In this document: positions 1 through 64,000 of the stretch, piece by piece
How the letters are laid out: each line of letters starts with the position of its first letter
Position numbering within the stretch: the stretch's first letter is position 1
IMG/VR virus record: IMGVR_UViG_3300031884_000002
Location: 248,001 to 312,000 of that record
Direction: 5' to 3' (one strand)
DNA length: 64,000 nt
Made by a program: the position numbers and the translations under genes
Notes under the pieces: model-generated
Seen by the model: the letters and a program-made list of their open reading frames with translations, nothing else
Database searches by the model: none
Told to the model about the DNA's origin: nothing

Positions 1-32
1 TATATCAAAACGGACCTAGAATAGCATAATTT

Positions 33-1334
33 ATGACAATATTTTATCCAGTTGGTTCATTCATATATAGTAGAAATACTGCTAGTTCAAGTTATGTCGA
101 ACTAGCACTATCTACAAATCCAAATACAATTTTGTATATGGATACATCATCAAACATGAGTTTGATATCGTCGTCTGTGTTAGATTTAACATCGTCGGCA
201 GCAGTAAGTTCAAGTTGGGCTTTATCAGCATCATATGCGCCCGGAAGTCCATCGGTATCTGCTTCTTATTCCAACACTGCATCATATGCTAATCAAGCAT
301 CTAGTATGTCAATTAGTTCAAATGACGCATTAGGAACTTTATATTATGTGATGATGGCAACTGGATCATCAGGACAATCTCCTGTATATATAGATACAAT
401 TGATTTAGTATATAATCAAGCTACTTCTGTATTGACTACTACAAATCTATCGTCGTCGGCAACAGTTATTAGTGGAAGTGCAACTCAAAATCCATTATCT
501 GTAATTGGAAATAATAATTCATTTTGTGAAATTACTAATCAAAATTATTCTAGTGGAAATATAGCGTCATCAGATATTGTTGCTACGGCTGATATTGGAA
601 ATGATAATATTTATTATATTGATTTAGGAATCAATTCATCTGGATATAATGCATCTCAAATTGGAAATGCACTGGATTCATATATTTATGCAACCGGAAG
701 TAATAGTAGTAGTTTATATATAGGACACACTGATATTAGTGGTTCTGTTCATATTTTTGCCGGTAGCATTATAAACACTGGCTCTGGAATAGTTGTAACT
801 GGACAATCAATTACAACTACTCTTCCATTAATTGCATCTGTTTTTATAGTATCCTCCAGTAATACTTTACAGCCTATCTTTGTAAGTTCCAATTTAAATA
901 ACGAACTTGAAGCAATAGTTCAGAATCTAAATACAGGTGCTACTGCATCGGCAGATTTTGTATGTGTTAATGCATCGGGAAGTTATTTGACAAATAATTA
1001 CGTTGATTTAGGTATAAATGGACCGGGTTATGCAATTTCTCAATTTATTGGAGGACCAAACGATGCTTATTTATTTTCAACGGCAAGTAATTTTTATATA
1101 GGAAACATAACTCCAAATTATAATTTGTCATTATTTGCTGGAGGAACTATGTCAACTGCATCTATTACGGTAAACGGAACTACAAATAATATAGGAATTG
1201 GAATTGTCAATCCAGTTAATAAATTAGATGTGACTGGTAATATTTCATGTTCGGTAATAACTGCATCTATGGTATACGGCTCAAATCTAATTACTCCCGC
1301 ATTATCCATTGCATATGCAGTCGCATTGGGATAA
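33..1334 (+). CDS. Ser/Thr-rich tail fibre/virion structural protein
   Basis: 433 aa; SASYA/TASYA motifs, two YIDLGINxxGY repeats, C-terminal IGIGIVNPVNKLDVTGNISCSVITAS module shared with downstream fibres. Confidence 0.65.
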   Translation: MTIFYPVGSFIYSRNTASSSYVELALSTNPNTILYMDTSSNMSLISSSVLDLTSSAAVSSSWALSASYAPGSPSVSASYSNTASYANQASSMSISSNDALGTLYYVMMATGSSGQSPVYIDTIDLVYNQATSVLTTTNLSSSATVISGSATQNPLSVIGNNNSFCEITNQNYSSGNIASSDIVATADIGNDNIYYIDLGINSSGYNASQIGNALDSYIYATGSNSSSLYIGHTDISGSVHIFAGSIINTGSGIVVTGQSITTTLPLIASVFIVSSSNTLQPIFVSSNLNNELEAIVQNLNTGATASADFVCVNASGSYLTNNYVDLGINGPGYAISQFIGGPNDAYLFSTASNFYIGNITPNYNLSLFAGGTMSTASITVNGTTNNIGIGIVNPVNKLDVTGNISCSVITASMVYGSNLITPALSIAYAVALG

Positions 1335-1379
1335 AATAACGAAAATTACAAAATAGATTACTATTTATATGGAGAAACA

Positions 1380-1997
1380 ATGAAGATTCTAATACCAAAT
1401 TATATATTTAATGCATCGGCAAAACAAATCACTTTTCCGACATACACTGCTTTATCATTATCTTCATTTTTAATTATTACAGATACTACAGTAAACAAAA
1501 TAATTTATAATTTTGCTGACCCAACTGCGGGCGGAACTGTATCGGGAAATATATTAACATTAACCTATAATACGGTTGGACTGAGTAATTCTGACCAATT
1601 ATTGATATATTATGATGATGGAACGGTTCAAGCGAGAGACACTACACTTCAGTTAATGGAAAATCAAAATGATTTATTAAGAAGAATGGTGAAATTGTTA
1701 GAATCGCAAGGAACCGTGGATTTAAGTAATAGACAACGAGTTTCTTTGGATGCGGCCCCCGCAGCATTAACTATAGGTGTTATTAATACAGGTATAGGAA
1801 CTTTTAATTCGACTCTTTCAACTGCCACTACATCTAATGGGTGGCAAGTAGCAAACGGCGGTGCTGGATTCACTCCATACGCATTGACTAATTTATTTCC
1901 AATGCCTGTTGCGGAAGGACCTGTTGGGCAAGAGTGGAGAATCGCCGATAACGCTAGGAACACTTTCGCAAATGCAATTAGACCAAATATAAAATAA
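1380..1997 (+). CDS. virion structural protein (tail-fibre associated)
   Basis: 205 aa; N-terminal YxFNASAKQITF...IIYNFADP domain typical of phage tail-associated proteins; GGAGA RBS upstream. Confidence 0.5.
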   Translation: MKILIPNYIFNASAKQITFPTYTALSLSSFLIITDTTVNKIIYNFADPTAGGTVSGNILTLTYNTVGLSNSDQLLIYYDDGTVQARDTTLQLMENQNDLLRRMVKLLESQGTVDLSNRQRVSLDAAPAALTIGVINTGIGTFNSTLSTATTSNGWQVANGGAGFTPYALTNLFPMPVAEGPVGQEWRIADNARNTFANAIRPNIK

Positions 1998-2003
1998 TAA
2001 TTT

Positions 2004-4991
2004 ATGGCACAACAACCTCCTTATATAACTACACCATTCACATCTTCTCTGAGAAGAACCTTAGATTTACCAGTATGGGAATGGTTAAGATTTTCACCAA
2101 TTGCAACGGCTGCGGCTTTCTGCACATGTACTTCTGATATTGGCACGGATAGATACATTTATTATCTCACTACAACCGCAGCACCTACTACTTTTTATAG
2201 ATATGACACTTATACAGACGGTTGGCAACAATTATCTCCTCCAAACACCGCATTGTTAACGGTTGGTGACATGCAGTATACAATGTTTAATGGGTTTCGT
2301 TGTAGAGCATTGTCTGGTAGTAATGCTACCAATATAATAATGCCAGCACTAACCGGACAAGTATTATCGGGAAGTGTAATTAAAATACAAGAAGGAACTG
2401 GTAGAGGACAAGTAAATACAATAGCAAACGTATCAGACCCAATTATTCAGGATCAAGGAGTTTTAACTACTGCGACTGCAACTCAATTAACTGATACTAC
2501 TAAAAAATGGAAGTTTAATCAGTGGACTGGTTATCAAGTTAGATTGGTATTTGATGCGGGTGCATCACAAGTACGTAATGTTTTATATAATGATGCTACT
2601 AATTTATATTTAAGTGATACTAACTATCAGCAAATTGATAGTTGGAACAATACAGGATTTTCAGCAGTTTTACCATTTGCTATACCCGTTGCCACTGCTG
2701 GTTCTCAAACTTATTATACGATTGAAGCATCCAATGTAAGTATGTCGGCAGCATTTCCAATTGCTCCTGATGTAACTTCTAAATTGATAGTTCAAACCGG
2801 AGGAATATGGTTATTATCTGGGGCTGCTGGTGCTCCGTTTTTTACTCTTCAATATTATGATATTGCGGAAGATTCTTGGACCACTAAAACTGCAAATCAA
2901 ACAATTCTTGCGGGTGCCGCCACTGATTGTGCGCTTGAAAAAATAGTTGAAGAAGCTGGTGTATTTTATACTGGTTACTGTGGAAATCCATCTGGTTCTC
3001 TATTTTATTTGGCGGCACCATCTGCATCTGTATTTGATATAAATGCAACTGGGTCTGCATCTTTTCCAGTTGATAGATATGTAAATTATCAATGTCGTAT
3101 TGTAAGCGGCAGTGGAATGGGACAAAGACGACGTATTATAGCAATGACTGGTTCATCATTTCAAGTAGTTCCTAATTTTAGCCCAATGATAGACTCCAGT
3201 TCTATTTATTATATCTATGGAGATACTGATAAAATGTATGTTAATTTTGGAGGTAATGCTGCTCAATTTCAATATTTAGTAGAACCAGATTTATGGGCGT
3301 TAGGAGATGTGTCATATACTGGTCTTGCTAGAAACTGGTCAGCACAATGGAATGGATCGGCTTCATATGAGCCAATCGCATTATCAACATTGGTTAAAAA
3401 CACAGGTGCTATAATTTCTATGTCGGCAACTCCAAACATTGGAGGAAGCGGATATTATGTGGGAGATGTATTCAATTTAACTACTGGTGGCACTGTGGGT
3501 AAAGGACGTGTAACCCAAGTGGGAGTTAGTGCTTCATTAATGAATGCCGTTCAAGCCGTAGAATTATATTCGGTTGGAACCGGTTATTCAGTTGGAAACA
3601 GCGCAACTACAAACGTTTTAGGAACTGGTGCTGGATTAACAGTTCAAATTACGGCAGTAAGTTCTGCTGGAAGAGTAACTACTGCTACTAACCATTTTTT
3701 TCAACGAGGTGATGTTATTAACCTACAAGGAACCACCGACCAAACGTGGAACATTCCTTATACTATTTTAGGAGTTGATGGATTAACTACATTTGATATC
3801 ACTGGGTCATCTACCGCTGCTCCAACCGCAGTAAGTTCATCGGGTGCCGCTACATTTGTCGATTCGGCTGCCAACTGGCAACCTAATGAATTAGTTGGAA
3901 AACTTATTCATAAATATTTAGTAGGTGTTACTGGAACAAGCGAAGTAAAACGTATTATTAGTAACACTGGAAATACAGCAACAGTAACAAGTAACTGGGT
4001 GGCAAACCCAGTAAGCGGAACTGGACGATATTCAATTTATGAAGCCAAAGGATTTGGACGTGATGAACAGTTTAGAAATCCAGTTTATAATGGTCGTGGA
4101 TATGCAGTGAGTGGTTCTGGAAATACTCCAACTTCATCCATTTTATATGATACGTCTCATAATTGGGCCTATAATCAATGGTCCGGTTCAATTGTAAGAT
4201 TTACCGGAGGAACAGGAACAAACTCAGAATGTTTAATTTATACTAATACTTCACAATCATTAAGTTTTTCAACCTCTAGTATAACCGGTCAAACTGGAAC
4301 TTTAATTATTCCTGATACATCTTCAAAATATTTAATATATGATTCATTTGGTATTTGCACAGCGGCTGGAACTGCCACTACTTTAATAGATTATACAAAA
4401 AATTGGACGGTTAACCAATGGGCCGGTAAAAACGTAAGAGTTATTGGTGGAACTGATGCTGGATTTATTGAAGTTAAAGTAGCATCAAATACAAGTAATA
4501 CGTTGACAGTTGCGACTTTAACAACCGCAACTGCGGCAGATACTAATTATGTAATATATGGAGAAGCACCACGAAGTACTGGAATCGAAACCGTATGGGC
4601 GTTTGGAACTACGATTCCTAATCAAGCCGGAAAATACATATGGTGTCCAATAGGTGGTGGTTCTAATAGAATTAGTAGATATGATTTAACTCAACATCTA
4701 TGGGATTATGGTATTTTTATTCAACCAATATCAGAAACATTAACTACCGGAACTATGTATTGTTATGATGGTGTAAATAGAATATATTTTACTGTTAATG
4801 CTACGGGACGTGTAATGTATTTGGATATATCTGCTAATAAAGTTGTTCCATATGGAATGACTCCATATGCCCATGGTGCCGCTGCCATAGGCAATCGAAT
4901 GGAACTTATAAACAGTCCAGATGGGTTACAATTCATTGTTATATTCCGTCATACTGGACAGGAAGTTTGGAGAAGTTTGATTATTGTATAA
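2004..4991 (+). CDS. large virion protein with Kelch-like beta-propeller elements and internal DxxKxWxxNQW repeats
   Basis: 995 aa; FYRYDTYTDGW, LQYYDIAEDSW, ISRYDLTQHLW blade motifs; repeated LTDTTKKWKFNQWTG / LYDTSHNWAYNQWSG / LIDYTKNWTVNQWAG. Confidence 0.6.
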   Translation: MAQQPPYITTPFTSSLRRTLDLPVWEWLRFSPIATAAAFCTCTSDIGTDRYIYYLTTTAAPTTFYRYDTYTDGWQQLSPPNTALLTVGDMQYTMFNGFRCRALSGSNATNIIMPALTGQVLSGSVIKIQEGTGRGQVNTIANVSDPIIQDQGVLTTATATQLTDTTKKWKFNQWTGYQVRLVFDAGASQVRNVLYNDATNLYLSDTNYQQIDSWNNTGFSAVLPFAIPVATAGSQTYYTIEASNVSMSAAFPIAPDVTSKLIVQTGGIWLLSGAAGAPFFTLQYYDIAEDSWTTKTANQTILAGAATDCALEKIVEEAGVFYTGYCGNPSGSLFYLAAPSASVFDINATGSASFPVDRYVNYQCRIVSGSGMGQRRRIIAMTGSSFQVVPNFSPMIDSSSIYYIYGDTDKMYVNFGGNAAQFQYLVEPDLWALGDVSYTGLARNWSAQWNGSASYEPIALSTLVKNTGAIISMSATPNIGGSGYYVGDVFNLTTGGTVGKGRVTQVGVSASLMNAVQAVELYSVGTGYSVGNSATTNVLGTGAGLTVQITAVSSAGRVTTATNHFFQRGDVINLQGTTDQTWNIPYTILGVDGLTTFDITGSSTAAPTAVSSSGAATFVDSAANWQPNELVGKLIHKYLVGVTGTSEVKRIISNTGNTATVTSNWVANPVSGTGRYSIYEAKGFGRDEQFRNPVYNGRGYAVSGSGNTPTSSILYDTSHNWAYNQWSGSIVRFTGGTGTNSECLIYTNTSQSLSFSTSSITGQTGTLIIPDTSSKYLIYDSFGICTAAGTATTLIDYTKNWTVNQWAGKNVRVIGGTDAGFIEVKVASNTSNTLTVATLTTATAADTNYVIYGEAPRSTGIETVWAFGTTIPNQAGKYIWCPIGGGSNRISRYDLTQHLWDYGIFIQPISETLTTGTMYCYDGVNRIYFTVNATGRVMYLDISANKVVPYGMTPYAHGAAAIGNRMELINSPDGLQFIVIFRHTGQEVWRSLIIV

Positions 4992-5317
4992 TGCCATTTG
5001 TATATTATAATTGGGAACAAGTTAATATAAACTGGGAGGCTGAATCTCAGGTATGGGAGGCAGTTGGTTATATACTCAATGAGTTAGGAATACCTCTAGG
5101 AGCACCTCCTATTTCATTTGCAAATGAAATAGAATTACAAGAAAAGATTGACAGGTTAGAACATCAGAAAAAAGAAAAACTTATTTCGGTTTTAATTATG
5201 ATAGGAAATGAAGAGTATAAAGAAAAAAGAAAACAAAATAAGAATATAAAACTTAAAGTATCTGATATAAAAACTATTGCGGCACACCATGCTCTAAATG
5301 TAACTTTACAGAAATAA
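4991..5317 (+). CDS. hypothetical protein
   Basis: ORF track 4967..5317; in-frame ATG at 4991 overlaps the upstream TAA (TAATG), the likelier start. Confidence 0.6.
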   Translation: MPFVYYNWEQVNINWEAESQVWEAVGYILNELGIPLGAPPISFANEIELQEKIDRLEHQKKEKLISVLIMIGNEEYKEKRKQNKNIKLKVSDIKTIAAHHALNVTLQK

Positions 5318-5355
5318 TCATATATTTTTAGTATTTTATTCTATATTTATTATCA

Positions 5356-5940
5356 ATGAACGATTATTATAAAATAGAACTGGATAAAGCGTCTACCTTT
5401 GAATGTAACATTAAAGTCGAAGGTGCCAGCCTTAAAAAAACCAAAGTTAATTTGATAATGGAGTCTGATGATTTTAGCTTAAAATTTAAAGGGGATATTG
5501 ACGAAGATGGAAAAATAACAGTTCCATTATCAAAGTTAAAAGGAGTTATTGATGAAAATAAAAAGGGAAACTTATATCTCGAAGTAATTGCCGATGATAC
5601 ATATTTTACTCCATATGAGACAGAATACATAACCGAAATGTCTAAAAAAGTTGAAGTTGTATCTGTTAAAAACAAAAAAACACCAGTTCTTGCTGAAACA
5701 AGACAGCCCAAAGTTACAGTTCAAAATGTTAAAGATAGTAAATCTAATTTGATTTTGGAACATACCAAAACAATCGCTCATCAAATAATTTCAAGTAAAT
5801 TGAATATATCAAACTCCAAAGACAAGTCAAAAATATTAGAAATAGTTCTTAATTATTTACATAAGCATAATATAAACGAAAGCATTAACAAAGATATTAT
5901 TTATACTTTATTTAAGGTTATTTCAAAGATTAAGAAATAA
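5356..5940 (+). CDS. hypothetical protein
   Basis: 194 aa ORF preceded by TATTTAT motif. Confidence 0.65.
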   Translation: MNDYYKIELDKASTFECNIKVEGASLKKTKVNLIMESDDFSLKFKGDIDEDGKITVPLSKLKGVIDENKKGNLYLEVIADDTYFTPYETEYITEMSKKVEVVSVKNKKTPVLAETRQPKVTVQNVKDSKSNLILEHTKTIAHQIISSKLNISNSKDKSKILEIVLNYLHKHNINESINKDIIYTLFKVISKIKK

Positions 5941-5958
5941 TAAAAATATATATAAGTT

Positions 5959-6801
5959 ATGCCTTTGCCGTTTATATTAACAGGAAATACGGTTTCATCG
6001 ACCTATCCTAGATTGGTGCAAGTTGTAAGTAGTTCATTGTATGATGGACTTGGAAATCCTCTTACAGTATCAGCTTCAATTGCATTCAATGGAAATCGTG
6101 ATATAACCAGAGGAGAATTCACCGGATTAAATGTTGGTGGTGCCGATGTTGTTACTTTTTTAGATAATCTGTTTTTTCCATTTTCTCCTGCTACTGTATC
6201 TGATTCGGGCGGCGGATTATATGAAATCGGAACATCTCAAAACCCTTCTATTTTTTCATCTATATCAGTCAATAATGAAACTTTGTTTGGAACTGGAAGT
6301 GTATTCAAAAACTCTTCATTATGGAATACTCAAGCATCAATTCCTCCATATTCATTTACCTTTAATGATACTGGAATCACCACAAATACAACCTATCAAA
6401 CATTTATTCAGACCAATAATGATGGAAGCCCGACTATAATTTCATCAAATACTACCACTGTTTCATTTGTATATCCATATTTATGGGGAATGAATGTTAC
6501 ATCTGGATTGTCAGGAACGTCATTATATAATGCGTTCACGCCACAGATAATAAACCAGCCAAGTAGTCAGATAGTTAATCTTGTAGGAACTGCAACATAT
6601 ATATATTTTGCATATCCGTCAAGTTATCCTGATTTAACTTCTATATTAGACCCTAACAGTTTTCAAATCATAACTGATTTTACTAAAACTATAGTATCGG
6701 TCACAAGCACCGGATTAACTAATAATTGGACTACTAATTATAAAGTGTATCAAACGAATGTAATTGCAAGTCCAAGTGGAAATTACACATTTACATATTA
6801 A
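5959..6801 (+). CDS. virion structural protein (Ig-like/beta-rich)
   Basis: 280 aa; FVYPYLWG and YIYFAYPSSYPDLTSILDPNSF motifs seen in phage structural proteins; context. Confidence 0.55.
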   Translation: MPLPFILTGNTVSSTYPRLVQVVSSSLYDGLGNPLTVSASIAFNGNRDITRGEFTGLNVGGADVVTFLDNLFFPFSPATVSDSGGGLYEIGTSQNPSIFSSISVNNETLFGTGSVFKNSSLWNTQASIPPYSFTFNDTGITTNTTYQTFIQTNNDGSPTIISSNTTTVSFVYPYLWGMNVTSGLSGTSLYNAFTPQIINQPSSQIVNLVGTATYIYFAYPSSYPDLTSILDPNSFQIITDFTKTIVSVTSTGLTNNWTTNYKVYQTNVIASPSGNYTFTY

Positions 6802-6804
6802 CAT

Positions 6805-9800
6805 ATGCCAATTTCTATTATAAATGGATTCAATGTGACATCTGCCAATCCGGCAGATTTAAAAACCATTGTTCCTAATTCTGCAAGTATTGGCTACATT
6901 ACCGCTTCTTGGAGATATGATGGAATGCCAGTTTATAGCGTGGCAGAAGCGGCAGAATGGAGGTTAATTGGAGGTACTTCAAATTCTAATTGGGTAAATG
7001 TATCAAATAGCGGAAGCGTAGTTTCTTCAAGTTATTCATATACGTCTTCCATATCTCAAAATGCAATAACAGCATCATATATAAGTGGTTCGATTTCAAA
7101 TGTAATTTCATCAAGTTATTCAACTACTGCTTCATATGCATTAAATGGAAATAGTTCTGGAACTACACTAATTACAGGAGCAACATATCCTATTACTTCG
7201 AGTTGGGCGTTATCAAGTGTATATTCGGTTGCATCTGATTTTTCTGAATTATCACAGAACTCAATCACATCATCATATATTACTGCTTCCAATGTTATTG
7301 GAATCGTATCAAGCGCATCATATTCTTTAACTGCTTCGTATTTAACCGGATATTCAATTCCAATATTTGTATCATCTTCATTGAGTTCAAGTTTTGCAAG
7401 TCAATCTATTTCGTCGAGTTATTTGATTGGATATGTTCCTCCATTTTTGGTAACAAGTAGTATATCGGCATCATTTGCATCACAATCATTAAGTTCTTCG
7501 TATTTTATTGGATACTCTATACCTACTTTAGTATCAAGCTCAATTTCAAGTTCGTTTGCGTATAGTTCTATTACTTCTTCATATCTTATTGGATACATGC
7601 CTCCATTCTTAGTATCGAGTTCGATAAGTTCAAGTTTTGCATCTCAGTCATTATTTTCAACTACTGCATCATATTCCATTTCATCATCATATGAATTTAT
7701 ATCAGTATATTCAATCACATCAAGTTTCGCAACTCAATCTTTAAGTTCTAGTTATGCAAATACGGCATCATATTTAATTGGATATTCTATTCCCATTCTG
7801 GTAAGCAGTTCGATATCAAGTTCATTTGCATCACAATCATTAAGTTCGTCATATGCTAACAATGCTTCAACGGCATCTTATTTAATAGGATATGTCACAC
7901 CAACATTCGTGTCATATTCATTAAGTTCAAGTTTTGCCAGCCAGTCAATAAGTGCCTCATATGTTTCTTCTAGTAATATAATTGGAATAATTCCAAGTGC
8001 AAGTTATTCGACTACATCGAGTTATTCTTTAACTGCATCTTATATATCGGGACAAGTTACAGCAACTACTCAAAGTTTTATAATTAGTCCTAACAATTTA
8101 ACTTATGTATCTGCCAGTTCAACTTCAATCAGCGGAACTGTTGCTGGACTTCCAATTTTTACGGTTATAACTCAAAGTTCTCCGACATTACAAACCGGAA
8201 CCGGAAGTTTACTTCTCAACGCAAATATAAGCAGTTCCAATATAAATGTAGGAGTTCCTAATAATTCCTATCAATGGGGACAATCTCTGGTTGGTTCATA
8301 TTTTTCATCGTGGAATAGCAATACAAATGTTTCTGATATGTTAAGATTTTTCGCTGGCGCATTTAGTGCAAGTTATCCAAGTCCAACCCCAAATACAAAA
8401 ACGTTGGGAAGTGTTACCTTAAATAACAACTTGGGAGGCTCAACTGTTACTATAAACGGATATGTTCCATATAGTTCATCCAATGCTAATATAAATTATT
8501 TACAACCATTGGGATGGGCAAATGTTGGTAATACTATATTTCAAGGATATACATTCAAAAATGGAACGGGATATGTTTATTATAGTAGTAATACTGCCGG
8601 TAGTACAACGGTAAGTTCAAGTTTAGGAGCCAGTGCATTTGGTCTTGGAGCATTAACAACTGGTAACATTACAACCATAGATTTAAGTGGTTCATTTTTG
8701 TTAACCTTTATATCAAGTAGTGCTGGAACTATAAATTATACAAGTTCATCAGTAATACTAATGTCACAAGCAACCCAGAACTTAGCAACTTCGATTGCTA
8801 ATCCAATTGCAGTTAATAGTATTCCATCGGCAAATATAGCAGTAATTCCAGCCGTATATGAAGATGGATATTTTAATAATTTTACTGGCTCCAATTTAAC
8901 CAATAGTATAAGTTTATTATCGGTAAGTTCATCGGGATTATATGGATTTTCTGGATCAATTGGAATAAACTCAGGAAGTTCTCCTTATCAATATTTTACT
9001 CCTTCTCCATTAGCATATTATTATACACCGATTGCCGATGGTAATTTTACACAAACAATATCATCTCCAAATAGTTCATTAACTCAAGTAACCGCAGTGT
9101 CCCGCAGTTTTAGTGGAGTTCCATATTTAACCAATGCATCGGGGTATCATTATGTAGTAACTGCCAGTGGTGCTTTTGCTCCATTATATCTTAGTGGAAC
9201 TGTATCAACTACGACTATTCCGGGAAATACATTAACCTTATCCACTACAAGTTCAACTACATTAACTACCAATCCAACAATTCAAACTGCTGGATTGGTT
9301 AGATCGTCTAGTTTATTAGTAGCCAGAGCAACCGGCACATATCCATATGAAAGTGATTTGATTGTTTTTGATTTTGTAGCAAATACAGGAGGAACAGGAA
9401 CAACCGCAGCAGCATCTGGGTCGGCATTACAAACATTTACTATAAGTAATACAACATATAATAGAGCCAATTCTGGAACTGGAGTTGGAAGTCAAACTAT
9501 TCCAATTCATGTAGCTGGAACATTCGGACAACCATTAAGCAGTGGAAGTTTATTATATTACGGAAGAGCCGATGGATACACTACGTCGTCTCTATTATTT
9601 GGATTAGTATCTAATACCGAGCAATTTTTAGATGAAACCAATAGAATTAATTTAACCAATACAGTTTTGACTTTAAGTGGGTCATCATTTGTAAGTTCAT
9701 CCTATATTTCTGGTTCCGACTTACAAGTTAAACCCGGATTTCTGGTTAATTCATCGGCCACTGGTTCTTCTCATACTGGATATTGGTATCCTACGAACTA

Positions 9801-10269
9801 TGGAACTAATTATAAATATTATATTAGACATTTTCAAACTAACGCAGTCATAAATACTTTACAAATAGTATTAACCGGAGTTAATAATTTAGTAAGTTGG
9901 GCCGATACAAGTACCGTAAACAGCACAGCAGTTGCATTAATATTTGAAAGTGGAGATGCAAATAATTATACAAATTGTAGAGTGTATGATGTATTTAATA
10001 CAGCACAAGATTTGATTCAAGCAAATATAGCACCAACAAATCAAATATCATCTGGGACAAACCCATTTTCTTCTAATATAGATTTATATGGTAATAATGG
10101 GTCGGGAGCAAGTGTAGCAGGTTCAACGGTATTATTTCCATTACGAAGTGCAGATGGAGCAATATTAGATAGTACTAATGCGGGTCGAGATGAATTATAT
10201 GTATTGGTAAGATATAATGGAACTCCTACCACTCCATTAACAAATATAATATTATCTAAATATTCATAA
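6805..10269 (+). CDS. Ser-rich tail fibre/virion protein
   Basis: 1154 aa; N-terminal RYDGMPVYS..WRL head motif, ~28-aa tandem Ser-rich repeats, TYPITSSW module. Confidence 0.65.
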   Translation: MPISIINGFNVTSANPADLKTIVPNSASIGYITASWRYDGMPVYSVAEAAEWRLIGGTSNSNWVNVSNSGSVVSSSYSYTSSISQNAITASYISGSISNVISSSYSTTASYALNGNSSGTTLITGATYPITSSWALSSVYSVASDFSELSQNSITSSYITASNVIGIVSSASYSLTASYLTGYSIPIFVSSSLSSSFASQSISSSYLIGYVPPFLVTSSISASFASQSLSSSYFIGYSIPTLVSSSISSSFAYSSITSSYLIGYMPPFLVSSSISSSFASQSLFSTTASYSISSSYEFISVYSITSSFATQSLSSSYANTASYLIGYSIPILVSSSISSSFASQSLSSSYANNASTASYLIGYVTPTFVSYSLSSSFASQSISASYVSSSNIIGIIPSASYSTTSSYSLTASYISGQVTATTQSFIISPNNLTYVSASSTSISGTVAGLPIFTVITQSSPTLQTGTGSLLLNANISSSNINVGVPNNSYQWGQSLVGSYFSSWNSNTNVSDMLRFFAGAFSASYPSPTPNTKTLGSVTLNNNLGGSTVTINGYVPYSSSNANINYLQPLGWANVGNTIFQGYTFKNGTGYVYYSSNTAGSTTVSSSLGASAFGLGALTTGNITTIDLSGSFLLTFISSSAGTINYTSSSVILMSQATQNLATSIANPIAVNSIPSANIAVIPAVYEDGYFNNFTGSNLTNSISLLSVSSSGLYGFSGSIGINSGSSPYQYFTPSPLAYYYTPIADGNFTQTISSPNSSLTQVTAVSRSFSGVPYLTNASGYHYVVTASGAFAPLYLSGTVSTTTIPGNTLTLSTTSSTTLTTNPTIQTAGLVRSSSLLVARATGTYPYESDLIVFDFVANTGGTGTTAAASGSALQTFTISNTTYNRANSGTGVGSQTIPIHVAGTFGQPLSSGSLLYYGRADGYTTSSLLFGLVSNTEQFLDETNRINLTNTVLTLSGSSFVSSSYISGSDLQVKPGFLVNSSATGSSHTGYWYPTNYGTNYKYYIRHFQTNAVINTLQIVLTGVNNLVSWADTSTVNSTAVALIFESGDANNYTNCRVYDVFNTAQDLIQANIAPTNQISSGTNPFSSNIDLYGNNGSGASVAGSTVLFPLRSADGAILDSTNAGRDELYVLVRYNGTPTTPLTNIILSKYS
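7330..7950 (+). repeat. degenerate ~28-aa (84-nt) coding tandem repeat SYLIGYxxPxLVSSSISSSFASQSLSS, about 6-7 copies
   Basis: visible in the translation of 6805..10269; boundaries approximate. Confidence 0.75.
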
Positions 10270-10272
10270 TTT

Positions 10273-11901
10273 ATGGCATTTGATTTATTAACAAAAGTAT
10301 CGAGATTAGTCAATGGACAACGATACACAAGTACTGATTTAGGAAGTACACAAGAAGCATATCAGTCATCCATTCAAATGGGAATTGGAGAAATATGGGC
10401 GCAAGATAATACACTTCCAAGTTCAAGTTTGCCATTTTCAGGAAGTTCATCTCCAAATACAATATTAACCAGTGGAAGTTTAAAATATTGGTATAGGTGG
10501 GGATTGACGCTTGATAATAGTGCAACTGCAACTGGAAGTTCGGTTTGGTTTTTTACGTCTCCATCGGGTTCGGCTGGAGGAATTGGTGGTCAATTAATTG
10601 ACCCCGGCCAACAAACTAATTTTATAAGTCCAAAATACGGTATTCCGGGTATTTCTGGATTTAAATCAGAAGATTCTCCTCCCGGATATGCAGTGACTAT
10701 AAACAGTTCATCCAACGATGTCAGTTTTGGATTCGTTAATCCAAACAGTTTTCCATATCAATTCGATTATAAAACCGGAGTACTTGAGTTTACTTCGACT
10801 ATAATACCATCAGGAAGTTTATATGCAACAGTATATCAATATAACGGACAATTTTTATCGGCGGCATTAACCAATATTACATGTAGTACAATTAATGCAA
10901 CCTCTTTTACAGGAAGCCATTTTGGAACTAGTAGTTATGCCATAACTGCATCATACATTTCAGGAAGTAATTCAGTATCTTCATCATATGCCACAACTTC
11001 GTCATACGCATTAACAAGCGGAGGTGGAGGAACAACTTTAGTTACCGGTTCAACATATCCTATTACATCAAGTTGGTCGATTACATCTAGTTATTCATTG
11101 TTGAGTTTATCGGCATCATATTTTAGTGGCTCAATTTCAAATGCGGTTACTGCTATAACTTCGTCGTTCTCATATTATGCTATTTCATCATCATATTCGG
11201 CAACCTCATCATATACAAGTTCATTATATACAACAAGTTCATTATCATCATCATTTGCATCCAGTTCCATTTCATCTAGTTATGCATTAACTGCATCCTA
11301 CGTTGCAACAAGTTCCGGAGTTATGGGAGGAACTTTAAATTATATACCTATGTGGTCTGGAAATACAGCATTGTCATCCAGTAATATTTATTTAACTGGA
11401 AGTAATATTGGAATAAATACAATTTCACCTTCATATTCAGTTCAAATAAGCGGAACATTTGCACCAGTTGGAGATGCGATATATTCACTTGGAAGTTCCA
11501 CCAATAGATTTAACACGTTATACGCACAATCAACCACCGTTGGAGCATTCTTTGAAGTTGGATTAAGAACTGAGGGGGTTGGAATAAATCCAACCGGAAC
11601 TATTGTAATATGGAAAAAGGGAAAATTGGAACCATCTACAATAGAAGAAGATGAAATGGTAATGGGAGTATTAAAAGAAGGAAAAGATGAACCTATAATT
11701 TTAGGAGCCGAGCCTATTCTGGTAACTGGAAAAGTAGAAGAAGGAGATTATATAGTAACAAGTAATAAAAAAGGACATGGAAAAGCAGTAAAACGAGGAA
11801 TGGTATTTAAAAAGGATTTATTTGGAAAAGTTATAGCTCAAGCATTGGAAGCATCAGATAAAGATAGTAATTTAATAAAAGCGATGATTCGGAAATTTTA
11901 A
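10273..11901 (+). CDS. tail fibre protein with C-terminal intramolecular-chaperone-like (peptidase G2/IMC-like) domain
   Basis: 542 aa; YQFDYKTGVL N-domain; YSLGSSTNRF; charged C-terminus ..GAEPILVTGKVEEGDYIVTS..GKVIAQALE. Confidence 0.6.
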   Translation: MAFDLLTKVSRLVNGQRYTSTDLGSTQEAYQSSIQMGIGEIWAQDNTLPSSSLPFSGSSSPNTILTSGSLKYWYRWGLTLDNSATATGSSVWFFTSPSGSAGGIGGQLIDPGQQTNFISPKYGIPGISGFKSEDSPPGYAVTINSSSNDVSFGFVNPNSFPYQFDYKTGVLEFTSTIIPSGSLYATVYQYNGQFLSAALTNITCSTINATSFTGSHFGTSSYAITASYISGSNSVSSSYATTSSYALTSGGGGTTLVTGSTYPITSSWSITSSYSLLSLSASYFSGSISNAVTAITSSFSYYAISSSYSATSSYTSSLYTTSSLSSSFASSSISSSYALTASYVATSSGVMGGTLNYIPMWSGNTALSSSNIYLTGSNIGINTISPSYSVQISGTFAPVGDAIYSLGSSTNRFNTLYAQSTTVGAFFEVGLRTEGVGINPTGTIVIWKKGKLEPSTIEEDEMVMGVLKEGKDEPIILGAEPILVTGKVEEGDYIVTSNKKGHGKAVKRGMVFKKDLFGKVIAQALEASDKDSNLIKAMIRKF

Positions 11902-11963
11902 TTAAAATCTATATTTTATATAAAATAAATCTATATTTATATAAAAGAAAGCAATAAAATATT

Positions 11964-14900
11964 ATGGCAGTAATTCAAACTATTAATGGTAATATATTAA
12001 CAACTGGGTCGTTAAATATAGCAGCAACACAATCGATTGGACTATCGTTAGGAGCAACTCCGTATTTATATTTAACGTCTTCAAAAATAGGAATTGGAAA
12101 CAATCTTAATCCTCAATATTCACTAGATACTACCGGAGATAATAACGTATCAGGAAATTATAGAGTCGGTGGTAACATTTTGTCGGACAATAACAGAAAC
12201 ATATTTGCCGCTTCAATTTCATCAAGTAATAGCGTATGGGTAGCTGGTTCCGTAACCGCTCCGTCATTCACTGGTAGCTTTAGTGGGTCAATAGGAACAG
12301 CCGCATATGCATCATCTTCTACATATGCTCAGACCGCAAGTTATTTAAGTGGTTCTTATGCATTTGTAACTTCACTCACATCATCTGGTATTTATGATAC
12401 TGGAAATGCATATATAGGTGGTAATTTAACTCTTTCTGGAAATTTTACAATGCAAGGTTCTGGGTCAGTTGTAAACATTACTTCCAGTGCAGTTGATATT
12501 GGAACAAATGTAATTTTAGTTAATGCATATTCTCCATTTCAACGATATGCCGGTATTTCTGCAATTGATAGCGGTAGCGCAACACCAGCCAGCAGTTCTC
12601 TTTTATGGGACAGTTTAAAAAATAGATGGATATTCCAAGGTGATGCTGGAGTATATGGAGCTATTCAATCAAGTTCAGTTATAATCGGAGGTCCAGTAAG
12701 TTCAATAGGAAACGAAACTCAGTTAACTCAAAACACAATTCCTAAAGCTTTAACCGGATTAAATATTGGGGATTCATTATTAACTGATAATGGAACTATA
12801 TTAAATTACGCTGGAACAGGATTTTCTGCAAGTTATATTACAGTTGCAAATACCATATCAGCATCGGCATTATCAAGTAATACATTAAGTACAAATACAA
12901 CATATGCCACAACTGTTAATGCGACTAGTATTACTGCAAGTGGCATATCTGGGGTAACTTCTATATCAGCAACTAGTATTACGGCATCTTTATTAGGAAC
13001 AGCAAGCTGGGCAAATAATGCAGTTACTGCATATACCGCTTCATTCGTTAATGCTGGAAATATTACACTTGGAACTTTATCAAACTCCGTATTGCCATCC
13101 CAAATAAATGTTACCGGTGTAACCGCATCACTATTAGGGACATCTAGTTGGTCTACTTATTCATTATCAAGTTCAATTGGAATAAATACTTCAGCACAAG
13201 TTAATTATTTAACATTTGTTGTAAATACCGGGTCTAATCAAGCGTTAAATACAAATCAATTATTAAATTACAATTCTGCAACAAATAAATTATATTCTTA
13301 TATAGTTTCGTCGTCTGGAATAACAACTCCCGAAATCAGCGGTCCTAACGGTTCGCAGATTGATATGAATAACGGACTGTTACAAGACAGTGCCGCAACA
13401 AATACTTCTTTGAATTGGAATACTAGAACATTAGTAGGATATGGAGGAACGGCAATTACAGTAGATTGGACTAACAGATTTTTAAGTGGAAGTTGGTATT
13501 TATCTGGTTCAATTACAGGTTCAGTTGCGGGTACTTCTAGCTGGTCAACATATTCATTATATGATAGTATTGTTACGGCATCTGCCAATCAAAATTATTA
13601 TATCGAAATGGTATCGGGAAGTTCTGGGTCTCAACTTACATATACTGATTTATTATTAACGTTTAATCCTTCAACTAATGTTTTAATATCACCAACTATA
13701 AGTTCTTCTTTATTCACTGGTTCTCAGATAAATATCAATGGATTGAGCGGTTCTGTTGCTATTCTAAATAGTTTAAGTATTGGTAATACATTATTTACAC
13801 CATCATTAATCAATACATCTGGGGGTGGCTCAACATTTACTGCAAGTGTTGGCTCCGGTGCTAATGGAAGCCAATTACAATTAAAAGCCGGAAATGGAAC
13901 AGGATTTGCTTCATTAACTACATCTAATGGTGGGTTATATGTCGATGGTAATGGTAATATATCGGCTTCCAATTCTTTATATTCTGGAAATGCTACCATA
14001 ACTACATTAACCGCTTCAACCGAATTAGTATCAACTTTACTTGTAACTAGTACATTAACTTCTCCTACTGTAAGTGCTTCTTTATTTACCGGTTCTCAAA
14101 TAATAGTAACCAGTACAACATCGTCTTTCACTGGTTCTTTAGTTGGAGCATTAATTGGTACTTCTAGTTGGGCTAACAATGCAACTTCGGCTAGTTATTC
14201 AAAACTTTCAACAACTGCATCATATGCATTAAATAGTTCATATCCTGATATTACTGATATATCCGGCCAGTTCGTTGGTATATTTAATTCAAATCCAAAA
14301 TCTCCATTGGATGTTGTTGGAAATATAAGTTTAACTGGAATGTTAATTAACACTGCTAGTTCTTTAGTATCTGGAAATAGCAATTTTATTGGAACTGGTG
14401 CTGGGGCAGGAAATCCAAGCGTAATACAAAGTAATTTTATAGGATTGAATGCAGGTAGCGGAGCAACAACATCAAATTATAGTAATTTTATTGGAACTGC
14501 CGCTGGATTTAATTCTAGCAATACTCCATACAGTAATTTTATAGGAGTTCAAGCTGGAGCTAACTCTACTAATGCAAATAGTAGTAACTTTATAGGTTAT
14601 TATGCAGGACAAATTACTCCATATGCAGTTGGAAGTAATTTTTTAGGTTATCAAGCTGGATTAACTGCTACTTCTGCAAGTAATAGCAATTTTATAGGTT
14701 ATAATGCCGGTAATGCGGCAGCTACTGCAAATAATAGTATTTTTATTGGAAATAGTGCAGGACAAAATGATACTGTAAATAACATATCAAATACGGGGTC
14801 TTCCATTCTTATTGGTGATTATACATCAACAAAAGGATTTTCTAATAGTATAGCAATAGGACGTGGAACATCTAACACAGCATCGGCACAATTAAACTTA

Positions 14901-16790
14901 GGAAACTTAATTTGGGTTAATGGTATTTATACTGGTTCTGCTACATATTCTCAATCGGTAATTGGAGGTAAAGTTGGTATTGGATTAACTACTCCTGTTA
15001 ACTCATTAGATGTAATAGGAAATATTTCATGTTCGGTAATTACTGCATCATTACATTTCGGAACTTCTAGTTATGCATTTACATCAAGTTGGGCATTAAA
15101 TGCTGTTAATGGAGGAACTACATTAGTAACTGGCTCAACATATCCGATAACTTCAAGTTGGTCTAATAATTCAGTTTCATCTAGTTATTCATCAACTTCA
15201 TCTTACATTGGACTTGGAAGTACTGGATATGTTCCTATTTGGAATGGAAATACATTAACTTCTACAAGTTCAATTTATCAATCGGGAAGCAATGTTGGTA
15301 TAGGAACACTTACTCCATCTCAACCATTATCAGTAAATGGAAATCTATATGTCAATGGAAACATAGTCGCCGTTACTACTTCTGGCACTGGAACAACCGG
15401 AATAGGTACTGGTGCAGGAGGGTTATCGCAAAATGCATCATATTCCAATTTCATGGGATACAATTCTGGTGGTTCTGCCACAAGTGCATCTTATAGTAAT
15501 ATGTTAGGATATTATTCAGGAGTTAATGCAACTAACGCAAGTGGTAGTAATTTTATAGGTTATTATGCTGGAAGTAATGCATCTAATTCTAATAATAGTA
15601 ACTTCATTGGATATCAGGTAGGGTTTAATGCAACTAACGCAAATGGTAGTAATTTTATAGGTTATATAGCCGGAAACAATGCAAATAATGCTTCGCAAAG
15701 TAACTTCATTGGATATAGCGCAGGAGGTTCCGCAACAACTTCAAATGCGGCATTATCTAATTTTATAGGTTATTATGCTGGATATAATTCCTCTACTGCT
15801 AATAATTCTATATTCATTGGAAGTGGGTCTGGATATAATGATACTGTAAATAATAGTACTGGTGGATCGTCAATTTTAATTGGCGATAATACTTCTACTA
15901 AAGGATTTAGTAATAGTATAGCGATTGGTAAAGGAACTGCAAACTCAGCCTCGGCTCAATTTAACATTGGTAATTTGTTAATTGGTAATGGTATTTATAC
16001 GGGAGGAACTCCATCGACAGCATCCGTTATAGGTGGTAGAATTGGTATTGGAACTTTTAATCCGGTTAACGCATTAGATGTGATAGGTAACATTTCATGT
16101 TCTGTAATAACCGCATCATTATTTTTAGGAACAGCATCGTGGTCTAACAATGCAATTACTGCTTCCTATTCATCAACTTCTAGTTATTCAATTGCATCTG
16201 CCAATGCATTTATACAAAATGGTAATAGTTTTGGTGCCGCAGCAGTTTTAGGAACTAACGATGGAAATATATTATCCATCAAAACAAATGGCTCAATTCG
16301 TTTAACGTTTGATACAGGTTCAACGGCTGGTATTACGGCATCTGCAAACGTTGTTCCCATCACTGACAATTTATATACATTGGGGTCGGCAGGAGCAAGA
16401 TTCTCTGGATTGTATGCTACTCAAACAACCATCGGCGCTTTATTTGAAACTGGATTAAAAACCGAAGGAATAAACAAATATTCAACCGGTACGGTTTTAA
16501 TTTGGGAAGGCGGCAAACTCAAACCATGTTATAAAGAATTGGATGCTAGAGTAACCGGAGTATCTCAATATGGAAAAGACGAACCAATCATAATGGGAGC
16601 AGAACCTATATTAGTCACTGGAGAAATCCAAGAAGGAGATTGGCTGGTAACTAGTAATAAAGAAGGACACGCAACTGGAATATCTATGGAATCATCTCCC
16701 TCGGCAATTTATGGAAAAGTCATAGCCCAAGCACTTGAATCTGGAAACGGAACTTCGTATATTATTAAAGCAATGATTAGAAAAATGTAA
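11964..16790 (+). CDS. long tail fibre protein with SNFIGxxAG beta-roll repeats and C-terminal chaperone-like domain
   Basis: 1608 aa; two blocks of ~18-aa SNFIGYxAG repeats, VGIGTxTP motifs, C-terminus paralogous to that of 10273..11901. Confidence 0.7.
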   Translation: MAVIQTINGNILTTGSLNIAATQSIGLSLGATPYLYLTSSKIGIGNNLNPQYSLDTTGDNNVSGNYRVGGNILSDNNRNIFAASISSSNSVWVAGSVTAPSFTGSFSGSIGTAAYASSSTYAQTASYLSGSYAFVTSLTSSGIYDTGNAYIGGNLTLSGNFTMQGSGSVVNITSSAVDIGTNVILVNAYSPFQRYAGISAIDSGSATPASSSLLWDSLKNRWIFQGDAGVYGAIQSSSVIIGGPVSSIGNETQLTQNTIPKALTGLNIGDSLLTDNGTILNYAGTGFSASYITVANTISASALSSNTLSTNTTYATTVNATSITASGISGVTSISATSITASLLGTASWANNAVTAYTASFVNAGNITLGTLSNSVLPSQINVTGVTASLLGTSSWSTYSLSSSIGINTSAQVNYLTFVVNTGSNQALNTNQLLNYNSATNKLYSYIVSSSGITTPEISGPNGSQIDMNNGLLQDSAATNTSLNWNTRTLVGYGGTAITVDWTNRFLSGSWYLSGSITGSVAGTSSWSTYSLYDSIVTASANQNYYIEMVSGSSGSQLTYTDLLLTFNPSTNVLISPTISSSLFTGSQININGLSGSVAILNSLSIGNTLFTPSLINTSGGGSTFTASVGSGANGSQLQLKAGNGTGFASLTTSNGGLYVDGNGNISASNSLYSGNATITTLTASTELVSTLLVTSTLTSPTVSASLFTGSQIIVTSTTSSFTGSLVGALIGTSSWANNATSASYSKLSTTASYALNSSYPDITDISGQFVGIFNSNPKSPLDVVGNISLTGMLINTASSLVSGNSNFIGTGAGAGNPSVIQSNFIGLNAGSGATTSNYSNFIGTAAGFNSSNTPYSNFIGVQAGANSTNANSSNFIGYYAGQITPYAVGSNFLGYQAGLTATSASNSNFIGYNAGNAAATANNSIFIGNSAGQNDTVNNISNTGSSILIGDYTSTKGFSNSIAIGRGTSNTASAQLNLGNLIWVNGIYTGSATYSQSVIGGKVGIGLTTPVNSLDVIGNISCSVITASLHFGTSSYAFTSSWALNAVNGGTTLVTGSTYPITSSWSNNSVSSSYSSTSSYIGLGSTGYVPIWNGNTLTSTSSIYQSGSNVGIGTLTPSQPLSVNGNLYVNGNIVAVTTSGTGTTGIGTGAGGLSQNASYSNFMGYNSGGSATSASYSNMLGYYSGVNATNASGSNFIGYYAGSNASNSNNSNFIGYQVGFNATNANGSNFIGYIAGNNANNASQSNFIGYSAGGSATTSNAALSNFIGYYAGYNSSTANNSIFIGSGSGYNDTVNNSTGGSSILIGDNTSTKGFSNSIAIGKGTANSASAQFNIGNLLIGNGIYTGGTPSTASVIGGRIGIGTFNPVNALDVIGNISCSVITASLFLGTASWSNNAITASYSSTSSYSIASANAFIQNGNSFGAAAVLGTNDGNILSIKTNGSIRLTFDTGSTAGITASANVVPITDNLYTLGSAGARFSGLYATQTTIGALFETGLKTEGINKYSTGTVLIWEGGKLKPCYKELDARVTGVSQYGKDEPIIMGAEPILVTGEIQEGDWLVTSNKEGHATGISMESSPSAIYGKVIAQALESGNGTSYIIKAMIRKM

Positions 16791-16837
16791 TGTAAGTTAT
16801 ATCAATTTAAGTTTTGATAAATTGATATTTATATTAT

Positions 16838-19800
16838 ATGGCAAGAATAGTAACAAATAATAGTAACATTGCTTCAACCGGTAGCGTGCTAATTTCAGCA
16901 TCTGGATCTACCTCAATGATAGTCAATGGTATATCTTCTTTATTTGTTACCACATCATCAATCGGAGTGCTGAATACAACGCCATTTTATACGGTTGATA
17001 TTTCCGGATCAATAAATGCAAATAGTCATTATTCAAGCGGAAGTTTAGTTATAGATGTTAATTCAAATGTATCTGCATCATTAGTTAAAGTGAATAATTT
17101 AAGTTCCAGTGGAATTATATTTTATGATGGAACTAAATTAGTAAACAATTCAAGCAGTTTATATTGGAATAATTCTACATTTCAATTAGGAATTGGAACT
17201 TCAAGTTTAAATGCAATAGTACATATCAATTCTAATAATTCTGGAAATAGTAATTTTTTAACTGAAAAAATTGCAGGTCAAATATGTTATTCTTTAACTC
17301 CATGGACTAATCAAGTTTATATTGGTGCCGGAACTTATTATAAAGGAAGTTCATGGATTACGCAAAATAGTGGAAATCCACAATATCAATTATTTAGTTT
17401 ATTTCCTGGTACTGGCGTTACATGGTATGCCAATGGAGCAATGTCAAATCCAGTAACTCAAACTGTTACGTTGTGGAATGATAGTGGAAGTTGGGTTGGT
17501 AATATAAATAATATAACTACAACTTCCAGTAATTTTTTAGCACTTGATGGTATAAATTACTTTCAATATGTTCCAACTGGTTCTTTACAATTTCCGGATT
17601 TATATTTTACAAGCAGCGTTGCAACTGGAAGTGATTCGGTTATGGGTATTTGGCAAAGCGTTGCAACTGGAAGTTCATATGGAATTTTAATAAACGCTAT
17701 ATCATTGAGTAGTGGAAATGCAATAGCTATTAGTGCAAGTGCCGGAAGTATTATCGCAAGTTCATTTACGGGTAGTTTTTCAGGAACTTCCTCATATTCT
17801 AACAATTCCGCCACTGCATCTATATTACTTGGTAGTGTTGTATCGGCATCATATTCCAATACTTCTAGTTATGCATTTACATCAAGTAATTTCAATGGTA
17901 ATTCCATTACTTTAAATTCTACCACATACACAACAAATTCAATTCAATCCAACATTGGTGCAGCGGGAGGTGGATACTCAATTGTTAATGCTGGCGGAAG
18001 CAATAAAGTTTCACAATTAACACTTACTGCCGGAACAACAACTATTCCTGGTATCGCACAATTTAGTAATATTAGTGGTAGCACAGTTGGTATTGATAGC
18101 AATGGAAATTTAAGTGCATCATATAATATTTATGTAAGCGGCTCAATTACTGGTTCAATTACAACTGCTTCATATGCCACATTAGCCGCAACTGCTTCAT
18201 ATTTTAGTGGATCTATTTCTAATGCTATCAATGCAATAACTGCATCATATCTTACTGGTTCTAATTCTATATTAAATAGTTTAACCGCATCCAATGAAAC
18301 TGTTACTAATTTAAATGCTTCAAATATTGTATTGACAAATTATATTCAGAATACTGGTAATACCGCTACAAATTCTAATATAATTGGTAATGGTGCTGGT
18401 GTGGGTTCAACCGGTGGTTCAAACAATTTCATCGGACAAAGTGCTGGTAACTCTGCTGGTGCTTCTAACTATGCAAACTTCATCGGTGTATCTGCTGGAA
18501 CAAGTGTAAATAGCGCAAGTTATAGCAATTTTATTGGTTATAATGCGGGTGGTTATGCTACCAATTCCAGCCAAAGTAATTTTATAGGTTTCAATGCTGG
18601 CGCATCATCTACCAATGCCTATAATAGTAATTTTATTGGTTATCGAGCCGGTGGAAGTGCTACTCACTTTAATAATGCTATAGCAATTGGCTATCAAGCC
18701 GGATATGGCGAAGGTGTTAATAATAGTGCTAGTAATTCCTCTATATTAATTGGTGACTATACCTTAGCCAATGGGTTTAAAGATAGTATAACTATTGGTA
18801 AAGGTACACAGAATAGTGCTAATAACCAATTAAATATTGGTAATAGTTTATTTATCAATGGTATATATTCAGGTTCTTCAACTACTTCAACTCCACAACT
18901 TAATTTAACAGTAGGTATTGGAACTAATGCACCCGTAAATGCTTTAGATGTTATTGGTAATATTTCTTGTAGTGTAATAACCGCATCCTTACATTATGGA
19001 ACGTCCTCATATTCTAATTATTCGGCCACTGCATCTTATTATTCGGGTTCTATATCAAATGCTACATCTGCTTCATACGCATTAACATCATCATATGCAT
19101 CAAATGTTATATTATTGGTAACTGCTTCAACCTATCCAATAACTTCAAGTTGGGCAATTACCTCCAGCATTTCTCAAAACTTATTTAATCCACTCACGGC
19201 AAGTATAATTGGATTTGGAGGCATAAATATAAATGCCACTGGTTCTATAACAATTGGAAATGCGGTAGCAAGTAGCATTGGTACAAGTGTAAACATTCAA
19301 TCATTAAGTAGTGGAACTGGAAATATTAATTTAACGGCTGGATCATATGGTAATGGAGGTCAGTTTAATTTATATTCTGACAGTGGATTACTTCTATTGT
19401 CTTCTAGTAATGGAACTGGACCACTTTTTAACTGGAATAATGGCAATTTAAATATTAATAAAATAGTTAGTGCGTCTAATTTTCAAGGTCCACTTACAGG
19501 TTCTGTGATTGGAACCGCAAGTTGGGCTACGAATGTAGTAAATGGAAGTTCATACAATAATACATCGAGCGCATTATTAATTAGTGGATCAATTGGAAAT
19601 ATATTAAATGTTTATGGAAATATATCATCTTCAAATGTAAGTGCATCTGGATTTTTTGTAAATGGGGCTACCAATACAGTAGGAAGTTCATATCCAGTAT
19701 ACGTCGGAGTAAAAACCAGTGCTGGTGCATTAGTATATTCCATTGCAAGTGATCCTGGTAATTTCACTAGGATTTATACTGGGCCAAGTGGATTATCACT

Positions 19801-21076
19801 GGGAGCAGCCAATTTAGTGGAAGATAAAAACAGTCCTTCAGCAGATAATTATTATGGAGAAAGTACGGATGGAGGAGGATTTTATTTCAGAGGACAGGGA
19901 ACTTTTAGTTTTGGAAATCAATCAGCTCCGTCAATTTATACCCTCGGTTCCAGTGGAAAAGTAGGAATAAATAATAATACTACGCAGATTAATTCATTAG
20001 ATGTGACGGGTAATATATCTTGCTCGGTAATTTCTGCATCATTAAATGGAACTGCATCATGGGCTACTAACGTAGTTAATTCATCAGCAACTTCGAGTGC
20101 ATTATTAGTATCAAGTTCAATTGGTAATATTATTATAAGTCAAAGTTTAATAGTAAACACAAGCCCAACCAGTTCAATTCCAGCATTAAATGTAGAAAGT
20201 TATTGGACCGGCTTAAGTTCTACTTCATATGGAACTTTAATACAAGGAGTTGTTAACTGGACTGGTTCTTCTATTAATAATTCTAATCAATATTTATTAA
20301 ACTTACAAAGTTTCAATCCGGCATCATCTCCTAATAACAACCAATTCAAAGTGGCTGCTGGTGGAAGTATAACAATGGGTTCCACTAATCAACCATGTAT
20401 GATGCAATTTGGTAATTCTATACTTCAATTTAGTGCCAATGGTGGAAGTACAGTTGATATGGAACTTGCAACTAATGGAGGAACAACATTAAACATCGGG
20501 AGTGGATTTACATTTGGATGGTCAAGTACTGCTGCTGCTGGGGGATTGGTGGGAGTTGATACCAGATTAGTTAGGGATGCAGCAAACACTATCGGACAAC
20601 GTAACGGAGGAACAACTTCTTCATTGGTCCCCCAATCATATAATTTATATAATTATTATAATACCGCAACTGATAAACAATATCTTTCTCATTATTGGAC
20701 AGGTTCAAATTTTTATATACAAATAATAGCAACCGGCTCAGTAACAGGTTCGTCTAATATTAACCTCGTAACTAGTGGTTCCGTAATAGTAAGTTCAAAC
20801 TTAATCATTAACAGTATATCAAAACAAACTGGAAGCTATGCATTAAAATCAACCGATGCAACTGTACTGATGAGCGGCAGTTCTGCATTAAGTGCTTCTT
20901 TACCATTGACCAGTACAGTTCCCATTGGTATTGAATATACTATAAAAAATCTATCAACTTATCCGGTTATAATTACTGGAAGTAATCCGATTGACAATCA
21001 ATCAAACCAAATAATAACCAGTCAATATACATCAGTCACAATTCAATCAGATGGTACTAATTGGTGGATTCTATAA
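16838..21076 (+). CDS. long tail fibre protein
   Basis: 1412 aa; SNFIG repeats, two LDVxGNISCSVI modules, C-terminal YTIKN...SVTIQSDGTNWWI motif common at fibre C-termini. Confidence 0.7.
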   Translation: MARIVTNNSNIASTGSVLISASGSTSMIVNGISSLFVTTSSIGVLNTTPFYTVDISGSINANSHYSSGSLVIDVNSNVSASLVKVNNLSSSGIIFYDGTKLVNNSSSLYWNNSTFQLGIGTSSLNAIVHINSNNSGNSNFLTEKIAGQICYSLTPWTNQVYIGAGTYYKGSSWITQNSGNPQYQLFSLFPGTGVTWYANGAMSNPVTQTVTLWNDSGSWVGNINNITTTSSNFLALDGINYFQYVPTGSLQFPDLYFTSSVATGSDSVMGIWQSVATGSSYGILINAISLSSGNAIAISASAGSIIASSFTGSFSGTSSYSNNSATASILLGSVVSASYSNTSSYAFTSSNFNGNSITLNSTTYTTNSIQSNIGAAGGGYSIVNAGGSNKVSQLTLTAGTTTIPGIAQFSNISGSTVGIDSNGNLSASYNIYVSGSITGSITTASYATLAATASYFSGSISNAINAITASYLTGSNSILNSLTASNETVTNLNASNIVLTNYIQNTGNTATNSNIIGNGAGVGSTGGSNNFIGQSAGNSAGASNYANFIGVSAGTSVNSASYSNFIGYNAGGYATNSSQSNFIGFNAGASSTNAYNSNFIGYRAGGSATHFNNAIAIGYQAGYGEGVNNSASNSSILIGDYTLANGFKDSITIGKGTQNSANNQLNIGNSLFINGIYSGSSTTSTPQLNLTVGIGTNAPVNALDVIGNISCSVITASLHYGTSSYSNYSATASYYSGSISNATSASYALTSSYASNVILLVTASTYPITSSWAITSSISQNLFNPLTASIIGFGGININATGSITIGNAVASSIGTSVNIQSLSSGTGNINLTAGSYGNGGQFNLYSDSGLLLLSSSNGTGPLFNWNNGNLNINKIVSASNFQGPLTGSVIGTASWATNVVNGSSYNNTSSALLISGSIGNILNVYGNISSSNVSASGFFVNGATNTVGSSYPVYVGVKTSAGALVYSIASDPGNFTRIYTGPSGLSLGAANLVEDKNSPSADNYYGESTDGGGFYFRGQGTFSFGNQSAPSIYTLGSSGKVGINNNTTQINSLDVTGNISCSVISASLNGTASWATNVVNSSATSSALLVSSSIGNIIISQSLIVNTSPTSSIPALNVESYWTGLSSTSYGTLIQGVVNWTGSSINNSNQYLLNLQSFNPASSPNNNQFKVAAGGSITMGSTNQPCMMQFGNSILQFSANGGSTVDMELATNGGTTLNIGSGFTFGWSSTAAAGGLVGVDTRLVRDAANTIGQRNGGTTSSLVPQSYNLYNYYNTATDKQYLSHYWTGSNFYIQIIATGSVTGSSNINLVTSGSVIVSSNLIINSISKQTGSYALKSTDATVLMSGSSALSASLPLTSTVPIGIEYTIKNLSTYPVIITGSNPIDNQSNQIITSQYTSVTIQSDGTNWWIL

Positions 21077-21095
21077 TTTTACAATATTTATAATT

Positions 21096-22322
21096 ATGTC
21101 ATATATCAATAACTTCAATGTCAAATATGCAGATTCTCCTAACATGGATGCATTTCAACGGTTGCGTGTTAGCGAAGGAGTAACTTTATTTGATAGTAAG
21201 TTTTTAAGAGATACTGGTTCGATTAACTGGAATACATTAATTACTAATAATGCAACTGCATCATTTTGGTCGTCATCTGTGTTATTACTTGCATCTAGTT
21301 CTGTAGCTGCTCCCGCATCGGTTATTAGGCAAAGTCGTCGCCGTTTTAATTATCAATCGGGAAAAAGTAATTTAGCAATTTGTACTGCTAATTTCGTAGC
21401 TCAAGATGTAAACACTATAAAACGTGTTGGATATTTCGACCAAAACAACGGAGTTTATTTTGTATATACTGGAAGTCAATTTGGAGTAGGATATAGAAAT
21501 AACGGAAATGATATATTTATATCACAATCAGCATGGAATATGGATACCTATAATGGGTTAGGTGCATCCGGCAATAGTTTAAACATTACAGCTTCCCAGA
21601 TTTATTTTACTGATTTAGAATGGCTTGGAGTAGGACGTGTTAGATGGGGAATATTTCAGGGTGGTATTCCAACTTACGTTCACCAATTAACTAATATTAA
21701 TGCATTGCCATATACCAATCCGGTTTATATAGCAAGTCCAAACAATCCAATAAGATACGAATTGATTAATTCGGGAAGTGTAACTTCTTCATTCGTTCAG
21801 ATTTGTTCTACTGTAATCAGCGAAGGAGGTATTCAATTAACCGGTCCAACCTTGGGGGTTGATAACGGAGCATTTCCAGCTTATGTGGCATCTGGAAGTT
21901 ATAATGCTGTATTAGCATTACAATATCAAACAAGTTCTTTTTTAAATGAAACCATAATTCCACAACATTTAAGTATAGTATGTCCTAATACAACTGCAAT
22001 TTTAAAATGGTCTCTATTGTTAAATCCAAATATCACTGGGTCTGCATTGACATATTCGGTAGTTCCCAATAGTACATTGCAGTATTCGACATGTTCTATA
22101 AATAATACAATATTAAATGAAGGAACTAAAATTTCAAGCGGATATACTAATGCGTACTATCCTGAAATATTGATATCATATGATCCAAGTCTTGGAATTG
22201 GTTCCAGTGTTACTGGATCGATAAGTGATACATTAGTTTTAGCAGTTGCTAATTACACATCAGGGTCAACGGCAAATACGGCAAGTATATTTGCGTCAAT
22301 TACATGGCAAGAAACAATATAA
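21096..22322 (+). CDS. virion structural protein (lectin/concanavalin-like fold)
   Basis: DAFQRLRVS..TLFDS, RQSRRRFNYQSGKS, DLEWLGVGRVRWG motifs of a widespread phage structural family; start moved to ATG 21096, 3 nt after TATTTATA. Confidence 0.6.
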   Translation: MSYINNFNVKYADSPNMDAFQRLRVSEGVTLFDSKFLRDTGSINWNTLITNNATASFWSSSVLLLASSSVAAPASVIRQSRRRFNYQSGKSNLAICTANFVAQDVNTIKRVGYFDQNNGVYFVYTGSQFGVGYRNNGNDIFISQSAWNMDTYNGLGASGNSLNITASQIYFTDLEWLGVGRVRWGIFQGGIPTYVHQLTNINALPYTNPVYIASPNNPIRYELINSGSVTSSFVQICSTVISEGGIQLTGPTLGVDNGAFPAYVASGSYNAVLALQYQTSSFLNETIIPQHLSIVCPNTTAILKWSLLLNPNITGSALTYSVVPNSTLQYSTCSINNTILNEGTKISSGYTNAYYPEILISYDPSLGIGSSVTGSISDTLVLAVANYTSGSTANTASIFASITWQETI

Positions 22323-22337
22323 TAGAAAGAAATTAAA

Positions 22338-22631
22338 ATGATACCATTATTAACTCCAATAACTCCTCCGTCACCAACATTTGATTCAGTATGGATTACT
22401 TCATTAAATATAAATGCATATAATCCTCAGCAGCCGGTAACGGCGAATGTTATTGTATGTCCTATGAGTACTGCTACACAAACATTAAATACTAACTTGA
22501 GTGTTAATGTACAGATACCAGATTTATTTGCTTTAGCCGCTAGTAATAATTATATTGCAAATACAATGGGTTCAATATTTGCATATGTTTCCGACCAGAT
22601 TGCAAGTGGAAGTATAGTATTTCCAACTTAA
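22338..22631 (+). CDS. small virion/fibre-associated protein (paralog 1)
   Basis: 97 aa; aligns with 22637..22930 (WIxxLxI..P..P..A; IPD; MxxIFxYV). Confidence 0.6.
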   Translation: MIPLLTPITPPSPTFDSVWITSLNINAYNPQQPVTANVIVCPMSTATQTLNTNLSVNVQIPDLFALAASNNYIANTMGSIFAYVSDQIASGSIVFPT

Positions 22632-22636
22632 CAACT

Positions 22637-22930
22637 ATGATAACTCCAACTAACGCAACCATACAACCATCTATTACTTATACTGGTATTTGGGTTAAAA
22701 ATATTAGTATTGTAGCAGCATCTCCAAATTCTCCAATGCAAGCCACAATACAGATATCTCCATATGATCCAATAAGTGGATTGGTATCTCCAATATTAAA
22801 GCAGATTTTTATACCTGATATAGTTGCGATATCACAAGGAACATCGGCAAGTTCGATGTATGTTTCTCAATCGATGATAAATATATTTGGATATATTCAA
22901 CACCAAGTTATTAGCCAGAGCTTGTTTTGA
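22637..22930 (+). CDS. small virion/fibre-associated protein (paralog 2)
   Basis: 97 aa tandem paralog of the preceding gene. Confidence 0.6.
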   Translation: MITPTNATIQPSITYTGIWVKNISIVAASPNSPMQATIQISPYDPISGLVSPILKQIFIPDIVAISQGTSASSMYVSQSMINIFGYIQHQVISQSLF

Positions 22931-23305
22931 TTATTTACGATATATTTGTTGATGGGGCTTGTCTCGTATAAAAGGTTTCATCTCTTCCGATTTAAGAGCC
23001 AATAAAAATGATTCTTTCCAAGAAAGTTCAACTGGATTGCCGACTTCATTCAATGTTTTACTTTCATTGTGTATTTTAGAAGCTAAACTTCTCCATTTAG
23101 AAGCGGCTTTCTTTCTATGATTTTCTTTATCTACTCCGTGATTATTTCTAAAATGTATTTCAAATTGTAATCTAGAATTATCTAACGGGAACATTACAGT
23201 TATAATTCTATCTCCTTCGTATAATATATAATTTTTATTTAATTTACTATATTCTTCATTTATTACTTGAGCTACAGTAGATTTAATTGTTTCTAAAATA
23301 TTCAT
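22931..23305 (-). CDS. hypothetical protein, putative internal head protein
   Basis: start moved to ATG 23305 (MNILETIKSTVAQVINEE), 4 nt after TATTTATA motif. Confidence 0.6.
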   Translation of the reverse strand: MNILETIKSTVAQVINEEYSKLNKNYILYEGDRIITVMFPLDNSRLQFEIHFRNNHGVDKENHRKKAASKWRSLASKIHNESKTLNEVGNPVELSWKESFLLALKSEEMKPFIRDKPHQQIYRK

Positions 23306-23395
23306 TATATATAAATATAACACATATAAATGACTACTAAAAATATTTTCATTTTCTTCGACTTTTTATTCTACGACATTATATGTATATAGTGT

Positions 23396-24364
23396 ATGAA
23401 TAAACAACAATTAAATAAGAAAAAAGTTATATGGGAAGAAAAAAACTTAACAGAACAATCGAAGAACTCCGAATCGCCCGCCGAATTAGACAACAACGAT
23501 TTTATAATAAACACAAAGAACGACTCAATGCCGAAACAATGCGAAAATATTGGGAAAATAAAAAAAATAAATTGGAATAATCCAGTAGAAGTAAAAGAAA
23601 GACAACAATTATATAATCAAAAAAATAAAGAAAAAATTAAATTACAACGTCGTTTATATTATATAAATAACAAACAAAAAGAAATTGAATATGCTAATAA
23701 ATATAATTCCGAAAATAAAGAAAAAATAAAAGAAGCCCGTAAATTAAATAAACATAGAACAAAAGAATATGATTCTAAATATAGACTAAAAAATAGAGAA
23801 AAAATTAAATTACGACAAAGATTTGATTATAAAATAAATACTAAAAAATATTTAGAAAAAGCTCATAGATATAATATAAATCACAGAGAAAAAATAAATA
23901 ATAATGCGAAAATATATAGAAAAATAATAAAAAATAAAGAAAACCGAAAAATATATAATAGAAATTATAATAGAATTAAAAATGTATTAGACGTAGAATA
24001 TAAAATAAAACATAGACTTAGAAATAGGTTGAATAAAATGATACATCGAAACAATAGAACAGCCTCAGCAATTAGCGATTTGGGATGTTCGATGGAAAAA
24101 TTTAAAAAATACATCGAAAGTAAATTTAAACCGGGAATGACTTGGGATAATTATGGAAACAATGGATGGCATTTTGACCATATACGTCCATTAGTATCAT
24201 TTAACTTAACTATTAAAGAAGAATTATTAGAGGCAGTTAATTATACTAATTTACAGCCGTTATGGGCGACAAGTGAAATAGCAAGAAAACACGGAGATAT
24301 GAGTTCAATAGGAAATTTAGAAAAAGGAAATAAAATCATTCTGGGTAAGATACTTCAAATGTAG
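23396..24364 (+). CDS. HNH/endonuclease VII-like homing endonuclease
   Basis: basic helical repeats then LGCS..FKKYIESKFKPGMTWDNYG..WHFDHIRP..NYTNLQPLW..NLEK; true start may be ATG 23528. Confidence 0.8.
   Translation: MNKQQLNKKKVIWEEKNLTEQSKNSESPAELDNNDFIINTKNDSMPKQCENIGKIKKINWNNPVEVKERQQLYNQKNKEKIKLQRRLYYINNKQKEIEYANKYNSENKEKIKEARKLNKHRTKEYDSKYRLKNREKIKLRQRFDYKINTKKYLEKAHRYNINHREKINNNAKIYRKIIKNKENRKIYNRNYNRIKNVLDVEYKIKHRLRNRLNKMIHRNNRTASAISDLGCSMEKFKKYIESKFKPGMTWDNYGNNGWHFDHIRPLVSFNLTIKEELLEAVNYTNLQPLWATSEIARKHGDMSSIGNLEKGNKIILGKILQM
23431..23580 (+). CDS. small basic helical protein overlapping the HNH gene 5' end in another frame
   Basis: ATG 23431-TAA 23580: MGRKKLNRTIEELRIARRIRQQRFYNKHKERLNAETMRKYWENKKNKLE; not in the ORF track. 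Confidence 0.55.
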   Translation: MGRKKLNRTIEELRIARRIRQQRFYNKHKERLNAETMRKYWENKKNKLE

Positions 24365-25157
24365 GATTATTTTCAATAAATAACTTCATTCTATCGTATA
24401 GACTATTATTTATTTTATTATAACTATCTTCACTTATTTCACCCGTTCTATCATCTGAATATTCTGGGGTTTCTTCATCGGAATATGTATTTGGAATTTC
24501 TGGTTTATTTTTTACTGCCGGAACAATTCTTTTAGGTTCTTGTTTATATTTTGGTCTTATTTTTGTAACTGGTTCCAACGTATCTTCTGGAGAAGTGTGA
24601 TCATCCTCTGGGCTGGGTGAGTCACTTGTTACTGGTTTTATTGCTTTTTGTTTATTTTTTTGAATAGATTTTTCAACTGATTTTTGTTGATTGTATTCTG
24701 GCTCAGGTGCTTTAACTCCAGTATCTAAATGGGAGCCTAGACTTATTAAGTGCTTACAAATTCCAATATTTGACTCGTTAAAATTTTTAGGTCGTTGCCC
24801 GTTATTAGTTGACAGTGCGGTTGAACCTATAGGTGCTACTCCTTGTTTATTTAAACCATAGGCATACTTGTATTTAAAATCGGGGCAGGAACACTCGCAT
24901 ATACAATTAACATCTTCTAAACTATTATGTTTTTTAATATCATCATTATAAAATTGTATATAACCTTTGTGCCGGTTGCCCGTGGTAGAAGGATTTGATT
25001 TATATGAAAAAACCATTCTTTCTTGATTGTCTCCAGATTGAACTGATAAATTTTTACTTGAAACTGTTTTAGCCCTATCAATACGTTTAGGATCGGAATG
25101 ACCTAGAAGATCTCTAAATGACATTTTTTCCAATAATAAATCTTTTAATTTAATCAT
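24336..25157 (-). CDS. SWIM zinc-finger protein, putative internal head protein
   Basis: CSCPDF...GICKHL (CxC..CxH); N-terminal MIKLKDLLLE. Confidence 0.65.
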   Translation of the reverse strand: MIKLKDLLLEKMSFRDLLGHSDPKRIDRAKTVSSKNLSVQSGDNQERMVFSYKSNPSTTGNRHKGYIQFYNDDIKKHNSLEDVNCICECSCPDFKYKYAYGLNKQGVAPIGSTALSTNNGQRPKNFNESNIGICKHLISLGSHLDTGVKAPEPEYNQQKSVEKSIQKNKQKAIKPVTSDSPSPEDDHTSPEDTLEPVTKIRPKYKQEPKRIVPAVKNKPEIPNTYSDEETPEYSDDRTGEISEDSYNKINNSLYDRMKLFIENNPTFEVSYPE

Positions 25158-25161
25158 AATA

Positions 25162-25169
25162 TATAAATA
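25162..25169 (-). promoter_or_regulatory. TATTTATA putative late promoter (representative - strand copy)
   Basis: also at 23310, 25588, 26420, 29775, 41495, 44620, 46996, 51316, 53795, 59841, 61236 upstream of - genes. Confidence 0.65.
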
Positions 25170-25577
25170 TCATGCGGCAACCAAAGAAGGATGTTCCCAG
25201 AGAGTTAATTCATGTTCGCCATCATCGACTAATTTTATTGTGTGTGCTAATCCTTCATCTCCGATAATATATGCAAGTTTTTCTATTTCTCTAAGTTGAA
25301 ATGATTTAAGTTTTGGAATAGAATTATTTCCTCTTATATATAATTCATCGGTTCCTCCCATCCATATCAACATTAAATATCCGAGTTTATTTAAATCATT
25401 ATATACATCATCTATTCTGTCGGCTAATTCACCGTAATCATAATTTCCATATTTATTTTTTAAAACATTTTCTGCCGCCCAACTAACGTGGTCATCAACT
25501 ACAAATAAATTACCATGAGGGTCGAGAATATATCTTTCTTCTCTGGATTCTAATAGAAGTCGTTTAAGTTTAATCAT
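25170..25577 (-). CDS. hypothetical protein, putative internal head protein
   Basis: 135 aa; N-terminal MIKLKRLLLE. Confidence 0.6.
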   Translation of the reverse strand: MIKLKRLLLESREERYILDPHGNLFVVDDHVSWAAENVLKNKYGNYDYGELADRIDDVYNDLNKLGYLMLIWMGGTDELYIRGNNSIPKLKSFQLREIEKLAYIIGDEGLAHTIKLVDDGEHELTLWEHPSLVAA

Positions 25578-25601
25578 ATGATACTATTATAAATATAAAA
25601 T

Positions 25602-26363
25602 TTATAATTGTTCCTTTAATTTAGACCTATGATATTTTACAGCAAATGTAGATATATTATATTTTTCTGCTATTTGAGGAATACTTAATATTTTGGATTT
25701 TATATCATTTATTAAATCATTTTTACAGATTTTCATTCTAAGTTTGGCGTCATTTGCTTTTTGTTTATTTTTTTCAGACATAGCCCCACGTTTTATTCCT
25801 TTGGTTTTGCTTGGATTACTATAATTCATTTTTCGATTTGCTAACATTGTTCTTCTTTCGTCGAATTTAATTTGGCCTTGCTCTGCTCCATATTTATTTA
25901 TAAACCAATCTAATGTAAATCTTCCTTTTGCTTTGTCTTTTTGTTTTTTTAATGCCTCCTCACTATGAGTTCGTCCAAACATAGGATTTCCTTCACCAGA
26001 ACATATGTCACTCATTTTTTCTATAAACGCATCTCTATTTGGATTATATGTTATGTTATCTCCTCCACTTGCTATATGACATATATTATATCCGATTCCT
26101 CTTATATGTGGCTTAAATATATCCAAATAATATTGTTCTCGCTCGAATAGTTTTTCCTGTATTGGTTCTACTTTTTCTAATATTAGAAAACTAAATTTAT
26201 CTTCTCCGTAAAAGTTCCAAGAATGTTGTAATTTTGGGTTTGTATGAATATTTAATTTCAATTCTCTTTTATGGTCGTACCATCGTCTATCTATATCTTT
26301 AGCACTTCCGATATAAAATTTACCAGTTATTTCGTTTGTTATTTTATATATTCCACTTTTCAT
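25602..26363 (-). CDS. GIY-YIG homing endonuclease with NUMOD3
   Basis: SGIYKITN..KFYIGSA..R..H; EREQYYLD; GYN; NPMFGRTHSEE. Confidence 0.9.
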   Translation of the reverse strand: MKSGIYKITNEITGKFYIGSAKDIDRRWYDHKRELKLNIHTNPKLQHSWNFYGEDKFSFLILEKVEPIQEKLFEREQYYLDIFKPHIRGIGYNICHIASGGDNITYNPNRDAFIEKMSDICSGEGNPMFGRTHSEEALKKQKDKAKGRFTLDWFINKYGAEQGQIKFDERRTMLANRKMNYSNPSKTKGIKRGAMSEKNKQKANDAKLRMKICKNDLINDIKSKILSIPQIAEKYNISTFAVKYHRSKLKEQL

Positions 26364-26429
26364 ATACCATATATATCAGAATTTTATTAAATAATCAAGT
26401 TATTTTAATAATATGTTAATATAAATAAT

Positions 26430-26460
26430 AAAAAAGCCCTTCCAGTTATGGAAGGGCTTT
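26430..26460 (-). terminator. rho-independent terminator after major capsid gene
   Basis: stem AAAGCCCTTCCA-loop-TGGAAGGGCTTT followed by a T-run on the - strand. Confidence 0.85.
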
Positions 26461-26478
26461 GTGTTAAATGACTTATGA

Positions 26479-28206
26479 TTAGATCAAGTTAGCATCAGAT
26501 ACCAGTATGATCCCATAAAATTCGGGCCGGACTAGTTTCTTAGCGTAGCGGGTCATTACCCCCCTGCGAGGGGTAAAATTAATTGGATCATACACCAATG
26601 GAGTTTGAATCAAAGGAATATATGGAGAATAAACTGCACCAGTCTCCAAGAAGTTATTACCTCTAAAGCCCATCAAGATCAAGTTTTCTTGCATGTATGG
26701 GTTTTTATATACTTGGAATCTGCTTGCGAATGCTCCAACTTTGGAAACACCCATTGCAAACTTAGCAGAATCACCATCCGTATTAACTACAAATCCGGGA
26801 ATGGATTCCAAGATAGTAGCAACCGTTGGTCCCACGACCATGAAGTTAGCACCACCACGGAGAGTTAATTGATGAATACTATTGGAGATCTTTTGAATCT
26901 TTTGTCCAAGAGTTTGATACCAACTTGATTTGGTGTAGTAACCGAAACCTGCACCAGCGTTAGCAGCCGTTGAGTTATCAATAATCTGATAGCTATTCGC
27001 ACCAGTCTTGATAATATCACGATTGATCTTAGCACTCCAACGTTCCTTGTTGATGTTAGGAGCGCCGTTAATTAACATGTCAAGGATTTCGAGATCGATT
27101 TCCATTGATACATATTCCGACAATAATGCTGTTAATTCTGCTTCGGCATCGACAGAGTGATAAGCATTTAAATCTTGAGCCAATTCAGGAGTCCAAACGG
27201 CTTTCAATTTACGAGTTTTAGCAACAATAGGCTCACTATTCAATTGCAAGTTGATTTCGGGAATACCTATATCTTTATGCAATCCAGTAGAAGTACCACC
27301 AGCATCAGCAGAACCTTCAGTACCATGATCTTCGAAATCACCACGAGAGGTTGGCTCAGGTTGTAATGAGAAGTTAATGGTTGCTGGAGAAGTAATACCA
27401 GATCCACTAACAACGAAAATTAAATCATTAGGAGTATATCCACCATCATTAGGAGTAATGGTTGCACGAGTGAAACCGGGATAGTAGTTCAAAATACCAG
27501 AACCACTAACAGTAAACGAACGGATCGCCGATACATCAGGATATGATCCAGAATTAATATTGATACCGACACCAAATCCAGTAGTAGTAACTGTGAATAA
27601 TGAACCATTAGCTAAAGACGATGAAATCGCTTGATTAACAGGATCATTCACGTTACCAGTATCAAAATTAATATCAGATACACTTGCAGATGCAACTGTG
27701 ATAGAAGCAGTAGCAAAGTGATCATTGATGCTATATGCATAGCGACCAACACCATATAAACCACCAACAGGTGCATCAGTTGAACCGGATTTTACACCAG
27801 TACCACCGAATAATGATTGATAGTTAGTAGGAGAATCAGCAGTGAACGGACCATTTGACGTACCATACTTGAAGTCCAAATAGAATACTAATCCAGATGG
27901 CAAGTTCATGGGCTGTACGGAAACGAACTCCTTAGCAGCGATTTCAGCGAAAACACGGCGAACCAATGGCAAAGCTACACCAGCCCATTGTTCGGAGTTT
28001 CCTTGTGTGCCAGTAGCAGATGATTCTTCAATCAACTGTTTAGCTTGGTTTTCAAGCAATACTGACATGTTGCTCTTCTCGACTTGATTCTTCAAGCCTT
28101 CTAAGAGACCGGTTTTTTCCCATTTGGTTACTAAACCACGGGTTTCTTGTAACAATCTGGCTTGAGGATTCAAGGCAGAGATTAATAGTTGTTTTACATC
28201 ATTCAT
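26479..28206 (-). CDS. gp23: major capsid protein (T4 gp23-like)
   Basis: KWEKTGLLEGL, LLENQ, LPLVRRVF..SVQPMNLPSGLVFYL, AKTRKLKAVWTPELAQDL, YSPYIPL..FTPRRGVMTRY. Confidence 0.97.
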   Translation of the reverse strand: MNDVKQLLISALNPQARLLQETRGLVTKWEKTGLLEGLKNQVEKSNMSVLLENQAKQLIEESSATGTQGNSEQWAGVALPLVRRVFAEIAAKEFVSVQPMNLPSGLVFYLDFKYGTSNGPFTADSPTNYQSLFGGTGVKSGSTDAPVGGLYGVGRYAYSINDHFATASITVASASVSDINFDTGNVNDPVNQAISSSLANGSLFTVTTTGFGVGININSGSYPDVSAIRSFTVSGSGILNYYPGFTRATITPNDGGYTPNDLIFVVSGSGITSPATINFSLQPEPTSRGDFEDHGTEGSADAGGTSTGLHKDIGIPEINLQLNSEPIVAKTRKLKAVWTPELAQDLNAYHSVDAEAELTALLSEYVSMEIDLEILDMLINGAPNINKERWSAKINRDIIKTGANSYQIIDNSTAANAGAGFGYYTKSSWYQTLGQKIQKISNSIHQLTLRGGANFMVVGPTVATILESIPGFVVNTDGDSAKFAMGVSKVGAFASRFQVYKNPYMQENLILMGFRGNNFLETGAVYSPYIPLIQTPLVYDPINFTPRRGVMTRYAKKLVRPEFYGIILVSDANLI

Positions 28207-28241
28207 ATTATTTATTTTTTAATTCTTGTCTGTTTATTAAG

Positions 28242-29690
28242 TTATTTCTTAAGTTTAATTCCCGCAAGTTCTTGGAATCTTACTTTATCAAACGTATTTT
28301 CGGAAATAATTTCCTTGGTTGTTTGATTTTTACCAGAATTAGCAAGACTACGATCAATTCCTTCAGTTATCGACTGTACTTTGGCGGCAGAAATATTAGA
28401 TTTCTTAGGAGCCGTAGAAACAGGATTTCTATTTCCGAGGAACTTAGATGCAGTTGCATAGTTCATTTTAACTTCACGAATGGTTTTGGCGAGGTCAAAC
28501 ATTTCGACAATTTCCATCTTTTGGTTGTGGCCGATGTTGTGTTCTTTAAACAATCTATTCGTGTATAGAAGTTTAGTATTCAACAAGTTGATCTCATTAA
28601 GTTCATTTTTAAGATAATTAATAGCATCTGATTGCTCTTTAATGGTCTGCTTCAATTTAGAAGTTTCCATACTATCTTTAGTTACTGGTCCTTCATTGGG
28701 ACGTTCTGTTTCAGTAGGGTCAGTTCCTTTATTAACAGTTTTAAATGCTCCAGCATCAGGGAAACCAACCTTAGCATCCGTATGTGCCTTACTTTCTTTG
28801 GTAAGTTTAGGAGTTGACATTTTATTTTTATTCACTGGTCCTTCATTGGGACGCTTTATTCCAATTGTTGGATCTTTTCCGCCAACCGTTTCTCCTTCGG
28901 GAATACCATTATGTACATTAGTAATAGTTTCAATTTTAGAACTGGATGATGCCGCTTTACTTGGTTTATTCGATTTTCCGGGAGCACCAGCAATACCAGA
29001 AGAATCTAATGTAGTATCTTCCATAATACATTCTTCCTCTTCTTCTTTCTTATCTTCTGCTTCGATTTCTTTCTTTAAAGATTCAAGCAATTCATCTAAA
29101 TTAACATCTTCTTCGGAAGGAGCACCACCACTTGGAGGTAATTCACCAGTAGATTCTCCACCTTCAGGAGCACCCTCAAATCCACCTTCAGCACCAGTTT
29201 CACCTTCACCAGAATCAGGAGCAACCACAATAACAGGAGCTTGAACAACCGCAGTTCCGGGAGGAGCAGTTTTACCGGCAGGAGCAGGAGTTGCTGTCGC
29301 AGTAGGCTCGGCACCAGTTTCACCTTCGGGAGAACCACCAAAATCACCTTCAGCACCAGCCGTAGGTTCGGCACCAGCATCGGGAGAAGAAGCATCGGCT
29401 CCTTCAATATCAGATTCTAATTCTTTAATCAATTCGTCAATATCACTTTCTTCGACGGCATCTTCTTTAATTGGATTTTGTCCCAATGTTCTAGTTAATC
29501 TACAAGTTCCAGCAACCGTTTGAACGGCACCAGTTTCCATAGCTTCCTTTTTCAATTTTTCAGCAAATAATGCTTTATAATTTTCGTTAAATTGTTCCGT
29601 GAGAGCAATCTTAGCATTTTGCAATGCAGTGTTACGAACTGCTTTGGCAAGTGCGATTGCATCATTGATTTCGGTTTTTGCGTTAGTCAT
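28242..29690 (-). CDS. prohead scaffold/core protein (gp22-like)
   Basis: directly upstream of MCP; AIALAKAVR..A..NAK.AL.E N-terminus, acidic P/G/A linker, LNEINLLNTKLLY coiled coil, C-terminal RFQELAGI. Confidence 0.8.
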   Translation of the reverse strand: MTNAKTEINDAIALAKAVRNTALQNAKIALTEQFNENYKALFAEKLKKEAMETGAVQTVAGTCRLTRTLGQNPIKEDAVEESDIDELIKELESDIEGADASSPDAGAEPTAGAEGDFGGSPEGETGAEPTATATPAPAGKTAPPGTAVVQAPVIVVAPDSGEGETGAEGGFEGAPEGGESTGELPPSGGAPSEEDVNLDELLESLKKEIEAEDKKEEEEECIMEDTTLDSSGIAGAPGKSNKPSKAASSSSKIETITNVHNGIPEGETVGGKDPTIGIKRPNEGPVNKNKMSTPKLTKESKAHTDAKVGFPDAGAFKTVNKGTDPTETERPNEGPVTKDSMETSKLKQTIKEQSDAINYLKNELNEINLLNTKLLYTNRLFKEHNIGHNQKMEIVEMFDLAKTIREVKMNYATASKFLGNRNPVSTAPKKSNISAAKVQSITEGIDRSLANSGKNQTTKEIISENTFDKVRFQELAGIKLKK

Positions 29691-29827
29691 AAAAGTTTTT
29701 CTTATTCTCTGAAGTTATTAGAACCCCAATAATATTTTTATTTATTATCACTACAAAAGATTGTAGCATTTGAATATAAATATAATTAAAAAAACGAAAA
29801 ATGAAATTATTTTTTATATTTATGTTT

Positions 29828-30430
29828 ATGATATTGAACGAAAATCTAAAAACTCTAATAAAATCAAAGAGATTTCTTACATTGGAGCATAAAAAAAAGT
29901 TATTAAAAATCTTAAAAGAATATAGGATTTTATCGGAAAATGACAATTATATAGGAGCCAGAGATAATATGGAAATGAATGTTATTTCTAAGAAGTTTTC
30001 TACCAATGCAGAGTTTGATAGTTATGTATCACAACATAGAGGATTGGAGATTTTACCAAAAGAACAACAGGCGATTACAAATTATAAAAATATTAAACCC
30101 AGTGAGTTTACCAAGTTTTTTGTGAAATACGAATCAACCGATGAGTTTTCCAATAATACTACAACTATAATTAAAAAATTAAAAGAAGGTGGAAAATGTT
30201 GCTGGACTGCATTTCAGAAGATACAATCTCTAAATGGTTCGGAATCCTCTATTCAGGAAGCTGACGAGATGCCGACACCAGAAAATCAGCCAGCCCCAAA
30301 TCAGCAACCACAAGAACAACCAGAACCTCAAAATGATAAAAAAATTGAAATTGTTAAGAGCATTCCATTCGAAGATGAAATCAAAGGTTCTGAAATAATA
30401 TCGGAGTTTTTGATAAAGTTGGATTTATAA
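29828..30430 (+). CDS. hypothetical protein, putative head protein
   Basis: ORF 29801..30430; in-frame ATG 29828 follows TATTTATG; divergent from scaffold. Confidence 0.6.
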   Translation: MILNENLKTLIKSKRFLTLEHKKKLLKILKEYRILSENDNYIGARDNMEMNVISKKFSTNAEFDSYVSQHRGLEILPKEQQAITNYKNIKPSEFTKFFVKYESTDEFSNNTTTIIKKLKEGGKCCWTAFQKIQSLNGSESSIQEADEMPTPENQPAPNQQPQEQPEPQNDKKIEIVKSIPFEDEIKGSEIISEFLIKLDL

Positions 30431-30445
30431 TTTATATTTATAGTT

Positions 30446-30769
30446 ATGATATTGTTAAGAGAATTGCTATCGGATATGCATCATGAGAAGAAAAACGGCA
30501 TGTTACATGTCGAGGAATGGAAACTTCCTGAAGTAGAATATTTACATAATGTTGGATTTGATTTTTTAGATGATTATAAGATGGGAATTGATAAAAGTCC
30601 GTATTTAACCATTTATAAAAATGAAAACGAAACCGAAGAAAAAGGTAAACCGAAAGTATTTTTTACAGTGGAAGAAAAAGGAAAAAGCAATAAAACATTC
30701 AAAGAGTTTGGAGATGTAATATCATATTTTGATACATTTCCCCAGCATGAGATAGATAAAAGAAAATAA
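30446..30769 (+). CDS. hypothetical protein, putative internal head protein
   Basis: 107 aa; MILLRELL leader, TATTTATA 3 nt upstream. Confidence 0.6.
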   Translation: MILLRELLSDMHHEKKNGMLHVEEWKLPEVEYLHNVGFDFLDDYKMGIDKSPYLTIYKNENETEEKGKPKVFFTVEEKGKSNKTFKEFGDVISYFDTFPQHEIDKRK

Positions 30770-30790
30770 GATAAATCAATACCTGAAACA

Positions 30791-30798
30791 TATTTATA
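30791..30798 (+). promoter_or_regulatory. TATTTATA putative late promoter (representative + strand copy)
   Basis: also at 1362, 11934, 16826, 21085, 30435, 31974, 53863 upstream of + genes. Confidence 0.65.
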
Positions 30799-30801
30799 AC
30801 T

Positions 30802-31407
30802 ATGAGTATTCCCAAAACAACTAAATGGACTTTAAAAAAGATAGTAGAAAACCTTGAATCTATTCCTGATGGAGATGGATTTGGAACTGAGCCAAAAAAA
30901 TTAACATCCGAACAAAAGAAACAGTTAATGGAAATGGCGGCAATGTTTGAAAAATATGGGGAAGTATTTAAAAATGAAACGGCAATAATGGATTCTGCTA
31001 AATCCATGACACAACTATGTGAATTAGCTGAGACATATGCATTGAATGAATGTGGAGAACAATTTCAGACGGAAATTGTTAAGAAAGATATGATTGGAAT
31101 GAAGAAACGAGTTCAAGAATATGGGAAACTTGCCAAAGAATGTTATGCTAAGACTCAACAATTAAGAGTTGCCCATGAAGACATAGGACATATTTTAGAC
31201 AGATATTATGATACTAAAGCATTAGCCGAAGCTTATAATCAATCAGTTGATTCTGCTCCTATGACTTCACTTCAAATGGAATCTCATAATGGAAGTTTTA
31301 AACCATGTACTGATTGCGGAAAACTATTATATCGTGGAGAAGAATGTGCCGCATGTAAAGATACATTGGACGAATCAATTTCCAAGAATAATTTTCTGGC
31401 GGATTAA
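30802..31407 (+). CDS. conserved head-region protein with C-terminal CxxC..CxxC
   Basis: 201 aa; EDIGHILDRYY motif; TATTTATA 3 nt upstream. Confidence 0.6.
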   Translation: MSIPKTTKWTLKKIVENLESIPDGDGFGTEPKKLTSEQKKQLMEMAAMFEKYGEVFKNETAIMDSAKSMTQLCELAETYALNECGEQFQTEIVKKDMIGMKKRVQEYGKLAKECYAKTQQLRVAHEDIGHILDRYYDTKALAEAYNQSVDSAPMTSLQMESHNGSFKPCTDCGKLLYRGEECAACKDTLDESISKNNFLAD

Positions 31408-31895
31408 GCAAATATTTTATTCATTTTTGAACGAACGTCCATTAAGGCTTTTCCTAAAAGGTTTAATCCTTTCCAGTTTTTTTCATCCAGTATAAGAGGG
31501 TCATCTTCTAGTAATCCAACTCCCCATATTTTATCATAGGGAGATGCTTCTACTATAATTCTATTTTCTGTATTGAGCAATGCTTTTCCATAATGTGGAT
31601 TTTGTGAAAACTTTAATTCGTTTACATATACCATGTTTTCAAATCGAATTGTATTCCATGTTTCATCATTATATTTTTTTACTTGTCGTCCTAACTGTTT
31701 TACTTGTTTTGGATTTGGAGTATATTCAATTAGTTTTTTAGTTTCTTCATCGTCAAAAAATGCCGCTTTATACCACATAAAAGCCTGTTCCGAGTTCTGA
31801 AATCTAATACAAGATTTAGGGTCTGTAAAATGACAATTATCCCAATTAGAATAAATGCCATTCCAAAAATAAACATGCGTATCAGTTGTTTTCAT
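31404..31895 (-). CDS. NADAR (YbiA-like) family hydrolase
   Basis: SEQAFMWYKA..F.D, KQLGRQV, KFSQN, LLNT..IVEASPYDKIWGVG, GLNLLGKALM; start ATG 31895 inferred from promoter. Confidence 0.93.
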   Translation of the reverse strand: MKTTDTHVYFWNGIYSNWDNCHFTDPKSCIRFQNSEQAFMWYKAAFFDDEETKKLIEYTPNPKQVKQLGRQVKKYNDETWNTIRFENMVYVNELKFSQNPHYGKALLNTENRIIVEASPYDKIWGVGLLEDDPLILDEKNWKGLNLLGKALMDVRSKMNKIFA

Positions 31896-31901
31896 TGTGT
31901 A

Positions 31902-31930
31902 ATTATAACACAACTGAAAAAAAATGTCAA
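31902..31930 (-). promoter_or_regulatory. sigma70-type promoter, probably leaderless transcript
   Basis: TTGACA-17 nt-TATAAT with extended TG, 6 nt before ATG 31895. Confidence 0.85.
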
Positions 31931-31984
31931 TAAAATAATTTAATGTTTACATGATTATTAGAAAAGTTTTATATATTTATAATC

Positions 31985-32929
31985 ATGAATAATGAAACTA
32001 TAAAATTATGTCCAATATGTAACTTACGACCATTAAAATTGGTAAAAAATTGTAAATCAAATTATTATGCTACGTGTTGTTATACTGATTGTGTTAAGCT
32101 AAAAAAACAACAAACTAATCTAAAAAAATATGGACATGTATGTGGAATTCATGGAACAAACAAACAAAAAGTAAAAGATTCTATATTTAAAAAATACGGA
32201 GTAATAAATGTTTCTCAGATTGACTGGGTTAAAAAGAAAAAAATTAAAACTTGTCAGAAAAATTTCGGATGTGATTTTCCAATGCAATCTTCTGAAATAA
32301 TGGAAAAAAGTAAGCAAACATTATTAAAATTATATGGAGTCATAAATATATTTCAAGTTCCTGATATCATAAATAAAATACATGATACTATGTTTAAAAT
32401 AGATCCAACGTTAGGAATAAGTAAATATGATTTAGTAATGCTTAAACATAGAGATAGAAACATGAAAAAATACGGAGTTCCATATTATGTTCAGACTGAT
32501 GAATTTAGAAAAAAATCAACTAAAACAATCATAGAACGATATGGAGTTGATAATTACAGTAAAACTAAGGAATTTCAAGAATTTTTAATATCATCTGGAA
32601 TTAAAAAGAATGATGAATTACGTAGTAAGTTTGATTTATATTATGGAAAAGTAATAAAATATACAAATAGAACATTTAGAAAATATAAACAGTTATTACA
32701 ACAAATATATGTTAGATCAAATAAATTTCATCTCGATCATATATATTCTATATCAGAAGGATTTAGAAATGATATAGATCCACGAATGATTGGATCATTG
32801 AGCAATTTACAATTAATTCCTGCTATTGTTAATATGAAAAAAAATTATAAATCATGGATAACTAAAGATAAGTTAATAGAATTGTATAATAAGTTATCAG
32901 ACGAAGATAAATATTTATTAGACTTATAA
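31985..32929 (+). CDS. homing endonuclease-like protein (KKYGV repeats + C-terminal HNH-like domain)
   Basis: repeated T.LKKYGV motifs; FHLDHIYSISEGF...NLQLIP..NMKK. Confidence 0.75.
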   Translation: MNNETIKLCPICNLRPLKLVKNCKSNYYATCCYTDCVKLKKQQTNLKKYGHVCGIHGTNKQKVKDSIFKKYGVINVSQIDWVKKKKIKTCQKNFGCDFPMQSSEIMEKSKQTLLKLYGVINIFQVPDIINKIHDTMFKIDPTLGISKYDLVMLKHRDRNMKKYGVPYYVQTDEFRKKSTKTIIERYGVDNYSKTKEFQEFLISSGIKKNDELRSKFDLYYGKVIKYTNRTFRKYKQLLQQIYVRSNKFHLDHIYSISEGFRNDIDPRMIGSLSNLQLIPAIVNMKKNYKSWITKDKLIELYNKLSDEDKYLLDL

Positions 32930-34291
32930 CCAACTATTCCGCTTAACATCATCGAACGTATATCGTTTAGTAATATTTCCATTTAGAAATACGATTTCTA
33001 ATTCAAGATTATCATCAAACCTTCCTCGTTGACTTGCTTTAGATATATCCAACGGAGTTTTATAAATATCATACCATGTTCCGTTTCTTTTTTGCGCCGA
33101 ACATTTAAACGCAAAACGTTCGGTGTCACGATTTAATTTTCTAACTAAATATGAACCACATCCAAACACACAAGTTTCAGCACTAAATCCGTTAGTTTTT
33201 AATGTTTCAAGTATGTTTTTTATATCGTGTTCTGTTAATGAATCTCCATATATACATCCAACGTGACTATCTAATACTTTATAATTTTTAGAATTTATAG
33301 TTCCTCCAAACCCGTTCCATAATTGTTGAGCAATCCATAATACTTGGGATTCTGGAGTATCTCCTTGGAACCTTGGACTATCGGGGCGAACAACAAATTT
33401 TCCATTTCTACTTAAAATATCAGATTTTAATTCATTACAATATACTTTAATCGCATTAGTAATATTATAACTATCGGATACAACGGATAGAATCCCGGTA
33501 GGATATTTTTTAATTAAATGTTTAGTAACTTCAAACTCTCCCTTTTCTCCAAGTGAAGTTGCAATACTATGTTCACTCGCTGGAACAGAATATGCTAATC
33601 CATCTATATTTGCATTATAATAATTAATAGCATATGGAAGAGCCATTAGACTATCGGTTCCTCTACTATTTACCAAATGTGCCATACACGCTACTCCGGC
33701 TTCTTCCATACATGACAATCCCCGTTGGGAAAAATCATGTAAGTAAAAATCTGCAAGCCACCGATTAGAAAAATCACAAGTTTTTTCAAAATAATCTTTT
33801 ATAATATTAACAATGTAATTACTTCTTGTACAGACTGTAATAGTGTCCCAAACCTGTTGTAAAACAGTTTCAAGTGCATTAGTAAGCCAATAGCAATTAG
33901 GATCTGTATTTTCAACTGTCATTAACACTGTTCCTACTGGATAATTTTTTCCTTCTTTTACCGCTTTAATTTTAACTGGAAGTTTTCCGTTATGTTTTTC
34001 AACAATATAATCCCATTTTGCACGACTCCAGACATCTCCATTAAATTTAAAATGTTCTTTTAAAATAGGCTCGGCTTGGTCTATTAATTCTTTTGTTATA
34101 ACCGTTCCTTCTAACCATTTAATTAAAATATATTGAAGTCCGAAAAATGTAGTATAATCATACATTGCTCCTTTTCTTGCTTCTAAATAAGAATATACAA
34201 CTTCAGTATTTGGCATATACATATCACTATGTAATTGTTTATAGGAATCTAAGGTCCAAATTATAGAATGTTCGTTAATTTTATTATTCAT
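32924..34291 (-). CDS. nadV: nicotinamide phosphoribosyltransferase (NAMPT/NadV family)
   Basis: DSYKQLH, FFGLQY, WLTNALET, LHDF..RG, PASEHS, SVVSDSY, VRPDS, RDTERFAFKCS. Confidence 0.92.
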   Translation of the reverse strand: MNNKINEHSIIWTLDSYKQLHSDMYMPNTEVVYSYLEARKGAMYDYTTFFGLQYILIKWLEGTVITKELIDQAEPILKEHFKFNGDVWSRAKWDYIVEKHNGKLPVKIKAVKEGKNYPVGTVLMTVENTDPNCYWLTNALETVLQQVWDTITVCTRSNYIVNIIKDYFEKTCDFSNRWLADFYLHDFSQRGLSCMEEAGVACMAHLVNSRGTDSLMALPYAINYYNANIDGLAYSVPASEHSIATSLGEKGEFEVTKHLIKKYPTGILSVVSDSYNITNAIKVYCNELKSDILSRNGKFVVRPDSPRFQGDTPESQVLWIAQQLWNGFGGTINSKNYKVLDSHVGCIYGDSLTEHDIKNILETLKTNGFSAETCVFGCGSYLVRKLNRDTERFAFKCSAQKRNGTWYDIYKTPLDISKASQRGRFDDNLELEIVFLNGNITKRYTFDDVKRNSWL

Positions 34292-34318
34292 AATGTATAT
34301 ATTTTTAAAAATAATTTA

Positions 34319-34495
34319 TTAGAGTTTAGAGTATTTGTCATCATATATTGGATATTTAAATGTAACAATATATTCATTTCCGGTTCCACCTTCGATTATA
34401 TTACGTTCACAATAATTACATTGTGGAAAATATTCAATTTTATATTTTTTAGCTAATTTCTTTAATTCAGTTTCAAATTTTTTATTAAGTTTCAT
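34319..34495 (-). CDS. small hypothetical protein (58 aa)
   Basis: ATG 34495-TAA: MKLNKKFETELKKLAKKYKIEYFPQCNYCE...; fills an operon gap; below ORF-track cutoff. Confidence 0.45.
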   Translation of the reverse strand: MKLNKKFETELKKLAKKYKIEYFPQCNYCERNIIEGGTGNEYIVTFKYPIYDDKYSKL

Positions 34496-34676
34496 AATTT
34501 ATTCAATTGTATTTTTTTAAAAATTCTTTTAATTCATTCGCTTTTTTAGACCAATAAATAGACTCTCTTCCATCACTATAAAATGCGCCTTGACCGTAAT
34601 ATGTAGAAACTTCAGTATATGCTTCAATTGTTGACTCTATCACTAATATAGCATTTTCTTTACTTGTTCCTATTGT

Positions 34677-34704
34677 ATTATACTGAAGTTTTAAATAAAG
34701 TCAA
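34677..34704 (-). promoter_or_regulatory. sigma70-type promoter
   Basis: TTGACT-16 nt-TATAAT. Confidence 0.65.
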
Positions 34705-34707
34705 CGA

Positions 34708-35190
34708 TTAAATGAAAGTTGCTCCACCGTTCTCAATAATTTTTTCGATAAGTCTATGATGGGTATCTACCACAATATCTTTATAATTTTTTACAATTTC
34801 ACTCCATTTGAACCATTCTACCTTTTCAATATCATCTCCACCTTTGGCATGTCCATATAAAAATTGAAACAAAAATACAGCCGTTAAAATTTTATGCTCG
34901 CTATTTCTATATCGAGGGTCATCTTGTCTATTGCTAAATAAATATTTAGGAGAAGAACATTCTAGATTTTCACCTGCTTCTTCTTTTAATTCTCGAATTG
35001 CTGCCATTTCAAGAGTTTCGTCTTTTGGATCGACAAATCCACCAATAAGTCTAAACTTTGTTTCGGTTGGTTTTTTTCCTAGTAATACTAGTACATTTGT
35101 TTTGAGTGGATTTTCATCGTCGGCTGCTAAATTGATTACGACGCAATCCACACATTGGAACGAGGTTGGATATCTAATTGGTTCAATCAT
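34708..35190 (-). CDS. Nudix hydrolase (ADP-ribose pyrophosphatase, resembling the Nudix half of NadM-Nudix)
   Basis: Nudix box GGFVD..DETLEMAAIRELKEEAG; YPT..VD, DDPRYR, GDDI motifs. Confidence 0.88.
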   Translation of the reverse strand: MIEPIRYPTSFQCVDCVVINLAADDENPLKTNVLVLLGKKPTETKFRLIGGFVDPKDETLEMAAIRELKEEAGENLECSSPKYLFSNRQDDPRYRNSEHKILTAVFLFQFLYGHAKGGDDIEKVEWFKWSEIVKNYKDIVVDTHHRLIEKIIENGGATFI

Positions 35191-35196
35191 AAATGT

Positions 35197-35224
35197 AGTA
35201 TATATTATAGATTTAAAAAGTCAA
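35197..35224 (-). promoter_or_regulatory. sigma70-type promoter, probably leaderless transcript
   Basis: TTGACT-16 nt-TATACT, 6 nt before ATG 35190. Confidence 0.6.
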
Positions 35225-35484
35225 GCATTTGTTTTTGGAATAATGTATTCATGACTATAGCATAACCGATTGGCATGATTCATTTTATATTTTTGTTCTT
35301 TTCCTTTTCTATCGACATTATTTTCGGCTTGTTCGAAGTTTTGAAATAAATCATTTTCAACCGAAGAAGGAGGAAGGCAAATGCCTTTTAAATCCAAATC
35401 GGATAATTCATTAGCAAAACCGTAGCACTGACTTCCTGCTACAGTCATATACAGCAATCTATCTTGTAACCAATTTAAGTTCAT
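35221..35484 (-). pseudogene. truncated/internally deleted Pol-beta-superfamily nucleotidyltransferase (YcgL/RlaP-like)
   Basis: GSQCYG...SDLDLKGI catalytic motif, but only 87 aa; family members are normally several-fold longer. Confidence 0.65.
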
Positions 35485-35490
35485 GTTGAT

Positions 35491-35518
35491 ATGGTAACAT
35501 ATTTTAGAACAATGTCAA
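35491..35518 (-). promoter_or_regulatory. sigma70-type promoter, probably leaderless transcript
   Basis: TTGACA-16 nt-TACCAT with extended TG, 6 nt before ATG 35484. Confidence 0.65.
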
Positions 35519-35521
35519 TTA

Positions 35522-35749
35522 TTAACATTCTTCCTTAGTTAATTCTACAAAATTATCAGTGTGCCATGCCCAGCTAAGAGTTCCATCACTTCTGGCAACC
35601 ACACAATGCCCTTTCATCTGAGGAATTTCTCCTAAAAATAATATTGATTCATTCTTTTTAAATGGATATTGTGAATGATATTTTTCTGGTAGATTTGTAA
35701 AATCAAACTTAACCAAACTTAATTTACGGGGAGTTTTTTGTTTTTTCAT
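35522..35749 (-). CDS. hypothetical protein
   Basis: 75 aa; FLGEIPQMKGHCVV..WHTDNF motif; ATGA coupling. Confidence 0.65.
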   Translation of the reverse strand: MKKQKTPRKLSLVKFDFTNLPEKYHSQYPFKKNESILFLGEIPQMKGHCVVARSDGTLSWAWHTDNFVELTKEEC

Positions 35750-35937
35750 ATTAAAACTTTTTTAATTAGTTCGGATAATTTATCGAACTCTGATTCGGTT
35801 AATGAACGAGTTTTCTCGAATATGAATATCTTTCCATTATCTATTTCAACCGAAATTATAGTTTTATCATACCCATTTTCATCTTTTTCTATTAAAGACC
35901 AGATGTGTCCTCCTACATATTCAAACTCATCATTCAT
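35746..35937 (-). CDS. hypothetical protein
   Basis: start moved to ATG 35937, which overlaps the upstream TGA (ATGA). Confidence 0.55.
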   Translation of the reverse strand: MNDEFEYVGGHIWSLIEKDENGYDKTIISVEIDNGKIFIFEKTRSLTESEFDKLSELIKKVLI

Positions 35938-36386
35938 ATAAAACATTTCCATACTGTTTTTCCAACTGGATTTATCCAATAAAAGTTTTTTCTTTTTTCT
36001 ATTAACTGTTGAAATACATTTGCCGTTCCTCCTTTATTTCCATCAAAAACTACAATGGCAGTGTCTATATTTTCAACCATCCAAGAGTTTTTTACTTCTT
36101 TAACTTCTTTCGAATCTTCTATAAGTTTATGATGAAGAACCCAGTTTTCGGGACTCATATATTTATCTTGTTCTTTAAATGGAATACATACTATATATGG
36201 AAGATTTAACATTCTACAAATATCGCAAAATATTAAATCTATTCCATCTGCCATTCCCGAATAGCATAATGGCTTATATGGTTCTAATTCAGTTAATATT
36301 TGTTCTATACAATTAGATATCCATTTTATATCATATCCATTTTCTATGAGTTTCTTCTCTCTATGACCTGTAATCATCAGCCTCAT
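35934..36386 (-). CDS. SLOG superfamily protein (YspA/DUF1273-like)
   Basis: ITGHR, SGMADGIDL, IPF..Q, NSWMV, VFDG..GGTAN. Confidence 0.85.
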   Translation of the reverse strand: MRLMITGHREKKLIENGYDIKWISNCIEQILTELEPYKPLCYSGMADGIDLIFCDICRMLNLPYIVCIPFKEQDKYMSPENWVLHHKLIEDSKEVKEVKNSWMVENIDTAIVVFDGNKGGTANVFQQLIEKRKNFYWINPVGKTVWKCFI

Positions 36387-36910
36387 TTATTTAAATTATT
36401 GAATGGTTTTTGACATAAAATATCAACATAGGTCATTATTTTTTTATACACTTCATCTTCTTTAGTAAATCCAAACCGCTTGGTTGCTTCATCATCAATC
36501 CATTCTCTTAAATTGGTTCCAAACTCCTCCGAACGAGCTTTCCAATCTGCTGCTAATTCCGCCAGATATACATCGGGCATTCCTTTAATCCCAGAACTCC
36601 AAAACTCTGGGTGATGGGCGTTTGTTAAACTATGATGATGAATTGCTAATTTTAATTTTAATTTAGATTCTTCTTCTTTGGTTGGTTGCGTAGAAGACAT
36701 AAACTCAAACTCAATTCCACTGAACTTAGAAGAATCATGAATATATCCATTGGCAATTAACTGTTTTCCTAATTCTAAATGACCTTGTAAAATCAAAGAT
36801 TCTCCTAATAATAGGCAATTATCCTCCACATTTCTAATGTGGCGAGCAATTGAACGTATTTTAACAAGCATTTCTTCGGCTTGTTTTTTCAATCTATCAT
36901 TTCTTTTCAT
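36383..36910 (-). CDS. HD-like metal-dependent phosphohydrolase (DUF5662-like)
   Basis: H..NV, HDSSK, HH..N.HHPE, ELAADW; start ATG 36910. Confidence 0.7.
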   Translation of the reverse strand: MKRNDRLKKQAEEMLVKIRSIARHIRNVEDNCLLLGESLILQGHLELGKQLIANGYIHDSSKFSGIEFEFMSSTQPTKEEESKLKLKLAIHHHSLTNAHHPEFWSSGIKGMPDVYLAELAADWKARSEEFGTNLREWIDDEATKRFGFTKEDEVYKKIMTYVDILCQKPFNNLNK

Positions 36911-36919
36911 ACAAGCCAA

Positions 36920-36947
36920 AGTGTATCAGATACTTACCAGAAGTCAA
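36920..36947 (-). promoter_or_regulatory. sigma70-type promoter
   Basis: TTGACT-16 nt-TACACT, 9 nt before ATG 36910. Confidence 0.6.
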
Positions 36948-37199
36948 GTATATTTTAACACTGTATTCATCATTTCTTCATCTATTTCTTTTGAAATCTC
37001 CTCATTCAATATACGCATTAGTTCTTCTCCCGCATCAATATTATAATATGCTGTTAAATTTTGTTCTAATTCAGCAGTCCAAGTGCATTTTAATACTCGT
37101 TTTTGACTTGCCGGTTTAACATTTTTAAGTAAACTTGGAGCAAGTGCCAATGCACCTGTTAATACTGGTAATAATTTAAAAAAAACTTCTTCTATTCAT
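36944..37199 (-). other. frameshifted mini-gene: Tat-like signal peptide + major-capsid fragment
   Basis: AGAGGA RBS, ATG 37199 MNRRSFF*; removing one T from the T8 run (37178-37185) gives MNRRSFFKLLPVLTGALALAPSLL.. fused to RVLKCTWTAELEQNLTAYYNIDA..EID, 22/42 aa identical to MCP. Confidence 0.7.
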
Positions 37200-37201
37200 A
37201 A

Positions 37202-37369
37202 TTATCCTCTATGACAAATTATTCTTGTTCGTTGTTCTGTTTTACATTTGGGACATTTGGTATTTATCAATTTATATCTATCAATATCGCATAAACATTT
37301 TGAACTGTTAATATTTTTTATAATAACAGGAGAGTTAATCCAGTTAAATAGTGTTTTAAAAATATTCAT
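37202..37369 (-). CDS. small Cys-containing hypothetical protein (55 aa)
   Basis: ATG 37369-TAA; CLC..CPKC..C; fills an operon gap. Confidence 0.45.
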   Translation of the reverse strand: MNIFKTLFNWINSPVIIKNINSSKCLCDIDRYKLINTKCPKCKTEQRTRIICHRG

Positions 37370-37372
37370 ATT

Positions 37373-37717
37373 TTAATGTTGTATCCATCCTCTAACAAAT
37401 ATATGGTTCCATCTATTTGTTATATCGAGATTAAAATAATTACCATCGGGATTTATAAATATTTCTCCGAAATAAACTCGATGAACGTGAGTTATACCTA
37501 AATATTTTATCTTTTTAATAATATTTGATTTCCAATCATATGGTATATCCATATTATCACGATTGGGATATATTCCTAAATCATATGTTACAGTAATATA
37601 AGGTTGATTATCCAATGTTATATTTGCCGGTGTATCAGTAAAAACAAATCCGGCTTGTAATATTTCATCAGTGGTAAGAACATTCCTACCATATTCACAA
37701 AATTCTTTATTATTCAT
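37373..37717 (-). CDS. hypothetical protein
   Basis: 114 aa, ATGA-coupled to upstream gene. Confidence 0.6.
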   Translation of the reverse strand: MNNKEFCEYGRNVLTTDEILQAGFVFTDTPANITLDNQPYITVTYDLGIYPNRDNMDIPYDWKSNIIKKIKYLGITHVHRVYFGEIFINPDGNYFNLDITNRWNHIFVRGWIQH

Positions 37718-38637
37718 ATTTTATATTTATTTACAAGTTCGTCTATTATATCAAATTCCTTTTTAATATCTATTTTTCGTTTTATATCTTCTTTTATTCT
37801 ATATAAAATAAAACCATTATCAAATGCTAATTTAGTTTTTATATCGTCGTTTTTTGATTTTCGTTCTTCGTGCCAATAATATCCATCATATTCTATTAAA
37901 ATTTTATCAAATAATATAATATCATACACATATGGATATGGAAAAATAACATATGAACTATTTACATTATTTTTTCCATATTTATTGGATAATAATTCAT
38001 GTATTTTTATTTCAATTGCTGATTTTGTTTTTGTTTCTGGACTTAAAAACTGTTTTAATTTTGTTATTCTTCTCATTTCAATCGGATTAACTACATTAGT
38101 TATAATCCAATATTTCTTTAATATTCGCTTGTCACATTTTATTTTAAATTTTTCTTTTAATATTTCAAAATTACATATATGATCTTTATAGTATTCAAAT
38201 GATTCTTTCAATATATCTAAAGTTAAATCTAATTTCCTCATTCCTTCCGAATAAATACGTTCTTTATTAAGTTCTCTATATTGTTTATTCTTTAATATTA
38301 TTGTATTTATAGTATCTTTGGTATGAGTTTTTCCATAAAATCCATTACGTTCTCCTAAATTGGATATTCTATTTTTTTCATTTGACTCTTGTTGTTTTAA
38401 ATCTGCTATTTTTTTACCATATTTAAATACCCATACATCATAATTTGTTCTTCCGTACATCGGATTATTTTTACCAGAATAATCATGAATGGCTGCTCCG
38501 ATTTTTTTCTTAGATTCTTCGGTATGGTGCTTTCCATAAAATGGATTATTCTTACCTTCATAATTTTTAATTTGATTTGACATACACATCCTCTCGCTAT
38601 ACCAATATACATATAAATCAAACATTAAAATAATCAA
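37714..38637 (-). CDS. homing endonuclease (NUMOD3 repeats + Vsr/DUF559-like PD-(D/E)XK domain)
   Basis: NPFYGKHHTEE repeats; YD..IEYDGYYWH..D..K..A..G..LYRI; real start probably near 38583. Confidence 0.8.
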   Translation of the reverse strand: MIILMFDLYVYWYSERMCMSNQIKNYEGKNNPFYGKHHTEESKKKIGAAIHDYSGKNNPMYGRTNYDVWVFKYGKKIADLKQQESNEKNRISNLGERNGFYGKTHTKDTINTIILKNKQYRELNKERIYSEGMRKLDLTLDILKESFEYYKDHICNFEILKEKFKIKCDKRILKKYWIITNVVNPIEMRRITKLKQFLSPETKTKSAIEIKIHELLSNKYGKNNVNSSYVIFPYPYVYDIILFDKILIEYDGYYWHEERKSKNDDIKTKLAFDNGFILYRIKEDIKRKIDIKKEFDIIDELVNKYKI

Positions 38638-39602
38638 TAAATTATTTGATATTCACATTTTCTAATGTCTTTTAATTTAGTGCCACCAGCGTAACTTATG
38701 CTTGACTTGAGAGATTGTTCTATCAATTTAATCATTTCCAAGGTTGTTAAACCATTGGTTTTGATATTATCCAATAAAGTTCCTTCGACGTGTTCGTTTC
38801 CTTTGGCTTTTCGACTAGCATTTCCATAATATCCATTTATAATAGCCGGAGAGTCTATACAATTTTTAAATAATGCTCCACTTAAAATGAAATCGGCACC
38901 AAATCTAATAGATTTGGTAATATCTCCAATTAAAACCTCTCCATTATCAATCGTTAATCCTCCATCGGATATTATATCAATATTGGATACGGTAGCACAT
39001 TCATATAAATCGCTAATAGTAGTTGAACCAAACCCAGTAAATTGCCGAGTTCTACAACTTGCCGATACACCTATATTTATTTTGGCTGCATTTACTCCGT
39101 ATTTCTCTAACCATAAAACCCAATCGACAGAATCTCCGTTCCCTACTATTAGATATGTATTTTTAAAATTATTCTTAATATATTCAATAACTGGAAGTAT
39201 TACATCATTATATGAAAATGCAACATCTATACAAATGCTATCAATTCTATATCCGGTCTGTTTAATCCATCTTAATAAGTCTAAATCTTGTTTTTTTATT
39301 CCAATTGATATAGATACAAAATACAAATTGTTGTTATTGGACCATTCTATATAATTTTTTATGTGGTTATAATCACCTATTCTATGCCAAATATGAAACC
39401 ATTTACTGTCATCGAATTTTTTAATGATATCATAATTTAATATAGATACCATATTACTTGGAATAACTGGAGCATTTACTTTTTTATTGGCTATAATGGT
39501 AGAAATATCACATTCGCTTCGTGATGATACTACACATTTTCCATGTTTTAGAAGAATATTTTTATAGTTTAATGAAATTTCATTTTTTAAAATAGTAGCC
39601 AT
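38634..39602 (-). CDS. guaC: GMP reductase (IMPDH/GMPR family)
   Basis: SRSECD, PSNM, IDVA, VGN, IGVSASCRTR..TGFG, IISDGG, YYGNAS, VEG, LKSSISYAG; no CBS domain. Confidence 0.85.
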   Translation of the reverse strand: MATILKNEISLNYKNILLKHGKCVVSSRSECDISTIIANKKVNAPVIPSNMVSILNYDIIKKFDDSKWFHIWHRIGDYNHIKNYIEWSNNNNLYFVSISIGIKKQDLDLLRWIKQTGYRIDSICIDVAFSYNDVILPVIEYIKNNFKNTYLIVGNGDSVDWVLWLEKYGVNAAKINIGVSASCRTRQFTGFGSTTISDLYECATVSNIDIISDGGLTIDNGEVLIGDITKSIRFGADFILSGALFKNCIDSPAIINGYYGNASRKAKGNEHVEGTLLDNIKTNGLTTLEMIKLIEQSLKSSISYAGGTKLKDIRKCEYQIIY

Positions 39603-39612
39603 ACAAGCCACT

Positions 39613-39640
39613 ATTATAGTAGAATTATAACAGAAGTAAA
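39613..39640 (-). promoter_or_regulatory. sigma70-type promoter
   Basis: TTTACT-16 nt-TATAAT, 10 nt before ATG 39602. Confidence 0.6.
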
Positions 39641-39646
39641 CTTATT

Positions 39647-39865
39647 TTAATTTTCAGAAGCCATTTCGTAACCATTATCCAAATATGTTTTTAAATCCTT
39701 TTTGTTTATATAAATCATAGCACCTTTATCCACAATCCAATAAACCTCTATTTTAATTTTATCCGGCTTATCCTTATAAATAAATTTATCAGAATTACTC
39801 GATGTATTTTCATTTAATCGAAACGAATGTAATCCTGTTCTTTGAAATAGGACTCCTCGGAACAT
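39647..39865 (-). CDS. hypothetical protein
   Basis: 72 aa ORF on the coding strand. Confidence 0.4.
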   Translation of the reverse strand: MFRGVLFQRTGLHSFRLNENTSSNSDKFIYKDKPDKIKIEVYWIVDKGAMIYINKKDLKTYLDNGYEMASEN

Positions 39866-39879
39866 ATATTATTATTTTA

Positions 39880-41484
39880 TTATCTAACGGCTATGGCATT
39901 TACATATGCCGAAATATCATATTTATCCAATGGCTGTTCTACAGAACCGGCACCATGAGCAGTAATATTACCTACTAATTTAGTTGGCTTTCCTTTATTA
40001 TTAGTAAATGGAATTGAAATCTGCCATTCTTTATATTTTGGTATTCCATTAGAAGTATCGGCATGTCCTCCATATTTAGCACTTTCGAGGGTAACGTCCA
40101 ATCCTAATTCTTTTAATTTGGTAAATATTTTATGTATTTGTTCCCAGCTATTATCAGAAAATAAACCTCTGGATAATTCCGCCAATACTTTATTTACAAA
40201 AGAAGTAGCCGCAACATTAGATTTACCTTCAAGTGGATTGGATGTAATTCCTATATTTTCTTCGTTGAAGTTTCCATAGGCATCAGCAGGACGTTTGGCA
40301 CCACGATTCATTCTCTTAGGAGGAAGTGATGTTTTATCTTGTGTTTCACGACATTTAGGACATTTATCAGTTCCTTTATCAACTACTCTACCACATCCTT
40401 TACATGTTCCAAAATTAGCATGATTTTCAATCTCCATTCCTTCAATTTCCATACCCTCTTTTACAAGATGTTGAGATACTTCTAAACAATCAGGACACAT
40501 TACTTTACAAGACCCCGGCTTCGATGGATGTGAAACATCTTTTCCACAATCACAACAATGATGTTGAATATCACTTTTTTCTTCTTCAAGTTTTTTATGT
40601 AATTTCCAAGCAGTTGCATATATGGCATCAGGATTATTTGGATATTCTTTTTTTAACTTATCATATATTTTTTTAGGAAACTTAGGTGGCAATTTCTCAT
40701 CTAATGTTTTCAAATCTGTATCGGAACCTAAATCTTCTTCCATTTTTCTCATTTTAGCATTCTGGTCTTCATAACTTTCTAAATTAGCACCGGCACCGTT
40801 AGACCACGGATCGAATCCTTCTGTTAATTTCGTTCCAAATCTTACTAAACTAACAGTATCCGAATGTCTATCATATACTAATGTATATTTTCCTACCTTA
40901 TATGTTTTATCATAAGTTCCCCAAGGTGCTTCTTGAGATACACTCATGGAATGTTCGTTTTCACCACCCATATCCCATTGAGACATATACTGAATTGCGG
41001 CTTTTGGACCTTTTGTATTTAATAAATCAATTACCGGTTTAGCATCATTATATTGTAAAGTAACTATAGTATAATAAGTTCTTCCTGCTTCATCAAGTCT
41101 AGGTTCATCACTGCGAACTCTCATTTCAGGAGCATGTGAATATTCTCCAGTATCCAGTTGATGTTCTGTATCATTTGCTCCACCATATTTAGATACTAAA
41201 TCTTGATACATCATTTCTTCCATAGACCCTTCCTGTGGTCCTCTTGAAATTTGTCCGGGAGAAAAATCAGATGTGCTTAATGCTGAATATAAATTACTAT
41301 CCTGTCCCCCATGATAATCATTAGCAAACCAATAAATGGCGGCTTCAGCATCATATTCAAATCCCTCTTCATTTCCAAATTGAGAACGAAGATATTCCAT
41401 CATTTCTTCTTTAGAAGGGTCTTGAATTGAAGTTTCATTCAAAACTTCCGTGATACATCGCTTGATTATTTGTTTTATATTCAT
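39880..41484 (-). CDS. multi-module putative internal head protein
   Basis: 534 aa; MNIKQIIKRCITEVLNE leader; modules separated by L/V/M-x-E sites; YATAWK motif; CxxC pairs. Confidence 0.6.
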   Translation of the reverse strand: MNIKQIIKRCITEVLNETSIQDPSKEEMMEYLRSQFGNEEGFEYDAEAAIYWFANDYHGGQDSNLYSALSTSDFSPGQISRGPQEGSMEEMMYQDLVSKYGGANDTEHQLDTGEYSHAPEMRVRSDEPRLDEAGRTYYTIVTLQYNDAKPVIDLLNTKGPKAAIQYMSQWDMGGENEHSMSVSQEAPWGTYDKTYKVGKYTLVYDRHSDTVSLVRFGTKLTEGFDPWSNGAGANLESYEDQNAKMRKMEEDLGSDTDLKTLDEKLPPKFPKKIYDKLKKEYPNNPDAIYATAWKLHKKLEEEKSDIQHHCCDCGKDVSHPSKPGSCKVMCPDCLEVSQHLVKEGMEIEGMEIENHANFGTCKGCGRVVDKGTDKCPKCRETQDKTSLPPKRMNRGAKRPADAYGNFNEENIGITSNPLEGKSNVAATSFVNKVLAELSRGLFSDNSWEQIHKIFTKLKELGLDVTLESAKYGGHADTSNGIPKYKEWQISIPFTNNKGKPTKLVGNITAHGAGSVEQPLDKYDISAYVNAIAVR

Positions 41485-41505
41485 ATAGATATAATATAAA
41501 TATAC

Positions 41506-43200
41506 TCAAATATTCCATTCATACTTAAAATTACCACAATCCCATATTCTATCCCATCCATTATTTTTCATATTTTCCCATTCTGATAAAGAAGGATTGA
41601 ATGATTTTAGTATTTTTGATAATTGGTCTTTTCTAAAATTAAACCTATGATATCTCTTATAGTTTTTACGATGATTTCCAAAATACCAGTAACTCGGAGC
41701 AGTTTTCCCTGTGAGTTTTAAGTTTAATTTTTCATATACGTTAGAATTAGAAAAACTCCACCGTCTATCAGCATATGATATAATTTTAATTGGTTTATAA
41801 TTAGTAATAAAGTGTTTTAGTAGTTTATCGCATATGCCGGTTATTATATAAGAAGTTTTAACACATAATCTATATAATTCATATGTTCCATCTTTTTTAA
41901 CCTGTCCTAAACATTTTCTAAGTTGTCCGAATGTTGCCACTGCTACTAATTCATTGTTATGATATGCACCAAGTCGAATAGAAGACGTTTTTTCTTTTCC
42001 TTGAATGTGATTATTATTCAGAAAATCTATATAAGAATTATCGGTTATTTCTTTAATAATACATTTTCTTGCATTTATTTTAATTGAGGCATTACGTTTT
42101 AGGATATGTTTTAACTTTGATTTAATTAGTTCCTTTTTATTTATCCATTCATCCTCAAATAAATGAATAAGTCTAATTCCTATTTTTTCACATTCTTCCG
42201 TTTTTGATACGTGATATGTTTTATTTTTACATCCTCCTATTTCACTGTGCCAGTATAATCCATCACATTCTATTGCAATTTTCAATATGGGTATGTATAT
42301 ATCTAACTCTCTATTATTTAATAATATTCGTTTGTTTTCTTCTACTGATATGGTAGACGGTAATATTGAACGAATAAAATCGGTAACTTCTTTTTCAAAT
42401 GTAGATATACCAGAATTGCAGGTAGTGCATCTAGGCAAATCTCCATCTTCTAAACAATCATCGAATACAACTTTACATATATTACATTTAAACTTATATT
42501 TCTTAAATAATCCTCCGCTCAGATATTCATCTCTTGAAAATAACGGTTCGGCTAATGACTGTAACCTATTACTTGTAAACAAACTATCATAAAATATTCC
42601 CCGTCTTGTATTTATTCTTTTATTAGCCACCGACTTTACTTGTTGTATATTTTTTACTCCGTATTTCTTAAATACCGCATTTTCTATTTTAGATTTATCA
42701 CTTAATATCCACTCTACTCCATAATTTTTTAAACACGTTTCTTTTTTCTTATTTGATATTTCTAATGATTTTGACACATTATCAACACCATATTTTTCCA
42801 TGATTGTGGCTTTGCATTTTTCTTTCACTGTCGGATTCTGAAATCCATATTCAGTTCCGTATTTTTTAATATTTGAGTATTTAATGTTATTTTTTGTAGA
42901 TTGATTTGTCTGGGCGCATTTATATGAACAATTTTTGGAATACCCTAATCCGTAAGAATGAAATTTTACTAAATTATTACAGTTTATATTAGAACATTTT
43001 ATAGGTTCCAATTTATTATTTAGAATATGCCATACTCTTTGACCTATAGTTATATCATCTGGTAAAAACGAAGTTGCCGCAATTATTTCATTATATTCAA
43101 ATAATTTAGAGTTTACCGTAAACCAACGTAATGACATTCTACTTGAAATGGTTATATTTTTACAAAATAAATTTTCCAATATCCAGTTTTTTAAGTTCAT
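41506..43200 (-). CDS. Hef-like homing endonuclease (KKYGV repeats, PD-(D/E)XK domain)
   Basis: ELDIYIP..KIAIECDGLYWH..GIRLIHLFEDEW; ARKC; SYADRRW; RIWDCG; start ATG 43200. Confidence 0.8.
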   Translation of the reverse strand: MNLKNWILENLFCKNITISSRMSLRWFTVNSKLFEYNEIIAATSFLPDDITIGQRVWHILNNKLEPIKCSNINCNNLVKFHSYGLGYSKNCSYKCAQTNQSTKNNIKYSNIKKYGTEYGFQNPTVKEKCKATIMEKYGVDNVSKSLEISNKKKETCLKNYGVEWILSDKSKIENAVFKKYGVKNIQQVKSVANKRINTRRGIFYDSLFTSNRLQSLAEPLFSRDEYLSGGLFKKYKFKCNICKVVFDDCLEDGDLPRCTTCNSGISTFEKEVTDFIRSILPSTISVEENKRILLNNRELDIYIPILKIAIECDGLYWHSEIGGCKNKTYHVSKTEECEKIGIRLIHLFEDEWINKKELIKSKLKHILKRNASIKINARKCIIKEITDNSYIDFLNNNHIQGKEKTSSIRLGAYHNNELVAVATFGQLRKCLGQVKKDGTYELYRLCVKTSYIITGICDKLLKHFITNYKPIKIISYADRRWSFSNSNVYEKLNLKLTGKTAPSYWYFGNHRKNYKRYHRFNFRKDQLSKILKSFNPSLSEWENMKNNGWDRIWDCGNFKYEWNI

Positions 43201-43221
43201 ATGCTTAGTCTTTGTAATATA

Positions 43222-43249
43222 ATTATAACAAAAAGACAAAATATATCAA
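43222..43249 (-). promoter_or_regulatory. sigma70-type promoter
   Basis: TTGATA-16 nt-TATAAT with extended TG. Confidence 0.55.
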
Positions 43250-43272
43250 CTTATTTTAATTTCATTCTGGTA

Positions 43273-43899
43273 TTAGTTCAATTCGGAGAGAATGTTATAA
43301 ATCAACTCGTCGGTTCGTTCCCATCGGTTGGTCATTGGATTTTTAACAATTCCTTCGGCAAGTGAAATTTGTTCTACGGGTGCCATAAACGCACCTTGAA
43401 CTGAAGGATTACTTACAAAGTCCCAGCATATAATACTGTAATCATTATTAACTTCAACCGAAGATTCTGATAATTTTCTTACGGAACCAGTTCCACGGCT
43501 TGATATTCCAACTCTGATATTACACTTGAATAACTCTCTCAAAATATTTCCACTTGGAGTTGTTAATACATCAATGTCAGCAATTAAATCATTACCATTC
43601 CATTTAAGACCAACTATATTATGAGATACATTTTTAAGATTTACAACTTCAGTTTCAGCATGGTCTAATTCTCCAACTGCTCGTTTTTCATTTATAAATG
43701 TATTAACATATTCCGATACACTTTTATCCAAAACATCATCGGGATATACTCTTCCATTTTGATTGCGGACACCCTTTCTTTGTACTAAGCCACGAACTCT
43801 AAACGGTTTGGCTTCATTCATTAGGGACTCTTTTAATAAAGTATCATCTACCTCAAATGTTATACATTCTATTAACAATTTTTTATTTATATCATTCAT
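43273..43899 (-). CDS. gp21: prohead protease (T4 gp21-like)
   Basis: NQNGRVYP, GELDH, VSH, TPSGNI, GISSRGTGS, WDFVSNPS. Confidence 0.95.
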   Translation of the reverse strand: MNDINKKLLIECITFEVDDTLLKESLMNEAKPFRVRGLVQRKGVRNQNGRVYPDDVLDKSVSEYVNTFINEKRAVGELDHAETEVVNLKNVSHNIVGLKWNGNDLIADIDVLTTPSGNILRELFKCNIRVGISSRGTGSVRKLSESSVEVNNDYSIICWDFVSNPSVQGAFMAPVEQISLAEGIVKNPMTNRWERTDELIYNILSELN

Positions 43900-44615
43900 A
43901 ATGGTATTGAATAAGTAGGATATGATTTATATAATTTATTATATTTCTTACTATATCTAATTATTTCTTTTATTTTTTCGTTTTTTAACAATTTTTTCGT
44001 TCTTCCTAAATCAAGAAATTTATTTTTCTTTTTTTCGTGCTGTGGTTCATCATACTCAAATGCTATTGAGTTTTTATAATCGTATCCATCAAGACAAAAT
44101 CCATCTATCCATACTTCTCCACCGTTTAACGCATGTTGAAAATTATATCCGTTTTTTGTTCCGTAATTTTCAATAAATACACACGCATCTTTATTAAAAT
44201 TTGACACTCCTCCTTGTGTTTTAATTCGAAGTATAGCCGATTGTTTCATTTTATTGCGACATTCCGATGAATAAATTCTATTTTTAGAAATACATGAATA
44301 ACATAAACAATTTATTCGTTTTAATGCTTTATTTGGAGTTGATGCTTTAACATCTTTTTTACAATTAGAACATTTTCTATACCATATATTATTCAAGTCG
44401 TGCCATACTAATCCACTTGATATAGCATCCAAAACAGGTTGAGAATATTTTCCTTTTTTTGGACTCTCTTTACCATATAAATGATGTCGGCTACCTTTTT
44501 TAGAACATGATAAGCACATAGAGCCTAATGATAATGCTCGTTTAAGATTGTGCTTAGACGAATATAATAATTCTTTATTACATATCGAACAAGTTGTCTT
44601 ATAATCATTAGTCAT
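43896..44615 (-). CDS. putative homing endonuclease (Zn-finger repeats + PD-(D/E)XK)
   Basis: CxxC..CxxC twice; HALNGGE..LDGYD..AFEYDEPQH. Confidence 0.7.
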   Translation of the reverse strand: MTNDYKTTCSICNKELLYSSKHNLKRALSLGSMCLSCSKKGSRHHLYGKESPKKGKYSQPVLDAISSGLVWHDLNNIWYRKCSNCKKDVKASTPNKALKRINCLCYSCISKNRIYSSECRNKMKQSAILRIKTQGGVSNFNKDACVFIENYGTKNGYNFQHALNGGEVWIDGFCLDGYDYKNSIAFEYDEPQHEKKKNKFLDLGRTKKLLKNEKIKEIIRYSKKYNKLYKSYPTYSIPL

Positions 44616-44630
44616 AATATATAAATATAT

Positions 44631-45485
44631 TTATTTTTCTCTATAAACCTTCTTTATTCGTAAATCCCAATATTGGTCTTTTTTATTCTCTTCCAATTTA
44701 ACAACTTTTAACAACGGGGCTTTATTATAAAATAGATTTTGTAAACCTTTATTATCTAATTGATATTTTAACATATTGGACGGTATTTTTAATTCAAATA
44801 CCGATACTATTACTCCATGTTCTTTTCGGTCAGTCCAACCTATTTTTTTAACTAAATCTTTTAACGGAGTTTCTTTTTTCTTTAACAGTAAAGGAAGCCA
44901 TGATTTAATATCTTCAGTTATATCGAAAATTGAATATGCCTCATAATGTTTATTAACATTAACATCTTTTTCTTCTTCTTTAATATGAGATATAGGTTCC
45001 GGATTTAAAACAGGGACTTTAGATTGATTGCTATTAGGGCTATTATTGACAGGATTAGGATTATTGTTATTATCATGTGGAACCTCCGGTTGTTTAATTT
45101 GGGCTGGATTGACTCCCTTTTGAGGAGATGGTTGACCGGTTGCCTGTCCTATAATTTTAATTTTCTCACTCGTGGATAAAAAATATTTTTTTGGTTTAGA
45201 TGACATATCAGTAGCAATTATCACATAATGCCCATAATAATTTTCAATTGTAACGTTATTTATATCAAACTCATATTTGGTAGAAAACTGTTTATATCCT
45301 CTTGAAGATTTAGCAATAACTCTTTTACCCTTTAGATATTGGTTAATTTTAGTTTGATATTTTTTAATCAATTCTTTAGATTCTGTTTTTAATGAAGTTA
45401 AGAATTCAGAATACTCAATTCCAATATCAAAAAATTGAAGATTATCATCTGTTGTATTTTCTAACAATGTCGCTAATATTATCAT
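44631..45485 (-). CDS. hypothetical protein, putative head protein
   Basis: 284 aa; MIILATLLE leader; P/N-rich linker. Confidence 0.6.
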   Translation of the reverse strand: MIILATLLENTTDDNLQFFDIGIEYSEFLTSLKTESKELIKKYQTKINQYLKGKRVIAKSSRGYKQFSTKYEFDINNVTIENYYGHYVIIATDMSSKPKKYFLSTSEKIKIIGQATGQPSPQKGVNPAQIKQPEVPHDNNNNPNPVNNSPNSNQSKVPVLNPEPISHIKEEEKDVNVNKHYEAYSIFDITEDIKSWLPLLLKKKETPLKDLVKKIGWTDRKEHGVIVSVFELKIPSNMLKYQLDNKGLQNLFYNKAPLLKVVKLEENKKDQYWDLRIKKVYREK

Positions 45486-45751
45486 TTTAATTCGGATTGT
45501 AATATTTTTTCTGTTATATCAAACTCAGTATATTTTATTCGTAATAATTTTATATTCTTATTTTTAGCATATTCGGTTTTAATATTATCTTTATATTTGA
45601 TATATTCTAGGTCTTTATACGTTATTTTATGCCCGTTAAAATTTCCTCCATATGATACTTCAGCCGGAGTTTTATTATTTAATGAAAAATCCCATTCTTT
45701 ACTTATTTCTGGATAAGTTATATCTAATTTATTTTGTAATTCCTTTAACAT
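45482..45751 (-). pseudogene. internally deleted endonuclease remnant
   Basis: zinc-ribbon-type start YPEISKEWD..N..TP.EVSYG joined directly to the DUF2726/559-type tail D.IK..YA....IKLLRI.Y; catalytic core absent. Confidence 0.55.
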
Positions 45752-45757
45752 TTTTCA

Positions 45758-46084
45758 TTATTCTATCATTTTATCAGGACGACGAGCCAAATCTTTTTTT
45801 CCAATTGGAGTTAATTCATATCCAAGTGCATTGCTTCCAGCTAACGCTTTTTTACTACCTCCATCATTTTTTGAAAATGCGGCAGGAATAGTATAACCTT
45901 CACCACCTGTAACCGACGATTCCTCGATTTTTTCCTCTTCTTCATCTTCCATTATTCTTCGTTGAAGTGGAAGTTTTCCGGTTGCTGGAGCAACTGCTCC
46001 CGTTGCCGATTCTTCCGTAGTCAATTCTTCCAACAATGTCTTAGTTATAATTTTAACTAATGATTTTAAATCGGATTGTTTCAT
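45758..46084 (-). CDS. small acidic head-region protein
   Basis: 108 aa; LKSLVK..LLEE leader, GYTIPAAF motif. Confidence 0.6.
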   Translation of the reverse strand: MKQSDLKSLVKIITKTLLEELTTEESATGAVAPATGKLPLQRRIMEDEEEEKIEESSVTGGEGYTIPAAFSKNDGGSKKALAGSNALGYELTPIGKKDLARRPDKMIE

Positions 46085-46977
46085 ATTACTCTCGAAGTAA
46101 GATTTTTATTGATTTCTTTCAATAATTCATAACTAAGCATAACTACGGTAACGTGATTATCTTTAACAACTTTATCTGGGTTAATTTTATCTAATTGATT
46201 TATAACTTCATTTATTTTAATCTTTATAACATCTGAATCTTTAATTTTTGTAGAAGATTCTTTAAGCTTGGATTTAATTTTGGAGATATGTTCTTTTACT
46301 AATACATCAAACTTATTAGTATTGGCAACATTACATATATATTCTCTTAATATTTCATGTTGTTCGTCATCTAATATACTTGCAAACTTTTCGTTTAATT
46401 TTTCAACTAATAATTTATAAGTAAGTAATCGTATATCTTCTGATTGTTCGTTATAAGTTTCCATCGAAACTTCATTTTCTTTTAACATTGATTGCTTATT
46501 AACCAAATGTTCTACAATTGAGTTTTTTGCTTTATAGATTTCATCAACATCAAATTTTAAATCGGAAGTAGCATTCTCAAATAGTTTATAAATAGATGCT
46601 GATATTTTATAATTTTTAACATGAGATTTTAACATCTGTTCCAATGGATATGCCGCTTTAATCTCCTTAATTAGTTCATATTTTTCAAATAACAATGATT
46701 TATCATCTAATTTTTTACGAGCATCTAAAATAGTAGAATAATAACGTTCAGCATATGCTTCGGTTTTAATATTTTCACTTAATAATTTATTATATAATTG
46801 CCATTCTTTCCCAATTTCAGTATCTATTTTGAAAAACTTATGAAGTATTTCTGATGCTTTTGATGACTTTTTACCGCTAATAATATCAGCGGTAACTTGC
46901 TTAGTCAATAATTCGAACAAAATGCCCGTATTTCTAAACTTTGAATGGCGCATTTTTTTCTGGGTTGTATTATTCAT
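46081..46977 (-). CDS. conserved head-region protein downstream of portal
   Basis: 298 aa; HSKFRNTGILFELL N-terminal motif; helical. Confidence 0.65.
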   Translation of the reverse strand: MNNTTQKKMRHSKFRNTGILFELLTKQVTADIISGKKSSKASEILHKFFKIDTEIGKEWQLYNKLLSENIKTEAYAERYYSTILDARKKLDDKSLLFEKYELIKEIKAAYPLEQMLKSHVKNYKISASIYKLFENATSDLKFDVDEIYKAKNSIVEHLVNKQSMLKENEVSMETYNEQSEDIRLLTYKLLVEKLNEKFASILDDEQHEILREYICNVANTNKFDVLVKEHISKIKSKLKESSTKIKDSDVIKIKINEVINQLDKINPDKVVKDNHVTVVMLSYELLKEINKNLTSRVI

Positions 46978-47031
46978 ATTATATTAAATGATAATTATAA
47001 ATATATTCTTTTACCTGTAAAATATAATATA

Positions 47032-50000
47032 TTATAGTATTTCCTTTATATTTACCTCATCTAACATAGATGGTAATGTTGATTCTTTAATCAATTCTTT
47101 TTTTACATCAATAGGCTTGTCAAAAAACTCAGATAAAGACAATATTAACTTGGAGTTTCTGTTTTTCATTTGTTTATTATCTTGTACCGGTTTTTTTATT
47201 TCTTCAAGTGCATATGGAGAATCTCCTTCAAAGTTTTGATATAATTCGCTTTTCTTTTTAAACTCGCTATTCTTTCTTGGTTTTCTATTGAGTTCTAAAT
47301 GTCCCAATGGGTCTTCTCCAAATGGATGATCGCTCGCCTTATGCTCTCCACTTTGGTCTCGATTAGCATCTTCTTTAACTATATCTTCCGGTTTTCCGAT
47401 TTTAGGCTTCTCTTCGGTTTCGGGATTTGGTTCTTCTTCATTTCCCTCTCCTCCTTCTTTATTCCCTTCTCCCTCCTCACCCTCTCCTTCTAAATCTCCA
47501 AGATCGGAAAGTCCACCTCCACCACCATGTCCTCCACCACCACCGAGACCACCCAATCCACCACCTTCTCCTTTTTCTCCACCTCCACCACCCGTTCCTA
47601 TTTTCTTCATAGGCATAGCTGGATCATCTCCATCATTTTCAATAGCCGCCAATCTATATTTGCGTTTTGCGAACTCTATTACTGATTTCATTTCCGTTTC
47701 AATATCATCATTAGACATTTGGAATATATATTTATAGATATATTCAGGAGAAAATAAACCACTTTCCATCATATCTGTAGACAATGCTGTTTTTTCAGAT
47801 AAAATGCTTATTTTCTCTTTTTCTAATATAGTACTAGAATTAGTTAGTTCAATTTTGAAATTGATTAAACTTTCATCTCTATATCCCTGAGCATATAAAT
47901 GTATAACTCCTATCTTTTCCAATTCCACGCACAGTATTTTCTGAATACGTTGAATAGTTCGGGCAAATCGTATATCTTCATTGCTTAATGTTGCCTTACT
48001 ACCACCTTCTTCTCCAAAGTTTAAGAATGTTTTTGGTATTTTTAAAGCGGCAAACATCTTATTTTTAAGATATTCAACATCATCAATACCTGTCCAATCC
48101 ATACCTGGTAGAGTATCTATTCTAGTTCCCGAATCACTTCCACGAGTAGGGATATAAAAGTCATCCAACATATTTTGAAGATTGAACTTGAGATTATATT
48201 CTCCTCGTTCATTCATATATGGAACTTTTTTAATTTTATCCTGTAATTTCTGCATGTAATTATCAACTTCGGCTGGTGGAATGTTGCCTATATCAACATA
48301 AAATATTCTTCTTTCGGGAGCACGAACTACACGATGAATCATCATTGCGTCTTCCAATAGGGATAATTGTTTCCATATTCTTCTTGCACCTTCCAAATAA
48401 GAACGACCATATGGGAAGAAGTTAGAATCGCCCGTTAATCTAAAATGGCAAATCTGCCAGTTTTCCAATACTTCGGCTTGGGATGTATCAGTCGGACGGA
48501 TTTGAAACTTGACATACTTCTTATTATAAGGGTCGGCATTTTCAATTCGCTCTACATTTTCCGCATTTATAGGCTCCACCATATAAACACCATACTCTGG
48601 ACTAACATATACTTTTAAAAAATGATCTCCTAATTTTAAAGTATTTCTAAGCCATCCCCATAAATTAAAGTCTAGGTTTAAAATATCATCGTATAAGTTT
48701 TCAAGTATTTCTTTAACATTATTATTTTCACAGTGTACGGTAAGCATTTTACCAAGTGCATTAGTCGTAAGACAATTATGGGTAAATAATTTAGATCCAT
48801 CCTTAGTTTCTATCGCATATAAATGTGAACTAGTTCCTACATTTACTAAATCATATGCTTTATATTCGCCACATGGTTCTACTGATATTACTCTATGATT
48901 ATTTGATTTTGTATAATCAGCGTATGAGTTATATCCTATAATTTTATATTTTAATCTATCTATACGAGTAATATTATATTTATTACATATTTGTTTATTT
49001 AATACACTACAATCTTCTCTGAGAATGTTATATTTCTGTTTTAATTCTTTTCTAGATAATCCGTTTATTATATCTTTTTCATATTCCTCCATATTTATGT
49101 GTTCGAAACGATTTACGGCTTCAATCCATCTTCCGTTTTTATTTTTGGTTAACTTATAACCATTTCCAAACATTCCATTCTTATTTCCATTTCTTCCAAA
49201 CTCTTTATTTCTATCTTCTTTAGACATTCCTTCCAGTCGCTTTAACATAGTAAAATGACAATTTTCGGAATGATATTTTCTAGTTTCATCATTCCAATAT
49301 CTTCTATGTCCTTCTCTGGTTTTTTCTTTATATTCGTGTGTTTTTGTTTTATCTGCCCATATTTCTTTATTAAATTGAGAGTGTATTTTTTTATGCTCTA
49401 TATAACCAACCCATTTAAGATATTCTGGACTATTATTTAATTTATTAAACGACGAATGATGAATTACTTTATCGGTTTCACATACTGTTTCTCGCTGAGT
49501 TATTAACGAAGGTTCATTTTTTGCAACTAATCTATGAGTAAATTGCCATTTTCCATTTATATATAACATCTCATATCCATTCATAAATTTGAAATTGGAT
49601 AATTTAGTATTAAATATTTTTAACGATGTCCCTAATTCAAGTTTATCGGTTGATATAATAGACATATCTGATTTTACCCACATATGATTAGACGTACATT
49701 TTATCTCGGTTCCATCGTCCAATAATACTTTATACATTGGTTTAATACCATTATATGCCACTCGTTCACATTTTTCGGGTTTGAAGTTCCCATCGGAATC
49801 TATAGAATATACCCAGAAATCTGTTTTATTTTGATTATATAAATCTTCAATTTTTACTTTATCTCCATTCAATAATGGTATAATAGTGTTCCCCTCTATG
49901 CATTCGTCTGCTACAATATCTAAAGTTGCATTTAGAATTGGGTCCATATCCATTGTATTGTGTGAAAATACAGTATCTGATGCAAAATTTTGATATTTTT

Positions 50001-51294
50001 CAACTGTTACATCATATACATCTATTTCTCCGACATATTCTATGGATTTTACTTTATGATTTAATTTAGTAAAAATCTCTTGTTTAAACGATTTCCAGTT
50101 ATGATTGTTAGATTTTAATCGATTGGTTATAAGTGATATATCACAATGTAAATATTTAGATACTTCTTTAAGATTTAATTTTCCATAATTTCTATAATAC
50201 TCAAAAGATTGCTCTTTTATTATATCAAATGTTAATTCGTCTCTATAATTTGGATTTTTTCCTAAATTATAATTTCTGGTTTTACAATATGTTTTTAATG
50301 ATTTAGAACGTACTTCATTAGATTCTTTCGTATGTATTTTTCCATAAAATGGATTATTAGTTCCAGATCTTTCACCATTCCAATGATGAAACTTTCTATT
50401 TTTATATCCTTCGGAAGAATGTATTTTTTCTAATGTTTTTTGTTTATTTTCAAACGACCACATTTTATCAGTTACTAATTTAATATGATATTGTTTATGT
50501 GCTGTTTTATCCATTATAACTAAATTATCCGGCATATTATATGATGGATTGAACTGTTGATGATGAACCACTTCATTATCTTTGAGAGGTCTATTAAATT
50601 GTTCTGCTATTACATTGTGTTCTGGTTGCCATCCTTTTGAAAAATTATAAACATGCCTATATCCTTTGTTATAAAAATCTTTTTGATAAAACGGCATTAT
50701 AGAGTCCCCTACTTTTATATCTTCTAATTTTTTATAATCTCCATTTCTCATTAAGAACGGATGTCCTCCGCTTGCTATTATATATTTACCCTTTTCAAAT
50801 GTTAATTTCCATGCTTTTAATTTTCCTCCATCTTTTTTTCTTGGATGATATGCATTTCCCAATTTTATAGAGTTTGATTCGTGGTCATAAGAATAAACAT
50901 AAAATCTTTCTTGTGGTTTATTTTTATATTTTTCAGCCAACTCTGCTATTGTAGGATACGTTCCATCTGGCAGTGGAATGATAGTTTCTCCTGCCACACA
51001 TTGATAATCCCTAAACATTTCAATACGAGCCGCTTGATAAGATAATGAAAAGTCTCTAGAATATGCATTATACGCAGTTGAACGAATACGATTAAATCTA
51101 TCTCGGAGAGAGTTTCTATCTCCTGCCATCATCGAATGGTCGGTGTCTTTAACAATTAATTGTTTTCCACCGACATTTCTAACTATTGTTTCTGATGAGA
51201 ATAAAGTTTTTAACCGAGCATATAAAGATTGTTTCTTTATATCTACGATATCATCGTTAATTGAATTTGGTCTATTTATTTGGTTAAGTGCCAT
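47032..51294 (-). CDS. gp20: portal protein (T4 gp20-like) precursor with two inteins
   Basis: [68 protein letters not shown]; spliced product 696 aa. Confidence 0.95.
   Translation of the reverse strand: [1420 protein letters not shown]
48775..49902 (-). mobile_element. intein 2 (376 aa) with HNH homing endonuclease
   Basis: starts [10 protein letters not shown], block B CTSNH, ends AYDL..FTHN followed by Cys; internal [20 protein letters not shown]. Confidence 0.92.
49957..51000 (-). mobile_element. intein 1 (348 aa) with HNH homing endonuclease
   Basis: starts [10 protein letters not shown], ends VYDVTV..NF..VFSHN followed by Thr; internal EHNVIA..VVHH..N..PDNL and NUMOD3. Confidence 0.92.
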
Positions 51295-51343
51295 CGTATT
51301 ATCTTTCTATTATTATATAAATATATCTATACATTGTCTAAAA

Positions 51344-52957
51344 TTAACCAATTAGCCATTTTAATGACTCAACTTCATTGTTTATACCGCCCGTTTTCAT
51401 ACTCCATGGATCATTTGGCATGTTTCTTTGATTATTATGATATACTGGAACGTTGTCAATTTTTGCTTGTCTAAAATGGTCAAGAGATGACCTAGTTAAA
51501 TCTATTCCTTTTTGTCTAAGTAATAATGCAGTATCTCTTATCCACAGTCCAATACATAAACTCATGACTAAATCATCGTTATAACCTTGCATTGCTTGTG
51601 CCTTGAAGTTTTTCCAAATGAAAGTTTCCAATTCTGATAAGGTTCTGGCGGAATATATTTTAATTTCTTTTTCCGACATATATCTGCGAAGGTAATCTAT
51701 CATCACAGGTCGAGTTTTCATAGATGTTGAAAATCCTGCCGTTGATTTTTTTTCTTCTGCATTATATCTATTAGAATGCTGATGTTCTGGGTCAACATAT
51801 TTTAAATCATCCGTCATATAAAATAAGTTTGAATATTTTCTATTTATAACTTGTTGAATAACTGCCCATCCCGTATTTTCACGTTCAATTACTAATAATG
51901 CAGTGTTGTATTCCGCCGCAAGATTTACTAACATATTTCCATATTCTGTAGTTCCTATTTGACCTTTATATTCGGCACATTGTTCTAACGATACCGCATC
52001 TAAAACATGACATGCTTGATAATCTCCACCATCTCCACGAGCTGTATCGGCTGATAAAATATAAGATTTATCATAATTGGGTTCTTTCCAATACCACAAA
52101 CATCGGTCACTTAGTCGTTTATCATATGGGTCAGTTCTAATATGTTTTTTATAATATTCTATCAATTCTAGAGCTATAACGTTATCTCCGGATGCTAACC
52201 AATCACAATCACATTCCTGACCTGCTAATGATGCTCCCAATTCCTTTGTTTGAGCGTCTCTCCATGCTTGATTTCTCTCTGGGTGTAAATCCCACGGAAG
52301 CCTAATAGGATTAAAATTATTTCTTTTTTCACTCGCATCGCACCACATTCTATGGAAAAAGTTTCCATATCCATTGGGAGTTGATAAAATAATAGAATTA
52401 CCACCCGTTGACAATGTACTCCAAGATGAAGCCCAAATATCATCTATGTTTTCAATAAATGCGGCTTCATCAATAATAAGAAGATATACTGCCATAGAAC
52501 GACCAGCATCACCACTGGATGATACTGCTCTTATATGTGATCCATTTTTAAATTTTAATGATAATCGATTATCTTCAATGCATGGTATTTTTAACCAAAC
52601 CGGCAAATTATCATTTGCAAATCTAACTTTTGAAATTAACTCTTTCGAAACTTCTTGTTTAATCGAAATAATAAGAATATTCTTATCTTTATTGAATATC
52701 ATTACCCATAATGAATATGCCGCCACTAATGTAGAGATACCCATTTGACGAGATTTTAAAACTATATTAAACTTATTATCGGCAAATTGTTTAAGCGTAT
52801 CTTCCTGAAATGGAAATAATTCAAATTTTAAGGTTCCTTTTATTTGATGTTGTATCTTTACATAATTTTTCATGAAATATACAGGAGACGCTGCACATTT
52901 GGCATATTCTTCCGCTACTATTTCTTGTAATGTTTTCTTTTTTGCTGGCTCACTCAT
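51344..52957 (-). CDS. gp17: terminase large subunit (T4 gp17-like)
   Basis: LFPFQ, KSRQMGIST, LIIDEAAF, LSTPNG, ADTARG, DDLVMS. Confidence 0.95.
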   Translation of the reverse strand: MSEPAKKKTLQEIVAEEYAKCAASPVYFMKNYVKIQHQIKGTLKFELFPFQEDTLKQFADNKFNIVLKSRQMGISTLVAAYSLWVMIFNKDKNILIISIKQEVSKELISKVRFANDNLPVWLKIPCIEDNRLSLKFKNGSHIRAVSSSGDAGRSMAVYLLIIDEAAFIENIDDIWASSWSTLSTGGNSIILSTPNGYGNFFHRMWCDASEKRNNFNPIRLPWDLHPERNQAWRDAQTKELGASLAGQECDCDWLASGDNVIALELIEYYKKHIRTDPYDKRLSDRCLWYWKEPNYDKSYILSADTARGDGGDYQACHVLDAVSLEQCAEYKGQIGTTEYGNMLVNLAAEYNTALLVIERENTGWAVIQQVINRKYSNLFYMTDDLKYVDPEHQHSNRYNAEEKKSTAGFSTSMKTRPVMIDYLRRYMSEKEIKIYSARTLSELETFIWKNFKAQAMQGYNDDLVMSLCIGLWIRDTALLLRQKGIDLTRSSLDHFRQAKIDNVPVYHNNQRNMPNDPWSMKTGGINNEVESLKWLIG

Positions 52958-53616
52958 ATCGTATCTAATTTATATTGTTTACATAACTTAGCATACTCTT
53001 TTTTATTTTCTGCTTTTATTTTTGTGGCTTCCTTAATAAGTTTCAATACTTTTTTTAAATCCGATTTAGAATCGGCTAATATTTTATCTTTATTAGTATT
53101 TACCCATACCGCATCGTAACCAACTCCATCTTCACAGGGAAGTTTTACATCTCCATTGTCATTAGTAAAATATTCAACTATCTCTTTTAATTTTTCTTTG
53201 CTATCTTTCAAATCTCCAAGTGCATAAGATGATAATTTATATTTTTCATATACATCCCATGCCCCTACAATTCTCAATTTGGTTTCATAATCTATCAAAC
53301 AATTTTCACATAATCCGGTTCGATTGAAAAAATATTCATCTCGTTTAGTTCCCCATTTAATGTTTAATTTACATTTACAGATTTTATTTCCAATGGCTTC
53401 TCTAATTATGTCTCCTTGGGTCTTGGTTAATTTAACTATTTTGCCATTTTCTTTTCTATATTTAATGTCGTTATGGTCTATCCATTCTTCCCCTTCTTTT
53501 CTAAACTTATCTTTTTCTGCTATGTGATTAGATACTTTAATCTCTGTCTTTTCTCCTTTTTGCCATTTTTTAATGACTTCGATGTTACCCATTGATTTAT
53601 GTAATTTTATAGCCAT
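52954..53616 (-). CDS. hypothetical protein upstream of terminase
   Basis: 220 aa; RKEGEEW.D, CxC and CxxC; ATGA-coupled to terL. Confidence 0.65.
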   Translation of the reverse strand: MAIKLHKSMGNIEVIKKWQKGEKTEIKVSNHIAEKDKFRKEGEEWIDHNDIKYRKENGKIVKLTKTQGDIIREAIGNKICKCKLNIKWGTKRDEYFFNRTGLCENCLIDYETKLRIVGAWDVYEKYKLSSYALGDLKDSKEKLKEIVEYFTNDNGDVKLPCEDGVGYDAVWVNTNKDKILADSKSDLKKVLKLIKEATKIKAENKKEYAKLCKQYKLDTI

Positions 53617-53619
53617 AAC

Positions 53620-53790
53620 TTATTTTTTGATTTTTAATTTTTCCCACTGTTTAAGGTTATTTGATTTCCAAAGAAGATATTCTTTTTTAAGATGGAAATA
53701 ACATGATTCTGGAACCATAATTGAAAAATACCGCCAGCCATCGCTTTCTTTTAATTTTCTATATTTTGATTGGTATTCTTTATTTGCCAT
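53620..53790 (-). CDS. small basic hypothetical protein (56 aa)
   Basis: MANKEYQSKYRKLKESDGWRYFSIMVPE...; TATTTATA 4 nt upstream; not in the ORF track. Confidence 0.55.
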   Translation of the reverse strand: MANKEYQSKYRKLKESDGWRYFSIMVPESCYFHLKKEYLLWKSNNLKQWEKLKIKK

Positions 53791-53874
53791 CTCTTATAAA
53801 TAGCGTTAAAAACACTAAATAACACTAAAATAAACTAATTATGTTAATATAAGATAATAATATATTTATATAAT

Positions 53875-54750
53875 ATGATTAGTTTAAAACAATTATTAGA
53901 AGGAATATCGTATCTATCAAATACTAATAAACTGAATTTTAGTTTTGATAGTGATTTTCCAGCACCCGACGATAATTTAATATACTTGAAACCAAATAGA
54001 AGAAATTCTAGGTTATATAATATAAAAGGATTTAAAATTTTTTATGGATATTATTTCAATCGAAATTTTACTCCTAATAAACCTTCGTATTTTAAACCAA
54101 ATAATACACAATCTATAAATGATGCAAGAACAACAATAAAACACGTTGATATTAAAAAAATATATATGTTTAATGGGATGGATTCTGCTGGAAATTATAC
54201 ATGGACTAGGGATGAATCTCCAATTATAAAAATGATAGATTTAGCAATTGAACGATTTTCTGAATTGGTAGATTTAAACTCATTTACATCCATCATATCG
54301 GCTCCTTCTAGTTCTCGGTTGAATGATTTAATATTAGATAGATTTCAAATGAGTGTTGGAACCCATATAATTACAAAAAATGCACTTCAAAAAAATGAAA
54401 TAAATCAAATTGCATATTTTATGGATGAATATAATAAATTAAGCGATGACGGTAAGCGAAAATTTCACTCTGTAAAAAACGGAATTGTTAAAAAAACAGG
54501 AACATTTGAAATGAAACACGTCCCTCCTACTATGCGAAGTTTATTCCATAATTTTATATCATTGAAACAAAATAATCAAAAAGAATCTATTAAAATAGCA
54601 AATAAAATATCAAATGGAAAAGTTTTAATAATAGACGATACTATAGGAACTGGTGGAACATTTTTAGAAATAGTTAGAGAAATAAAACCATTAAAACCAA
54701 AAGAAATATATTTATTTGGACTTTTGCAAGATTATTATTATAGTGTATAA
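53875..54750 (+). CDS. type I phosphoribosyltransferase-fold protein
   Basis: PRPP-binding motif KVLIIDDTIGTGGT; APSSS loop; MISLKQLLE leader. Confidence 0.8.
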   Translation: MISLKQLLEGISYLSNTNKLNFSFDSDFPAPDDNLIYLKPNRRNSRLYNIKGFKIFYGYYFNRNFTPNKPSYFKPNNTQSINDARTTIKHVDIKKIYMFNGMDSAGNYTWTRDESPIIKMIDLAIERFSELVDLNSFTSIISAPSSSRLNDLILDRFQMSVGTHIITKNALQKNEINQIAYFMDEYNKLSDDGKRKFHSVKNGIVKKTGTFEMKHVPPTMRSLFHNFISLKQNNQKESIKIANKISNGKVLIIDDTIGTGGTFLEIVREIKPLKPKEIYLFGLLQDYYYSV

Positions 54751-54752
54751 AA

Positions 54753-57700
54753 TTATATATGTTTAACTTGAGAGAATCCTCCGATTCGTTTTACCTCTAT
54801 ATTATTTTCTATAATATCTTTGATTTCCGATTGATGGCTAATGATAAAAATACCAGAAAACTTTGATTTTAACATAGAAAATAAAGTATCCATAGATAAT
54901 AAGTTTTCACTATCAAGGACTCCAAATCCCTCATCACACAGAAGAACGTCAGTTCTAACTAAATTGGAAGCCATTATAAGACCAACTCTTATAGCAAACT
55001 CCATTTCAAACCTTTCTGCTCCAGAACACGTTTCAATTACATTCTTTCTATCATCGTAACAGATATATGGAATTATATCTGTTCCGGTATCCTCTAATTT
55101 CAATGTAAAATCAGTAATTTGAGTGAGTATATCATTTACTTCCTTTTCAATGGTAGGAATGGCGTTGCATATAATACGATAGGGAATTCCATCTCGTCCG
55201 ATTGCTTCTATATATTTTTCATAATCATCGAATTGTGCTTCTTTTTCTTTAATATTCTTAATTGTAGTTTTTAGATTTGATATGGTATTTTTAAATACTT
55301 CTGCTTTACCGTATATCTCGGTCATTTTACTATTTTGTTTATTTATAGAAGATTCAATATTATTTGCTTCGGTTTTATAAGTTGATAATGTCTTATTGAT
55401 TGTATTATTATTTTCAACCGAGGTTAGATTTCTATTATATATATCTATTTTCAAACTGGTCGAAGTTAAGTTTTCTTTGTTTTTTGTCAATACATTGTTT
55501 TTATTTAGAATTGAAATTGATAATGACTGAGATATATCTTTTAAAACTCCTTGTTTACTTAATAATTTGGTATATAATTCATATTTTGAAACCACCCATT
55601 TAATATTTTCAAACTCCGATTCTAATTTTTCAAGATTTTCTACTAATTCTTTTGCTATTATTTTATCTTGTTTTAATTGTTCTTTACAACTGGTAGCATC
55701 TTTTACAAACGCATTATCATTACAGAACTTACAATTTGGGTCGTATTTGTGATTTTTAAGTTTATCTACTTTGTCTAATTTTCCTTTAATTTCTATTTTT
55801 TTATCGTTCATTTTCTTTTTTGCCGCAGAAATTTTATCAACGATTGATTTATATTTTTTATGATTCTCTATTAAATCTAATTTTTCAATTTTAGACACGC
55901 TTTTTTCTACCATCCTAATATAACGCTCATATCTTGATGATTTATGTTTTAGAAATGAAATATCCGATGTTAATTGATTAATAGCTGATTCCAATTTTGA
56001 TTTTTCGATTGTTAGTGAACTTATATCAGTCGGAATATTAAAATCCAATTTAACCAATTTTGATGCCTCTTCCTGTATTTTATTATTGATATTATCTAAT
56101 TCTAATTTTGATGATTTTGTTTCGTCTATTAGTTTATTGTATAATTCATTGGCATAAGCTAATGCATTTTCATTTTGAAGTAGGTCAGTTTGATAATCCT
56201 TTCCTTTGTGTAATTTTAATTCAATGTTTAATTCTTTCCTATTTTCAGTTGCCACACCGCATAATTTATCAAATACATCAATTCCTATAAACTTTACTAA
56301 CATATCTTTCCGGTCACTATTCCCCATATCTATGAATGCTAAATTATTTTTTCCAAATTGAAAATAAGCAGATGTTAAAATAAAATCATCAAATGTTCCA
56401 ATATGATTTCGTATAATTTCATTTGTATCACTTCTTTCCGTTCCATTTAATTCTATTTTTTCATCATTTTCCAATTTCCAGAAATAAACATCCACTTTAA
56501 CTGCTCCTGTCCTTCCGGTGGTTCCAATTCGCTCTATAAAATATCGGATTCCATCAATTTCAATTTCTAATTTGCATTTAAATGATGTTTTTTGATTATT
56601 TATAATATGATTTCCCTTGGATACTCTTGAAGTTTTATCAAATAGTGTAAATAATAAAATCTCGAAAATAGAACTTTTACCGATTTTATTTTTGCCTAAT
56701 ATTCCATATATTCCATTTATATTTTCAAAATTGATACTATTATCCTCTCCATAAGAAAACATGTTTTCCCATTCTAATTTTATGAGTTTGTATCTGGATG
56801 TTTTAGTATGGTCCAAGATTCCGATTTCATTATTAATTTTGCGATTTATATATAAGACACTATCGAGTTTAGTGACCGATATATCAGGTATTATTTCTTT
56901 TAAGTAATCTTCAATTAACTTATTTTGATATTCGACATTGAATATATTTTTAATATTTATATCAGACACTTGTTTATTTGTAGTATCTATATCGGAAGTT
57001 TCTCTGATGTATGAAGTTTCGACTATATTGGATTTTTCTTTTAATTTTGATATTATAGATTTTACTTCGGATGGAATAGTTTCCTTACATATAGTTCTAA
57101 GTCTAACGTTTTTTGGAAGTTTACTAATATCAGTTACTAAATTTCCATGATTTATTTCAATAGTAAAAAATCCATAGTCGTTTGGAATTGTATTATGAAT
57201 ATACGTATTAGTTTCTAAATCCCATAATGAATATCCTTTATTACTTGTTTCTCCGTGATTTTGTTGAATTAAACTACCAGCATATCTTACTGTTGGTTTA
57301 TCATTATTAGAATCATATATTTGTAAATCTTGAGATTTATGAATATCTCCCATTAGAATTAAATGATGATTATCAAACAATGGAAGCATTATATTTGGAT
57401 TATTTAATATGTGTCCCGTATCGGAAATAGATTGGTCGATGGCACCATGAAATAATCCTATGATTCTTTTATATTTGTTTTTATAAACTGACGGAATATT
57501 TTTTCCTAACATGTATTTATCAGGAGAGTCAAACACCGACATATGATTAAATAATATGTCGGCATATCCATATATACCAGAATCTTTTAAATAATATATA
57601 TTATCATTATTTAACATGCTTATGATAGGAGTCAACGCATCCAATCTGTTTTTGTTTTGAACTAAACCGTCGTGATTTCCTGGAATAATAAGGGTTGGAA

Positions 57701-57950
57701 ATATATCAGAACATCCTATAAATAACTCTTTAACTAATTCCAATCCTTCCGGTTCCATTGAAGTTTTTTGATGAAATATATCTCCACATATTACAATTAT
57801 ACTATTATCTACAGGGAGTCCTTTAATCATCTCGAAAAAATTACTAAATACGTGTCTATATTCTTCTATACGTGAGTTATTTCTACAATGGATATCCGCC
57901 ATATGGACGATGTATTTAATATCGTGTTGATTTGTTTTTAATATATTCAT
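54753..57950 (-). CDS. fused SbcD-SbcC (Mre11-Rad50; T4 gp47-gp46-like) recombination nuclease/ATPase
   Basis: ADIH, GDIFH, PGNHD, FHG, GDIH, YAGS; Walker A GKNKIGKSS, hook CKFC, signature SGAE, Walker B DEGFG.LD, ISH. Confidence 0.93.
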   Translation of the reverse strand: MNILKTNQHDIKYIVHMADIHCRNNSRIEEYRHVFSNFFEMIKGLPVDNSIIVICGDIFHQKTSMEPEGLELVKELFIGCSDIFPTLIIPGNHDGLVQNKNRLDALTPIISMLNNDNIYYLKDSGIYGYADILFNHMSVFDSPDKYMLGKNIPSVYKNKYKRIIGLFHGAIDQSISDTGHILNNPNIMLPLFDNHHLILMGDIHKSQDLQIYDSNNDKPTVRYAGSLIQQNHGETSNKGYSLWDLETNTYIHNTIPNDYGFFTIEINHGNLVTDISKLPKNVRLRTICKETIPSEVKSIISKLKEKSNIVETSYIRETSDIDTTNKQVSDINIKNIFNVEYQNKLIEDYLKEIIPDISVTKLDSVLYINRKINNEIGILDHTKTSRYKLIKLEWENMFSYGEDNSINFENINGIYGILGKNKIGKSSIFEILLFTLFDKTSRVSKGNHIINNQKTSFKCKLEIEIDGIRYFIERIGTTGRTGAVKVDVYFWKLENDEKIELNGTERSDTNEIIRNHIGTFDDFILTSAYFQFGKNNLAFIDMGNSDRKDMLVKFIGIDVFDKLCGVATENRKELNIELKLHKGKDYQTDLLQNENALAYANELYNKLIDETKSSKLELDNINNKIQEEASKLVKLDFNIPTDISSLTIEKSKLESAINQLTSDISFLKHKSSRYERYIRMVEKSVSKIEKLDLIENHKKYKSIVDKISAAKKKMNDKKIEIKGKLDKVDKLKNHKYDPNCKFCNDNAFVKDATSCKEQLKQDKIIAKELVENLEKLESEFENIKWVVSKYELYTKLLSKQGVLKDISQSLSISILNKNNVLTKNKENLTSTSLKIDIYNRNLTSVENNNTINKTLSTYKTEANNIESSINKQNSKMTEIYGKAEVFKNTISNLKTTIKNIKEKEAQFDDYEKYIEAIGRDGIPYRIICNAIPTIEKEVNDILTQITDFTLKLEDTGTDIIPYICYDDRKNVIETCSGAERFEMEFAIRVGLIMASNLVRTDVLLCDEGFGVLDSENLLSMDTLFSMLKSKFSGIFIISHQSEIKDIIENNIEVKRIGGFSQVKHI

Positions 57951-58264
57951 AAATTAAGCAGTATAATTCCTATAATAGACTAAATAATTCCTATAAATTG
58001 TAAGTTGGTTATATGTTCCTTGAAAATTACCAATCCTAAAAATATAGTGGATAATGATGCTAAAATATTCCACATACTTCCAGTAGTAGATAGATTTTTT
58101 CCATAGTAAATTGCTGGCAACCAACCTATAGTTCCTATTAAATATGATATACATACTATAATTGCTAATTTTATATTAGGAGATATAGAAAATAATTTAG
58201 AATAATATTCTCCTATTATAAAAAAAATGGATGATATTATCAAATATAATATTGGTTGTCTCAT
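57947..58264 (-). CDS. SMR/DMT-family small membrane transporter interrupted by an in-frame TAG (57980-57982)
   Basis: four hydrophobic segments, E..SK, W, GLVIFKE.I; after the TAG the frame continues SIIGIILLNL-TGA, overlapping the next ATG. Confidence 0.7.
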
Positions 58265-59211
58265 AATTTACTTAATTTATACAAAAGTCCTTGTTCCCAG
58301 TTATATGATACAGAGTTTCTAATCAATTCACTTACTTTTTGAAATCCTATTTGAGATGGGTCTTTCCCATTCAATCTTACCCAATGAACGTTTATTCCAT
58401 ATCTTATTAATTTTTCACAATTTTTAACGGCATCATCCATAGCATCATTATCCAAAATTATATTAACTCTTTTAACTCCTTTGAATATAAGTTTTTCTTG
58501 TAATTTTTTTGATGGATATTTACCAAATAATGGTATTGCGTTTTTCCGGACGGCAAATGCATCAAATACTCCTTCTACCAGATTAACATCTTCATTGAAG
58601 TTTATCATATTTTCAAATCCAATAATATTCATATCTCGATTTGGTTTTCGATATCTATAAACATCATTGTCATAATATTGACGACCTATAAAAAAATTTA
58701 ACTCATTATTAGAATCGTATGATGGAATTATAATATGATTCTGATATTCACCATCTTCACAATAACCTAAATTATAACGTATAATATCATCTATTAATAC
58801 GTTTCTTTTTTTGAGATATTTAATAGCATTTTTATATTCTTGTGTGTTGGTTGGACGTGACAATGAAATAAATCCAGATGGAAGAGACAATTTTTCTTCT
58901 ATTTTTTCAATGATTCCGGATTTTCTATAAGTTCTTATTTCTCCCGATAACTTGAATAATTTTTCTCTTAGATAAGATGGAGAATTTAATTTTCTAAGCA
59001 ACGACCCTAATGATTTACTTGGAACATTACATCTCCAACAATTACTATACCCAATATGCTCTCCTTCAATACAAACTTCGAACTTTTTAGACCCATCATT
59101 ACGTTTACAAAACGGACAATTAAACAATAATTGAGTATCGGCTCTTCTGAGCCTTCCGGTCTGTTTAAACGCCTCGTTTAATATTGAAATTATGTCGGAC
59201 TTGATTAGCAT
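58261..59211 (-). CDS. DNA primase (Zn-finger + TOPRIM)
   Basis: CPFC..CWRC; YLKKR; IIIPSY; FFIGR; LVEGVFDA; LDND; KDP. Confidence 0.9.
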   Translation of the reverse strand: MLIKSDIISILNEAFKQTGRLRRADTQLLFNCPFCKRNDGSKKFEVCIEGEHIGYSNCWRCNVPSKSLGSLLRKLNSPSYLREKLFKLSGEIRTYRKSGIIEKIEEKLSLPSGFISLSRPTNTQEYKNAIKYLKKRNVLIDDIIRYNLGYCEDGEYQNHIIIPSYDSNNELNFFIGRQYYDNDVYRYRKPNRDMNIIGFENMINFNEDVNLVEGVFDAFAVRKNAIPLFGKYPSKKLQEKLIFKGVKRVNIILDNDAMDDAVKNCEKLIRYGINVHWVRLNGKDPSQIGFQKVSELIRNSVSYNWEQGLLYKLSKL

Positions 59212-59213
59212 CC

Positions 59214-59393
59214 TTACTTGGAAGCTTTTTTAATCATTTCAACTGCCCATTTAGTTGGTGATTTTTCCATTTTTTTAAATGGAGAATTGGGCAAATCTTT
59301 AATTCTGAATTTGGGATGCATATACATAGAACTCACGGTAAGCCCATTTTCCAACGTAATCTCAATTTTAATATTTTTCACTTTAGTATTCAT
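59214..59393 (-). CDS. small hypothetical protein
   Basis: ORF 59214..59402; ATG 59393 fits the upstream promoter. Confidence 0.45.
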   Translation of the reverse strand: MNTKVKNIKIEITLENGLTVSSMYMHPKFRIKDLPNSPFKKMEKSPTKWAVEMIKKASK

Positions 59394-59402
59394 ACTTTTC
59401 AT

Positions 59403-59431
59403 AGAATACCAGAAATCAAGTCACTTCTCAA
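59403..59431 (-). promoter_or_regulatory. sigma70-type promoter for primase/SbcCD operon
   Basis: TTGAGA-17 nt-TATTCT with extended TG. Confidence 0.5.
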
Positions 59432-59437
59432 CTTTTT

Positions 59438-59836
59438 TTATTTGGCTCTATTAACTAATCTACATCCCACATATTTATTATAGTATTCTTTATCAAAAAT
59501 AGCATTACTATCTATAATATGTTTTACCTCGGCATAATTCAATGTTAATTTTGAATCGCACCATTGTATAATTTCAAACTTAAAATTATCTTTTCCTAAT
59601 TTAGATATATCTTCCTGTAACGAAACACACGAACCACAATAGGTTTTCCAATCACTTTCCGTTGTTCCTCTTCTTTTATTTTTATTTCCTTTTAATGCCT
59701 TTTTACAGGTTTTAAATATAATAAGTTTTCTACCTATATATTTTTTGTTATTGGATTTATTAGTTATTAAATATATAAATCCAATACTACCATCTGGAAT
59801 ATTTCCTTCAAATTGCCAATGTCCATTATCATTCAT
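59438..59836 (-). CDS. GIY-YIG-type nuclease
   Basis: GFIYLITN..KKYIGRK, ESDWKTYCGS, F.FEI, YYN. Confidence 0.75.
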   Translation of the reverse strand: MNDNGHWQFEGNIPDGSIGFIYLITNKSNNKKYIGRKLIIFKTCKKALKGNKNKRRGTTESDWKTYCGSCVSLQEDISKLGKDNFKFEIIQWCDSKLTLNYAEVKHIIDSNAIFDKEYYNKYVGCRLVNRAK

Positions 59837-59858
59837 AGTATATAAATAGCAAACCCTC

Positions 59859-60095
59859 TCAATTAGATGAGAGGGCTGCTAAATATAACTCTTTAGGATT
59901 GTTTATTTGATTTTTTTTAAACGAACAGCCTCCAGTATATGGGAATGTTATATATTCAGATGTAAATACATCTTTCATATTTAAGTTTTTTAATCCACGA
60001 TAATAGTCGGGCCAAGTATTATCAATCAAATATTCACTATTTTCATATTTAACTGCTTGTTCTTCTAACCAAGTATTCAATGTTTCAATATCCAT
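59859..60095 (-). CDS. hypothetical protein
   Basis: ORF 59859..60134; in-frame ATG 60095 avoids overlap with upstream gene. Confidence 0.5.
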   Translation of the reverse strand: MDIETLNTWLEEQAVKYENSEYLIDNTWPDYYRGLKNLNMKDVFTSEYITFPYTGGCSFKKNQINNPKELYLAALSSN

Positions 60096-60099
60096 ATAT

Positions 60100-60786
60100 T
60101 TAGAATGTTGATAATGCTGATAATGAACTTCCACTTATGGAACCAACTGCCCACGAAGAATTGGATACATCAAGTTGATGAGATGGATTTTTAATTCCCA
60201 CTCCAATATTTACATTGGAATAACTTGAAATTCCCCCCCAACTTGAGGTTCCCCAAGTTGAACCTGTTATTGCAAAAGATGCATTTGAATGTGAAGAATA
60301 TGATGAACTTAAGGCATATGAATTTGCATATCCCGTATTAGAATTAAGAAATGATTCTCTCCATTCCCATTTATTACGAACATATTGGTCGAACTCTTTA
60401 GTATCCAATTCAATTTCTTTATCAACGGATAATTCCAATCTACGAATGGTTCCGATATAATCATCACCGTGATCTTCGGGATACTTATTAGACATATACA
60501 AATATCCCCTCTTCTCTCTTTTTTCAACTAATTCCAATTCTTTTTTAACTTGTCCTTTGACTGCTGCTTTATTTTCCCTCAACTGTTTTCTCATCTTCTT
60601 AATTGTTGCTTTATGATTTTTTTCTAATTCTGATAATTTATCCTTTTCATATTTCTTAAGAAAATTAGAAGCATCATTCCAATAGCCTTCGATAGCATCA
60701 TTGAGTATTTTATCGTGCTTTTGTTTGTTCTCCTTCACTATTTGAAGGACTTCTGGTGTTTTTACTTTGATTTGATACAGTGACAT
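60100..60786 (-). CDS. hypothetical protein with a tail-fibre-like Ser-rich C-terminus
   Basis: 228 aa; helical N-domain (PEDH..DY..L..L..EFDQYV..W.W) plus NIGVGIKNPSHQLDV tail. Confidence 0.6.
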   Translation of the reverse strand: MSLYQIKVKTPEVLQIVKENKQKHDKILNDAIEGYWNDASNFLKKYEKDKLSELEKNHKATIKKMRKQLRENKAAVKGQVKKELELVEKREKRGYLYMSNKYPEDHGDDYIGTIRRLELSVDKEIELDTKEFDQYVRNKWEWRESFLNSNTGYANSYALSSSYSSHSNASFAITGSTWGTSSWGGISSYSNVNIGVGIKNPSHQLDVSNSSWAVGSISGSSLSALSTF

Positions 60787-60900
60787 AACTTTTTGACTTT
60801 CTTTTTATTGTTTTTACGGCAAATGTTGTCATTGCCGACATTATATACATATATGAAAAATATTAAAAAATAACAAAATAAATGAATTATTTTTATAATG

Positions 60901-60925
60901 AAAAAACTCTCCATTCGGAGAGTTT
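60901..60925 (-). terminator. rho-independent terminator
   Basis: AAACTCTCC-loop-GGAGAGTTT followed by a T-run on the - strand, after 60946..61212. Confidence 0.75.
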
Positions 60926-60945
60926 AATCGAAAATTATTTAATTA

Positions 60946-61212
60946 TTATTTATACCTAGTTGTATTTATGTTATTAGCATAGCGGGAGATTTCTTTATAA
61001 TTTCCTCCATCAGTTACTCCTTCAAAATTACTCTGTCCTAATGTTTCTTTAACTTGAAACTGTGGATTTGTATCATATAATTTTGATTGTAATGATGCCG
61101 GTGCAGTAGCAGTTCCAGCCGTTTTTGCATTAAATGCACCTCCTTCACTTTGCTGGGCATATCGAGTAGCTAGGTTAATAGTGAGGCTTGTTCTTTGTGT
61201 TTCGTTGGGCAT
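60946..61212 (-). CDS. small hypothetical (late) protein
   Basis: 88 aa; TATTTATA upstream, terminator downstream. Confidence 0.6.
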   Translation of the reverse strand: MPNETQRTSLTINLATRYAQQSEGGAFNAKTAGTATAPASLQSKLYDTNPQFQVKETLGQSNFEGVTDGGNYKEISRYANNINTTRYK

Positions 61213-61247
61213 AATGTTATATTTTTACTGTTATATATAAATATAAA

Positions 61248-63968
61248 TTAAAAGTCTATTCTCATTAAAATATTCAAAGGAACATTATTTCCATTTTTAA
61301 TTGGAACTCCCAATTTACCTATTGCCACGAGTTGAAGATTATTATCATATAATCCAACCGCTGAAATATAAGGAGCCAAATAACTTCCAGTAGGATTTTG
61401 CTCCACCTGTTGATTATAGTTAAAAAAGTTAGGATTAATCATAGGCAAATTATTTTTACCAGATAATCCATCTAAATAAGTTAATACATCGGCTAAATTT
61501 TGACGACTGGAGTTTGGGGTAGTGTATTTATTGTAATTATTTCCAAATAAACGATTACTAAAATACTTCCACAAAATATTCATATCTTTAATATCAATTA
61601 CATTATCTCCGTTAATATCGAGATCGGTTTGAATTGATGTATTTTGGAAATCCCATATAGGAATATATTGAATTACTTGTTGATTTATATATGAGGTATT
61701 CCACGTTGAAAGCGAAGTATAATAATTATATAAACTTATTTCATCATCATTTATAAGAACGGATGAACTCCAATCAGTAGAATATGATAATCCTAATGCT
61801 TGGTTGTTTTTATATTTCATATATCTCATTAAAGTGTCCAAATCTTCAAAATCAAATGTTCCATTTTGATTTAAATCAAAAATTGAAATTGGAACTTGAA
61901 TAGCCGTAGGATTTGTACTTACATTAAACTCGCTGGGGTTTATATTACATATTACTTGTTTTTCATAAATTGTATTTTGACCAGCAAAGTTTAAATTGTA
62001 GGAATAATTGGTTTGTCCGAATAATTCATCAAATATTGAACCAGAAGTCATCAATACTATATTTCCATTTCTATAAAATGAATTTCCAATATGAAATGTT
62101 TCTTTAAGATTTGGAAAATTATAAATAAATGCTTTTCCGCAAATATCATCCAATACATAATATTGGCTCTGAGTAACTTGTATATTGATTATTCGATTAG
62201 CATCTGACATTATTATAGGTGCGCCTAATACCATTGAAAAACTTCCAATTGAAACATTATTTCCGACTGAACGATACGGACTTAAATATTCTTTTTTACG
62301 TTGATAAACGTTCAATATGTCCCATGTATTATTGGTTTCTTGAATTAACAAACATTGACCACTCAATGAGTTTAATATTGACGAATCACATTCATGTAAT
62401 TGAAATATTGTATTTCCGATATAACTAGATGACAAACTTAATTGATTATTTTTAGGGCATCCTGCTATTACATTCGTATCCCATATATCAACTGAATATC
62501 CCAAATTGTTATTAGTTATAGTATTTTCATTTCCGTATGTTTTATATGCTAATTCAAAAAATGAAGATGATGCGTTACATTTGTTATAAATTGAAACCGA
62601 TCCTTGATAATATAATGAAGACCCCGAAAACTCATATACGGTTCTATCTAAATATTCTCCTATTACTACAACATCTCCAAATGTAGAAACCGAATATCCA
62701 AATCCACTTCCGCTTGTCGTGCCAGCATTCCTACTTTCACTATAAGGTAAATAGTTATTAAAAGTTAATGGATATTGTGTATAGTCTGGAGTAAATGTAT
62801 ATTCCAATTTCCATATCGATCCAGTTAATTCATAATAATATACCTGAGTGGAAGTTATGTTACCACAACCTATAACTAATCTCCCAGATGGAGTATTACT
62901 GTCTTTATTTAATTTAATACTATTTCCAAACAAACTTCCTGATTTTGTTCCATATATAGATTGATATAAGGTCCACGTATTACTTACAAATTGATATAAA
63001 TACACAGTTCCACTTCCGTTATTTTCAAGTGGAGATCCAACCGCTGCCCAAGTTCCATTTATAGCAACCGAAGTACCAAATGATCCGGTGCTTATGGTTG
63101 GATTTGGGTTTGGAAATACTGCAACTATGTTATCATACGATGAGGTCGAGTTAACAACTTCTAAATCTAGTATATATACTTTAGATCCAACTGTACTTAC
63201 TGATGTAACTCCTGAAAAATTAGTCATTTGATTATAAGAAGGACATCCTATAATTAAATTAGCATTATATAAATCTATAGATTTTCCAAACGTATTATTA
63301 TAATCATATGAACTTTGTTCGAGTCCCAGTGCTACAGTTCCGTTGGTAGAACTTAAAGTTAAATATTCGCTTCCTAGTGATCCATTTACCGATATTGTAT
63401 ATAACAAACTAGAAGTTGAATCATATATTAAAGGAGAAGTTAAAATATATGGATTGCTATTAGTTCCTATATAAGTAACGGACAATGATTCGTGTCCCAA
63501 TGTTCCAACTACATTTAAATTATAATATGCTTGCAATGCCGAATTATATAATTGAACTATTGATGCTGTAGATGATCCTGTTACATTTAAATTTATAGAT
63601 TCGGCTCCTACTGTTCCTATAATAGATATTGCATAATTTAATCCTGTAGAACTGTTATATAATGAAAATGGAGTTGCAGTATTTAGTCCATTATTAAGTT
63701 CAGTATGAATTGGAACTCTATACGTAACATCCGATCCAGTTTCTGCTGCCAATACTACTTGAATAACATCCATCGGACGATATAACGTATTGATTAAATC
63801 ATGTTGGTCTGTGCCTTTATTATATAGATAGTAATCTACTGAACTAGTGTGATATACAGTCGGATTTGCAAAACTATATAGCATAAAATCGGGATTGGAT
63901 ATAGCTACATAATTATCATATGTTGTAGTCGATATTCCGTAGTTTGAATTGTTTATTGTAGTATACAT
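61248..63968 (-). CDS. virion protein with FG-GAP repeats and EF-hand/dockerin-like motifs
   Basis: FGTSVAINGTWAAVGSP-type repeats; DLNQNGTFDFEDL and DINGDNVIDIKDM; C-terminal VGLYD..QLVAIGKL..PI baseplate-type motif. Confidence 0.7.
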   Translation of the reverse strand: MYTTINNSNYGISTTTYDNYVAISNPDFMLYSFANPTVYHTSSVDYYLYNKGTDQHDLINTLYRPMDVIQVVLAAETGSDVTYRVPIHTELNNGLNTATPFSLYNSSTGLNYAISIIGTVGAESINLNVTGSSTASIVQLYNSALQAYYNLNVVGTLGHESLSVTYIGTNSNPYILTSPLIYDSTSSLLYTISVNGSLGSEYLTLSSTNGTVALGLEQSSYDYNNTFGKSIDLYNANLIIGCPSYNQMTNFSGVTSVSTVGSKVYILDLEVVNSTSSYDNIVAVFPNPNPTISTGSFGTSVAINGTWAAVGSPLENNGSGTVYLYQFVSNTWTLYQSIYGTKSGSLFGNSIKLNKDSNTPSGRLVIGCGNITSTQVYYYELTGSIWKLEYTFTPDYTQYPLTFNNYLPYSESRNAGTTSGSGFGYSVSTFGDVVVIGEYLDRTVYEFSGSSLYYQGSVSIYNKCNASSSFFELAYKTYGNENTITNNNLGYSVDIWDTNVIAGCPKNNQLSLSSSYIGNTIFQLHECDSSILNSLSGQCLLIQETNNTWDILNVYQRKKEYLSPYRSVGNNVSIGSFSMVLGAPIIMSDANRIINIQVTQSQYYVLDDICGKAFIYNFPNLKETFHIGNSFYRNGNIVLMTSGSIFDELFGQTNYSYNLNFAGQNTIYEKQVICNINPSEFNVSTNPTAIQVPISIFDLNQNGTFDFEDLDTLMRYMKYKNNQALGLSYSTDWSSSVLINDDEISLYNYYTSLSTWNTSYINQQVIQYIPIWDFQNTSIQTDLDINGDNVIDIKDMNILWKYFSNRLFGNNYNKYTTPNSSRQNLADVLTYLDGLSGKNNLPMINPNFFNYNQQVEQNPTGSYLAPYISAVGLYDNNLQLVAIGKLGVPIKNGNNVPLNILMRIDF

Positions 63969-64000
63969 TTATATTGAAAGTCCAAAATTAGCAAATACGT

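Follow-up and report, generated by a model that had tools for sequence, protein, structure and literature searches.

Genomic region and gene content

The 64,000-nt window, i.e. the whole stretch of DNA analysed here (positions 248,001 to 312,000 of IMG/VR record IMGVR_UViG_3300031884_000002), belongs to the 353,772-bp genome of a lake phage and carries genes for virion structural proteins, the major capsid protein, the prohead protease, a gp20-like portal protein with intein, and the terminase. Twenty copies of the octamer TATTTATA (in the following: box) precede ORFs of this region on both strands (Table 1). They include a back-to-back pair in a divergent intergenic region (53795/53863), while operon-internal genes lack the box.

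Table 1 Boxes and early-type promoter in the window (window coordinates)
Position	Strand	Element	Distance to ATG (nt)	Downstream ORF	Remarks
1362..1369	+	TATTTATA	10	1380-1997	virion structural protein; only window site with a GGAG in its short leader
11934..11941	+	TATTTATA	22	11964-16790	1608 aa
16826..16833	+	TATTTATA	4	16838-21076	1412 aa
21085..21092	+	TATTTATA	3	21096-22322	virion structural protein, phrog_1645
23310..23317	-	TATTTATA	4	22931-23305	124 aa
25162..25169	-	TATTTATA	4	24336-25157	273 aa
25588..25595	-	TATTTATA	10	25170-25577	135 aa
26420..26427	-	TATTTATA	56	25602-26363	just downstream of the capsid gene
29775..29782	-	TATTTATA	5	29683-29769	heads the capsid operon; 28-codon mini-ORF, whose end overlaps (ATGACTAA) the start of 28242-29690 (482 aa); major capsid gene 26479-28206 follows
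30435..30442	+	TATTTATA	3	30446-30769	
30791..30798	+	TATTTATA	3	30802-31407	
31974..31981	+	TATTTATA	3	31985-32929	homing endonuclease
41495..41502	-	TATTTATA	10	39880-41484	534 aa
44620..44627	-	TATTTATA	4	43896-44615	239 aa, no function assigned; prohead protease gene 43273-43899 follows
46996..47003	-	TATTTATA	18	46081-46977	298 aa, conserved head-module protein
51316..51323	-	TATTTATA	21	47032-51294	portal gene (gp20-like, with intein)
53795..53802	-	TATTTATA	4	53620-53790	heads the operon 53620-53790 / 52954-53616 / terminase 51344-52957; back-to-back with the box at 53863
53863..53870	+	TATTTATA	4	53875-54750	divergent partner of the box at 53795
59841..59848	-	TATTTATA	4	59438-59836	GIY-YIG / homing-endonuclease-like
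61236..61243	-	TATTTATA	23	60946-61212	
35191..35224	-	early-type promoter, TTGACT-N16-TATAAT-like		34708-35190	ATG 34 nt after the T of TTGAC; others in the window start at 31930, 35518 and 36947

Frequency, orientation and spacing of the box

The observation made in the sequence-only reading, i.e. about 20 strand-polarised copies, 11 of them 3-4 nt before an ATG, was confirmed: all 20 coordinates carry TATTTATA on the expected strand, 11 copies lie 3-4 nt before an ATG opening a real ORF, and the others lie 5-56 nt upstream. Enrichment against shuffled sequence had been named beforehand as a test, and the window was found to hold 46 copies on both strands versus 25.0 +/- 5.1 in dinucleotide shuffles, with 0 of 100 shuffles reaching 46. 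TATTTATA-N3-4-ATG occurs 12 times in the window versus 1 for TATAAATA-N3-4-ATG, and 42 versus 10 times in the genome, where 30 first-order Markov simulations yielded 5.4 +/- 1.9. Across the genome, sense-oriented TATTTATA lies within 40 nt upstream of 64 ORF starts as compared to 9 for its reverse complement (binomial p = 2e-11), with spacers of 4 nt (22 sites), 6 nt (8) and 3 nt (6) and an overall range from 1 to 35 nt. TATTTATA is the most enriched upstream 8-mer (68 observed, 9.1 expected, z = 19.6).

The core is invariant and the preceding base is A in 88 % of sites. Two details of the sequence-only reading were not confirmed. One-mismatch variants such as TATGTATA or TATATATA are no more frequent 2-8 nt before starts than variants of the reverse-complement control (29 versus 30), and of the two ORFs claimed to encode homing endonucleases (31985-32929 and 43896-44615) only the former had a homing-endonuclease hit. 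No position from -50 to -3 of the box carries strong information, apart from a weak T-run at -19..-15, i.e. a conserved -35 element was not found. Genes preceded by the box have a median length of 242 aa and include portal, terminase-operon, capsid-operon and virion proteins; some, however, encode homing endonucleases or metabolic functions rather than virion proteins.

Conservation in related phages

Eighty related metagenomic phage loci from IMG/VR (capsid protein 59-83 % identical, GC 28-53 %) hold 240 sense sites before ORFs, 164 of which lie 3-7 nt from the ATG. In a relative with 53 % GC, the word stands alone in GC-rich flanks. The same octamer precedes terminase, portal, sheath, tube and hub genes of Flavobacterium phage immuto, there 11-25 nt upstream, without SD and often directly after a hairpin plus T-run, as well as late genes of Microcystis phage Mel-JY01, there 18-36 nt upstream and each with its own GGAG between box and ATG.

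The dominant spacing of 3-7 nt and the total lack of Shine-Dalgarno sequences in the present genome could also suggest a translation-initiation element substituting for Shine-Dalgarno and bound by the ribosome or by protein S1. This is very unlikely in view of the variation in spacing within the genome and between lineages, the separate GGAG in Mel-JY01, the absence of the box from operon-internal genes, its position behind terminator hairpins in immuto, and the back-to-back pair at 53795/53863. A distance to the ATG that varies by lineage indicates a promoter rather than a ribosome-binding signal. An RNA-level or protein-binding site, i.e. an endoribonuclease cleavage site trimming mRNAs to leaderless form or the operator of a late regulator (antiterminator or translational repressor), would agree with the AU-rich nature of the box and its fixed position close to the AUG, and T4 offers precedents in RegB cleavage and in RegA operators overlapping start codons. 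It is likewise very unlikely, since many boxes are the only candidate promoter of a divergent or terminator-preceded transcription unit, the element has the length, stringency and lack of a -35 seen in a T4-type late promoter, and a protein with a predicted sigma fold co-occurs with it.

Early-type promoters

A second promoter class of this phage, assigned to early genes, has the form TTGACA-N16-TATACT, with the -10 hexamer also only 5-9 nt from the ATG; genes with this promoter have a median length of 89 aa. Early promoters of immuto, in contrast, are of the Bacteroidetes -33/-7 type (GTTG ... TATATTTAG). Thus, early promoters follow the host type, whereas the late box is identical in both phages, which supports a phage-encoded reader.

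A weak or -35-less promoter read directly by the host primary sigma factor, with timing arising otherwise (e.g. by inactivation of -35 recognition), would require no phage specificity factor. Together with the preceding (T/G)A, the 10-mer contains TATATT (tATATT as -10 hexamer), matching TATAAT at 5 of 6 positions, and also TATATTTA, matching the Bacteroidetes -7 box TAnnTTTG (PMC9723704) at 7 of 8 positions, with A in place of G. Thermus phage P23-45 switches to -35-independent middle and late promoters using host sigma A. This possibility is considered unlikely, because the base before the box is C in 5 of 12 late sites of immuto, destroying A-11 in that register, the octamer is invariant in phages whose early promoters show different host sigma specificities, one-mismatch variants are not used, which is unlike host promoters, and a conserved protein of predicted sigma fold exists in the clade. 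The late box lacks the TTTG of Bacteroidetes sigma-A promoters (-33 TTTG / -7 TAnnTTTG at -12..-5), although it shares with them an 8-bp box ending about 4 nt before the (here inferred) start.

A candidate sigma-like protein

Searches with phrog_234, phrog_12791, PF04542, TIGR02937 and a local gp55 HMM revealed no gp55 or sigma-70 homologue. However, a 281-aa protein encoded at genome positions 327205-328050 (-), about 15 kb beyond the window, is conserved in this phage, immuto and Mel-JY01 (E 3e-36 and 3e-27), has more than 1050 homologues at 53-88 % identity, and belongs to no Pfam family. Its gene is located downstream of an early-type TTGACA promoter, with a 98-aa ORF in between. The AF2 model (pLDDT 71.9) predicts a sigma region-2 fold for the N-terminal lobe. 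Residues 51-168 have their best VIA match to T4 gp55 in the late open complex 7d7c_F (Z 10.1, rmsd 2.7 Å over 105 residues) and also match the isolated sigma-2 domains 4lup, 5h6x and 4x8k (Z 8.0-8.8, 2.3-2.7 Å over 90-96 residues). All 50 listed VIA rows are sigma factors, as are about 30 of the top 49 Foldseek rows. Helical folds, however, can reach Z of about 8-13 by chance. The nearest named protein-atlas cluster, based on protein language-model features, is a viral sigma family carrying PF04542 (score 0.97, 201 shared features), which constitutes the only sequence-derived support: profile-profile comparisons (hhalign) against a gp55 alignment gave probabilities of 0.1-7.6 %, and a PDB profile search found no sigma. 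Moreover, LR756508 possesses the sigma-like gene (E 1e-63) but no TATTTATA enrichment, i.e. the pairing of gene and box is not one-to-one.

Another conceivable reader is the divergent PolA-like protein of the divPolA1 family (genome positions 205903-207252), acting as a single-subunit RNA polymerase with transcription starting at or just after ...TATA. The protein is conserved in this phage, immuto and Mel-JY01 alongside a second, ordinary DNA polymerase (bioRxiv 10.1101/2024.04.26.591309), and its alignment to Klenow motif A shows His in place of the steric-gate Glu710 (DYSQIELR versus DYSAFHPR). Nine-nucleotide AT-rich promoters occur with mitochondrial T7-like polymerases. A search for PF00940 returned no hit, with the control likewise giving none. 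This possibility is regarded as most unlikely, since the protein of 449 aa with an inactive exonuclease lobe has no room for promoter-recognition domains, its gene neighbours are replication genes, and the sigma-fold protein would be a simpler reader.

Proposed late transcription and leaderless mRNAs

Taken together, TATTTATA, usually preceded by A, is most likely the -10-type late (structural-gene) promoter of this phage and of a large clade of freshwater and marine phages with T4-like capsids, probably read by host core RNA polymerase carrying the 281-aa sigma-like subunit. The inference from the sequence-only reading, i.e. a late promoter recognized by a divergent phage sigma factor with altered -10 specificity and yielding largely leaderless mRNAs, is supported as far as computation can take it. 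What the analysis establishes are the motif, its orientation, spacing, conservation and association with structural genes, and the sigma-like fold of the modelled candidate, while late timing, the exact transcription start, the leaderless state, and core polymerase binding and recognition of this box by the candidate remain inferences, since the sequence was found in lake-water DNA metagenomes only and in no RNA run.

In this lineage, the start codon typically lies 3-7 nt (mode 4) after the box, and transcription should therefore begin at or within about 2 nt of the AUG. The late mRNAs would then be leaderless, which fits the complete lack of Shine-Dalgarno sequences. If the box is located at -12..-5, as is the Flavobacterium -7 box (PMC9723704), a 4-nt spacer puts the A of ATG at +1. 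With a box at -13..-6 as in T4, however, +1 would fall inside the ATG, so that the box-to-start distance must be 1-2 nt shorter than in T4 or the start must lie elsewhere. The 3-4-nt spacers argue for a box at -12..-5 or closer.

The T4 late promoter TATAAATA, read by gp55 with gp33 and the gp45 sliding clamp, is likewise a highly stringent 8-bp AT box (PMC2988020) at the -10 position without -35 element that occurs on either strand in front of virion genes. The proposed reverse-complement relation to it is a coincidence of an AT word; read in the same orientation, six of the 8 positions are identical and only positions 4-5 differ (TT, not AA). Sense-oriented TATAAATA itself is rare before genes here. 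Further differences from T4 are the box lying 1-2 nt closer to the presumed start, the absence of the SD-bearing leaders found in T4, and a candidate reader with a second helical lobe (residues 184-276) that gp55 lacks and without detectable sequence similarity to gp55. PolB and clamp-loader genes are present in this phage, whereas no gp33 or gp45 homologue was identified, the search having used T4 gp45 only, and immuto uses PolA-type replication.

Leaderless mRNAs such as lambda cI from PRM and those widespread in Actinobacteria and Deinococcus-Thermus also have a -10 element 6-7 nt upstream of the A of ATG and no SD. Here, however, leaderlessness would apply to most transcription units of a 354-kb phage and to both promoter classes, while only 5.5 % of mRNAs are leaderless in Flavobacterium (PMC9723704). 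Freshwater bS21-encoding Bacteroidetes phages (Chen et al. 2022, PMC9723584) share the kind of T4-like head module, the lake habitat and genome sizes up to about 330 kb, and Mel-JY01 carries bS21 in the head module. The present phage has no bS21 gene, and promoters, leaders or a sigma factor are not described in that study.

More tentatively, an abundant, mostly uncultured clade of large phages may have re-tooled the T4 late-transcription scheme, with a sigma of gp55 fold but no sequence likeness reading TATTTATA, and one sub-lineage including this phage may have moved both early and late promoters up against the start codons. Nearly every transcription unit would then yield a leaderless mRNA, representing a genome-wide translation strategy independent of SD and 5' UTR, possibly a way to bypass host initiation control, which would parallel the bS21 capture seen in sister phages.

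Genomic context and relatives

The IMG/VR virus record of 353,772 bp (CheckV 100%, GC 30.5%; G000 hereafter) carries in the window, which comprises its bases 248001-312000, a T4-like head and packaging module (see table). The portal gene harbours an intein with HNH and NUMOD3 motifs, giving 1420 aa in all, and the Mre11-like (gp47) and Rad50-like (gp46) nuclease subunits are fused in one ORF of 1065 aa, as is also the case in Microcystis phage Mel-JY01. The closest cultured relatives by capsid protein are Mel-JY01 (52%), Flavobacterium phage immuto (51.5%) and, distantly, Rhodothermus phage RM378 (37%), while a megablast search with 20 kb against phage records returned no match. The DNA was detected in lake-water metagenomes only, and none of the RNA runs searched contains it. 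Several replication genes outside the window appear split into 2-3 ORFs, which suggests inteins, introns or homing-endonuclease insertions.

Relatives were found mostly in MAG bins of Bacteroidota/FCB, but the nearest (76% identity) is a 1.4-kb contig in an Omnitrophota bin. Sister phages are predicted to infect Bacteroidetes (PMC9723584); the sigma-70-type early promoters of this particular phage (see below), however, do not fit Bacteroidetes sigma A and argue against such a host. A gene for ribosomal protein bS21, which Mel-JY01 carries inside its head module like the lake phages of PMC9723584, was not found in this phage.

Coordinates of features in the window, in the complete virus record (G000, contig C1) and in related phages; L-numbers denote the extracted loci.
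Sequence	Position	Strand	Feature
Window	26479-28206	-	Major capsid protein (gp23-like)
Window	29683-29769	-	28-codon mini-ORF starting 5 nt after a TATTTATA box; ends in ATGACTAA, overlapping the start of the 482-aa gene upstream of the capsid gene
Window	29775-29782	-	TATTTATA box of the capsid operon
Window	31896-31930	-	Early-type promoter
Window	35191-35224	-	Early-type promoter
Window	35485-35518	-	Early-type promoter
Window	36911-36947	-	Early-type promoter
Window	36944-37150	-	Small ORF resembling a piece of the major capsid protein (E about 1e-10 to the immuto and Mel-JY01 capsid proteins)
Window	47032-51294	-	Portal (gp20-like, with an intein)
Window	51344-52957	-	Large terminase
Window	54753-57950	-	Fused gp47/gp46-like nuclease
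G000	11866-12246	-	Small ORF resembling a piece of the major capsid protein (E about 1e-10, as above)
G000	200166-200483	-	Small ORF resembling a piece of the major capsid protein (E about 1e-10, as above)
G000	190568-194552, 194612-197501, 200581-203305		Apparently split replication genes whose ORFs each hit one Mel-JY01 protein: a 617-aa protein, a DnaB-like helicase and a RecA-like recombinase
G000	205903-207252 (L099: 2404-3753)	-	Divergent PolA-like protein (divPolA1 family)
G000	327205-328050 (L116: 3206-4051)	-	281-aa candidate late sigma factor, outside the window
G000	348819		TIGR02937 hit: HNH endonuclease with an HTH
Mel-JY01 (L094)	22183-22410		Ribosomal protein bS21 gene within the head module
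LR756508.1 (L115; record W01)	151943-193517		Locus of a 484-kb relative with the sigma-like gene but without TATTTATA enrichment

Occurrence and spacing of the box

The sequence-only reading had listed strand-polarised copies of TATTTATA, often located 3-4 nt before start codons, and this observation held: every listed coordinate carries the word on the stated strand. In the window 46 copies were detected as compared to 25.0 ± 5.1 in shuffled sequences, and eleven sites lie 3-4 nt before an ATG that opens an ORF. Genome-wide, 241 copies were counted against 141 ± 12 in Markov simulations, and TATTTATA-N3-4-ATG occurs 42 times, against 5.4 ± 1.9 in simulations and 10 for the reverse-complement word. 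Within 40 nt upstream of ORF starts, 64 sense and 9 antisense copies were found (p = 2e-11), with the spacer peaking at 4 nt, and TATTTATA is the most enriched upstream 8-mer (z = 19.6). The core is invariant and the preceding base is A in 88% of sites. One-mismatch forms, however, are no commoner than those of the control word (29 against 30), and the variants TATGTATA and TATATATA proposed in the sequence-only reading therefore lack statistical support. In the 50 nt upstream of the 71 box sites in the genome, a weak T-run is present 15-19 nt before the box (T 59-70%), whereas relatives display an A-run near -30 and a T-run near -16; these may represent terminator remnants or an upstream promoter element.

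T at -1 (69%) and A at +4 (65%) prevail across all ORF starts of the genome, but T at -1 is likewise found in 73% of operon-internal genes and reflects a general start-codon context rather than a start-site signal. Examination of divergent gene pairs for one promoter each was spoiled by spurious small ORFs in the crude gene calls.

Promoter versus translation signal

Three comparisons decide between a promoter and a translation signal. Firstly, the feature is shared by 80 related IMG/VR loci with capsid proteins of 59-83% identity and GC contents of 28 to 53%, which hold 240 sense sites before ORFs, 164 of them 3-7 nt from the ATG; in a relative of 53% GC the word stands isolated in GC-rich flanks five times in 17 kb. 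Secondly, in immuto the same word precedes, among others, the terminase, portal, sheath, tube and hub genes, where it lies 11-25 nt from the ATG and often directly follows a hairpin plus T-run. Thirdly, in Mel-JY01 it lies 18-36 nt upstream of late genes, each of which has its own GGAG between the box and the ATG. An element that keeps its sequence while its distance to the ATG and the translation signals change from lineage to lineage acts in transcription.

Two putative promoter classes

Box-bearing genes in this genome are large (median 242 aa) and include the virion genes, whereas a second class of about 100 small genes (median 89 aa) carries a different signal. These early-type genes are preceded by TTGACA, a spacer of about 16 nt, and TATACT or TATTCT. 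The T of TTGACA lies 34-37 nt before the ATG in 88 of 165 cases, and the -10 hexamer lies 5-9 nt (mode 6-7) before it. This is a canonical sigma-70 promoter with the A of ATG at about +1 to +3, so that early mRNAs should be leaderless as well. Early genes of immuto, in contrast, carry a Bacteroidetes-type promoter (GTTG ... TATATTTAG) and a conserved A-rich leader. Early promoters therefore track the primary sigma factor of the host, but the late box is identical in both phages, as predicted for a phage-encoded specificity subunit. Direct reading of the box as a host -10 or -7 element one register upstream is ruled out by the base before the box, which in immuto is often C.

With respect to geometry, the T4 box starts at -13 (PMC2988020), whereas the Flavobacterium -7 box lies at -12..-5 (PMC9723704). 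With the modal 4-nt spacer, a box at -12..-5 would place the A of ATG at +1, and with spacers of 3 or 6 nt the start would be within about 2 nt of the A. In the register of T4 the start would fall inside the ATG, and the distance here must therefore be 1-2 nt shorter than in T4. No Shine-Dalgarno sequence was found anywhere, G being depleted upstream of starts. As only 5.5% of Flavobacterium mRNAs are leaderless (PMC9723704), this design is unusual. The capsid operon differs slightly in that a mini-ORF is interposed after the box, which may reflect translational coupling from a leaderless start.

Candidate reader of the box

Direct searches for a sigma factor were unsuccessful. The T4 gp55 and gp45 proteins, phrog_234, phrog_12791, PF04542 and a local HMM built from 115 gp55 homologues yielded no hit in this genome, immuto or Mel-JY01, and the single TIGR02937 hit proved to be an HNH endonuclease rather than a sigma factor. 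Likewise, the Mel-JY01 ORFs beside the clamp-loader genes gave no sigma or clamp family. The annotated sigma factor of RM378 is a true sigma-70 (r2+r4), but has no homologue in this phage, and RM378 lacks the box. A search for a T7-like RNA polymerase (PF00940) gave no hit, but is uninformative as its control was not detected either. The divPolA1-family protein has His where Klenow has the steric-gate Glu710 (DYSAFHPR against DYSQIELR), and its sugar selectivity may be altered.

Comparison of the ORFs of this phage, immuto and Mel-JY01 revealed 46 shared proteins, and each shared family was compared with a gp55 alignment. The top, though weak, hit was the 281-aa protein, the immuto homologue of which had also been a weak hit of the RM378 sigma factor. 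The family comprises more than 1050 unannotated members at 53-88% identity and has no Pfam family. Its AF2 model (pLDDT 71.9) shows two helical lobes, with a predicted sigma-2 fold closest to T4 gp55, and about 30 of the top 49 Foldseek rows are sigma factors. VIA-align ranks T4 gp55 in the late open complex (7d7c_F) first, with Z 10.1 and 2.7 A over 105 residues, followed by 49 further sigma factors including isolated sigma-2 domains at 2.3-2.9 A; helical folds can, however, score Z of about 8-13 by chance. The profile-profile comparison of the two full alignments and a PDB profile search were negative. By protein language-model features, the nearest named cluster is a viral sigma family with PF04542 (0.97, 201 shared features). 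The gene is located downstream of an early-type TTGACA promoter, with an ORF of 98 aa between them. The relative LR756508 possesses the gene (E 1e-63, with one in-frame TAG) but not the box, its upstream regions being enriched in AACTTAAA and AAGACAGA instead; specificity must therefore have shifted in that branch, or the pairing of protein and box is wrong.

Interpretation and significance

The box is best explained as a T4-style late promoter without a -35 element and with an altered box sequence (TATTTATA), which is probably read by a phage sigma factor of predicted gp55-like structure and is placed such that late mRNAs, like the early ones, would be leaderless or nearly so. The interpretation offered by the sequence-only reading, i.e. 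a divergent phage sigma factor with altered -10 specificity producing largely leaderless late mRNAs, is thereby supported. While the existence, polarity, spacing and conservation of the box follow directly from the sequence analyses, the transcription starts (and hence the absence of leaders), the late timing and the pairing of the sigma-like protein with the box are inferred. T4-type late transcription as such is known, but no description of this box, of the sigma-like family or of the leaderless layout was found in the papers searched, and full-text searches for the word in connection with phages returned only primers.

This reading provides a simple, testable regulatory code for a widespread group of lake and sea phages that are almost all known only from metagenomes: one 8-9-bp word would mark late transcription units, which improves gene-start calling and operon maps. 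It points to a previously unannotated protein family with more than 1000 members as their candidate late sigma factor and would extend the gp55 paradigm far beyond the Tevenvirinae. The predictions are directly testable in the two cultured members, immuto and Mel-JY01. Sharing the same box but three leader designs, presumably leaderless here, A-rich in immuto and SD-bearing in Mel-JY01, the three related phages represent a natural experiment on how promoters and translation signals co-evolve with hosts.

What the first reader, a model, noticed from the sequence alone, without database searches (positions are those of the whole stretch)
22931..54750. Family of unrelated proteins sharing an N-terminal 'MIxLxxLL(x)E' leader: candidate capsid-targeting system
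Seen: MIKLKDLLLE (25157), MIKLKRLLLE (25577), MISLKQLLE (53875), MIILATLLE (45485), MILLRELL (30446), plus longer variants MNIKQIIKRCITEVLNE (41484), ..LKSLVKIITKTLLEE (46084), MNILETIKSTVAQVINEE (23305), ..WTLKKIVE (30802). Downstream sequences are unrelated and most have the late motif. Known: T4 internal proteins carry a ~10-aa capsid-targeting sequence ending in E that gp21 removes at I/L-x-E. Inference: a portable packaging tag loading diverse cargo into the head for injection.
Basis: partly seen in the sequence, partly recalled or inferred. Interest (0 to 1): 0.7.

Follow-up and report, generated by a model that had tools for sequence, protein, structure and literature searches.

The report
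Shared head-targeting leader on phage proteins
A 354-kb T4-like lake phage puts the same ten-residue start (MIKLKxLLxE) on at least ten unrelated proteins. The leader most likely works like the phage T4 capsid-targeting tag that loads proteins into the head for injection, and it recurs across hundreds of uncultured relatives.

Summary
A scoring matrix built only from relatives finds ten ORFs in this 353,772-bp phage that start with M-I-K-L-K-x-L-L-x-E, at 16 bits or more; the next best scores 6.3. Three lie in the window and seven outside, six of them in one cluster. The mature parts are mutually unrelated, upstream DNA is not conserved, and the Leu codons vary synonymously, so selection acts on the peptide.

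The leader has the same register as the T4 capsid-targeting sequence MKTYQEFIAE: hydrophobic residues at 4, 7 and 8, Glu at 10. It ends in the I/L-x-E site of the gp21 protease, and a gp21 homologue sits in the window.

The leader is common in IMG/VR. There, 123 of 140 pattern matches start an ORF, against 14 of 119 in cellular genomes. It travels with gp21/gp23 phages and clusters beside the protease gene. Recognisable cargo includes an ADP-ribosyltransferase, a 2H phosphoesterase, a CCA-adding enzyme, Zeta-like kinases and lysozymes.

Packaging, cleavage and injection are inferred, not shown. The "longer variants" and two of the short ones are unproven. I rate this a new variant of a known kind.

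The parts
24336..25157 (-). Leader-bearing gene, 273 aa. Leader MIKLKDLLLE is encoded at 25128-25157. The mature part is a SWIM-type zinc-finger protein. It lies downstream of the MCP gene: the GIY-YIG endonuclease gene (25602-26363) and the 135-aa leader gene (25170-25577) lie between.
   Evidence: PSSM 26.9 bits. 26 homologues. In alignment A2 the Glu just before the conserved KMSF core is nearly invariant, while the leader is 10 aa, about 14 aa or absent. C..CxC..CxH is invariant. Fold search top hit is a SWIM-type domain, E 2.2e-4. TATTTATA lies 4 nt before the ATG.
25170..25577 (-). Leader-bearing gene, 135 aa. Leader MIKLKRLLLE is encoded at 25548-25577. Mature part is of unknown function.
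   Evidence: PSSM 22.0 bits. No Pfam or PHROG match. Atlas gives only viral hypothetical clusters. Late-like motif upstream.
53875..54750 (+). Leader-bearing gene, 291 aa. Nine-residue leader form MISLKQLLE|G. C-terminal phosphoribosyltransferase-like domain.
   Evidence: PSSM 18.3 bits with one gap. Pfam Pribosyltran 2.1e-6 at residues 238-278. The 9-residue form recurs in relatives: MIKLKDLVEG in G014 and MIKLKLLLEG in G009. Late-like motif upstream.
44631..45485 (-). Borderline leader gene, 284 aa, MIILATLLE|N. It is the first non-endonuclease gene upstream of the protease gene. Candidate prohead-core protein.
   Evidence: PSSM only 4.9 bits. A homologue in L123 (31% identity over residues 23-129) starts with the canonical MIKLKSLLNE. 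In protease-selected relatives the gene just upstream of gp21 often carries the leader, e.g. MISLVKLLTE and MIRLKSLME.
30446..30769 (+). Borderline member, 107 aa, MILLRELLSD. Position 10 is Asp, not Glu.
   Evidence: PSSM 6.3 bits. The homologue in G009 starts MQLTELLNIVGD, without the Glu. In T4 IPIII, Asp at position 10 blocks processing but still allows targeting (PMC9026906). Status here is undecided.
43273..43899 (-). gp21-type prohead protease (Peptidase_S77), 208 aa. The presumed enzyme that removes the leaders.
   Evidence: Pfam PF03420, 3.7e-23. phmmer against T4 gp21 structure 5JBL, 8.5e-12. His in GELDH, Ser in ISSRG and Asp in DFVSNPS are invariant across 17 clade members (A3). 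Its own N-terminus has LIE-11; T4 gp21 has LIE-9 (PMC9026906).
28242..29690 (-). Presumed scaffold (gp22-like) protein, 482 aa, immediately upstream of the MCP gene.
   Evidence: Assigned by position and composition only. No Pfam match. Acidic, low-complexity, with 14 [LI]xE sites. Its N-terminus resembles the gene upstream of the MCP in G014 and G018.
26479..28206 (-). gp23-type major capsid protein, 575 aa, with candidate maturation sites LLE52|N and LIE60/E61|S.
   Evidence: Pfam Gp23, 3.8e-71. The alignment to mature T4 gp23* places its first residue near residue 49 here. Site list.
47032..51294 (-). gp20-type portal protein interrupted by intein(s), 1420 aa. Marks the start of the head module.
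   Evidence: Portal_T4 2.3e-63, Intein_splicing 1e-27 (2 stretches), HNH_3.
45758..46084 (-). Small acidic head-module protein, 108 aa, with a 20-residue N-terminal helix ending LLEE. Candidate gp67/gp68-like core protein.
   Evidence: Sequence and four [LI]xE sites. Sits between the portal and protease genes. No family match. The leader status is an inference.
39880..41484 (-). Long-variant candidate, 534 aa, MNIKQIIKRCITEVLNE|T.
   Evidence: Late-like motif upstream. Fits only the post-hoc long pattern. A 14-residue leader, MISFSKILKQVLTE, replaces the short one on orthologues of the 273-aa protein, so a long class is plausible but untested here.
22931..23305 (-). Long-variant candidate, 124 aa from the ATG, MNILETIKSTVAQVINE|E.
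   Evidence: No family match.
30802..31407 (+). Weak long-variant candidate, 201 aa, ..WTLKKIVE|N.
   Evidence: Late-like motif upstream. Fits neither the matrix nor the long pattern.

Best explanation
MIKLKxLLxE is a capsid-targeting propeptide of the T4 CTS type.

The proposed mechanism has four steps:
1. The tagged proteins are made late.
2. The amphipathic N-terminus (hydrophobic residues at 2, 4, 7 and 8) docks them onto the scaffolding core while the gp23 shell closes around it.
3. The gp21-type protease (window 43273-43899) then cuts after Glu-10, or Glu-9 in the short form, at its L-x-E site.
4. The mature protein stays in the head and leaves with the DNA at the next infection.

Because the tag is short and self-contained, it has been placed on many unrelated proteins. 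In this genome these include an ADP-ribosyltransferase (the T4 Alt analogue), a 2H phosphoesterase, a CCA-adding/HD enzyme, a SWIM zinc-finger protein, a PRTase-like protein and an 873-aa helical-repeat protein.

What is shown: the shared leader, its statistics, its peptide-level conservation, the protease gene, the genomic linkage and the cargo domains.

What is inferred: docking to the core, cleavage, retention in the virion and injection.
For: 1. The family is real. Ten ORFs score 16 bits or more on a matrix trained only on relatives; the next best is 6.3. The motif occurs 0-1 times internally in 107,863 residues.

2. Selection is on the peptide. Upstream DNA is unrelated. Leu codons at positions 4, 7 and 8 follow background usage, and the leader persists in loci of 27-47% GC. 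Conservation stops abruptly after Glu-10, with I2, K3, L4 and E10 at 90% or more.

3. The register matches T4. The T4 CTS is MKTYQEFIAE (bioRxiv 10.1101/2021.01.19.427310). In IPIII, residues 4 and 7 govern targeting and residues 8 and 10 govern processing (PMC9026906). Here L4, L7, L8 and E10 are the conserved positions. T4 gp21 cuts after Glu in I/LxE (PMC12991175).

4. A gp21 homologue with conserved His, Ser and Asp is present. The MCP has L-x-E sites where T4 gp23 is cut.

5. The tag is detachable. Orthologues of the 273-aa protein carry a 10-residue leader, a 14-residue leader or none, always joined at the Glu. CCA enzymes in relatives occur with the leader (L013, L045, L092) and without it (L059).

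6. The leader is linked to T4-type heads.
- 18 of 32 leader contigs of 40 kb or more encode Peptidase_S77 and 16 encode Gp23, although most are fragments 12-40% complete.
- Complete relatives have 3-12 leader starts, against 0-1 for the reversed pattern.
- In G014, five tandem leader genes lie between the protease and scaffold genes.
- In loci chosen by protease alone, 13 of 23 leader ORFs lie within -1.5 to +3.5 kb of gp21 on the same strand.

7. The leader is virus-specific. 123 of 140 IMG/VR matches are the first ATG of an ORF of 60 aa or more, against 14 of 119 in 596 Gb of cellular genomes.

8. The cargo fits injection. It includes ART-PolyVal, Zeta_toxin/AAA_33 kinases, Peptidase_M23, two lysozyme families, NUDIX, GNAT and 2H phosphoesterases. 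Mature parts in relatives are basic, median pI 9.25 against 6.97, p = 5e-7, like the T4 internal proteins.

9. All strong members lie downstream of the late-like TATTTATA motif or in operons that begin with it.
Against: - There is no direct evidence of packaging, cleavage or injection. No virion proteome exists for this phage or, as far as I could find, for any phage carrying the leader.
- The protease-leader complex prediction gave no answer.
- The leader shares no sequence with the T4 CTS beyond Met-1, Glu-10 and the hydrophobic register.
- In this genome most mature cargo is acidic or neutral (pI 4.7-7.2), unlike the T4 internal proteins.
- Some cargo, such as the PRTase-like protein and the HAD and nucleotide-kinase-like enzymes in relatives, has no obvious reason to be pre-packaged.
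- In Mel-JY01 the leader cluster lies among replication and RNA-ligase genes, not in the head module.
- One complete leader-bearing contig (G016, 207 kb) gave no S77 or Gp23 match.
Confidence: 0.7

Rival explanations
1. The leader is a docking or processing tag for something other than the head interior. It could be a shared helix that assembles the enzymes into a cytoplasmic complex, a recognition tag for a phage chaperone, or a propeptide cut by gp21 late in infection to switch the enzymes on or off without packaging them.
For: Many cargo proteins are ordinary soluble enzymes: CCA-adding enzyme, PRTase-like, HAD/NT5C and P-loop kinases. The Mel-JY01 cluster sits beside replication and RNA-ligase genes. 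Own-genome cargo is not basic.
Against: It does not explain the exact T4-CTS register with a terminal L-x-E. It does not explain the concentration of leader genes around gp21 and between the protease and scaffold genes. It does not explain cell-wall hydrolases and ART-PolyVal among the cargo. A ten-residue tag is unlikely to inhibit unrelated folds.
Confidence: 0.15
2. The conserved start is an mRNA-level translation-initiation element. It would be an AU-rich 5' coding region for Shine-Dalgarno-less or leaderless late transcripts, not a functional peptide.
For: The late-like motif ends about 4 nt before the ATG, so the transcripts may be nearly leaderless. No Shine-Dalgarno sequence is visible. 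GC3 in the leader is 0.17, against 0.24 in codons 11-40.
Against: Leu codons vary among six synonyms close to background usage, and Glu-10 is invariant while position 9 is free. The peptide persists at 47% GC. Genes inside operons without their own promoter also carry it. The abundant late genes (MCP, portal, tail-fibre-like) lack it.
Confidence: 0.07
3. The similarity is only a remnant of common descent or of a recombination hotspot, such as duplicated gene starts, and has no function of its own.
For: Leader genes are often tandem, which is what duplication would give.
Against: The mature parts belong to different folds and Pfam families. Flanking DNA is not conserved. The leader is kept across proteases only 51-57% identical. 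Conservation is position-specific.
Confidence: 0.03

Closest known systems
Phage T4 capsid-targeting sequence (CTS) of internal proteins IPI/IPII/IPIII and Alt, removed by prohead protease gp21 (Mullaney & Black 1996; reviewed in PMC3012670, PMC9026906, PMC5694885)
   Same: A propeptide of about 10 residues at the extreme N-terminus of otherwise unrelated proteins. Hydrophobic residues at 4, 7 and 8 and Glu at 10. It ends in I/L-x-E. A gp21 (S77) protease, a gp22-like scaffold and a gp23 MCP are encoded nearby. The gene sets are hypervariable and often tandem. An ADP-ribosyltransferase is among the cargo, as Alt is in T4.
   Different: The sequence differs: MIKLKxLLxE against MKTYQEFIAE. The phage clade differs: freshwater and marine uncultured T4-like phages whose MCP is about 52% identical to those of Mel-JY01 and immuto. 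There are many more tagged genes per genome (10 here, up to 12 in G009). Much of the cargo consists of sizeable enzymes rather than small basic proteins. Function has not been tested experimentally.
Long N-terminal propeptides of ejection and inner-body proteins in phiKZ/SPN3US-type giant phages (PMC5694885)
   Same: Head-internal proteins in a jumbo phage are processed by a gp21-related protease at a short motif ending in Glu.
   Different: Those propeptides are mostly longer than 100 residues, the motif is S/A/G-x-E, the protease family is S80, and there is no shared 10-residue leader.
Polyvalent proteins of phages and conjugative elements (from my own knowledge: Iyer et al. 2017, J Bacteriol)
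   Same: The domain repertoire overlaps: ART-PolyVal, Zeta-toxin-like kinase, M23 peptidase and lysozyme. The proposed role is also shared: delivery together with the DNA to act first in the new host.
   Different: Polyvalent proteins fuse the domains into one giant polypeptide. Here each domain is a separate gene with its own leader. This genome's 482-aa protein is an exception: it fuses two parts that carry separate leaders in L126 and G009.

Membership tests
T4-type CTS / internal-protein system | The same short N-terminal propeptide (10-20 aa) on otherwise unrelated proteins of one phage | tested here: met
   Ten ORFs at 16 bits or more. Mature parts are unrelated.
T4-type CTS / internal-protein system | The propeptide ends in the gp21 cleavage motif I/L-x-E | tested here: met
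   L8-x-E10, or L7-L8-E9 in the 9-residue form. E10 is invariant in 156 non-redundant leaders, though the selection pattern required it. Of the 40 MIKLK starts that missed the exact scan pattern, most still have Glu at position 10 and a few have it at position 9.
T4-type CTS / internal-protein system | Targeting residues at positions 4 and 7, processing residues at 8 and 10 (IPIII mutagenesis) | tested here: met
   L4, L7/I7, L8 and E10 are the conserved positions. The T4 data are from PMC9026906. This is a match of register only, not a functional test.
T4-type CTS / internal-protein system | Sequence similarity to the T4 CTS MKTYQEFIAE | tested here: not met
   Only M1 and E10 are identical.
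T4-type CTS / internal-protein system | The phage encodes a gp21 (Peptidase_S77) prohead protease, a scaffold and a gp23 MCP | tested here: met
   The scaffold is assigned by position only.
T4-type CTS / internal-protein system | [quoted passage not shown] | not testable with these tools
   Needs virion proteomics or a tag-reporter packaging assay.
T4-type CTS / internal-protein system | The propeptide is removed by the protease | tested here: inconclusive
   The complex prediction of protease with residues 1-40 of the 135-aa protein gave no answer. Needs N-terminomics or an in vitro cleavage assay.
T4-type CTS / internal-protein system | Cargo is ejected into the host with the DNA | not testable with these tools
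   No experiment is available.
T4-type CTS / internal-protein system | Cargo consists of small, basic, DNA-associated proteins (IPI-III) | tested here: inconclusive
   In relatives, median length is 158 aa and median pI 9.25 against 6.97. In this genome pI is 4.7-7.2 for 8 of the 10 strong members, and sizes run from 135 to 873 aa.
Sec/Tat or lipoprotein signal peptide | A hydrophobic core of about 7-15 residues after a basic N-region | tested here: not met
   The leader is 10 residues with alternating charged and hydrophobic positions. Residues 11-14 are polar and variable.
Polyvalent proteins | Many effector domains fused in one very large polypeptide | tested here: not met
   The domains are separate genes, each with its own leader.

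The most novel reading that the evidence does not exclude
The leader would make the injected proteome readable from sequence alone across a large clade of uncultured freshwater and marine T4-like phages. At least 598 IMG/VR contigs carry this protease type. On this reading, these phages pre-package enzymes such as a CCA-adding/HD enzyme, 2H phosphoesterases of the LigT/Acb1 type, ART/Tpt1-like transferases, Zeta/AAA_33 kinases and NUDIX/HAD enzymes. These would act as a ready-made kit for RNA repair and for degrading defence signalling molecules, working before any phage gene is expressed.
Probability: 0.3. Interest if true: 0.8.

Novelty: new variant of a known kind. Interest (0 to 1): 0.62.

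Why it matters
If the leader is a capsid-targeting tag, a ten-residue motif is enough to list the proteins a phage injects. That could be done for hundreds of uncultured T4-like phages without growing any of them.

The list already contains enzymes that look like counter-defence or host-takeover tools: an ADP-ribosyltransferase, an Acb1/LigT-like phosphoesterase, a tRNA CCA-adding enzyme and Zeta-like kinases. About 80% of the cargo has no Pfam family match. That gives a focused set of candidates for new anti-defence functions.

It would extend the T4 CTS principle well beyond the T-even phages, where the sources I could search describe it. It would also offer a second, sequence-distinct tag for loading foreign proteins into phage heads.

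A culturable carrier exists, Microcystis phage Mel-JY01, so the idea can be tested directly.

Tried and rejected
- **Protease-leader complex.** Predicting the protease with residues 1-40 of the 135-aa leader protein gave 'no answer', score 0.00. This is not evidence either way.
- **Isolate searches.** Megablast of the window against isolates found nothing. tblastn of two cargo families against 50,697 phage records also found nothing, so no annotated or proteomically studied homologue was available.
- **Literature.** Searches for 'MIKLK', 'Mel-JY01' and 'Immutovirus' returned nothing about this leader.
- **Protein atlas.** Searches for three cargo proteins gave only weak leads: ankyrin/PPR-like repeats, viral hypothetical clusters and a possible GNAT-like fold.
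- **Context of a distant SWIM-family homologue.** This gave no annotated neighbours.
- **Shared DNA cassette.** A promoter-plus-leader module spread by recombination was considered and rejected, because the upstream DNA is unrelated.
- **Signal peptide.** Rejected on sequence grounds.
- **Long-leader pattern.** It is enriched, 5 hits against about 0.5 expected. I do not count this as a test, because the pattern was written from the same examples.
- **Single-sequence protease search of IMG/VR.** This found one locus only. The alignment-based search was needed.

Full report
**What the window is.** The window is bases 248001-312000 of a 353,772-bp IMG/VR virus record that CheckV rates complete. 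It recurs in at least 17 lake-water metagenome runs. The window carries a T4-type head module:
- a gp23 MCP at 26479-28206(-) (Pfam Gp23, 3.8e-71);
- a gp21-type prohead protease at 43273-43899(-) (Peptidase_S77, 3.7e-23; T4 gp21 structure 5JBL, 8.5e-12);
- an intein-interrupted gp20 portal at 47032-51294(-);
- a large terminase at 51344-52957(-).

The nearest isolates by MCP, at about 52% identity, are Microcystis phage Mel-JY01 and Flavobacterium phage immuto. The uncultured 484-kb record LR756508 is similarly close.

**The observation.** All quoted N-termini are present. A crude ORF set of 525 genes holds 8 that start M[IL]xLxx[LI][LI]xE. The motif occurs 0 times internally with the Met and once without it, in 107,863 residues.

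I then built a position matrix from 156 non-redundant leaders found in other phages and scored every ORF start of this genome. Ten ORFs score 16.1-26.9 bits, and the next best scores 6.3.
- Three are in the window: 24336-25157, 25170-25577 and 53875-54750. The last is a 9-residue form, MISLKQLLE|G.
- Seven are outside, in genome coordinates. One is 105993-108614 (873 aa). Six lie in a single co-oriented run at 231004-237744, interrupted by a GIY-YIG homing endonuclease.
- MIILATLLE (44631-45485, 4.9 bits) and MILLRELLSD (30446-30769, 6.3 bits, Asp at position 10) are borderline.
The pattern I wrote from them is enriched, but that test is circular.

The mature parts are mutually unrelated.

**Peptide or nucleic acid?** Selection acts on the peptide.
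- The 70 nt upstream of the leader genes share nothing.
- In 156 leaders, Leu codons at positions 4, 7 and 8 use all six synonyms at close to background frequencies.
- The leader is kept in loci of 27-47% GC.
- Conservation ends abruptly after Glu-10. Positions 2, 3, 4 and 10 are at 90% or more, while positions 11-14 show no preference.
- There is a mild AU enrichment, with GC3 of 0.17 against 0.24. That is ordinary for gene starts.

**Distribution.** Of these, 123 are the first ATG of an ORF of 60 aa or more, often in tandem runs of two or three.

There, only 14 of 119 matches are gene starts, and several of those belong to families also seen in the viral contigs.

Within the 120 viral loci, 187 of 1,816 ORFs start with MIKL. 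Of the 40 MIKLK starts that missed the exact scan pattern, most still have a hydrophobic pair at 7-8 and Glu at 10.

Among isolates and public genomes:
- Mel-JY01 has four tandem leader genes.
- immuto has one or two.
- LR756508 has a cluster with a lineage variant, MxKFKNLLFE.
- Rhodothermus phage RM378 and Methylophilales phage Melnitz have none.

**Link to the T4-type head.** Several results tie the leader to gp21/gp23 heads.
- Of 32 leader contigs of 40 kb or more, mostly fragments 12-40% complete, 18 encode Peptidase_S77 and 16 encode Gp23. Their proteases are 51-57% identical to the window's, with invariant His, Ser and Asp.
- Complete relatives carry 3-12 leader starts, against 0-1 for the reversed pattern.
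- In G014 (195 kb), five tandem leader genes fill the space between the protease gene and the scaffold and MCP genes.
- In 80 loci chosen by protease alone, from at least 598 contigs, 10 of the 27 loci of 15 kb or more hold a leader ORF. Of 23 leader ORFs, 13 lie within -1.5 to +3.5 kb of the protease gene on the same strand.
- The gene just upstream of gp21 often carries the leader. That is the position of the window's borderline 284-aa gene, whose homologue in L123 starts with the canonical MIKLKSLLNE.

**Comparison with the T4 CTS.** The T4 CTS is MKTYQEFIAE (bioRxiv 10.1101/2021.01.19.427310). Mutagenesis of IPIII placed targeting at residues 4 and 7 and processing at residues 8 and 10. 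Asp at position 10 blocks cleavage but not targeting (PMC9026906). T4 gp21 cuts after Glu in I/LxE (PMC12991175).

The new leader conserves exactly L4, L7, L8 and E10. So the register is the same although the letters are not.
- The window's MCP has L-L-E52 and L-I-E60 close to where mature T4 gp23* begins in the alignment.
- The protease itself begins with ...LIE-11; T4 gp21 has LIE-9.
- The presumed scaffold has 14 [LI]xE sites.

**The tag is detachable.**
- The 273-aa protein next to the MCP belongs to a SWIM zinc-finger family (invariant C..CxC..CxH; fold hit to a SWIM-type domain). Its 26 homologues start with a 10-residue leader, a leader of about 14 residues (MISFSKILKQVLTE) or none. The Glu abuts the conserved KMSF core in nearly all.
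- CCA-adding enzymes in relatives occur with a leader (L013, L045, L092) or start directly at the conserved domain (L059).
- The two halves of this genome's 482-aa ART protein are separate leader-bearing genes in L126 and G009.

**Cargo.** In this genome:
- ART-PolyVal ADP-ribosyltransferase with a weak Tpt1 signal, 482 aa;
- 2H phosphoesterase of the LigT/Acb1 type, 259 aa;
- PolyA_pol/CCA-adding enzyme with an HD domain, 517 aa;
- a PRTase-like C-terminus, 291 aa;
- the SWIM protein;
- five proteins with no Pfam family match.

Across 135 non-redundant leader proteins from relatives, about 110 have no Pfam family. The rest include Zeta_toxin/AAA_33 kinases (6), two lysozyme families, Peptidase_M23, Mom, NUDIX, GNAT, NT5C, ART-PolyVal and a tRNA-ligase CPD domain.

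Several of these are the domains known, from my own knowledge of the polyvalent-protein literature, as co-delivered effectors. T4's own packaged enzyme Alt is an ADP-ribosyltransferase (PMC9026906).

Mature parts in relatives are short (median 158 aa) and basic (median pI 9.25 against 6.97 for other ORFs, p = 5e-7). This genome's are mostly acidic or neutral.

**Timing.** A TATTTATA motif ends about 4 nt before the ATG of 65 ORFs. These include tail-fibre-like genes, the portal gene and most in-window leader genes. The scaffold-MCP operon has it 85 nt upstream. The outside cluster and the 873-aa gene follow ORFs that carry it. This fits late expression but is not proof of it.

**Verdict.** The best explanation, at confidence 0.7, is a capsid-targeting propeptide of the T4 CTS kind, removed by the gp21 homologue after Glu-10. 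The rivals are:
- a tag for some other assembly or protease-controlled switch (0.15);
- an mRNA-level initiation element (0.07);
- a functionless remnant (0.03).

Packaging, cleavage and injection remain inferred. The one structural test I could run gave no answer.

The principle is known from T4. What appears new, within the literature I could search, is the leader sequence, its spread across a large uncultured clade, the number of tagged genes per genome and the enzyme-rich cargo.

Noticed in passing
window 47032-51294 (-): The portal gene is 1420 aa. It is a T4-type portal interrupted by intein splicing domains (two stretches) with an HNH/NUMOD3 endonuclease.
   Followed up: partly
genome-wide, e.g. 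window 25158-25169, 53863-53874 and 29770-29790: A TATTTATA motif ends about 4 nt before the ATG of 65 of 525 ORFs, including structural genes and many homing-endonuclease genes. This suggests a late-type promoter that gives nearly leaderless mRNAs. No Shine-Dalgarno sequence is visible.
   Followed up: partly
window 36836-37150 (-): A 68-aa ORF matches the middle of Gp23 (6.7e-11). The genome search saw the same region with two TGA stops. It may be a decayed or split gp23/gp24-like gene.
   Followed up: no
window 29700-43270: About 13.5 kb is inserted between the protease gene and the scaffold gene, which are adjacent in T4. It holds NAMPT (32924-34291), an IMPDH/GMP-reductase-like gene (38634-39611), DUF5662, NUMOD3 endonucleases and a DUF7487+REase+Mom-like protein (41506-43239).
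   Followed up: partly
window 25602-26363 (-); L007 6497-7471 (genome 234497-235471): GIY-YIG/NUMOD3 homing endonucleases sit between the MCP and the leader genes, and inside the six-gene leader cluster.
   Followed up: no
window 54753-57950 (-): A 1065-aa fusion of a Metallophos nuclease and an AAA_23/SMC ATPase. It looks like an SbcCD or gp46/gp47-type pair in a single polypeptide.
   Followed up: no
LR756508.1 330975-337263 (loci L143-L148): A 484-kb uncultured phage has a cluster of genes starting with a lineage-specific leader variant, M-x-K-F-K-N-L-L-F-E.
   Followed up: partly
IMG/VR loci such as L048, L058, L069, L075 and L079; G014 125181-125906: A recurrent leader-bearing family has the motif QQLPxxxKxHFLEIIS. 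In G014 its gene lies one small ORF (74 aa) downstream of the protease gene. It may be a conserved prohead-core protein of this clade.
   Followed up: partly

What the first reader, a model, noticed from the sequence alone, without database searches (positions are those of the whole stretch)
36944..37199. Mini-capsid mimic: Tat-type signal peptide fused to a 42-aa copy of the major-capsid core segment
Seen: ORF 36944..37150 contains RVLKCTWTAELEQNLTAYYNIDAGEELMRILNEEISKEIDEE (36974-37099). It aligns without gaps to MCP RKLKAVWTPELAQDLNAYHSVDAEAELTALLSEYVSMEIDLE (27088-27213), 22/42 identical. Upstream, an AGAGGA RBS and ATG 37199 encode MNRRSFF, which joins KLLPVLTGALALAPSLL in the adjacent frame. 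Known: x-R-R-x-F-F-K plus a hydrophobic stretch matches the twin-arginine export consensus; the copied segment is the gp23/HK97-fold P-domain strand plus spine helix; capsid proteins trigger defences such as CapRel(SJ46) and Lit. The gene sits in the sigma70-driven accessory island, not among late genes. Inference: an early, membrane-targeted or exported capsid-epitope decoy, either for capsid-sensing immunity or as a dominant-negative poison of competing phages' head assembly.
Basis: partly seen in the sequence, partly recalled or inferred. Interest (0 to 1): 0.88.

Follow-up and report, generated by a model that had tools for sequence, protein, structure and literature searches.

The report
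Broken Tat-signal capsid-fragment gene
This is a real small phage gene that joins a twin-arginine export signal to a piece of the phage's own major capsid protein; dozens of related lake phages carry intact versions of this uncatalogued family, but the copy in this genome is split by a one-base frameshift and is probably inactive.

Summary
ORF 36944..37150(-) matches the window's own major capsid protein (MCP, 26479..28206-) at BLASTP E 8e-14 and scores above Pfam's Gp23 threshold. Upstream, an ATG with a ribosome-binding site encodes MNRRSFF and then a stop. The rest of the gene lies in the +1 frame, across a T8 run.

It is not an isolated oddity. A profile search of 1.84 billion proteins found at least 60 clusters of 59-133-aa proteins. 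Of 67 retrieved, 61 start with [RK]R-x-F-[LF] followed by an uncharged stretch. After that come pieces of the MCP P-domain: the strand, short acidic helix and spine helix (T4 gp23 256-311), the C-terminal strands, or both.

A sister phage has an intact 85-aa ortholog at the same genomic position. NCBI's Tat-signal model passes its cutoff in 4 of 10 members tested.

No relative shares the frameshift. The window's phage shows T8 in every assembly read (two JGI assemblies plus the window). So this copy is most likely recently inactivated, or at best dependent on slippage.

The function is unknown. The family is absent from PHROGs, from GenBank phages, and from the literature searches I ran.

The parts
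37205..37210 (-). AGAGGA ribosome-binding site, lying inside the end of the upstream 55-aa ORF (whose stop is at 37202..37204)
   Evidence: sequence; ORF 37202..37369
37179..37199 (-). Piece 1: start codon plus twin-arginine n-region, M-N-R-R-S-F-F, followed by TAA at 37176..37178
   Evidence: The same motif is in frame in the sister ortholog P0017 and in 61/67 small homologs.
37178..37185 (-). T8 homopolymer holding the +1 frameshift that separates piece 1 from piece 2
   Evidence: T8A3 in the window and in loci from two JGI assemblies; the sister phage reads T6A4 and is in frame.
37127..37177 (-). Piece 2 start: K followed by a 16-residue uncharged h-region (L-L-P-V-L-T-G-A-L-A-L-A-P-S-L-L). 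Gene callers place a TTG start inside it, at 37150.
   Evidence: The N-terminal-only family HMM hits this ORF at E 8e-4. AF2 predicts a helix over residues 4-18 of the 77-aa piece.
37076..37099 (-). Positively charged MCP-like beta-strand (R-V-L-K-C-T-W-T), equivalent to T4 gp23 R264-S271
   Evidence: extended in the AF2 model
37043..37075 (-). Short acidic helix (A-E-L-E-Q-N-L...), equivalent to the T4 gp23 helix that contains Ala275
   Evidence: helix 35-45, high pLDDT; E at the Ala275-equivalent position in 20/29 small homologs, against A in 39/70 MCP-sized proteins. PMC9958956 describes the helix's role.
36947..37033 (-). Spine-helix equivalent and C-terminus; the stop codon is at 36944..36946
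   Evidence: helix 49-76, pLDDT above 90; profile match to gp23 256-311, E 2e-11
27088..27213 (-). The homologous segment within the phage's own MCP gene (26479..28206-, residues 332-373). It is the most conserved stretch of the MCP across 61 distinct relatives.

Best explanation
The locus is a frameshift-disrupted copy of a conserved but uncatalogued phage accessory gene family.

What intact members look like (shown): they are 60-130 aa. They begin with a twin-arginine (Tat-type) signal peptide, typically M-N-R-R-x-F-[LF]-K followed by an Ala/Val/Gly-rich uncharged stretch. They then carry one or both halves of the MCP P-domain. One half is the basic beta-strand, the short acidic helix and the spine helix. 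The other half is the C-terminal P-domain strands. The A-domain and the insertion domain are missing.

What is wrong with this copy (shown): a T8 run inside the codons for the signal's F-F-K puts the start codon and RR motif (7 codons) out of frame with the remaining 77 codons.

Consequence for this copy (inferred): a full-length product could arise only through rare +1 slippage. By default this is a recently inactivated gene whose downstream frame has not yet decayed.

How intact relatives probably work (inferred):
- The signal takes the protein to TatBC. The MCP-derived module then ends up on the periplasmic side of the inner membrane, either released or held by an uncleaved signal anchor.
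- The module does not fold on its own. It most likely acts by docking onto a partner through the same strand and helix surfaces that join neighbouring capsomers in the capsid.
- Given its position among dispensable accessory genes, the role is most likely at the cell envelope and non-essential, such as superinfection or lysis-timing control. No partner has been identified.
For: MCP derivation.

Family:
- The profile search gave 229 hits. About half of the best 150 listed are 59-133-aa proteins that match the whole profile; the rest are 450-690-aa MCPs that match only the C-terminal two-thirds of the profile.
- In the retrieved sequences, 61/67 have [RK]R-x-F-[LF] at residues 2-4, and 53/67 have an uncharged stretch of at least 13 residues.
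- Two apparent exceptions are start miscalls that have the motif in frame upstream.

Tat signal: TIGR01409 scores above its curated cutoff in 4 of 10 members and just below it in 4 more.

Orthology and synteny:
- P0017 (85 aa, intact, indexed in 47 blocks of the contig collection) lies between an IMPDH-like gene and DUF5662, as in the window.
- L088, L090, L092 and L098 carry members within 1.2 kb of DUF5662.

Frameshift:
- The window reads T8A3 where the sister phage reads T6A4 in frame.
- T8 is present in the window and in loci from two JGI assemblies.
- No intact allele of this phage's own gene appeared in the search of 5.8 billion clusters.

Selection: dN/dS is about 0.40 against the sister ortholog, compared with 0.07 for the DUF5662 neighbour.

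No autonomous fold: AF2 gives confident helices only, and no sheet even for the longest mixed member.

Interface elements: PMC9958956 describes the basic strand and the short acidic helix as the inter-capsomer contact near the quasi-threefold axes.
Against: - All assemblies of this phage carry T8, and the downstream frame is still fully open. Slippage-dependent expression therefore cannot be excluded.
- Tat export is predicted only. Pfam's TAT_signal model stays below its threshold in every member (best 21.6 against 22.7 bits).
- Signal-peptidase sites are inconsistent between members.
- The host is unknown.
- A periplasmic location gives no obvious partner for a capsid-derived surface.
- The profile I searched with included the signal region, so it favours hits that have one.
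Confidence: 0.6

Rival explanations
1. The gene is functional here. The T8 run followed by a stop codon acts as a recoding site, through ribosomal +1 slippage of tRNA-Phe from UUU onto the overlapping UUU with UAA in the A site, or through RNA-polymerase slippage on the homopolymer. This would yield a low or variable amount of the full 84-aa Tat-targeted protein.
For: - The sequence U-UUU-UUU-UAA-A allows perfect re-pairing in the +1 frame.
- The ribosome-binding site, the start codon, the RR motif and all 77 downstream codons are intact.
- T8 is fixed in all assemblies seen, and no intact allele is on record.
- From general knowledge: the prfB-type site CUU-UGA, and polymerase slippage on A/T runs of about 8-9 bases or longer.
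Against: - No homolog shares a shift at this site. In 61/67 the motif is in frame, and two apparent exceptions are start miscalls.
- The sister ortholog is in frame with a shorter run.
- No good Shine-Dalgarno-like stimulator lies upstream; AGAAGAAG pairs poorly.
- The contigs are nearly clonal, so fixation does not imply selection.
Confidence: 0.15
2. One reading: the protein acts in the cytoplasm as a capsid mimic. It would either soak up or blind a capsid-sensing defence, or cap capsomer edges and poison the head assembly of co-infecting relatives.
For: - The type-B module contains both elements of the inter-capsomer contact, the basic strand and the short acidic helix (PMC9958956).
- It carries E at the position of T4 Ala275 in 20/29 small proteins, against A in most MCPs. 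The A275T change at that position alters T4 head geometry (PMC9958956).
- The copied segments are the most conserved parts of the MCP, and so are plausible sensor targets.
- The neighbouring genes include a NAMPT plus NUDIX pair. From my own knowledge, that pair is of a kind linked to counter-defence.
Against: - The best-conserved feature of the family is an export signal. That removes the passenger from the cytoplasm, where capsid sensors and head assembly operate.
- The MCP segment is nearly invariant across the clade, so a poison could not spare the phage's own capsid.
- No defence gene or sensor was identified.
- The copy in this genome is broken.
Confidence: 0.15
3. The 68-aa ORF is translated from the TTG at 37150 as gene callers predict. 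That would give a cytoplasmic, signal-less capsid fragment with a new function.
For: Gene callers in the JGI and Logan data call exactly this ORF.
Against: - The TTG lies in the middle of the h-region and has only a poorly spaced partial Shine-Dalgarno sequence.
- A strong ribosome-binding site and ATG sit 49 bases upstream, in the other frame.
- All relatives start at the RR motif.
Confidence: 0.06
4. It is a neutrally decaying duplicate of the MCP gene, for example debris left by homing-endonuclease activity, with no protein-level function in any phage.
For: - Three homing-endonuclease genes lie nearby: 25602..26363, 31985..32929 and 37714..38637.
- The window copy is frameshifted.
Against: - There are dozens of intact, diverged homologs with a conserved N-terminal signal that the MCP itself lacks.
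- The position is syntenic in several phages.
- dN/dS is about 0.4.
- The fragment is only 63% identical to the MCP at the DNA level, so it is not a recent copy.
Confidence: 0.03

Closest known systems
T4 gp23 / gp24 P-domain (Pfam PF07068; PDB 5VF3, 7VS5, 1YUE)
   Same: The family profile matches gp23 residues 256-311 (E 2e-11) and gp24 164-220 (E 2e-6). This covers the basic strand, the short acidic helix that contains Ala275, and the spine helix. Other family members carry the C-terminal P-domain strands.
   Different: Only about 48 of the 376 model positions are present. There is no A-domain, insertion domain or N-arm. The N-terminal export signal is absent from capsid proteins. The small proteins evolve far faster than the nearly invariant MCP segment.
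Twin-arginine signal peptides (TIGR01409 / PF10518), including uncleaved Rieske-type signal anchors
   Same: There is an N-R-R-x-F-[LF]-K motif at the extreme N-terminus, followed by a weakly hydrophobic Ala/Gly-rich stretch. TIGR01409 scores above its cutoff in 4 of 10 members.
   Different: The passenger is a 40-100-aa fragment with no predicted autonomous fold and no cofactor. Cleavage sites are inconsistent. In the window, the signal is out of frame with its passenger.
Small exported accessory proteins of T4 (antiholin RI, Sp, Imm), from my own knowledge and the reference list of PMC13673990
   Same: They are short, dispensable phage proteins with an N-terminal signal that act at the envelope, in lysis timing or superinfection exclusion.
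   Different: There is no sequence relationship. Those proteins use Sec-type signals or membrane helices and are not derived from a capsid protein. No envelope role was tested here.
Capsid-assembly redirectors of satellites (P4 Sid, SaPI CpmB, PICI Ccm), from my own knowledge
   Same: These are proteins that imitate or bind MCP surfaces. Ccm is itself an HK97-fold homolog.
   Different: They are cytoplasmic, encoded by satellites, and either complete folds or scaffold mimics. None has an export signal.
Hepatitis B precore protein / e-antigen, from my own knowledge; an analogy only
   Same: A signal peptide placed in front of capsid-protein sequence diverts it from assembly into the secretory pathway.
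   Different: It is an animal virus using eukaryotic ER export of a nearly whole core protein. There is no evolutionary or mechanistic link.
prfB-type +1 programmed frameshift sites
   Same: A slippery codon can re-pair in the +1 frame, and it is followed directly by a stop codon.
   Different: There is no Shine-Dalgarno-like stimulator, and the shift is not conserved in any homolog.

Membership tests
Tat (twin-arginine) signal peptide | Consensus (S/T)-R-R-x-F-L-K close to the N-terminus | tested here: met
   The window reads M-N-R-R-S-F-F, with K as the first codon of the adjoining frame. In relatives, 61/67 have [RK]R-x-F-[LF] at residues 2-4.
Tat (twin-arginine) signal peptide | Uncharged, moderately hydrophobic h-region of about 13 or more residues after the motif | tested here: met
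   The window has 16 uncharged residues after K. In relatives, 53/67 have at least 13.
Tat (twin-arginine) signal peptide | Score above the curated HMM cutoffs | tested here: inconclusive
   The window cannot be scored across the frameshift. TIGR01409 passes in 4/10 relatives (17.2-18.9 against 16.7 bits) and falls just short in 4 more. Pfam PF10518 never reaches 22.7 bits; the best is 21.6.
Tat (twin-arginine) signal peptide | Signal and passenger in one reading frame | tested here: not met
   In the window a +1 frameshift in the T8 run separates them. The feature is met in relatives.
Tat (twin-arginine) signal peptide | Export that depends on TatABC and on the RR pair | not testable with these tools
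   This needs reporter fusions in tat+ and tat-deletion strains. The host of this phage is unknown.
Gp23-type major capsid protein (PF07068, HK97 fold) | Significant match to the family model | tested here: met
   42.6 bits against a gathering threshold of 24.4; PHROG 138 at E 4e-10.
Gp23-type major capsid protein (PF07068, HK97 fold) | Complete fold able to form capsomers (N-arm, E-loop/insertion domain, P-domain, A-domain) | tested here: not met
   Only model positions 148-195 of 376 are present. The AF2 model shows a strand-less helical fragment.
T4 prohead core proteins gp67/gp68 | Sequence similarity, and a position between the portal and protease genes | tested here: not met
   There is no BLASTP alignment to T4 gp67 at E up to 100. 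The gene lies about 9 kb from the MCP, among accessory genes.
Programmed +1 frameshift (prfB type) | Slippery codon that re-pairs in +1, followed by a stop codon | tested here: met
   UUU-UUU-UAA-A.
Programmed +1 frameshift (prfB type) | Conservation of the shift among homologs, and an upstream Shine-Dalgarno-like stimulator | tested here: not met
   All informative homologs are in frame. The upstream AGAAGAAG is not Shine-Dalgarno-like.

The most novel reading that the evidence does not exclude
Intact members form a previously undescribed class of phage accessory protein: a capsid P-domain interface module that has been re-used and sent to the Tat translocon. It could work in one of three ways, none of which has a precedent in phages:
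- as a periplasmic or membrane-anchored binder of capsid-interior peptides ejected by superinfecting sibling phages, giving a superinfection or lysis-inhibition signal;
- as a Tat-anchored tether that holds capsomers, or a capsid-binding host factor, at the membrane;
- as a carrier that drags a bound cytoplasmic partner out of the cell by Tat hitch-hiking.
Probability: 0.3. Interest if true: 0.85.

Novelty: new variant of a known kind. Interest (0 to 1): 0.62.

Why it matters
Capsid proteins are known to be re-used as whole folds, for example in encapsulins and in the capsids of satellites. A conserved family that keeps only the inter-capsomer contact elements and places them behind an export signal has not, as far as my searches show, been described. 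It is absent from PHROGs v4, from 50,697 GenBank phage records and from the literature I queried.

If the proteins are truly exported, they point to an interaction on the periplasmic side that involves capsid-like surfaces. If they act before export, they would be a new way of interfering with, or localising, head assembly.

For annotation there are two practical lessons:
- Short ORFs that hit Gp23 models in jumbo-phage metagenomes are not all MCP fragments or assembly errors.
- Gene callers often miss the true RR start of these genes.

For this particular genome the result is more modest: the copy is broken.

Tried and rejected
- **T4 gp67/gp68 prohead-core link** (recalled from memory): there is no alignment between the small protein and gp67, and gp67 against gp23 gives only E 0.6. 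Rejected.
- **Family in cultured phages**: tblastn with the window ORF and with two family members hit only full-length MCP genes. Megablast of the locus found nothing.
- **Family in bacterial genomes**: the genome-contig scan returned only MCP-type matches on phage-like contigs in MAGs, and none covered the N-terminus. It gave no clue to the host.
- **Word-index search**: the searches with the window ORF and with P0017 found only close copies. The family became visible only through neighbour-gene loci and the exhaustive HMM search.
- **Degenerate DNA pattern for G-Y-V-Y-A-P-Y-I-P**: this recovered mainly MCP genes and one new family member.
- **Promoter and terminator scan**: counts are at shuffle level. 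T4-type late-promoter boxes are enriched in the window as a whole (46 against 25 expected), but none lies upstream of this gene on its strand.
- **Foldseek against the PDB**: T4 gp23 was the top hit but only at E 0.36, because the model is a short helical fragment.
- **AF2 of the longest mixed member**: the aim was to see a mini P-domain sheet. No strands were predicted and mean pLDDT was 70.
- **Second copy in the window**: none found.
- **Literature**: searches on Tat plus capsid and on capsid decoys returned nothing relevant. Mooney et al. 1987, on the ptg mutations, is not held.

Full report
**1. The observation**

- On the minus strand, the stop codon of a 55-aa ORF (37202..37204) is followed two bases later by an ATG at 37199. 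AGAGGA lies just upstream of that ATG.
- The ATG frame reads M-N-R-R-S-F-F and stops at 37176..37178.
- A run of eight T (37185..37178) spans the junction. The +1 frame then continues open from K at 37177 to the stop at 36944..36946.
- Gene finders therefore call a 68-aa TTG-initiated ORF, 36944..37150.
- That ORF aligns with the window's own 575-aa major capsid protein (26479..28206-) at BLASTP E 8e-14, 24/57 identities.
- It also exceeds Pfam's Gp23 gathering score (42.6 against 24.4 bits) and hits PHROG 138, major head protein.

**2. Which genome this is**

- The locus is identical in JGI contigs of about 354 kb. The exact 68-aa product is indexed on 16 JGI and 5 Logan contigs.
- The nearest cultured relatives by MCP are distant T4-like and jumbo phages of Flavobacterium, Microcystis, Pseudomonas and others.
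- This is an uncultured T4-like jumbo phage from lake metagenomes. Its host is unknown.

**3. It is a family, not an accident**

- I fetched loci around homologs of the neighbouring DUF5662 gene and read the small ORFs nearby.
- In four related phages this revealed in-frame proteins of 69-79 aa. They begin M-N-R-R-G-F-L, M-N-K-R-R-F-L, M-K-R-R-G-F-L or M-Y-R-R-E-F-L. A hydrophobic stretch follows, and then MCP-like sequence.
- A profile built from these was scored against 1.84 billion representative proteins and gave 229 hits.
  - About half of the best 150 listed are 59-133-aa proteins that match the whole profile.
  - The rest are 450-690-aa capsid proteins that match only the MCP-like part.
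- Of the 67 small sequences retrieved, 61 have [RK]R-x-F-[LF] at residues 2-4, and 53 have an uncharged run of at least 13 residues after it.
- Two apparent exceptions are start-codon miscalls. The motif is present in frame just upstream.
- NCBI's Tat-signal model TIGR01409 scores above its curated cutoff in 4 of 10 members tested and just below it in 4 more. Pfam's shorter model stays just under its threshold.

**4. What follows the signal**

- Type B members include the window copy. They carry the basic strand (R-K-L-K-x-x-W-T), a short acidic helix (E-x-E-Q-D-L) and a long helix.
- Type A members carry the MCP's C-terminal strands (F-L-E-x-G-Y-V-Y-A-P-Y-I-P-L). Some continue to the MCP's C-terminus.
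- A few members have both halves, and one has them in reversed order.
- The type-B profile matches T4 gp23 residues 256-311 (E 2e-11) and gp24 residues 164-220.
- In T4 this region is the P-domain's positively charged strand, the short negatively charged helix that contains Ala275, and the spine helix.
  - The strand and the short helix form the electrostatic contact between neighbouring capsomers near the quasi-threefold axes.
  - The A275T change produces isometric heads (PMC9958956).
  - The substitutions that bypass the gp31 chaperonin lie in the spine helix and in the P-domain sheet (PMC9546572).
- In the 61 distinct MCPs of this clade, residues 321-370 are the most conserved stretch (0.96-1.0 per column). 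Residues 511-550 are nearly as conserved.
  - There is a caveat. Homology is easiest to detect where the MCP is most conserved.
- At the position equivalent to Ala275, the small proteins have Glu in 20 of 29 cases, whereas MCP-sized proteins mostly have Ala.
- AF2 models give confident helices but no sheet, even for a 133-aa member that has both halves. The module probably does not fold on its own.

**5. The window copy is broken**

- The closest relative, P0017, is 85 aa, intact, and indexed in 47 blocks of the contig collection.
- It occupies the same position as the window gene, between an IMPDH-like gene and DUF5662, with RlaP, NUDIX and NAMPT genes further on.
- At the motif its DNA reads T6A4 in frame, where the window reads T8A3.
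- T8 is present in the window and in loci from two independent JGI assemblies.
- No in-frame allele of this phage's own gene exists among 5.8 billion protein clusters.
- No other family member has a shift at this site.
- The ribosome-binding site, the start codon, the RR motif and all downstream codons are still intact, so the lesion is recent.
- Against P0017, dN/dS is about 0.40 (dS 0.82), compared with 0.07 for the adjacent DUF5662 gene. The gene is weakly constrained or partly under diversifying pressure, but it is not neutral.
- The sequence U-UUU-UUU-UAA-A could in principle allow +1 ribosomal slippage or polymerase slippage. Because the shift is not conserved and there is no stimulator, I rate that at about 0.15.

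**6. Mechanism**

Shown:
- derivation from the MCP;
- the conserved RR signal;
- synteny with intact orthologs;
- the frameshift in this copy.

Inferred:
- Intact proteins are delivered to the Tat translocase and end up on the periplasmic side of the inner membrane, either released or anchored.
- There the strand and helix module binds a partner.

Unknown: the partner and the benefit to the phage.

They would also hit the phage's own capsid, because the MCP segment is invariant across the clade.
- The module does contain exactly the inter-capsomer contact elements. Action before export, or tethering at TatBC, therefore cannot be dismissed.
- I keep these readings as rivals and as the novel case.

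**7. Novelty**

- No PHROG covers the family. Members hit only the major-head-protein PHROG.
- No GenBank phage record holds a member.
- No species-representative bacterial genome holds one.
- Full-text searches found nothing on the subject.
- The family looks undescribed. The window's copy is a degenerate example of it.

Noticed in passing
window 37714..38637 (-), and 37373..37717, 37202..37369: A NUMOD3/HNH-type homing endonuclease gene and two small ORFs lie between the IMPDH-like gene and the small gene. The sister phage (L106) has only one 86-aa ORF there. The IMPDH-like proteins of the two phages are only 25% identical, so this block has been rearranged or replaced.
   Followed up: partly
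window 25602..26363 (-) and 31985..32929 (+): A GIY-YIG homing endonuclease gene sits directly downstream of the MCP gene, as segD does after gene 23 in T4. Another homing endonuclease gene lies 4 kb further on. The head region is rich in mobile endonucleases.
   Followed up: partly
window 32924..34291 (-) and 34708..35190 (-): A nicotinamide phosphoribosyltransferase gene (PHROG 448, E 4e-132) and a NUDIX hydrolase gene lie in the same accessory block. From my own knowledge, this looks like an NAD-salvage pair of the kind linked to counter-defence.
   Followed up: no
window 27060..27250 (MCP residues about 321-370): This MCP stretch is essentially invariant in 61 distinct MCPs that are only 59-83% identical overall. 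The insertion-domain region (residues about 160-310) is far more variable, at 0.25-0.6 per column.
   Followed up: yes
L116:1055-1312 compared with L106:5001-5258: Two near-identical sister alleles (P0152 and P0017) differ by five substitutions, three of them amino-acid changes within five residues of the short acidic helix. The upstream 86-aa gene is identical between them. This may be a mutational hot spot or a short conversion tract.
   Followed up: partly
protein P0023 (168 aa): This member has the two MCP-derived halves in reversed order: C-terminal strands first, then a long acidic linker, then the strand plus helix. That suggests a fusion of two adjacent family genes. Its called start lacks the RR motif.
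   Followed up: no
L199:3172-3462 (+), contig IMGVR_UViG_3300020154_000003 (366 kb): Another jumbo phage carries a roughly 90-aa ORF made of an MCP C-terminal fragment with no RR signal. It may be a separate kind of capsid-fragment gene or part of a split MCP.
   Followed up: no
window 36920..36947 (-): A promoter-like TTGACT-16-TACACT element with a TG extension overlaps the stop codon of the small gene, just upstream of DUF5662. The TTGAC part is also present at the same place in the sister phage.
   Followed up: no
L111:2957-3225 and L114:2969-3180: Gene callers started these family members at an internal ATG and missed the in-frame RR start. Database entries for this family are therefore often N-terminally truncated.
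   Followed up: yes

What the first reader, a model, noticed from the sequence alone, without database searches (positions are those of the whole stretch)
53875..54750. Phosphoribosyltransferase with late motif and putative capsid-targeting leader, inserted antisense between packaging and replication operons
Seen: PRPP-binding motif VLIIDDTIGTGGT, MISLKQLLE leader, TATTTATA 4 nt upstream, and opposite orientation to its neighbours. Inference: an enzyme packaged and injected with the DNA, acting before phage gene expression (nucleotide-pool manipulation, counter-defence, or competitor toxicity) rather than a housekeeping salvage PRTase.
Basis: partly seen in the sequence, partly recalled or inferred. 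Interest (0 to 1): 0.6.

Follow-up and report, generated by a model that had tools for sequence, protein, structure and literature searches.

The report
Capsid-tagged phosphoribosyltransferase-like phage effector
A 354-kb lake-water phage related distantly to T4 encodes a divergent phosphoribosyltransferase-fold enzyme that carries the same 9-10-residue N-terminal tag as ten unrelated proteins of the phage, a tag built like T4's capsid-targeting sequence, so it is most likely packed into the head and ejected into the host with the DNA.

Summary
Window 53875-54750 (+) is a 291-aa ORF with a PRPP loop (PF00156, just above cut-off) and a confident type I PRTase model. The nearest solved structures are ComF and ShosT, only about 1 Z unit above salvage enzymes. 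The family is phage-borne and uncharacterised.

The leader is real. Eleven otherwise unrelated proteins of this genome start with it (consensus MIKLKxLLxE; 0.08 expected by chance). It matches T4's capsid-targeting sequence in length and in functional positions: hydrophobic at 4 and 7, then L/I-x-E. The genome encodes a gp21-type (S77) prohead protease and a gp23-type capsid protein.

Other tagged proteins are an ART-PolyVal ADP-ribosyltransferase, a 2H phosphoesterase, a CCA-adding enzyme and three head-module proteins. A 27%-identical homologue in another phage lies in a cassette with ART and CCA genes carrying the same tag. In IMG/VR the tag starts ORFs in at least 120 contigs, and 44 of those loci also hold this lineage's head genes.

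TATTTATA is a genuine promoter-class motif: 47 of 223 upstream regions versus 3.3 expected, spacing to ATG peaking at 4 nt, shared with head genes, and exclusive of the sigma-70-like class.

Packaging, cleavage, ejection and enzyme activity are inferred. No proteomic or RNA data exist. I rate it a new variant of a known kind.

The parts
53875..54750 (+). Gene for a 291-aa PRTase-fold protein (P0001) with an N-terminal leader
53875..53901 (+). Codons 1-9: leader MISLKQLLE, predicted propeptide ending in L-L-E; predicted cleavage before G10
   Evidence: Shared leader in 11 unrelated ORFs. Residues 1-9 are not in any predicted secondary-structure element (block 1-10 mean pLDDT 61; residues 1-4 under 50) and the first strand starts at residue 10. 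T4 CTS rules from PMC9026906.
53862..53870 (+). ATATTTATA promoter-class motif (L class), ending 4 nt before the ATG
   Evidence: conserved upstream of the orthologues with a 6-nt spacing
54622..54660 (+). PRPP-binding loop, residues 250-262; D254, D255 invariant and T262 nearly invariant in the family
53795..53802 (-). Second, divergent TATTTATA motif, 4 nt before the 56-aa ORF that heads the 220-aa ORF and TerL gene string
53620..53790 (-). 56-aa ORF, divergent neighbour and first gene of the putative packaging operon
43273..43899 (-). Prohead protease of the T4 gp21 family (Peptidase_S77), the predicted processing enzyme
   Evidence: 79.7 bits, cut-off 27; T4 gp21 structure 5jbl, E 8.5e-12
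26479..28206 (-). T4 gp23-type major capsid protein; its propeptide region has conserved L-L-E sites
44631..45485 (-). 284-aa leader-bearing protein (9-residue variant) between the portal and protease genes
25170..25577 (-). 135-aa leader-bearing protein downstream of MCP, with an L motif upstream
24336..25157 (-). 273-aa leader-bearing protein downstream of MCP, with an L motif 4 nt upstream

Best explanation
The gene encodes a divergent, phage-specific type I PRTase-fold enzyme. It is made with virion proteins from an ATATTTATA-type promoter. Its first 9 residues act as a T4-style capsid-targeting sequence that docks the protein into the assembling prohead core. The gp21-family (S77) prohead protease then removes the tag after Glu9 (L-L-E|G). 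The mature basic protein (residues 10-291, calculated pI about 9.5) stays in the head and is ejected into the next host with the DNA, together with a set of similarly tagged enzymes: an ART-PolyVal/Tpt1-like protein, a 2H phosphoesterase, a CCA-adding enzyme, a ParB-C-like protein and others. There it would use PRPP, or bind a phosphoribosyl nucleotide, in a ComF/ShosT-like reaction at the moment of DNA entry, to perturb or restore the host nucleotide or signal pool before any phage gene is expressed. Shown computationally: the fold, the PRPP loop, the shared tag, the protease and MCP, the promoter class, and conservation in other phages. Inferred: targeting, cleavage, packaging, ejection, catalysis and substrate.
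For: Tag: 11 of 524 ORFs carry it versus 0.08 expected. The 11 proteins share no similarity after residue 12, and no other long ORF in six frames has it. Columns 2, 4 and 10 are invariant; 7 and 8 are L/I/M. In T4, residues 4 and 7 are the targeting positions, 8 and 10 the processing positions, and gp21 cuts after L/I-x-E (PMC9026906; CTS sequence in 10.1101/2021.01.19.427310). The S77 protease and gp23 MCP are present. Three tagged genes lie in the head module. The tagged operon at genome 231-238 kb follows a gene with the same promoter motif. Co-tagged proteins are ART-PolyVal, 2H/Acb1-like, CCA+HD and ParB-C-like. The distant homologue P0016 lies in a cassette with ART-PolyVal and CCA genes that bear the same tag. 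Codon choice within the tag varies across phages of 30-40% GC. Cultured relatives with S77 also have tagged ORFs. In an IMG/VR scan, 132 of 140 matches start ORFs of at least 60 aa. 44 of 120 loci hold this lineage's protease, portal, TerL or MCP. The few annotated tagged proteins are zeta toxin, lysozyme, ART-PolyVal, MPTase-PolyVal and 2H. One family member is fused to a phage lysozyme. In the AF2 model residues 1-9 lie in no predicted secondary-structure element, confidence there is lower (block 1-10 mean pLDDT 61; residues 1-4 under 50), and the fold begins at residue 10. Fold neighbours are ComF and ShosT.
Confidence: 0.6

Rival explanations
1. Head-internal, non-catalytic protein. The tag does target it to the prohead, but the PRTase fold serves as a nucleotide- or DNA-binding module, as proposed for ComFC. 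It would help organise packaged DNA or its exit rather than act as an enzyme in the host.
For: The nearest structure is ComF, a DNA-uptake protein. The mature part is basic, calculated pI 9.5, like T4 internal proteins. Invariant Lys and Arg residues (K89, K173, K214, R221) lie outside the PRPP loop.
Against: The catalytic D254-D255 pair is invariant and T262 of the phosphate-binding loop is nearly invariant across 40 divergent members. Fusions to NTase, SLOG and hydrolase domains point to nucleotide chemistry.
Confidence: 0.15
2. Ordinary cytoplasmic late or middle enzyme of phage nucleotide metabolism or DNA modification. The N-terminal motif would then be a translational or regulatory feature, or a recombination scar, with no role in capsid targeting.
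For: Many genes without the tag share the same promoter motif. A-U-rich first codons favour initiation on mRNAs with short or no leaders. The phage carries other nucleotide and NAD enzymes, for example NAMPT.
Against: Similarity stops exactly at the Glu. Codon choice within the tag varies while the peptide is kept, in genomes of 30-40% GC. The tag also occurs on internal operon genes with overlapping stop and start codons. It is tied to head modules across the lineage. NAMPT, the clear metabolic PRTase, lacks it.
Confidence: 0.17
3. Housekeeping-type purine or pyrimidine salvage PRTase acquired from a host.
For: PF00156 match and weak hits to HGPRT and APRT models.
Against: All equivalog scores are about a tenth of their cut-offs and cover only the PRPP loop. 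The protein has an extra N-terminal beta domain and a 75-residue insert. Relatives are viral. There is no close cellular homologue.
Confidence: 0.03

Closest known systems
T4 capsid-targeting sequence cargo (internal proteins IPI-III, Alt) processed by prohead protease gp21
   Same: A roughly 10-residue N-terminal tag shared by otherwise unrelated proteins. Hydrophobic residues at 4 and 7, L/I at 8, Glu at 10 (L/I-x-E). A gp21-family protease and a gp23-family capsid protein are in the genome. An ADP-ribosyltransferase is among the tagged proteins. Many tagged proteins are small and have no known family.
   Different: The consensus differs (MIKLKxLLxE against MKTYQEFIAE). The tagged set includes a PRTase-fold protein, a CCA-adding enzyme, a 2H phosphoesterase and an 873-aa protein. 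The lineage is aquatic, low-GC and only distantly T4-like (MCP 27-29% identical to Pelagibacter phage and cyanophage T4-type capsid proteins over about half its length, 52% to Mel-JY01 and Flavobacterium phage immuto). Nothing is verified experimentally.
PRTase domains of phage polyvalent proteins and their solo relatives (Iyer, Burroughs, Anand, de Souza, Aravind 2017, PMC5512222; Pfam PRTase-CE)
   Same: A PRTase-fold domain in phage proteins predicted to be delivered with the DNA. The DD motif is kept. One family member is fused to a lysozyme. The role is unknown.
   Different: Delivery would be by a short cleavable tag rather than fusion to MuF or inclusion in a multidomain protein. The ComFC-like conserved Arg after strand 2 is not conserved here. 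PF24390 scores 15.2 bits against a cut-off of 27.
ComF/ComFC competence protein (PDB 7p0h)
   Different: No zinc finger (P0001 has no cysteine). TIGR00201 scores 18 bits against 233. No competence gene context.
ShosT, toxin of the Shosta defence system (PDB 8zvc; PMC11961720)
   Different: Lacks ShosT's N-terminal pyrophosphatase domain. No DprA-like partner gene is adjacent. The PADLOC ShosT model gives only E 0.012.

Membership tests
T4-type CTS-tagged head cargo | Short N-terminal leader shared by otherwise unrelated proteins of one phage | tested here: met
   11 ORFs versus 0.08 expected; no pairwise similarity beyond residue 12
T4-type CTS-tagged head cargo | Hydrophobic residues at positions 4 and 7, and an L/I-x-E cleavage motif ending at about residue 10 | tested here: met
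   L4 is invariant; position 7 is L/M/I, position 8 L/I, and E10 is invariant. P0001 is one residue shorter (L7-L8-E9) but keeps L-x-E; its orthologues are 10-mers. Rules from PMC9026906.
T4-type CTS-tagged head cargo | gp21-family prohead protease encoded by the phage | tested here: met
   PF03420 79.7 bits; aligns to 5jbl with E 8.5e-12
T4-type CTS-tagged head cargo | Protein present in virions with the leader removed, and ejected on infection | not testable with these tools
   No proteomic data. The complex prediction gave no answer.
T4-type CTS-tagged head cargo | Expressed together with head proteins | tested here: inconclusive
   Shares the ATATTTATA motif class with portal, head-module and terminase-operon genes, and that class excludes the sigma-70-like class. 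No RNA runs exist.
Type I PRTase superfamily (PF00156) | PRPP loop (hydrophobic strand, two acidic residues, T/S-G-x-T) on a five-stranded Rossmann-like core | tested here: met
   27.6 bits versus 26.3; 30 of 40 family members match; AF2 model plus Foldseek and VIA matches
Salvage PRTases (HGPRT, APRT, UPRT, OPRT equivalogs) | Score above the curated NCBIfam cut-off over the whole domain | tested here: not met
   Best is 21.7 bits versus 150 for HGPRTase. All matches cover only residues ~224-285.
ComF/ComFC | N-terminal four-Cys zinc finger, conserved Arg after strand 2, TIGR00201 cut-off | tested here: not met
   P0001 has no Cys. The R148 position is not conserved in A2. TIGR00201 scores 18.2 versus 233.55.
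Polyvalent-protein PRTase (Pfam PRTase-CE PF24390) | Pfam gathering score | tested here: not met
   15.2 bits versus 27
ShosT (Shosta toxin) | N-terminal pyrophosphatase domain plus PRTase, next to a DprA-like ShosA | tested here: not met
   PADLOC ShosT E 0.012, partial match. The structural alignment covers only the PRTase part of ShosT. Neighbours are the packaging genes and Mre11-Rad50.

The most novel reading that the evidence does not exclude
A ten-residue tag (consensus MIKLKxLLxE) is a portable capsid-delivery code used across a large clade of aquatic, distantly T4-like phages that includes jumbo phages. If so, sequence alone would reveal their 'ejectome'. In this phage that set would comprise a previously uncharacterised PRTase-fold family, a CCA-adding tRNA repair enzyme, a 2H phosphoesterase and an ART. 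This is the domain repertoire of polyvalent proteins, delivered as separately tagged single proteins.
Probability: 0.5. Interest if true: 0.78.

Novelty: new variant of a known kind. Interest (0 to 1): 0.64.

Why it matters
Which proteins a phage injects with its DNA decides the first minutes of infection, including defence evasion and host takeover. This is usually learned only by virion proteomics of cultured phages. If this tag is a capsid-targeting code, injected proteins of many uncultured phages could be listed from sequence. It would also show that enzymes such as a CCA-adding enzyme and a PRTase-fold protein are pre-loaded weapons. It gives an enigmatic group of phage PRTase domains, whose role has been open since 2017, a concrete and testable delivery route. 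Two cultured phages with tagged ORFs, Flavobacterium phage immuto and Microcystis phage Mel-JY01, make the test practical.

Tried and rejected
- tblastn of P0001, P0014 and P0016 against 50,697 phage records found no match, so no cultured phage carries this PRTase family.
- The word-index protein search found only three close homologues. The exhaustive profile search was needed to find 131 relatives.
With the 4-sequence alignment it gave two loci in which the ORF is truncated.
- A profile of the family against PDB sequences matched only the PRPP loop. It gave no preference for ComF (E 0.048) over HGPRT (3.8e-5).
- Complex prediction of the protease with P0001 residues 1-45 gave no answer (score 0.00), which is neither support nor evidence against.
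- The look-up of sequencing runs found only lake-water and freshwater DNA runs and no RNA.
- The sigma-70 consensus scan and the terminator scan around the gene gave nothing above chance.
- The salvage-PRTase reading was rejected. A Sec- or Tat-type signal peptide was rejected by inspection, because the tag is 9-10 residues, charged, and lacks a hydrophobic core.
- No other genetic code was used.

Full report
**Setting**

The window is bases 248001-312000 of a 353,772-bp IMG/VR virus record with 30.5% G+C. Near-identical sequence is held by lake-water and freshwater metagenome runs, and no RNA run holds it. The phage has T4-type head genes:
- a Gp23 major capsid protein at window 26479-28206;
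- a Portal_T4 portal with two intein stretches and an HNH domain at 47032-51294;
- a T4-type large terminase at 51344-52957;
- a Peptidase_S77 (gp21-type) prohead protease at 43273-43899, which aligns to the T4 gp21 structure 5jbl with E 8.5e-12.

By capsid protein the nearest cultured phages are Microcystis phage Mel-JY01 (52% identity) and Flavobacterium phage immuto (51.5%). Metagenomic huge phages follow; T4-type Pelagibacter phage and cyanophages reach only 27-29% over about half the protein.

**The observation**

The ORF at 53875-54750 (+) encodes 291 residues (P0001).
- The PRPP loop is residues 250-262. PF00156 is just above its cut-off, at 27.6 against 26.3 bits.
- All other family hits cover only that loop and fall far below their cut-offs. 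These include PRPP synthetase, HGPRT, APRT, ComF, and the PADLOC models PRTase_III-A, ShosT and PsyrT.
- The gene lies on the + strand between - strand genes. On one side are a 56-aa ORF, a 220-aa ORF, TerL and the portal; on the other is a Mre11-Rad50 fusion.
- Position and orientation are the same in two related contigs.

**The protein family**

The word-index search found only three homologues, at 67-69% identity. A profile search of 1.84 billion representatives found 131 relatives at E up to 1e-3, mostly 240-290 aa.
- PF00156 matches 30 of 40 members sampled.
- Across those 40, K89, K173, D254 and D255 are invariant. G10, D27, S145, K214, R221, L251 and T262 are nearly so.
- No member was found in 50,697 deposited phage genomes.
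- The ESM Atlas places the protein among viral clusters. The nearest named cellular neighbour is the ComF family.

An AlphaFold2 model built on the 40-sequence alignment is confident (pLDDT 90.7, pTM 0.89).
- Residues 1-9 fall in no predicted secondary-structure element and have lower confidence (block 1-10 mean pLDDT 61; residues 1-4 under 50). The first strand starts at residue 10.
- A beta-rich N-terminal part and a roughly 75-residue insert surround a type I PRTase core.
- Foldseek ranks H. pylori ComF first (E 1.2e-4) and ShosT second.
- By sequence profile only the PRPP loop matches solved structures.

Wider family members are fused to a phage lysozyme, Pol-beta nucleotidyltransferases, YAcAr/SLOG-DprA-like domains or an alpha/beta hydrolase. 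These partners point to nucleotide-centred conflict biology rather than salvage.

Iyer et al. 2017 (PMC5512222) described PRTase domains in phage polyvalent proteins and related solo forms. They predicted delivery with the DNA and called the role enigmatic. The present family lacks their conserved ComFC-like arginine and scores below the PRTase-CE cut-off.

**The leader**

I scanned the N-termini of 524 called ORFs of the whole genome. Eleven begin with M-I-x-L-x-x-[LIM]-[LI]-x-E or the 9-residue form. From the rate of the same pattern inside proteins, 0.08 are expected, and there are no internal copies that include the Met.
- A six-frame scan with any start codon finds the same eleven and only five trivial ORFs of 32 residues or fewer.
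- After removing the first 12 residues, no pair of the eleven is similar (all BLASTP E at least 0.1).
- Columns 1, 2, 4 and 10 are invariant. Column 7 is L/M/I and column 8 is L/I. Similarity ends at the Glu.

In T4 the capsid-targeting sequence is the first 10 residues of the internal proteins (MKTYQEFIAE). There, residues 4 and 7 carry targeting, residues 8 and 10 carry processing, and gp21 cuts after L/I-x-E (PMC9026906). The leader here has the same length and the same constrained positions.

P0001 has a 9-residue form ending L-L-E before Gly10. Its orthologues have the 10-residue form.

**What else carries the tag**

Three tagged genes lie in the window and belong to the head module. Two are just downstream of the capsid gene (24336-25157 and 25170-25577). 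One lies between the portal and the protease (44631-45485).

Seven tagged genes lie outside the window. In locus L012 they are:
- a 2H phosphoesterase (LigT/Acb1-like);
- a protein matching a ParB C-terminal-domain PHROG family;
- an ART-PolyVal protein with a Tpt1-like segment;
- a CCA-adding enzyme with an HD domain;
- two proteins of unknown family.

An 873-aa tagged protein lies in L013.

T4 Alt, an ADP-ribosyltransferase, is the classic packaged and injected enzyme. ART, 2H, ParB-like and PRTase are all polyvalent-protein domains. The phage's clear metabolic PRTase, NAMPT at 32924-34291, has no tag.

**Other phages**

A 27%-identical family member (P0016) lies in a 40%-GC phage. Its cassette holds six consecutive tagged genes, including an ART-PolyVal protein and a CCA-adding enzyme; a seventh, a 96-aa ORF between them, has only a loosely similar start. 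Codon choice within the tag differs between phages while the peptide is kept. That argues for selection on the peptide, not on the RNA.

A degenerate DNA pattern for the tag finds one ORF in Flavobacterium phage immuto and three in Mel-JY01, plus one looser copy. The reversed-pattern control finds none. Both phages have S77 proteases.

- 132 of 140 matches start ORFs of at least 60 aa, and 114 lie within 15 codons of the upstream stop.
- 44 of the 120 loci, found only through the tag, also hold homologues of this phage's protease, portal, terminase or capsid gene. Tagged ORFs often start directly after the protease gene.
- Most of 121 such proteins have no Pfam family. The annotated ones are zeta toxin (two), phage lysozyme, ART-PolyVal, MPTase-PolyVal, a metallopeptidase and a 2H tRNA-ligase phosphodiesterase.

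The capsid propeptide region of eight lineage members has conserved L-L-E sites, one of them L-L-E-G as in P0001.

**The promoter motif**

TATTTATA occurs in the 50 nt upstream of 47 of 223 genes that have an upstream gap. 3.3 are expected, and its reverse complement occurs 3 times.
- The distance from the motif to the ATG peaks sharply at 4 nt (26 cases), then 3 and 6 nt (8 each).
- 64 genes carry it close to the start, with a median length of 241 aa. They include the portal, head-module genes, the gene string leading to the terminase, very large tail-fibre-sized genes, and the gene heading the tagged operon.
- 59 genes carry a sigma-70-like TTGAC[AT]...TATACT pair. Their median length is 109 aa and they cluster at 20-90 and 110-130 kb.
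- Only one gene has both.

So the motif defines a non-early class shared with virion genes. 'Late' is an inference. The 4-nt spacing suggests very short or absent 5' leaders, which is untested. The orthologues of P0001 keep the motif with a 6-nt spacing.

**Conclusion**

The most likely reading is a capsid-targeted, protease-processed, ejected PRTase-fold effector. I put about 0.6 on the delivery route. My confidence in any particular substrate is much lower.

The rivals are a non-catalytic head-internal nucleotide- or DNA-binding protein, an ordinary cytoplasmic enzyme whose N-terminal motif has another role, and a salvage enzyme. The last is effectively excluded.

Noticed in passing
genome 231004-237744 (locus L012:3004-9744, - strand) and genome 105993-108614 (L013:1993-4614, +): Seven further genes outside the window carry the same N-terminal tag. 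They include a 2H/Acb1-like phosphoesterase, a protein matching a ParB C-terminal-domain PHROG family, an ART-PolyVal/Tpt1-like protein, a CCA-adding enzyme with an HD domain and an 873-aa protein. A packaged CCA-adding enzyme would be unusual.
   Followed up: partly
whole genome; e.g. window 53862-53870, 16825-16833, 44620-44628: ATATTTATA is the reverse complement of the T4 late promoter core. It sits at a sharply fixed distance (mode 4 nt) from the ATG of 64 genes and is mutually exclusive with a sigma-70-like promoter class. This suggests leaderless or near-leaderless mRNAs.
   Followed up: partly
window 47032-51294 (-): The T4-type portal gene is interrupted by two intein splicing-domain stretches, with an HNH endonuclease domain inside.
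   Followed up: partly
window 25602-26363 (-) and 41506-43239 (-): A GIY-YIG/NUMOD3 homing endonuclease lies between the capsid gene and the tagged genes. A 577-aa ORF with DUF7487, Mom-like and REase_MTES_1575 matches lies directly after the protease.
   Followed up: no
window 32924-34291 (-): Nicotinamide phosphoribosyltransferase (NAMPT_N plus NAPRTase), a likely NAD salvage gene. It has no tag and no ATATTTATA motif close to its start.
   Followed up: no
window 36836-37099 (-): A second Gp23-like fragment (40.5 bits) with two in-frame TGA codons. It may be a decayed capsid or vertex paralogue, or a split gene.
   Followed up: no
window 30446-30769 (+): A 107-aa ORF starts with a tag-like sequence that has Asp instead of Glu at position 10. 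In T4 an Asp there blocks processing but not targeting (PMC9026906). The promoter motif lies 3 nt upstream.
   Followed up: no
window 43273-43899 (-) and 26479-28206 (-): The protease has L-I-E at residues 9-11, recalling the LIE-9 site noted in T4 gp21. The capsid propeptide region has L-L-E-G, L-L-E-N and L-I-[ED]-E sites conserved in eight lineage members.
   Followed up: partly
L020 (LR756501.1, 735-kb uncultured phage) 1475-3740: Three consecutive ORFs next to that phage's CCA-adding enzyme begin with a different shared N-terminal pattern (M-I-x-x-F-x-[IL]-[FY]-E). It may be another form of the same kind of tag.
   Followed up: no
L029:9995-10291 and L028:4397-4663: In two IMG/VR contigs the orthologue of the PRTase-like gene keeps the tag, but the ORF ends after 89-98 residues. 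This could be truncation, a frameshift or the contig end.
   Followed up: no
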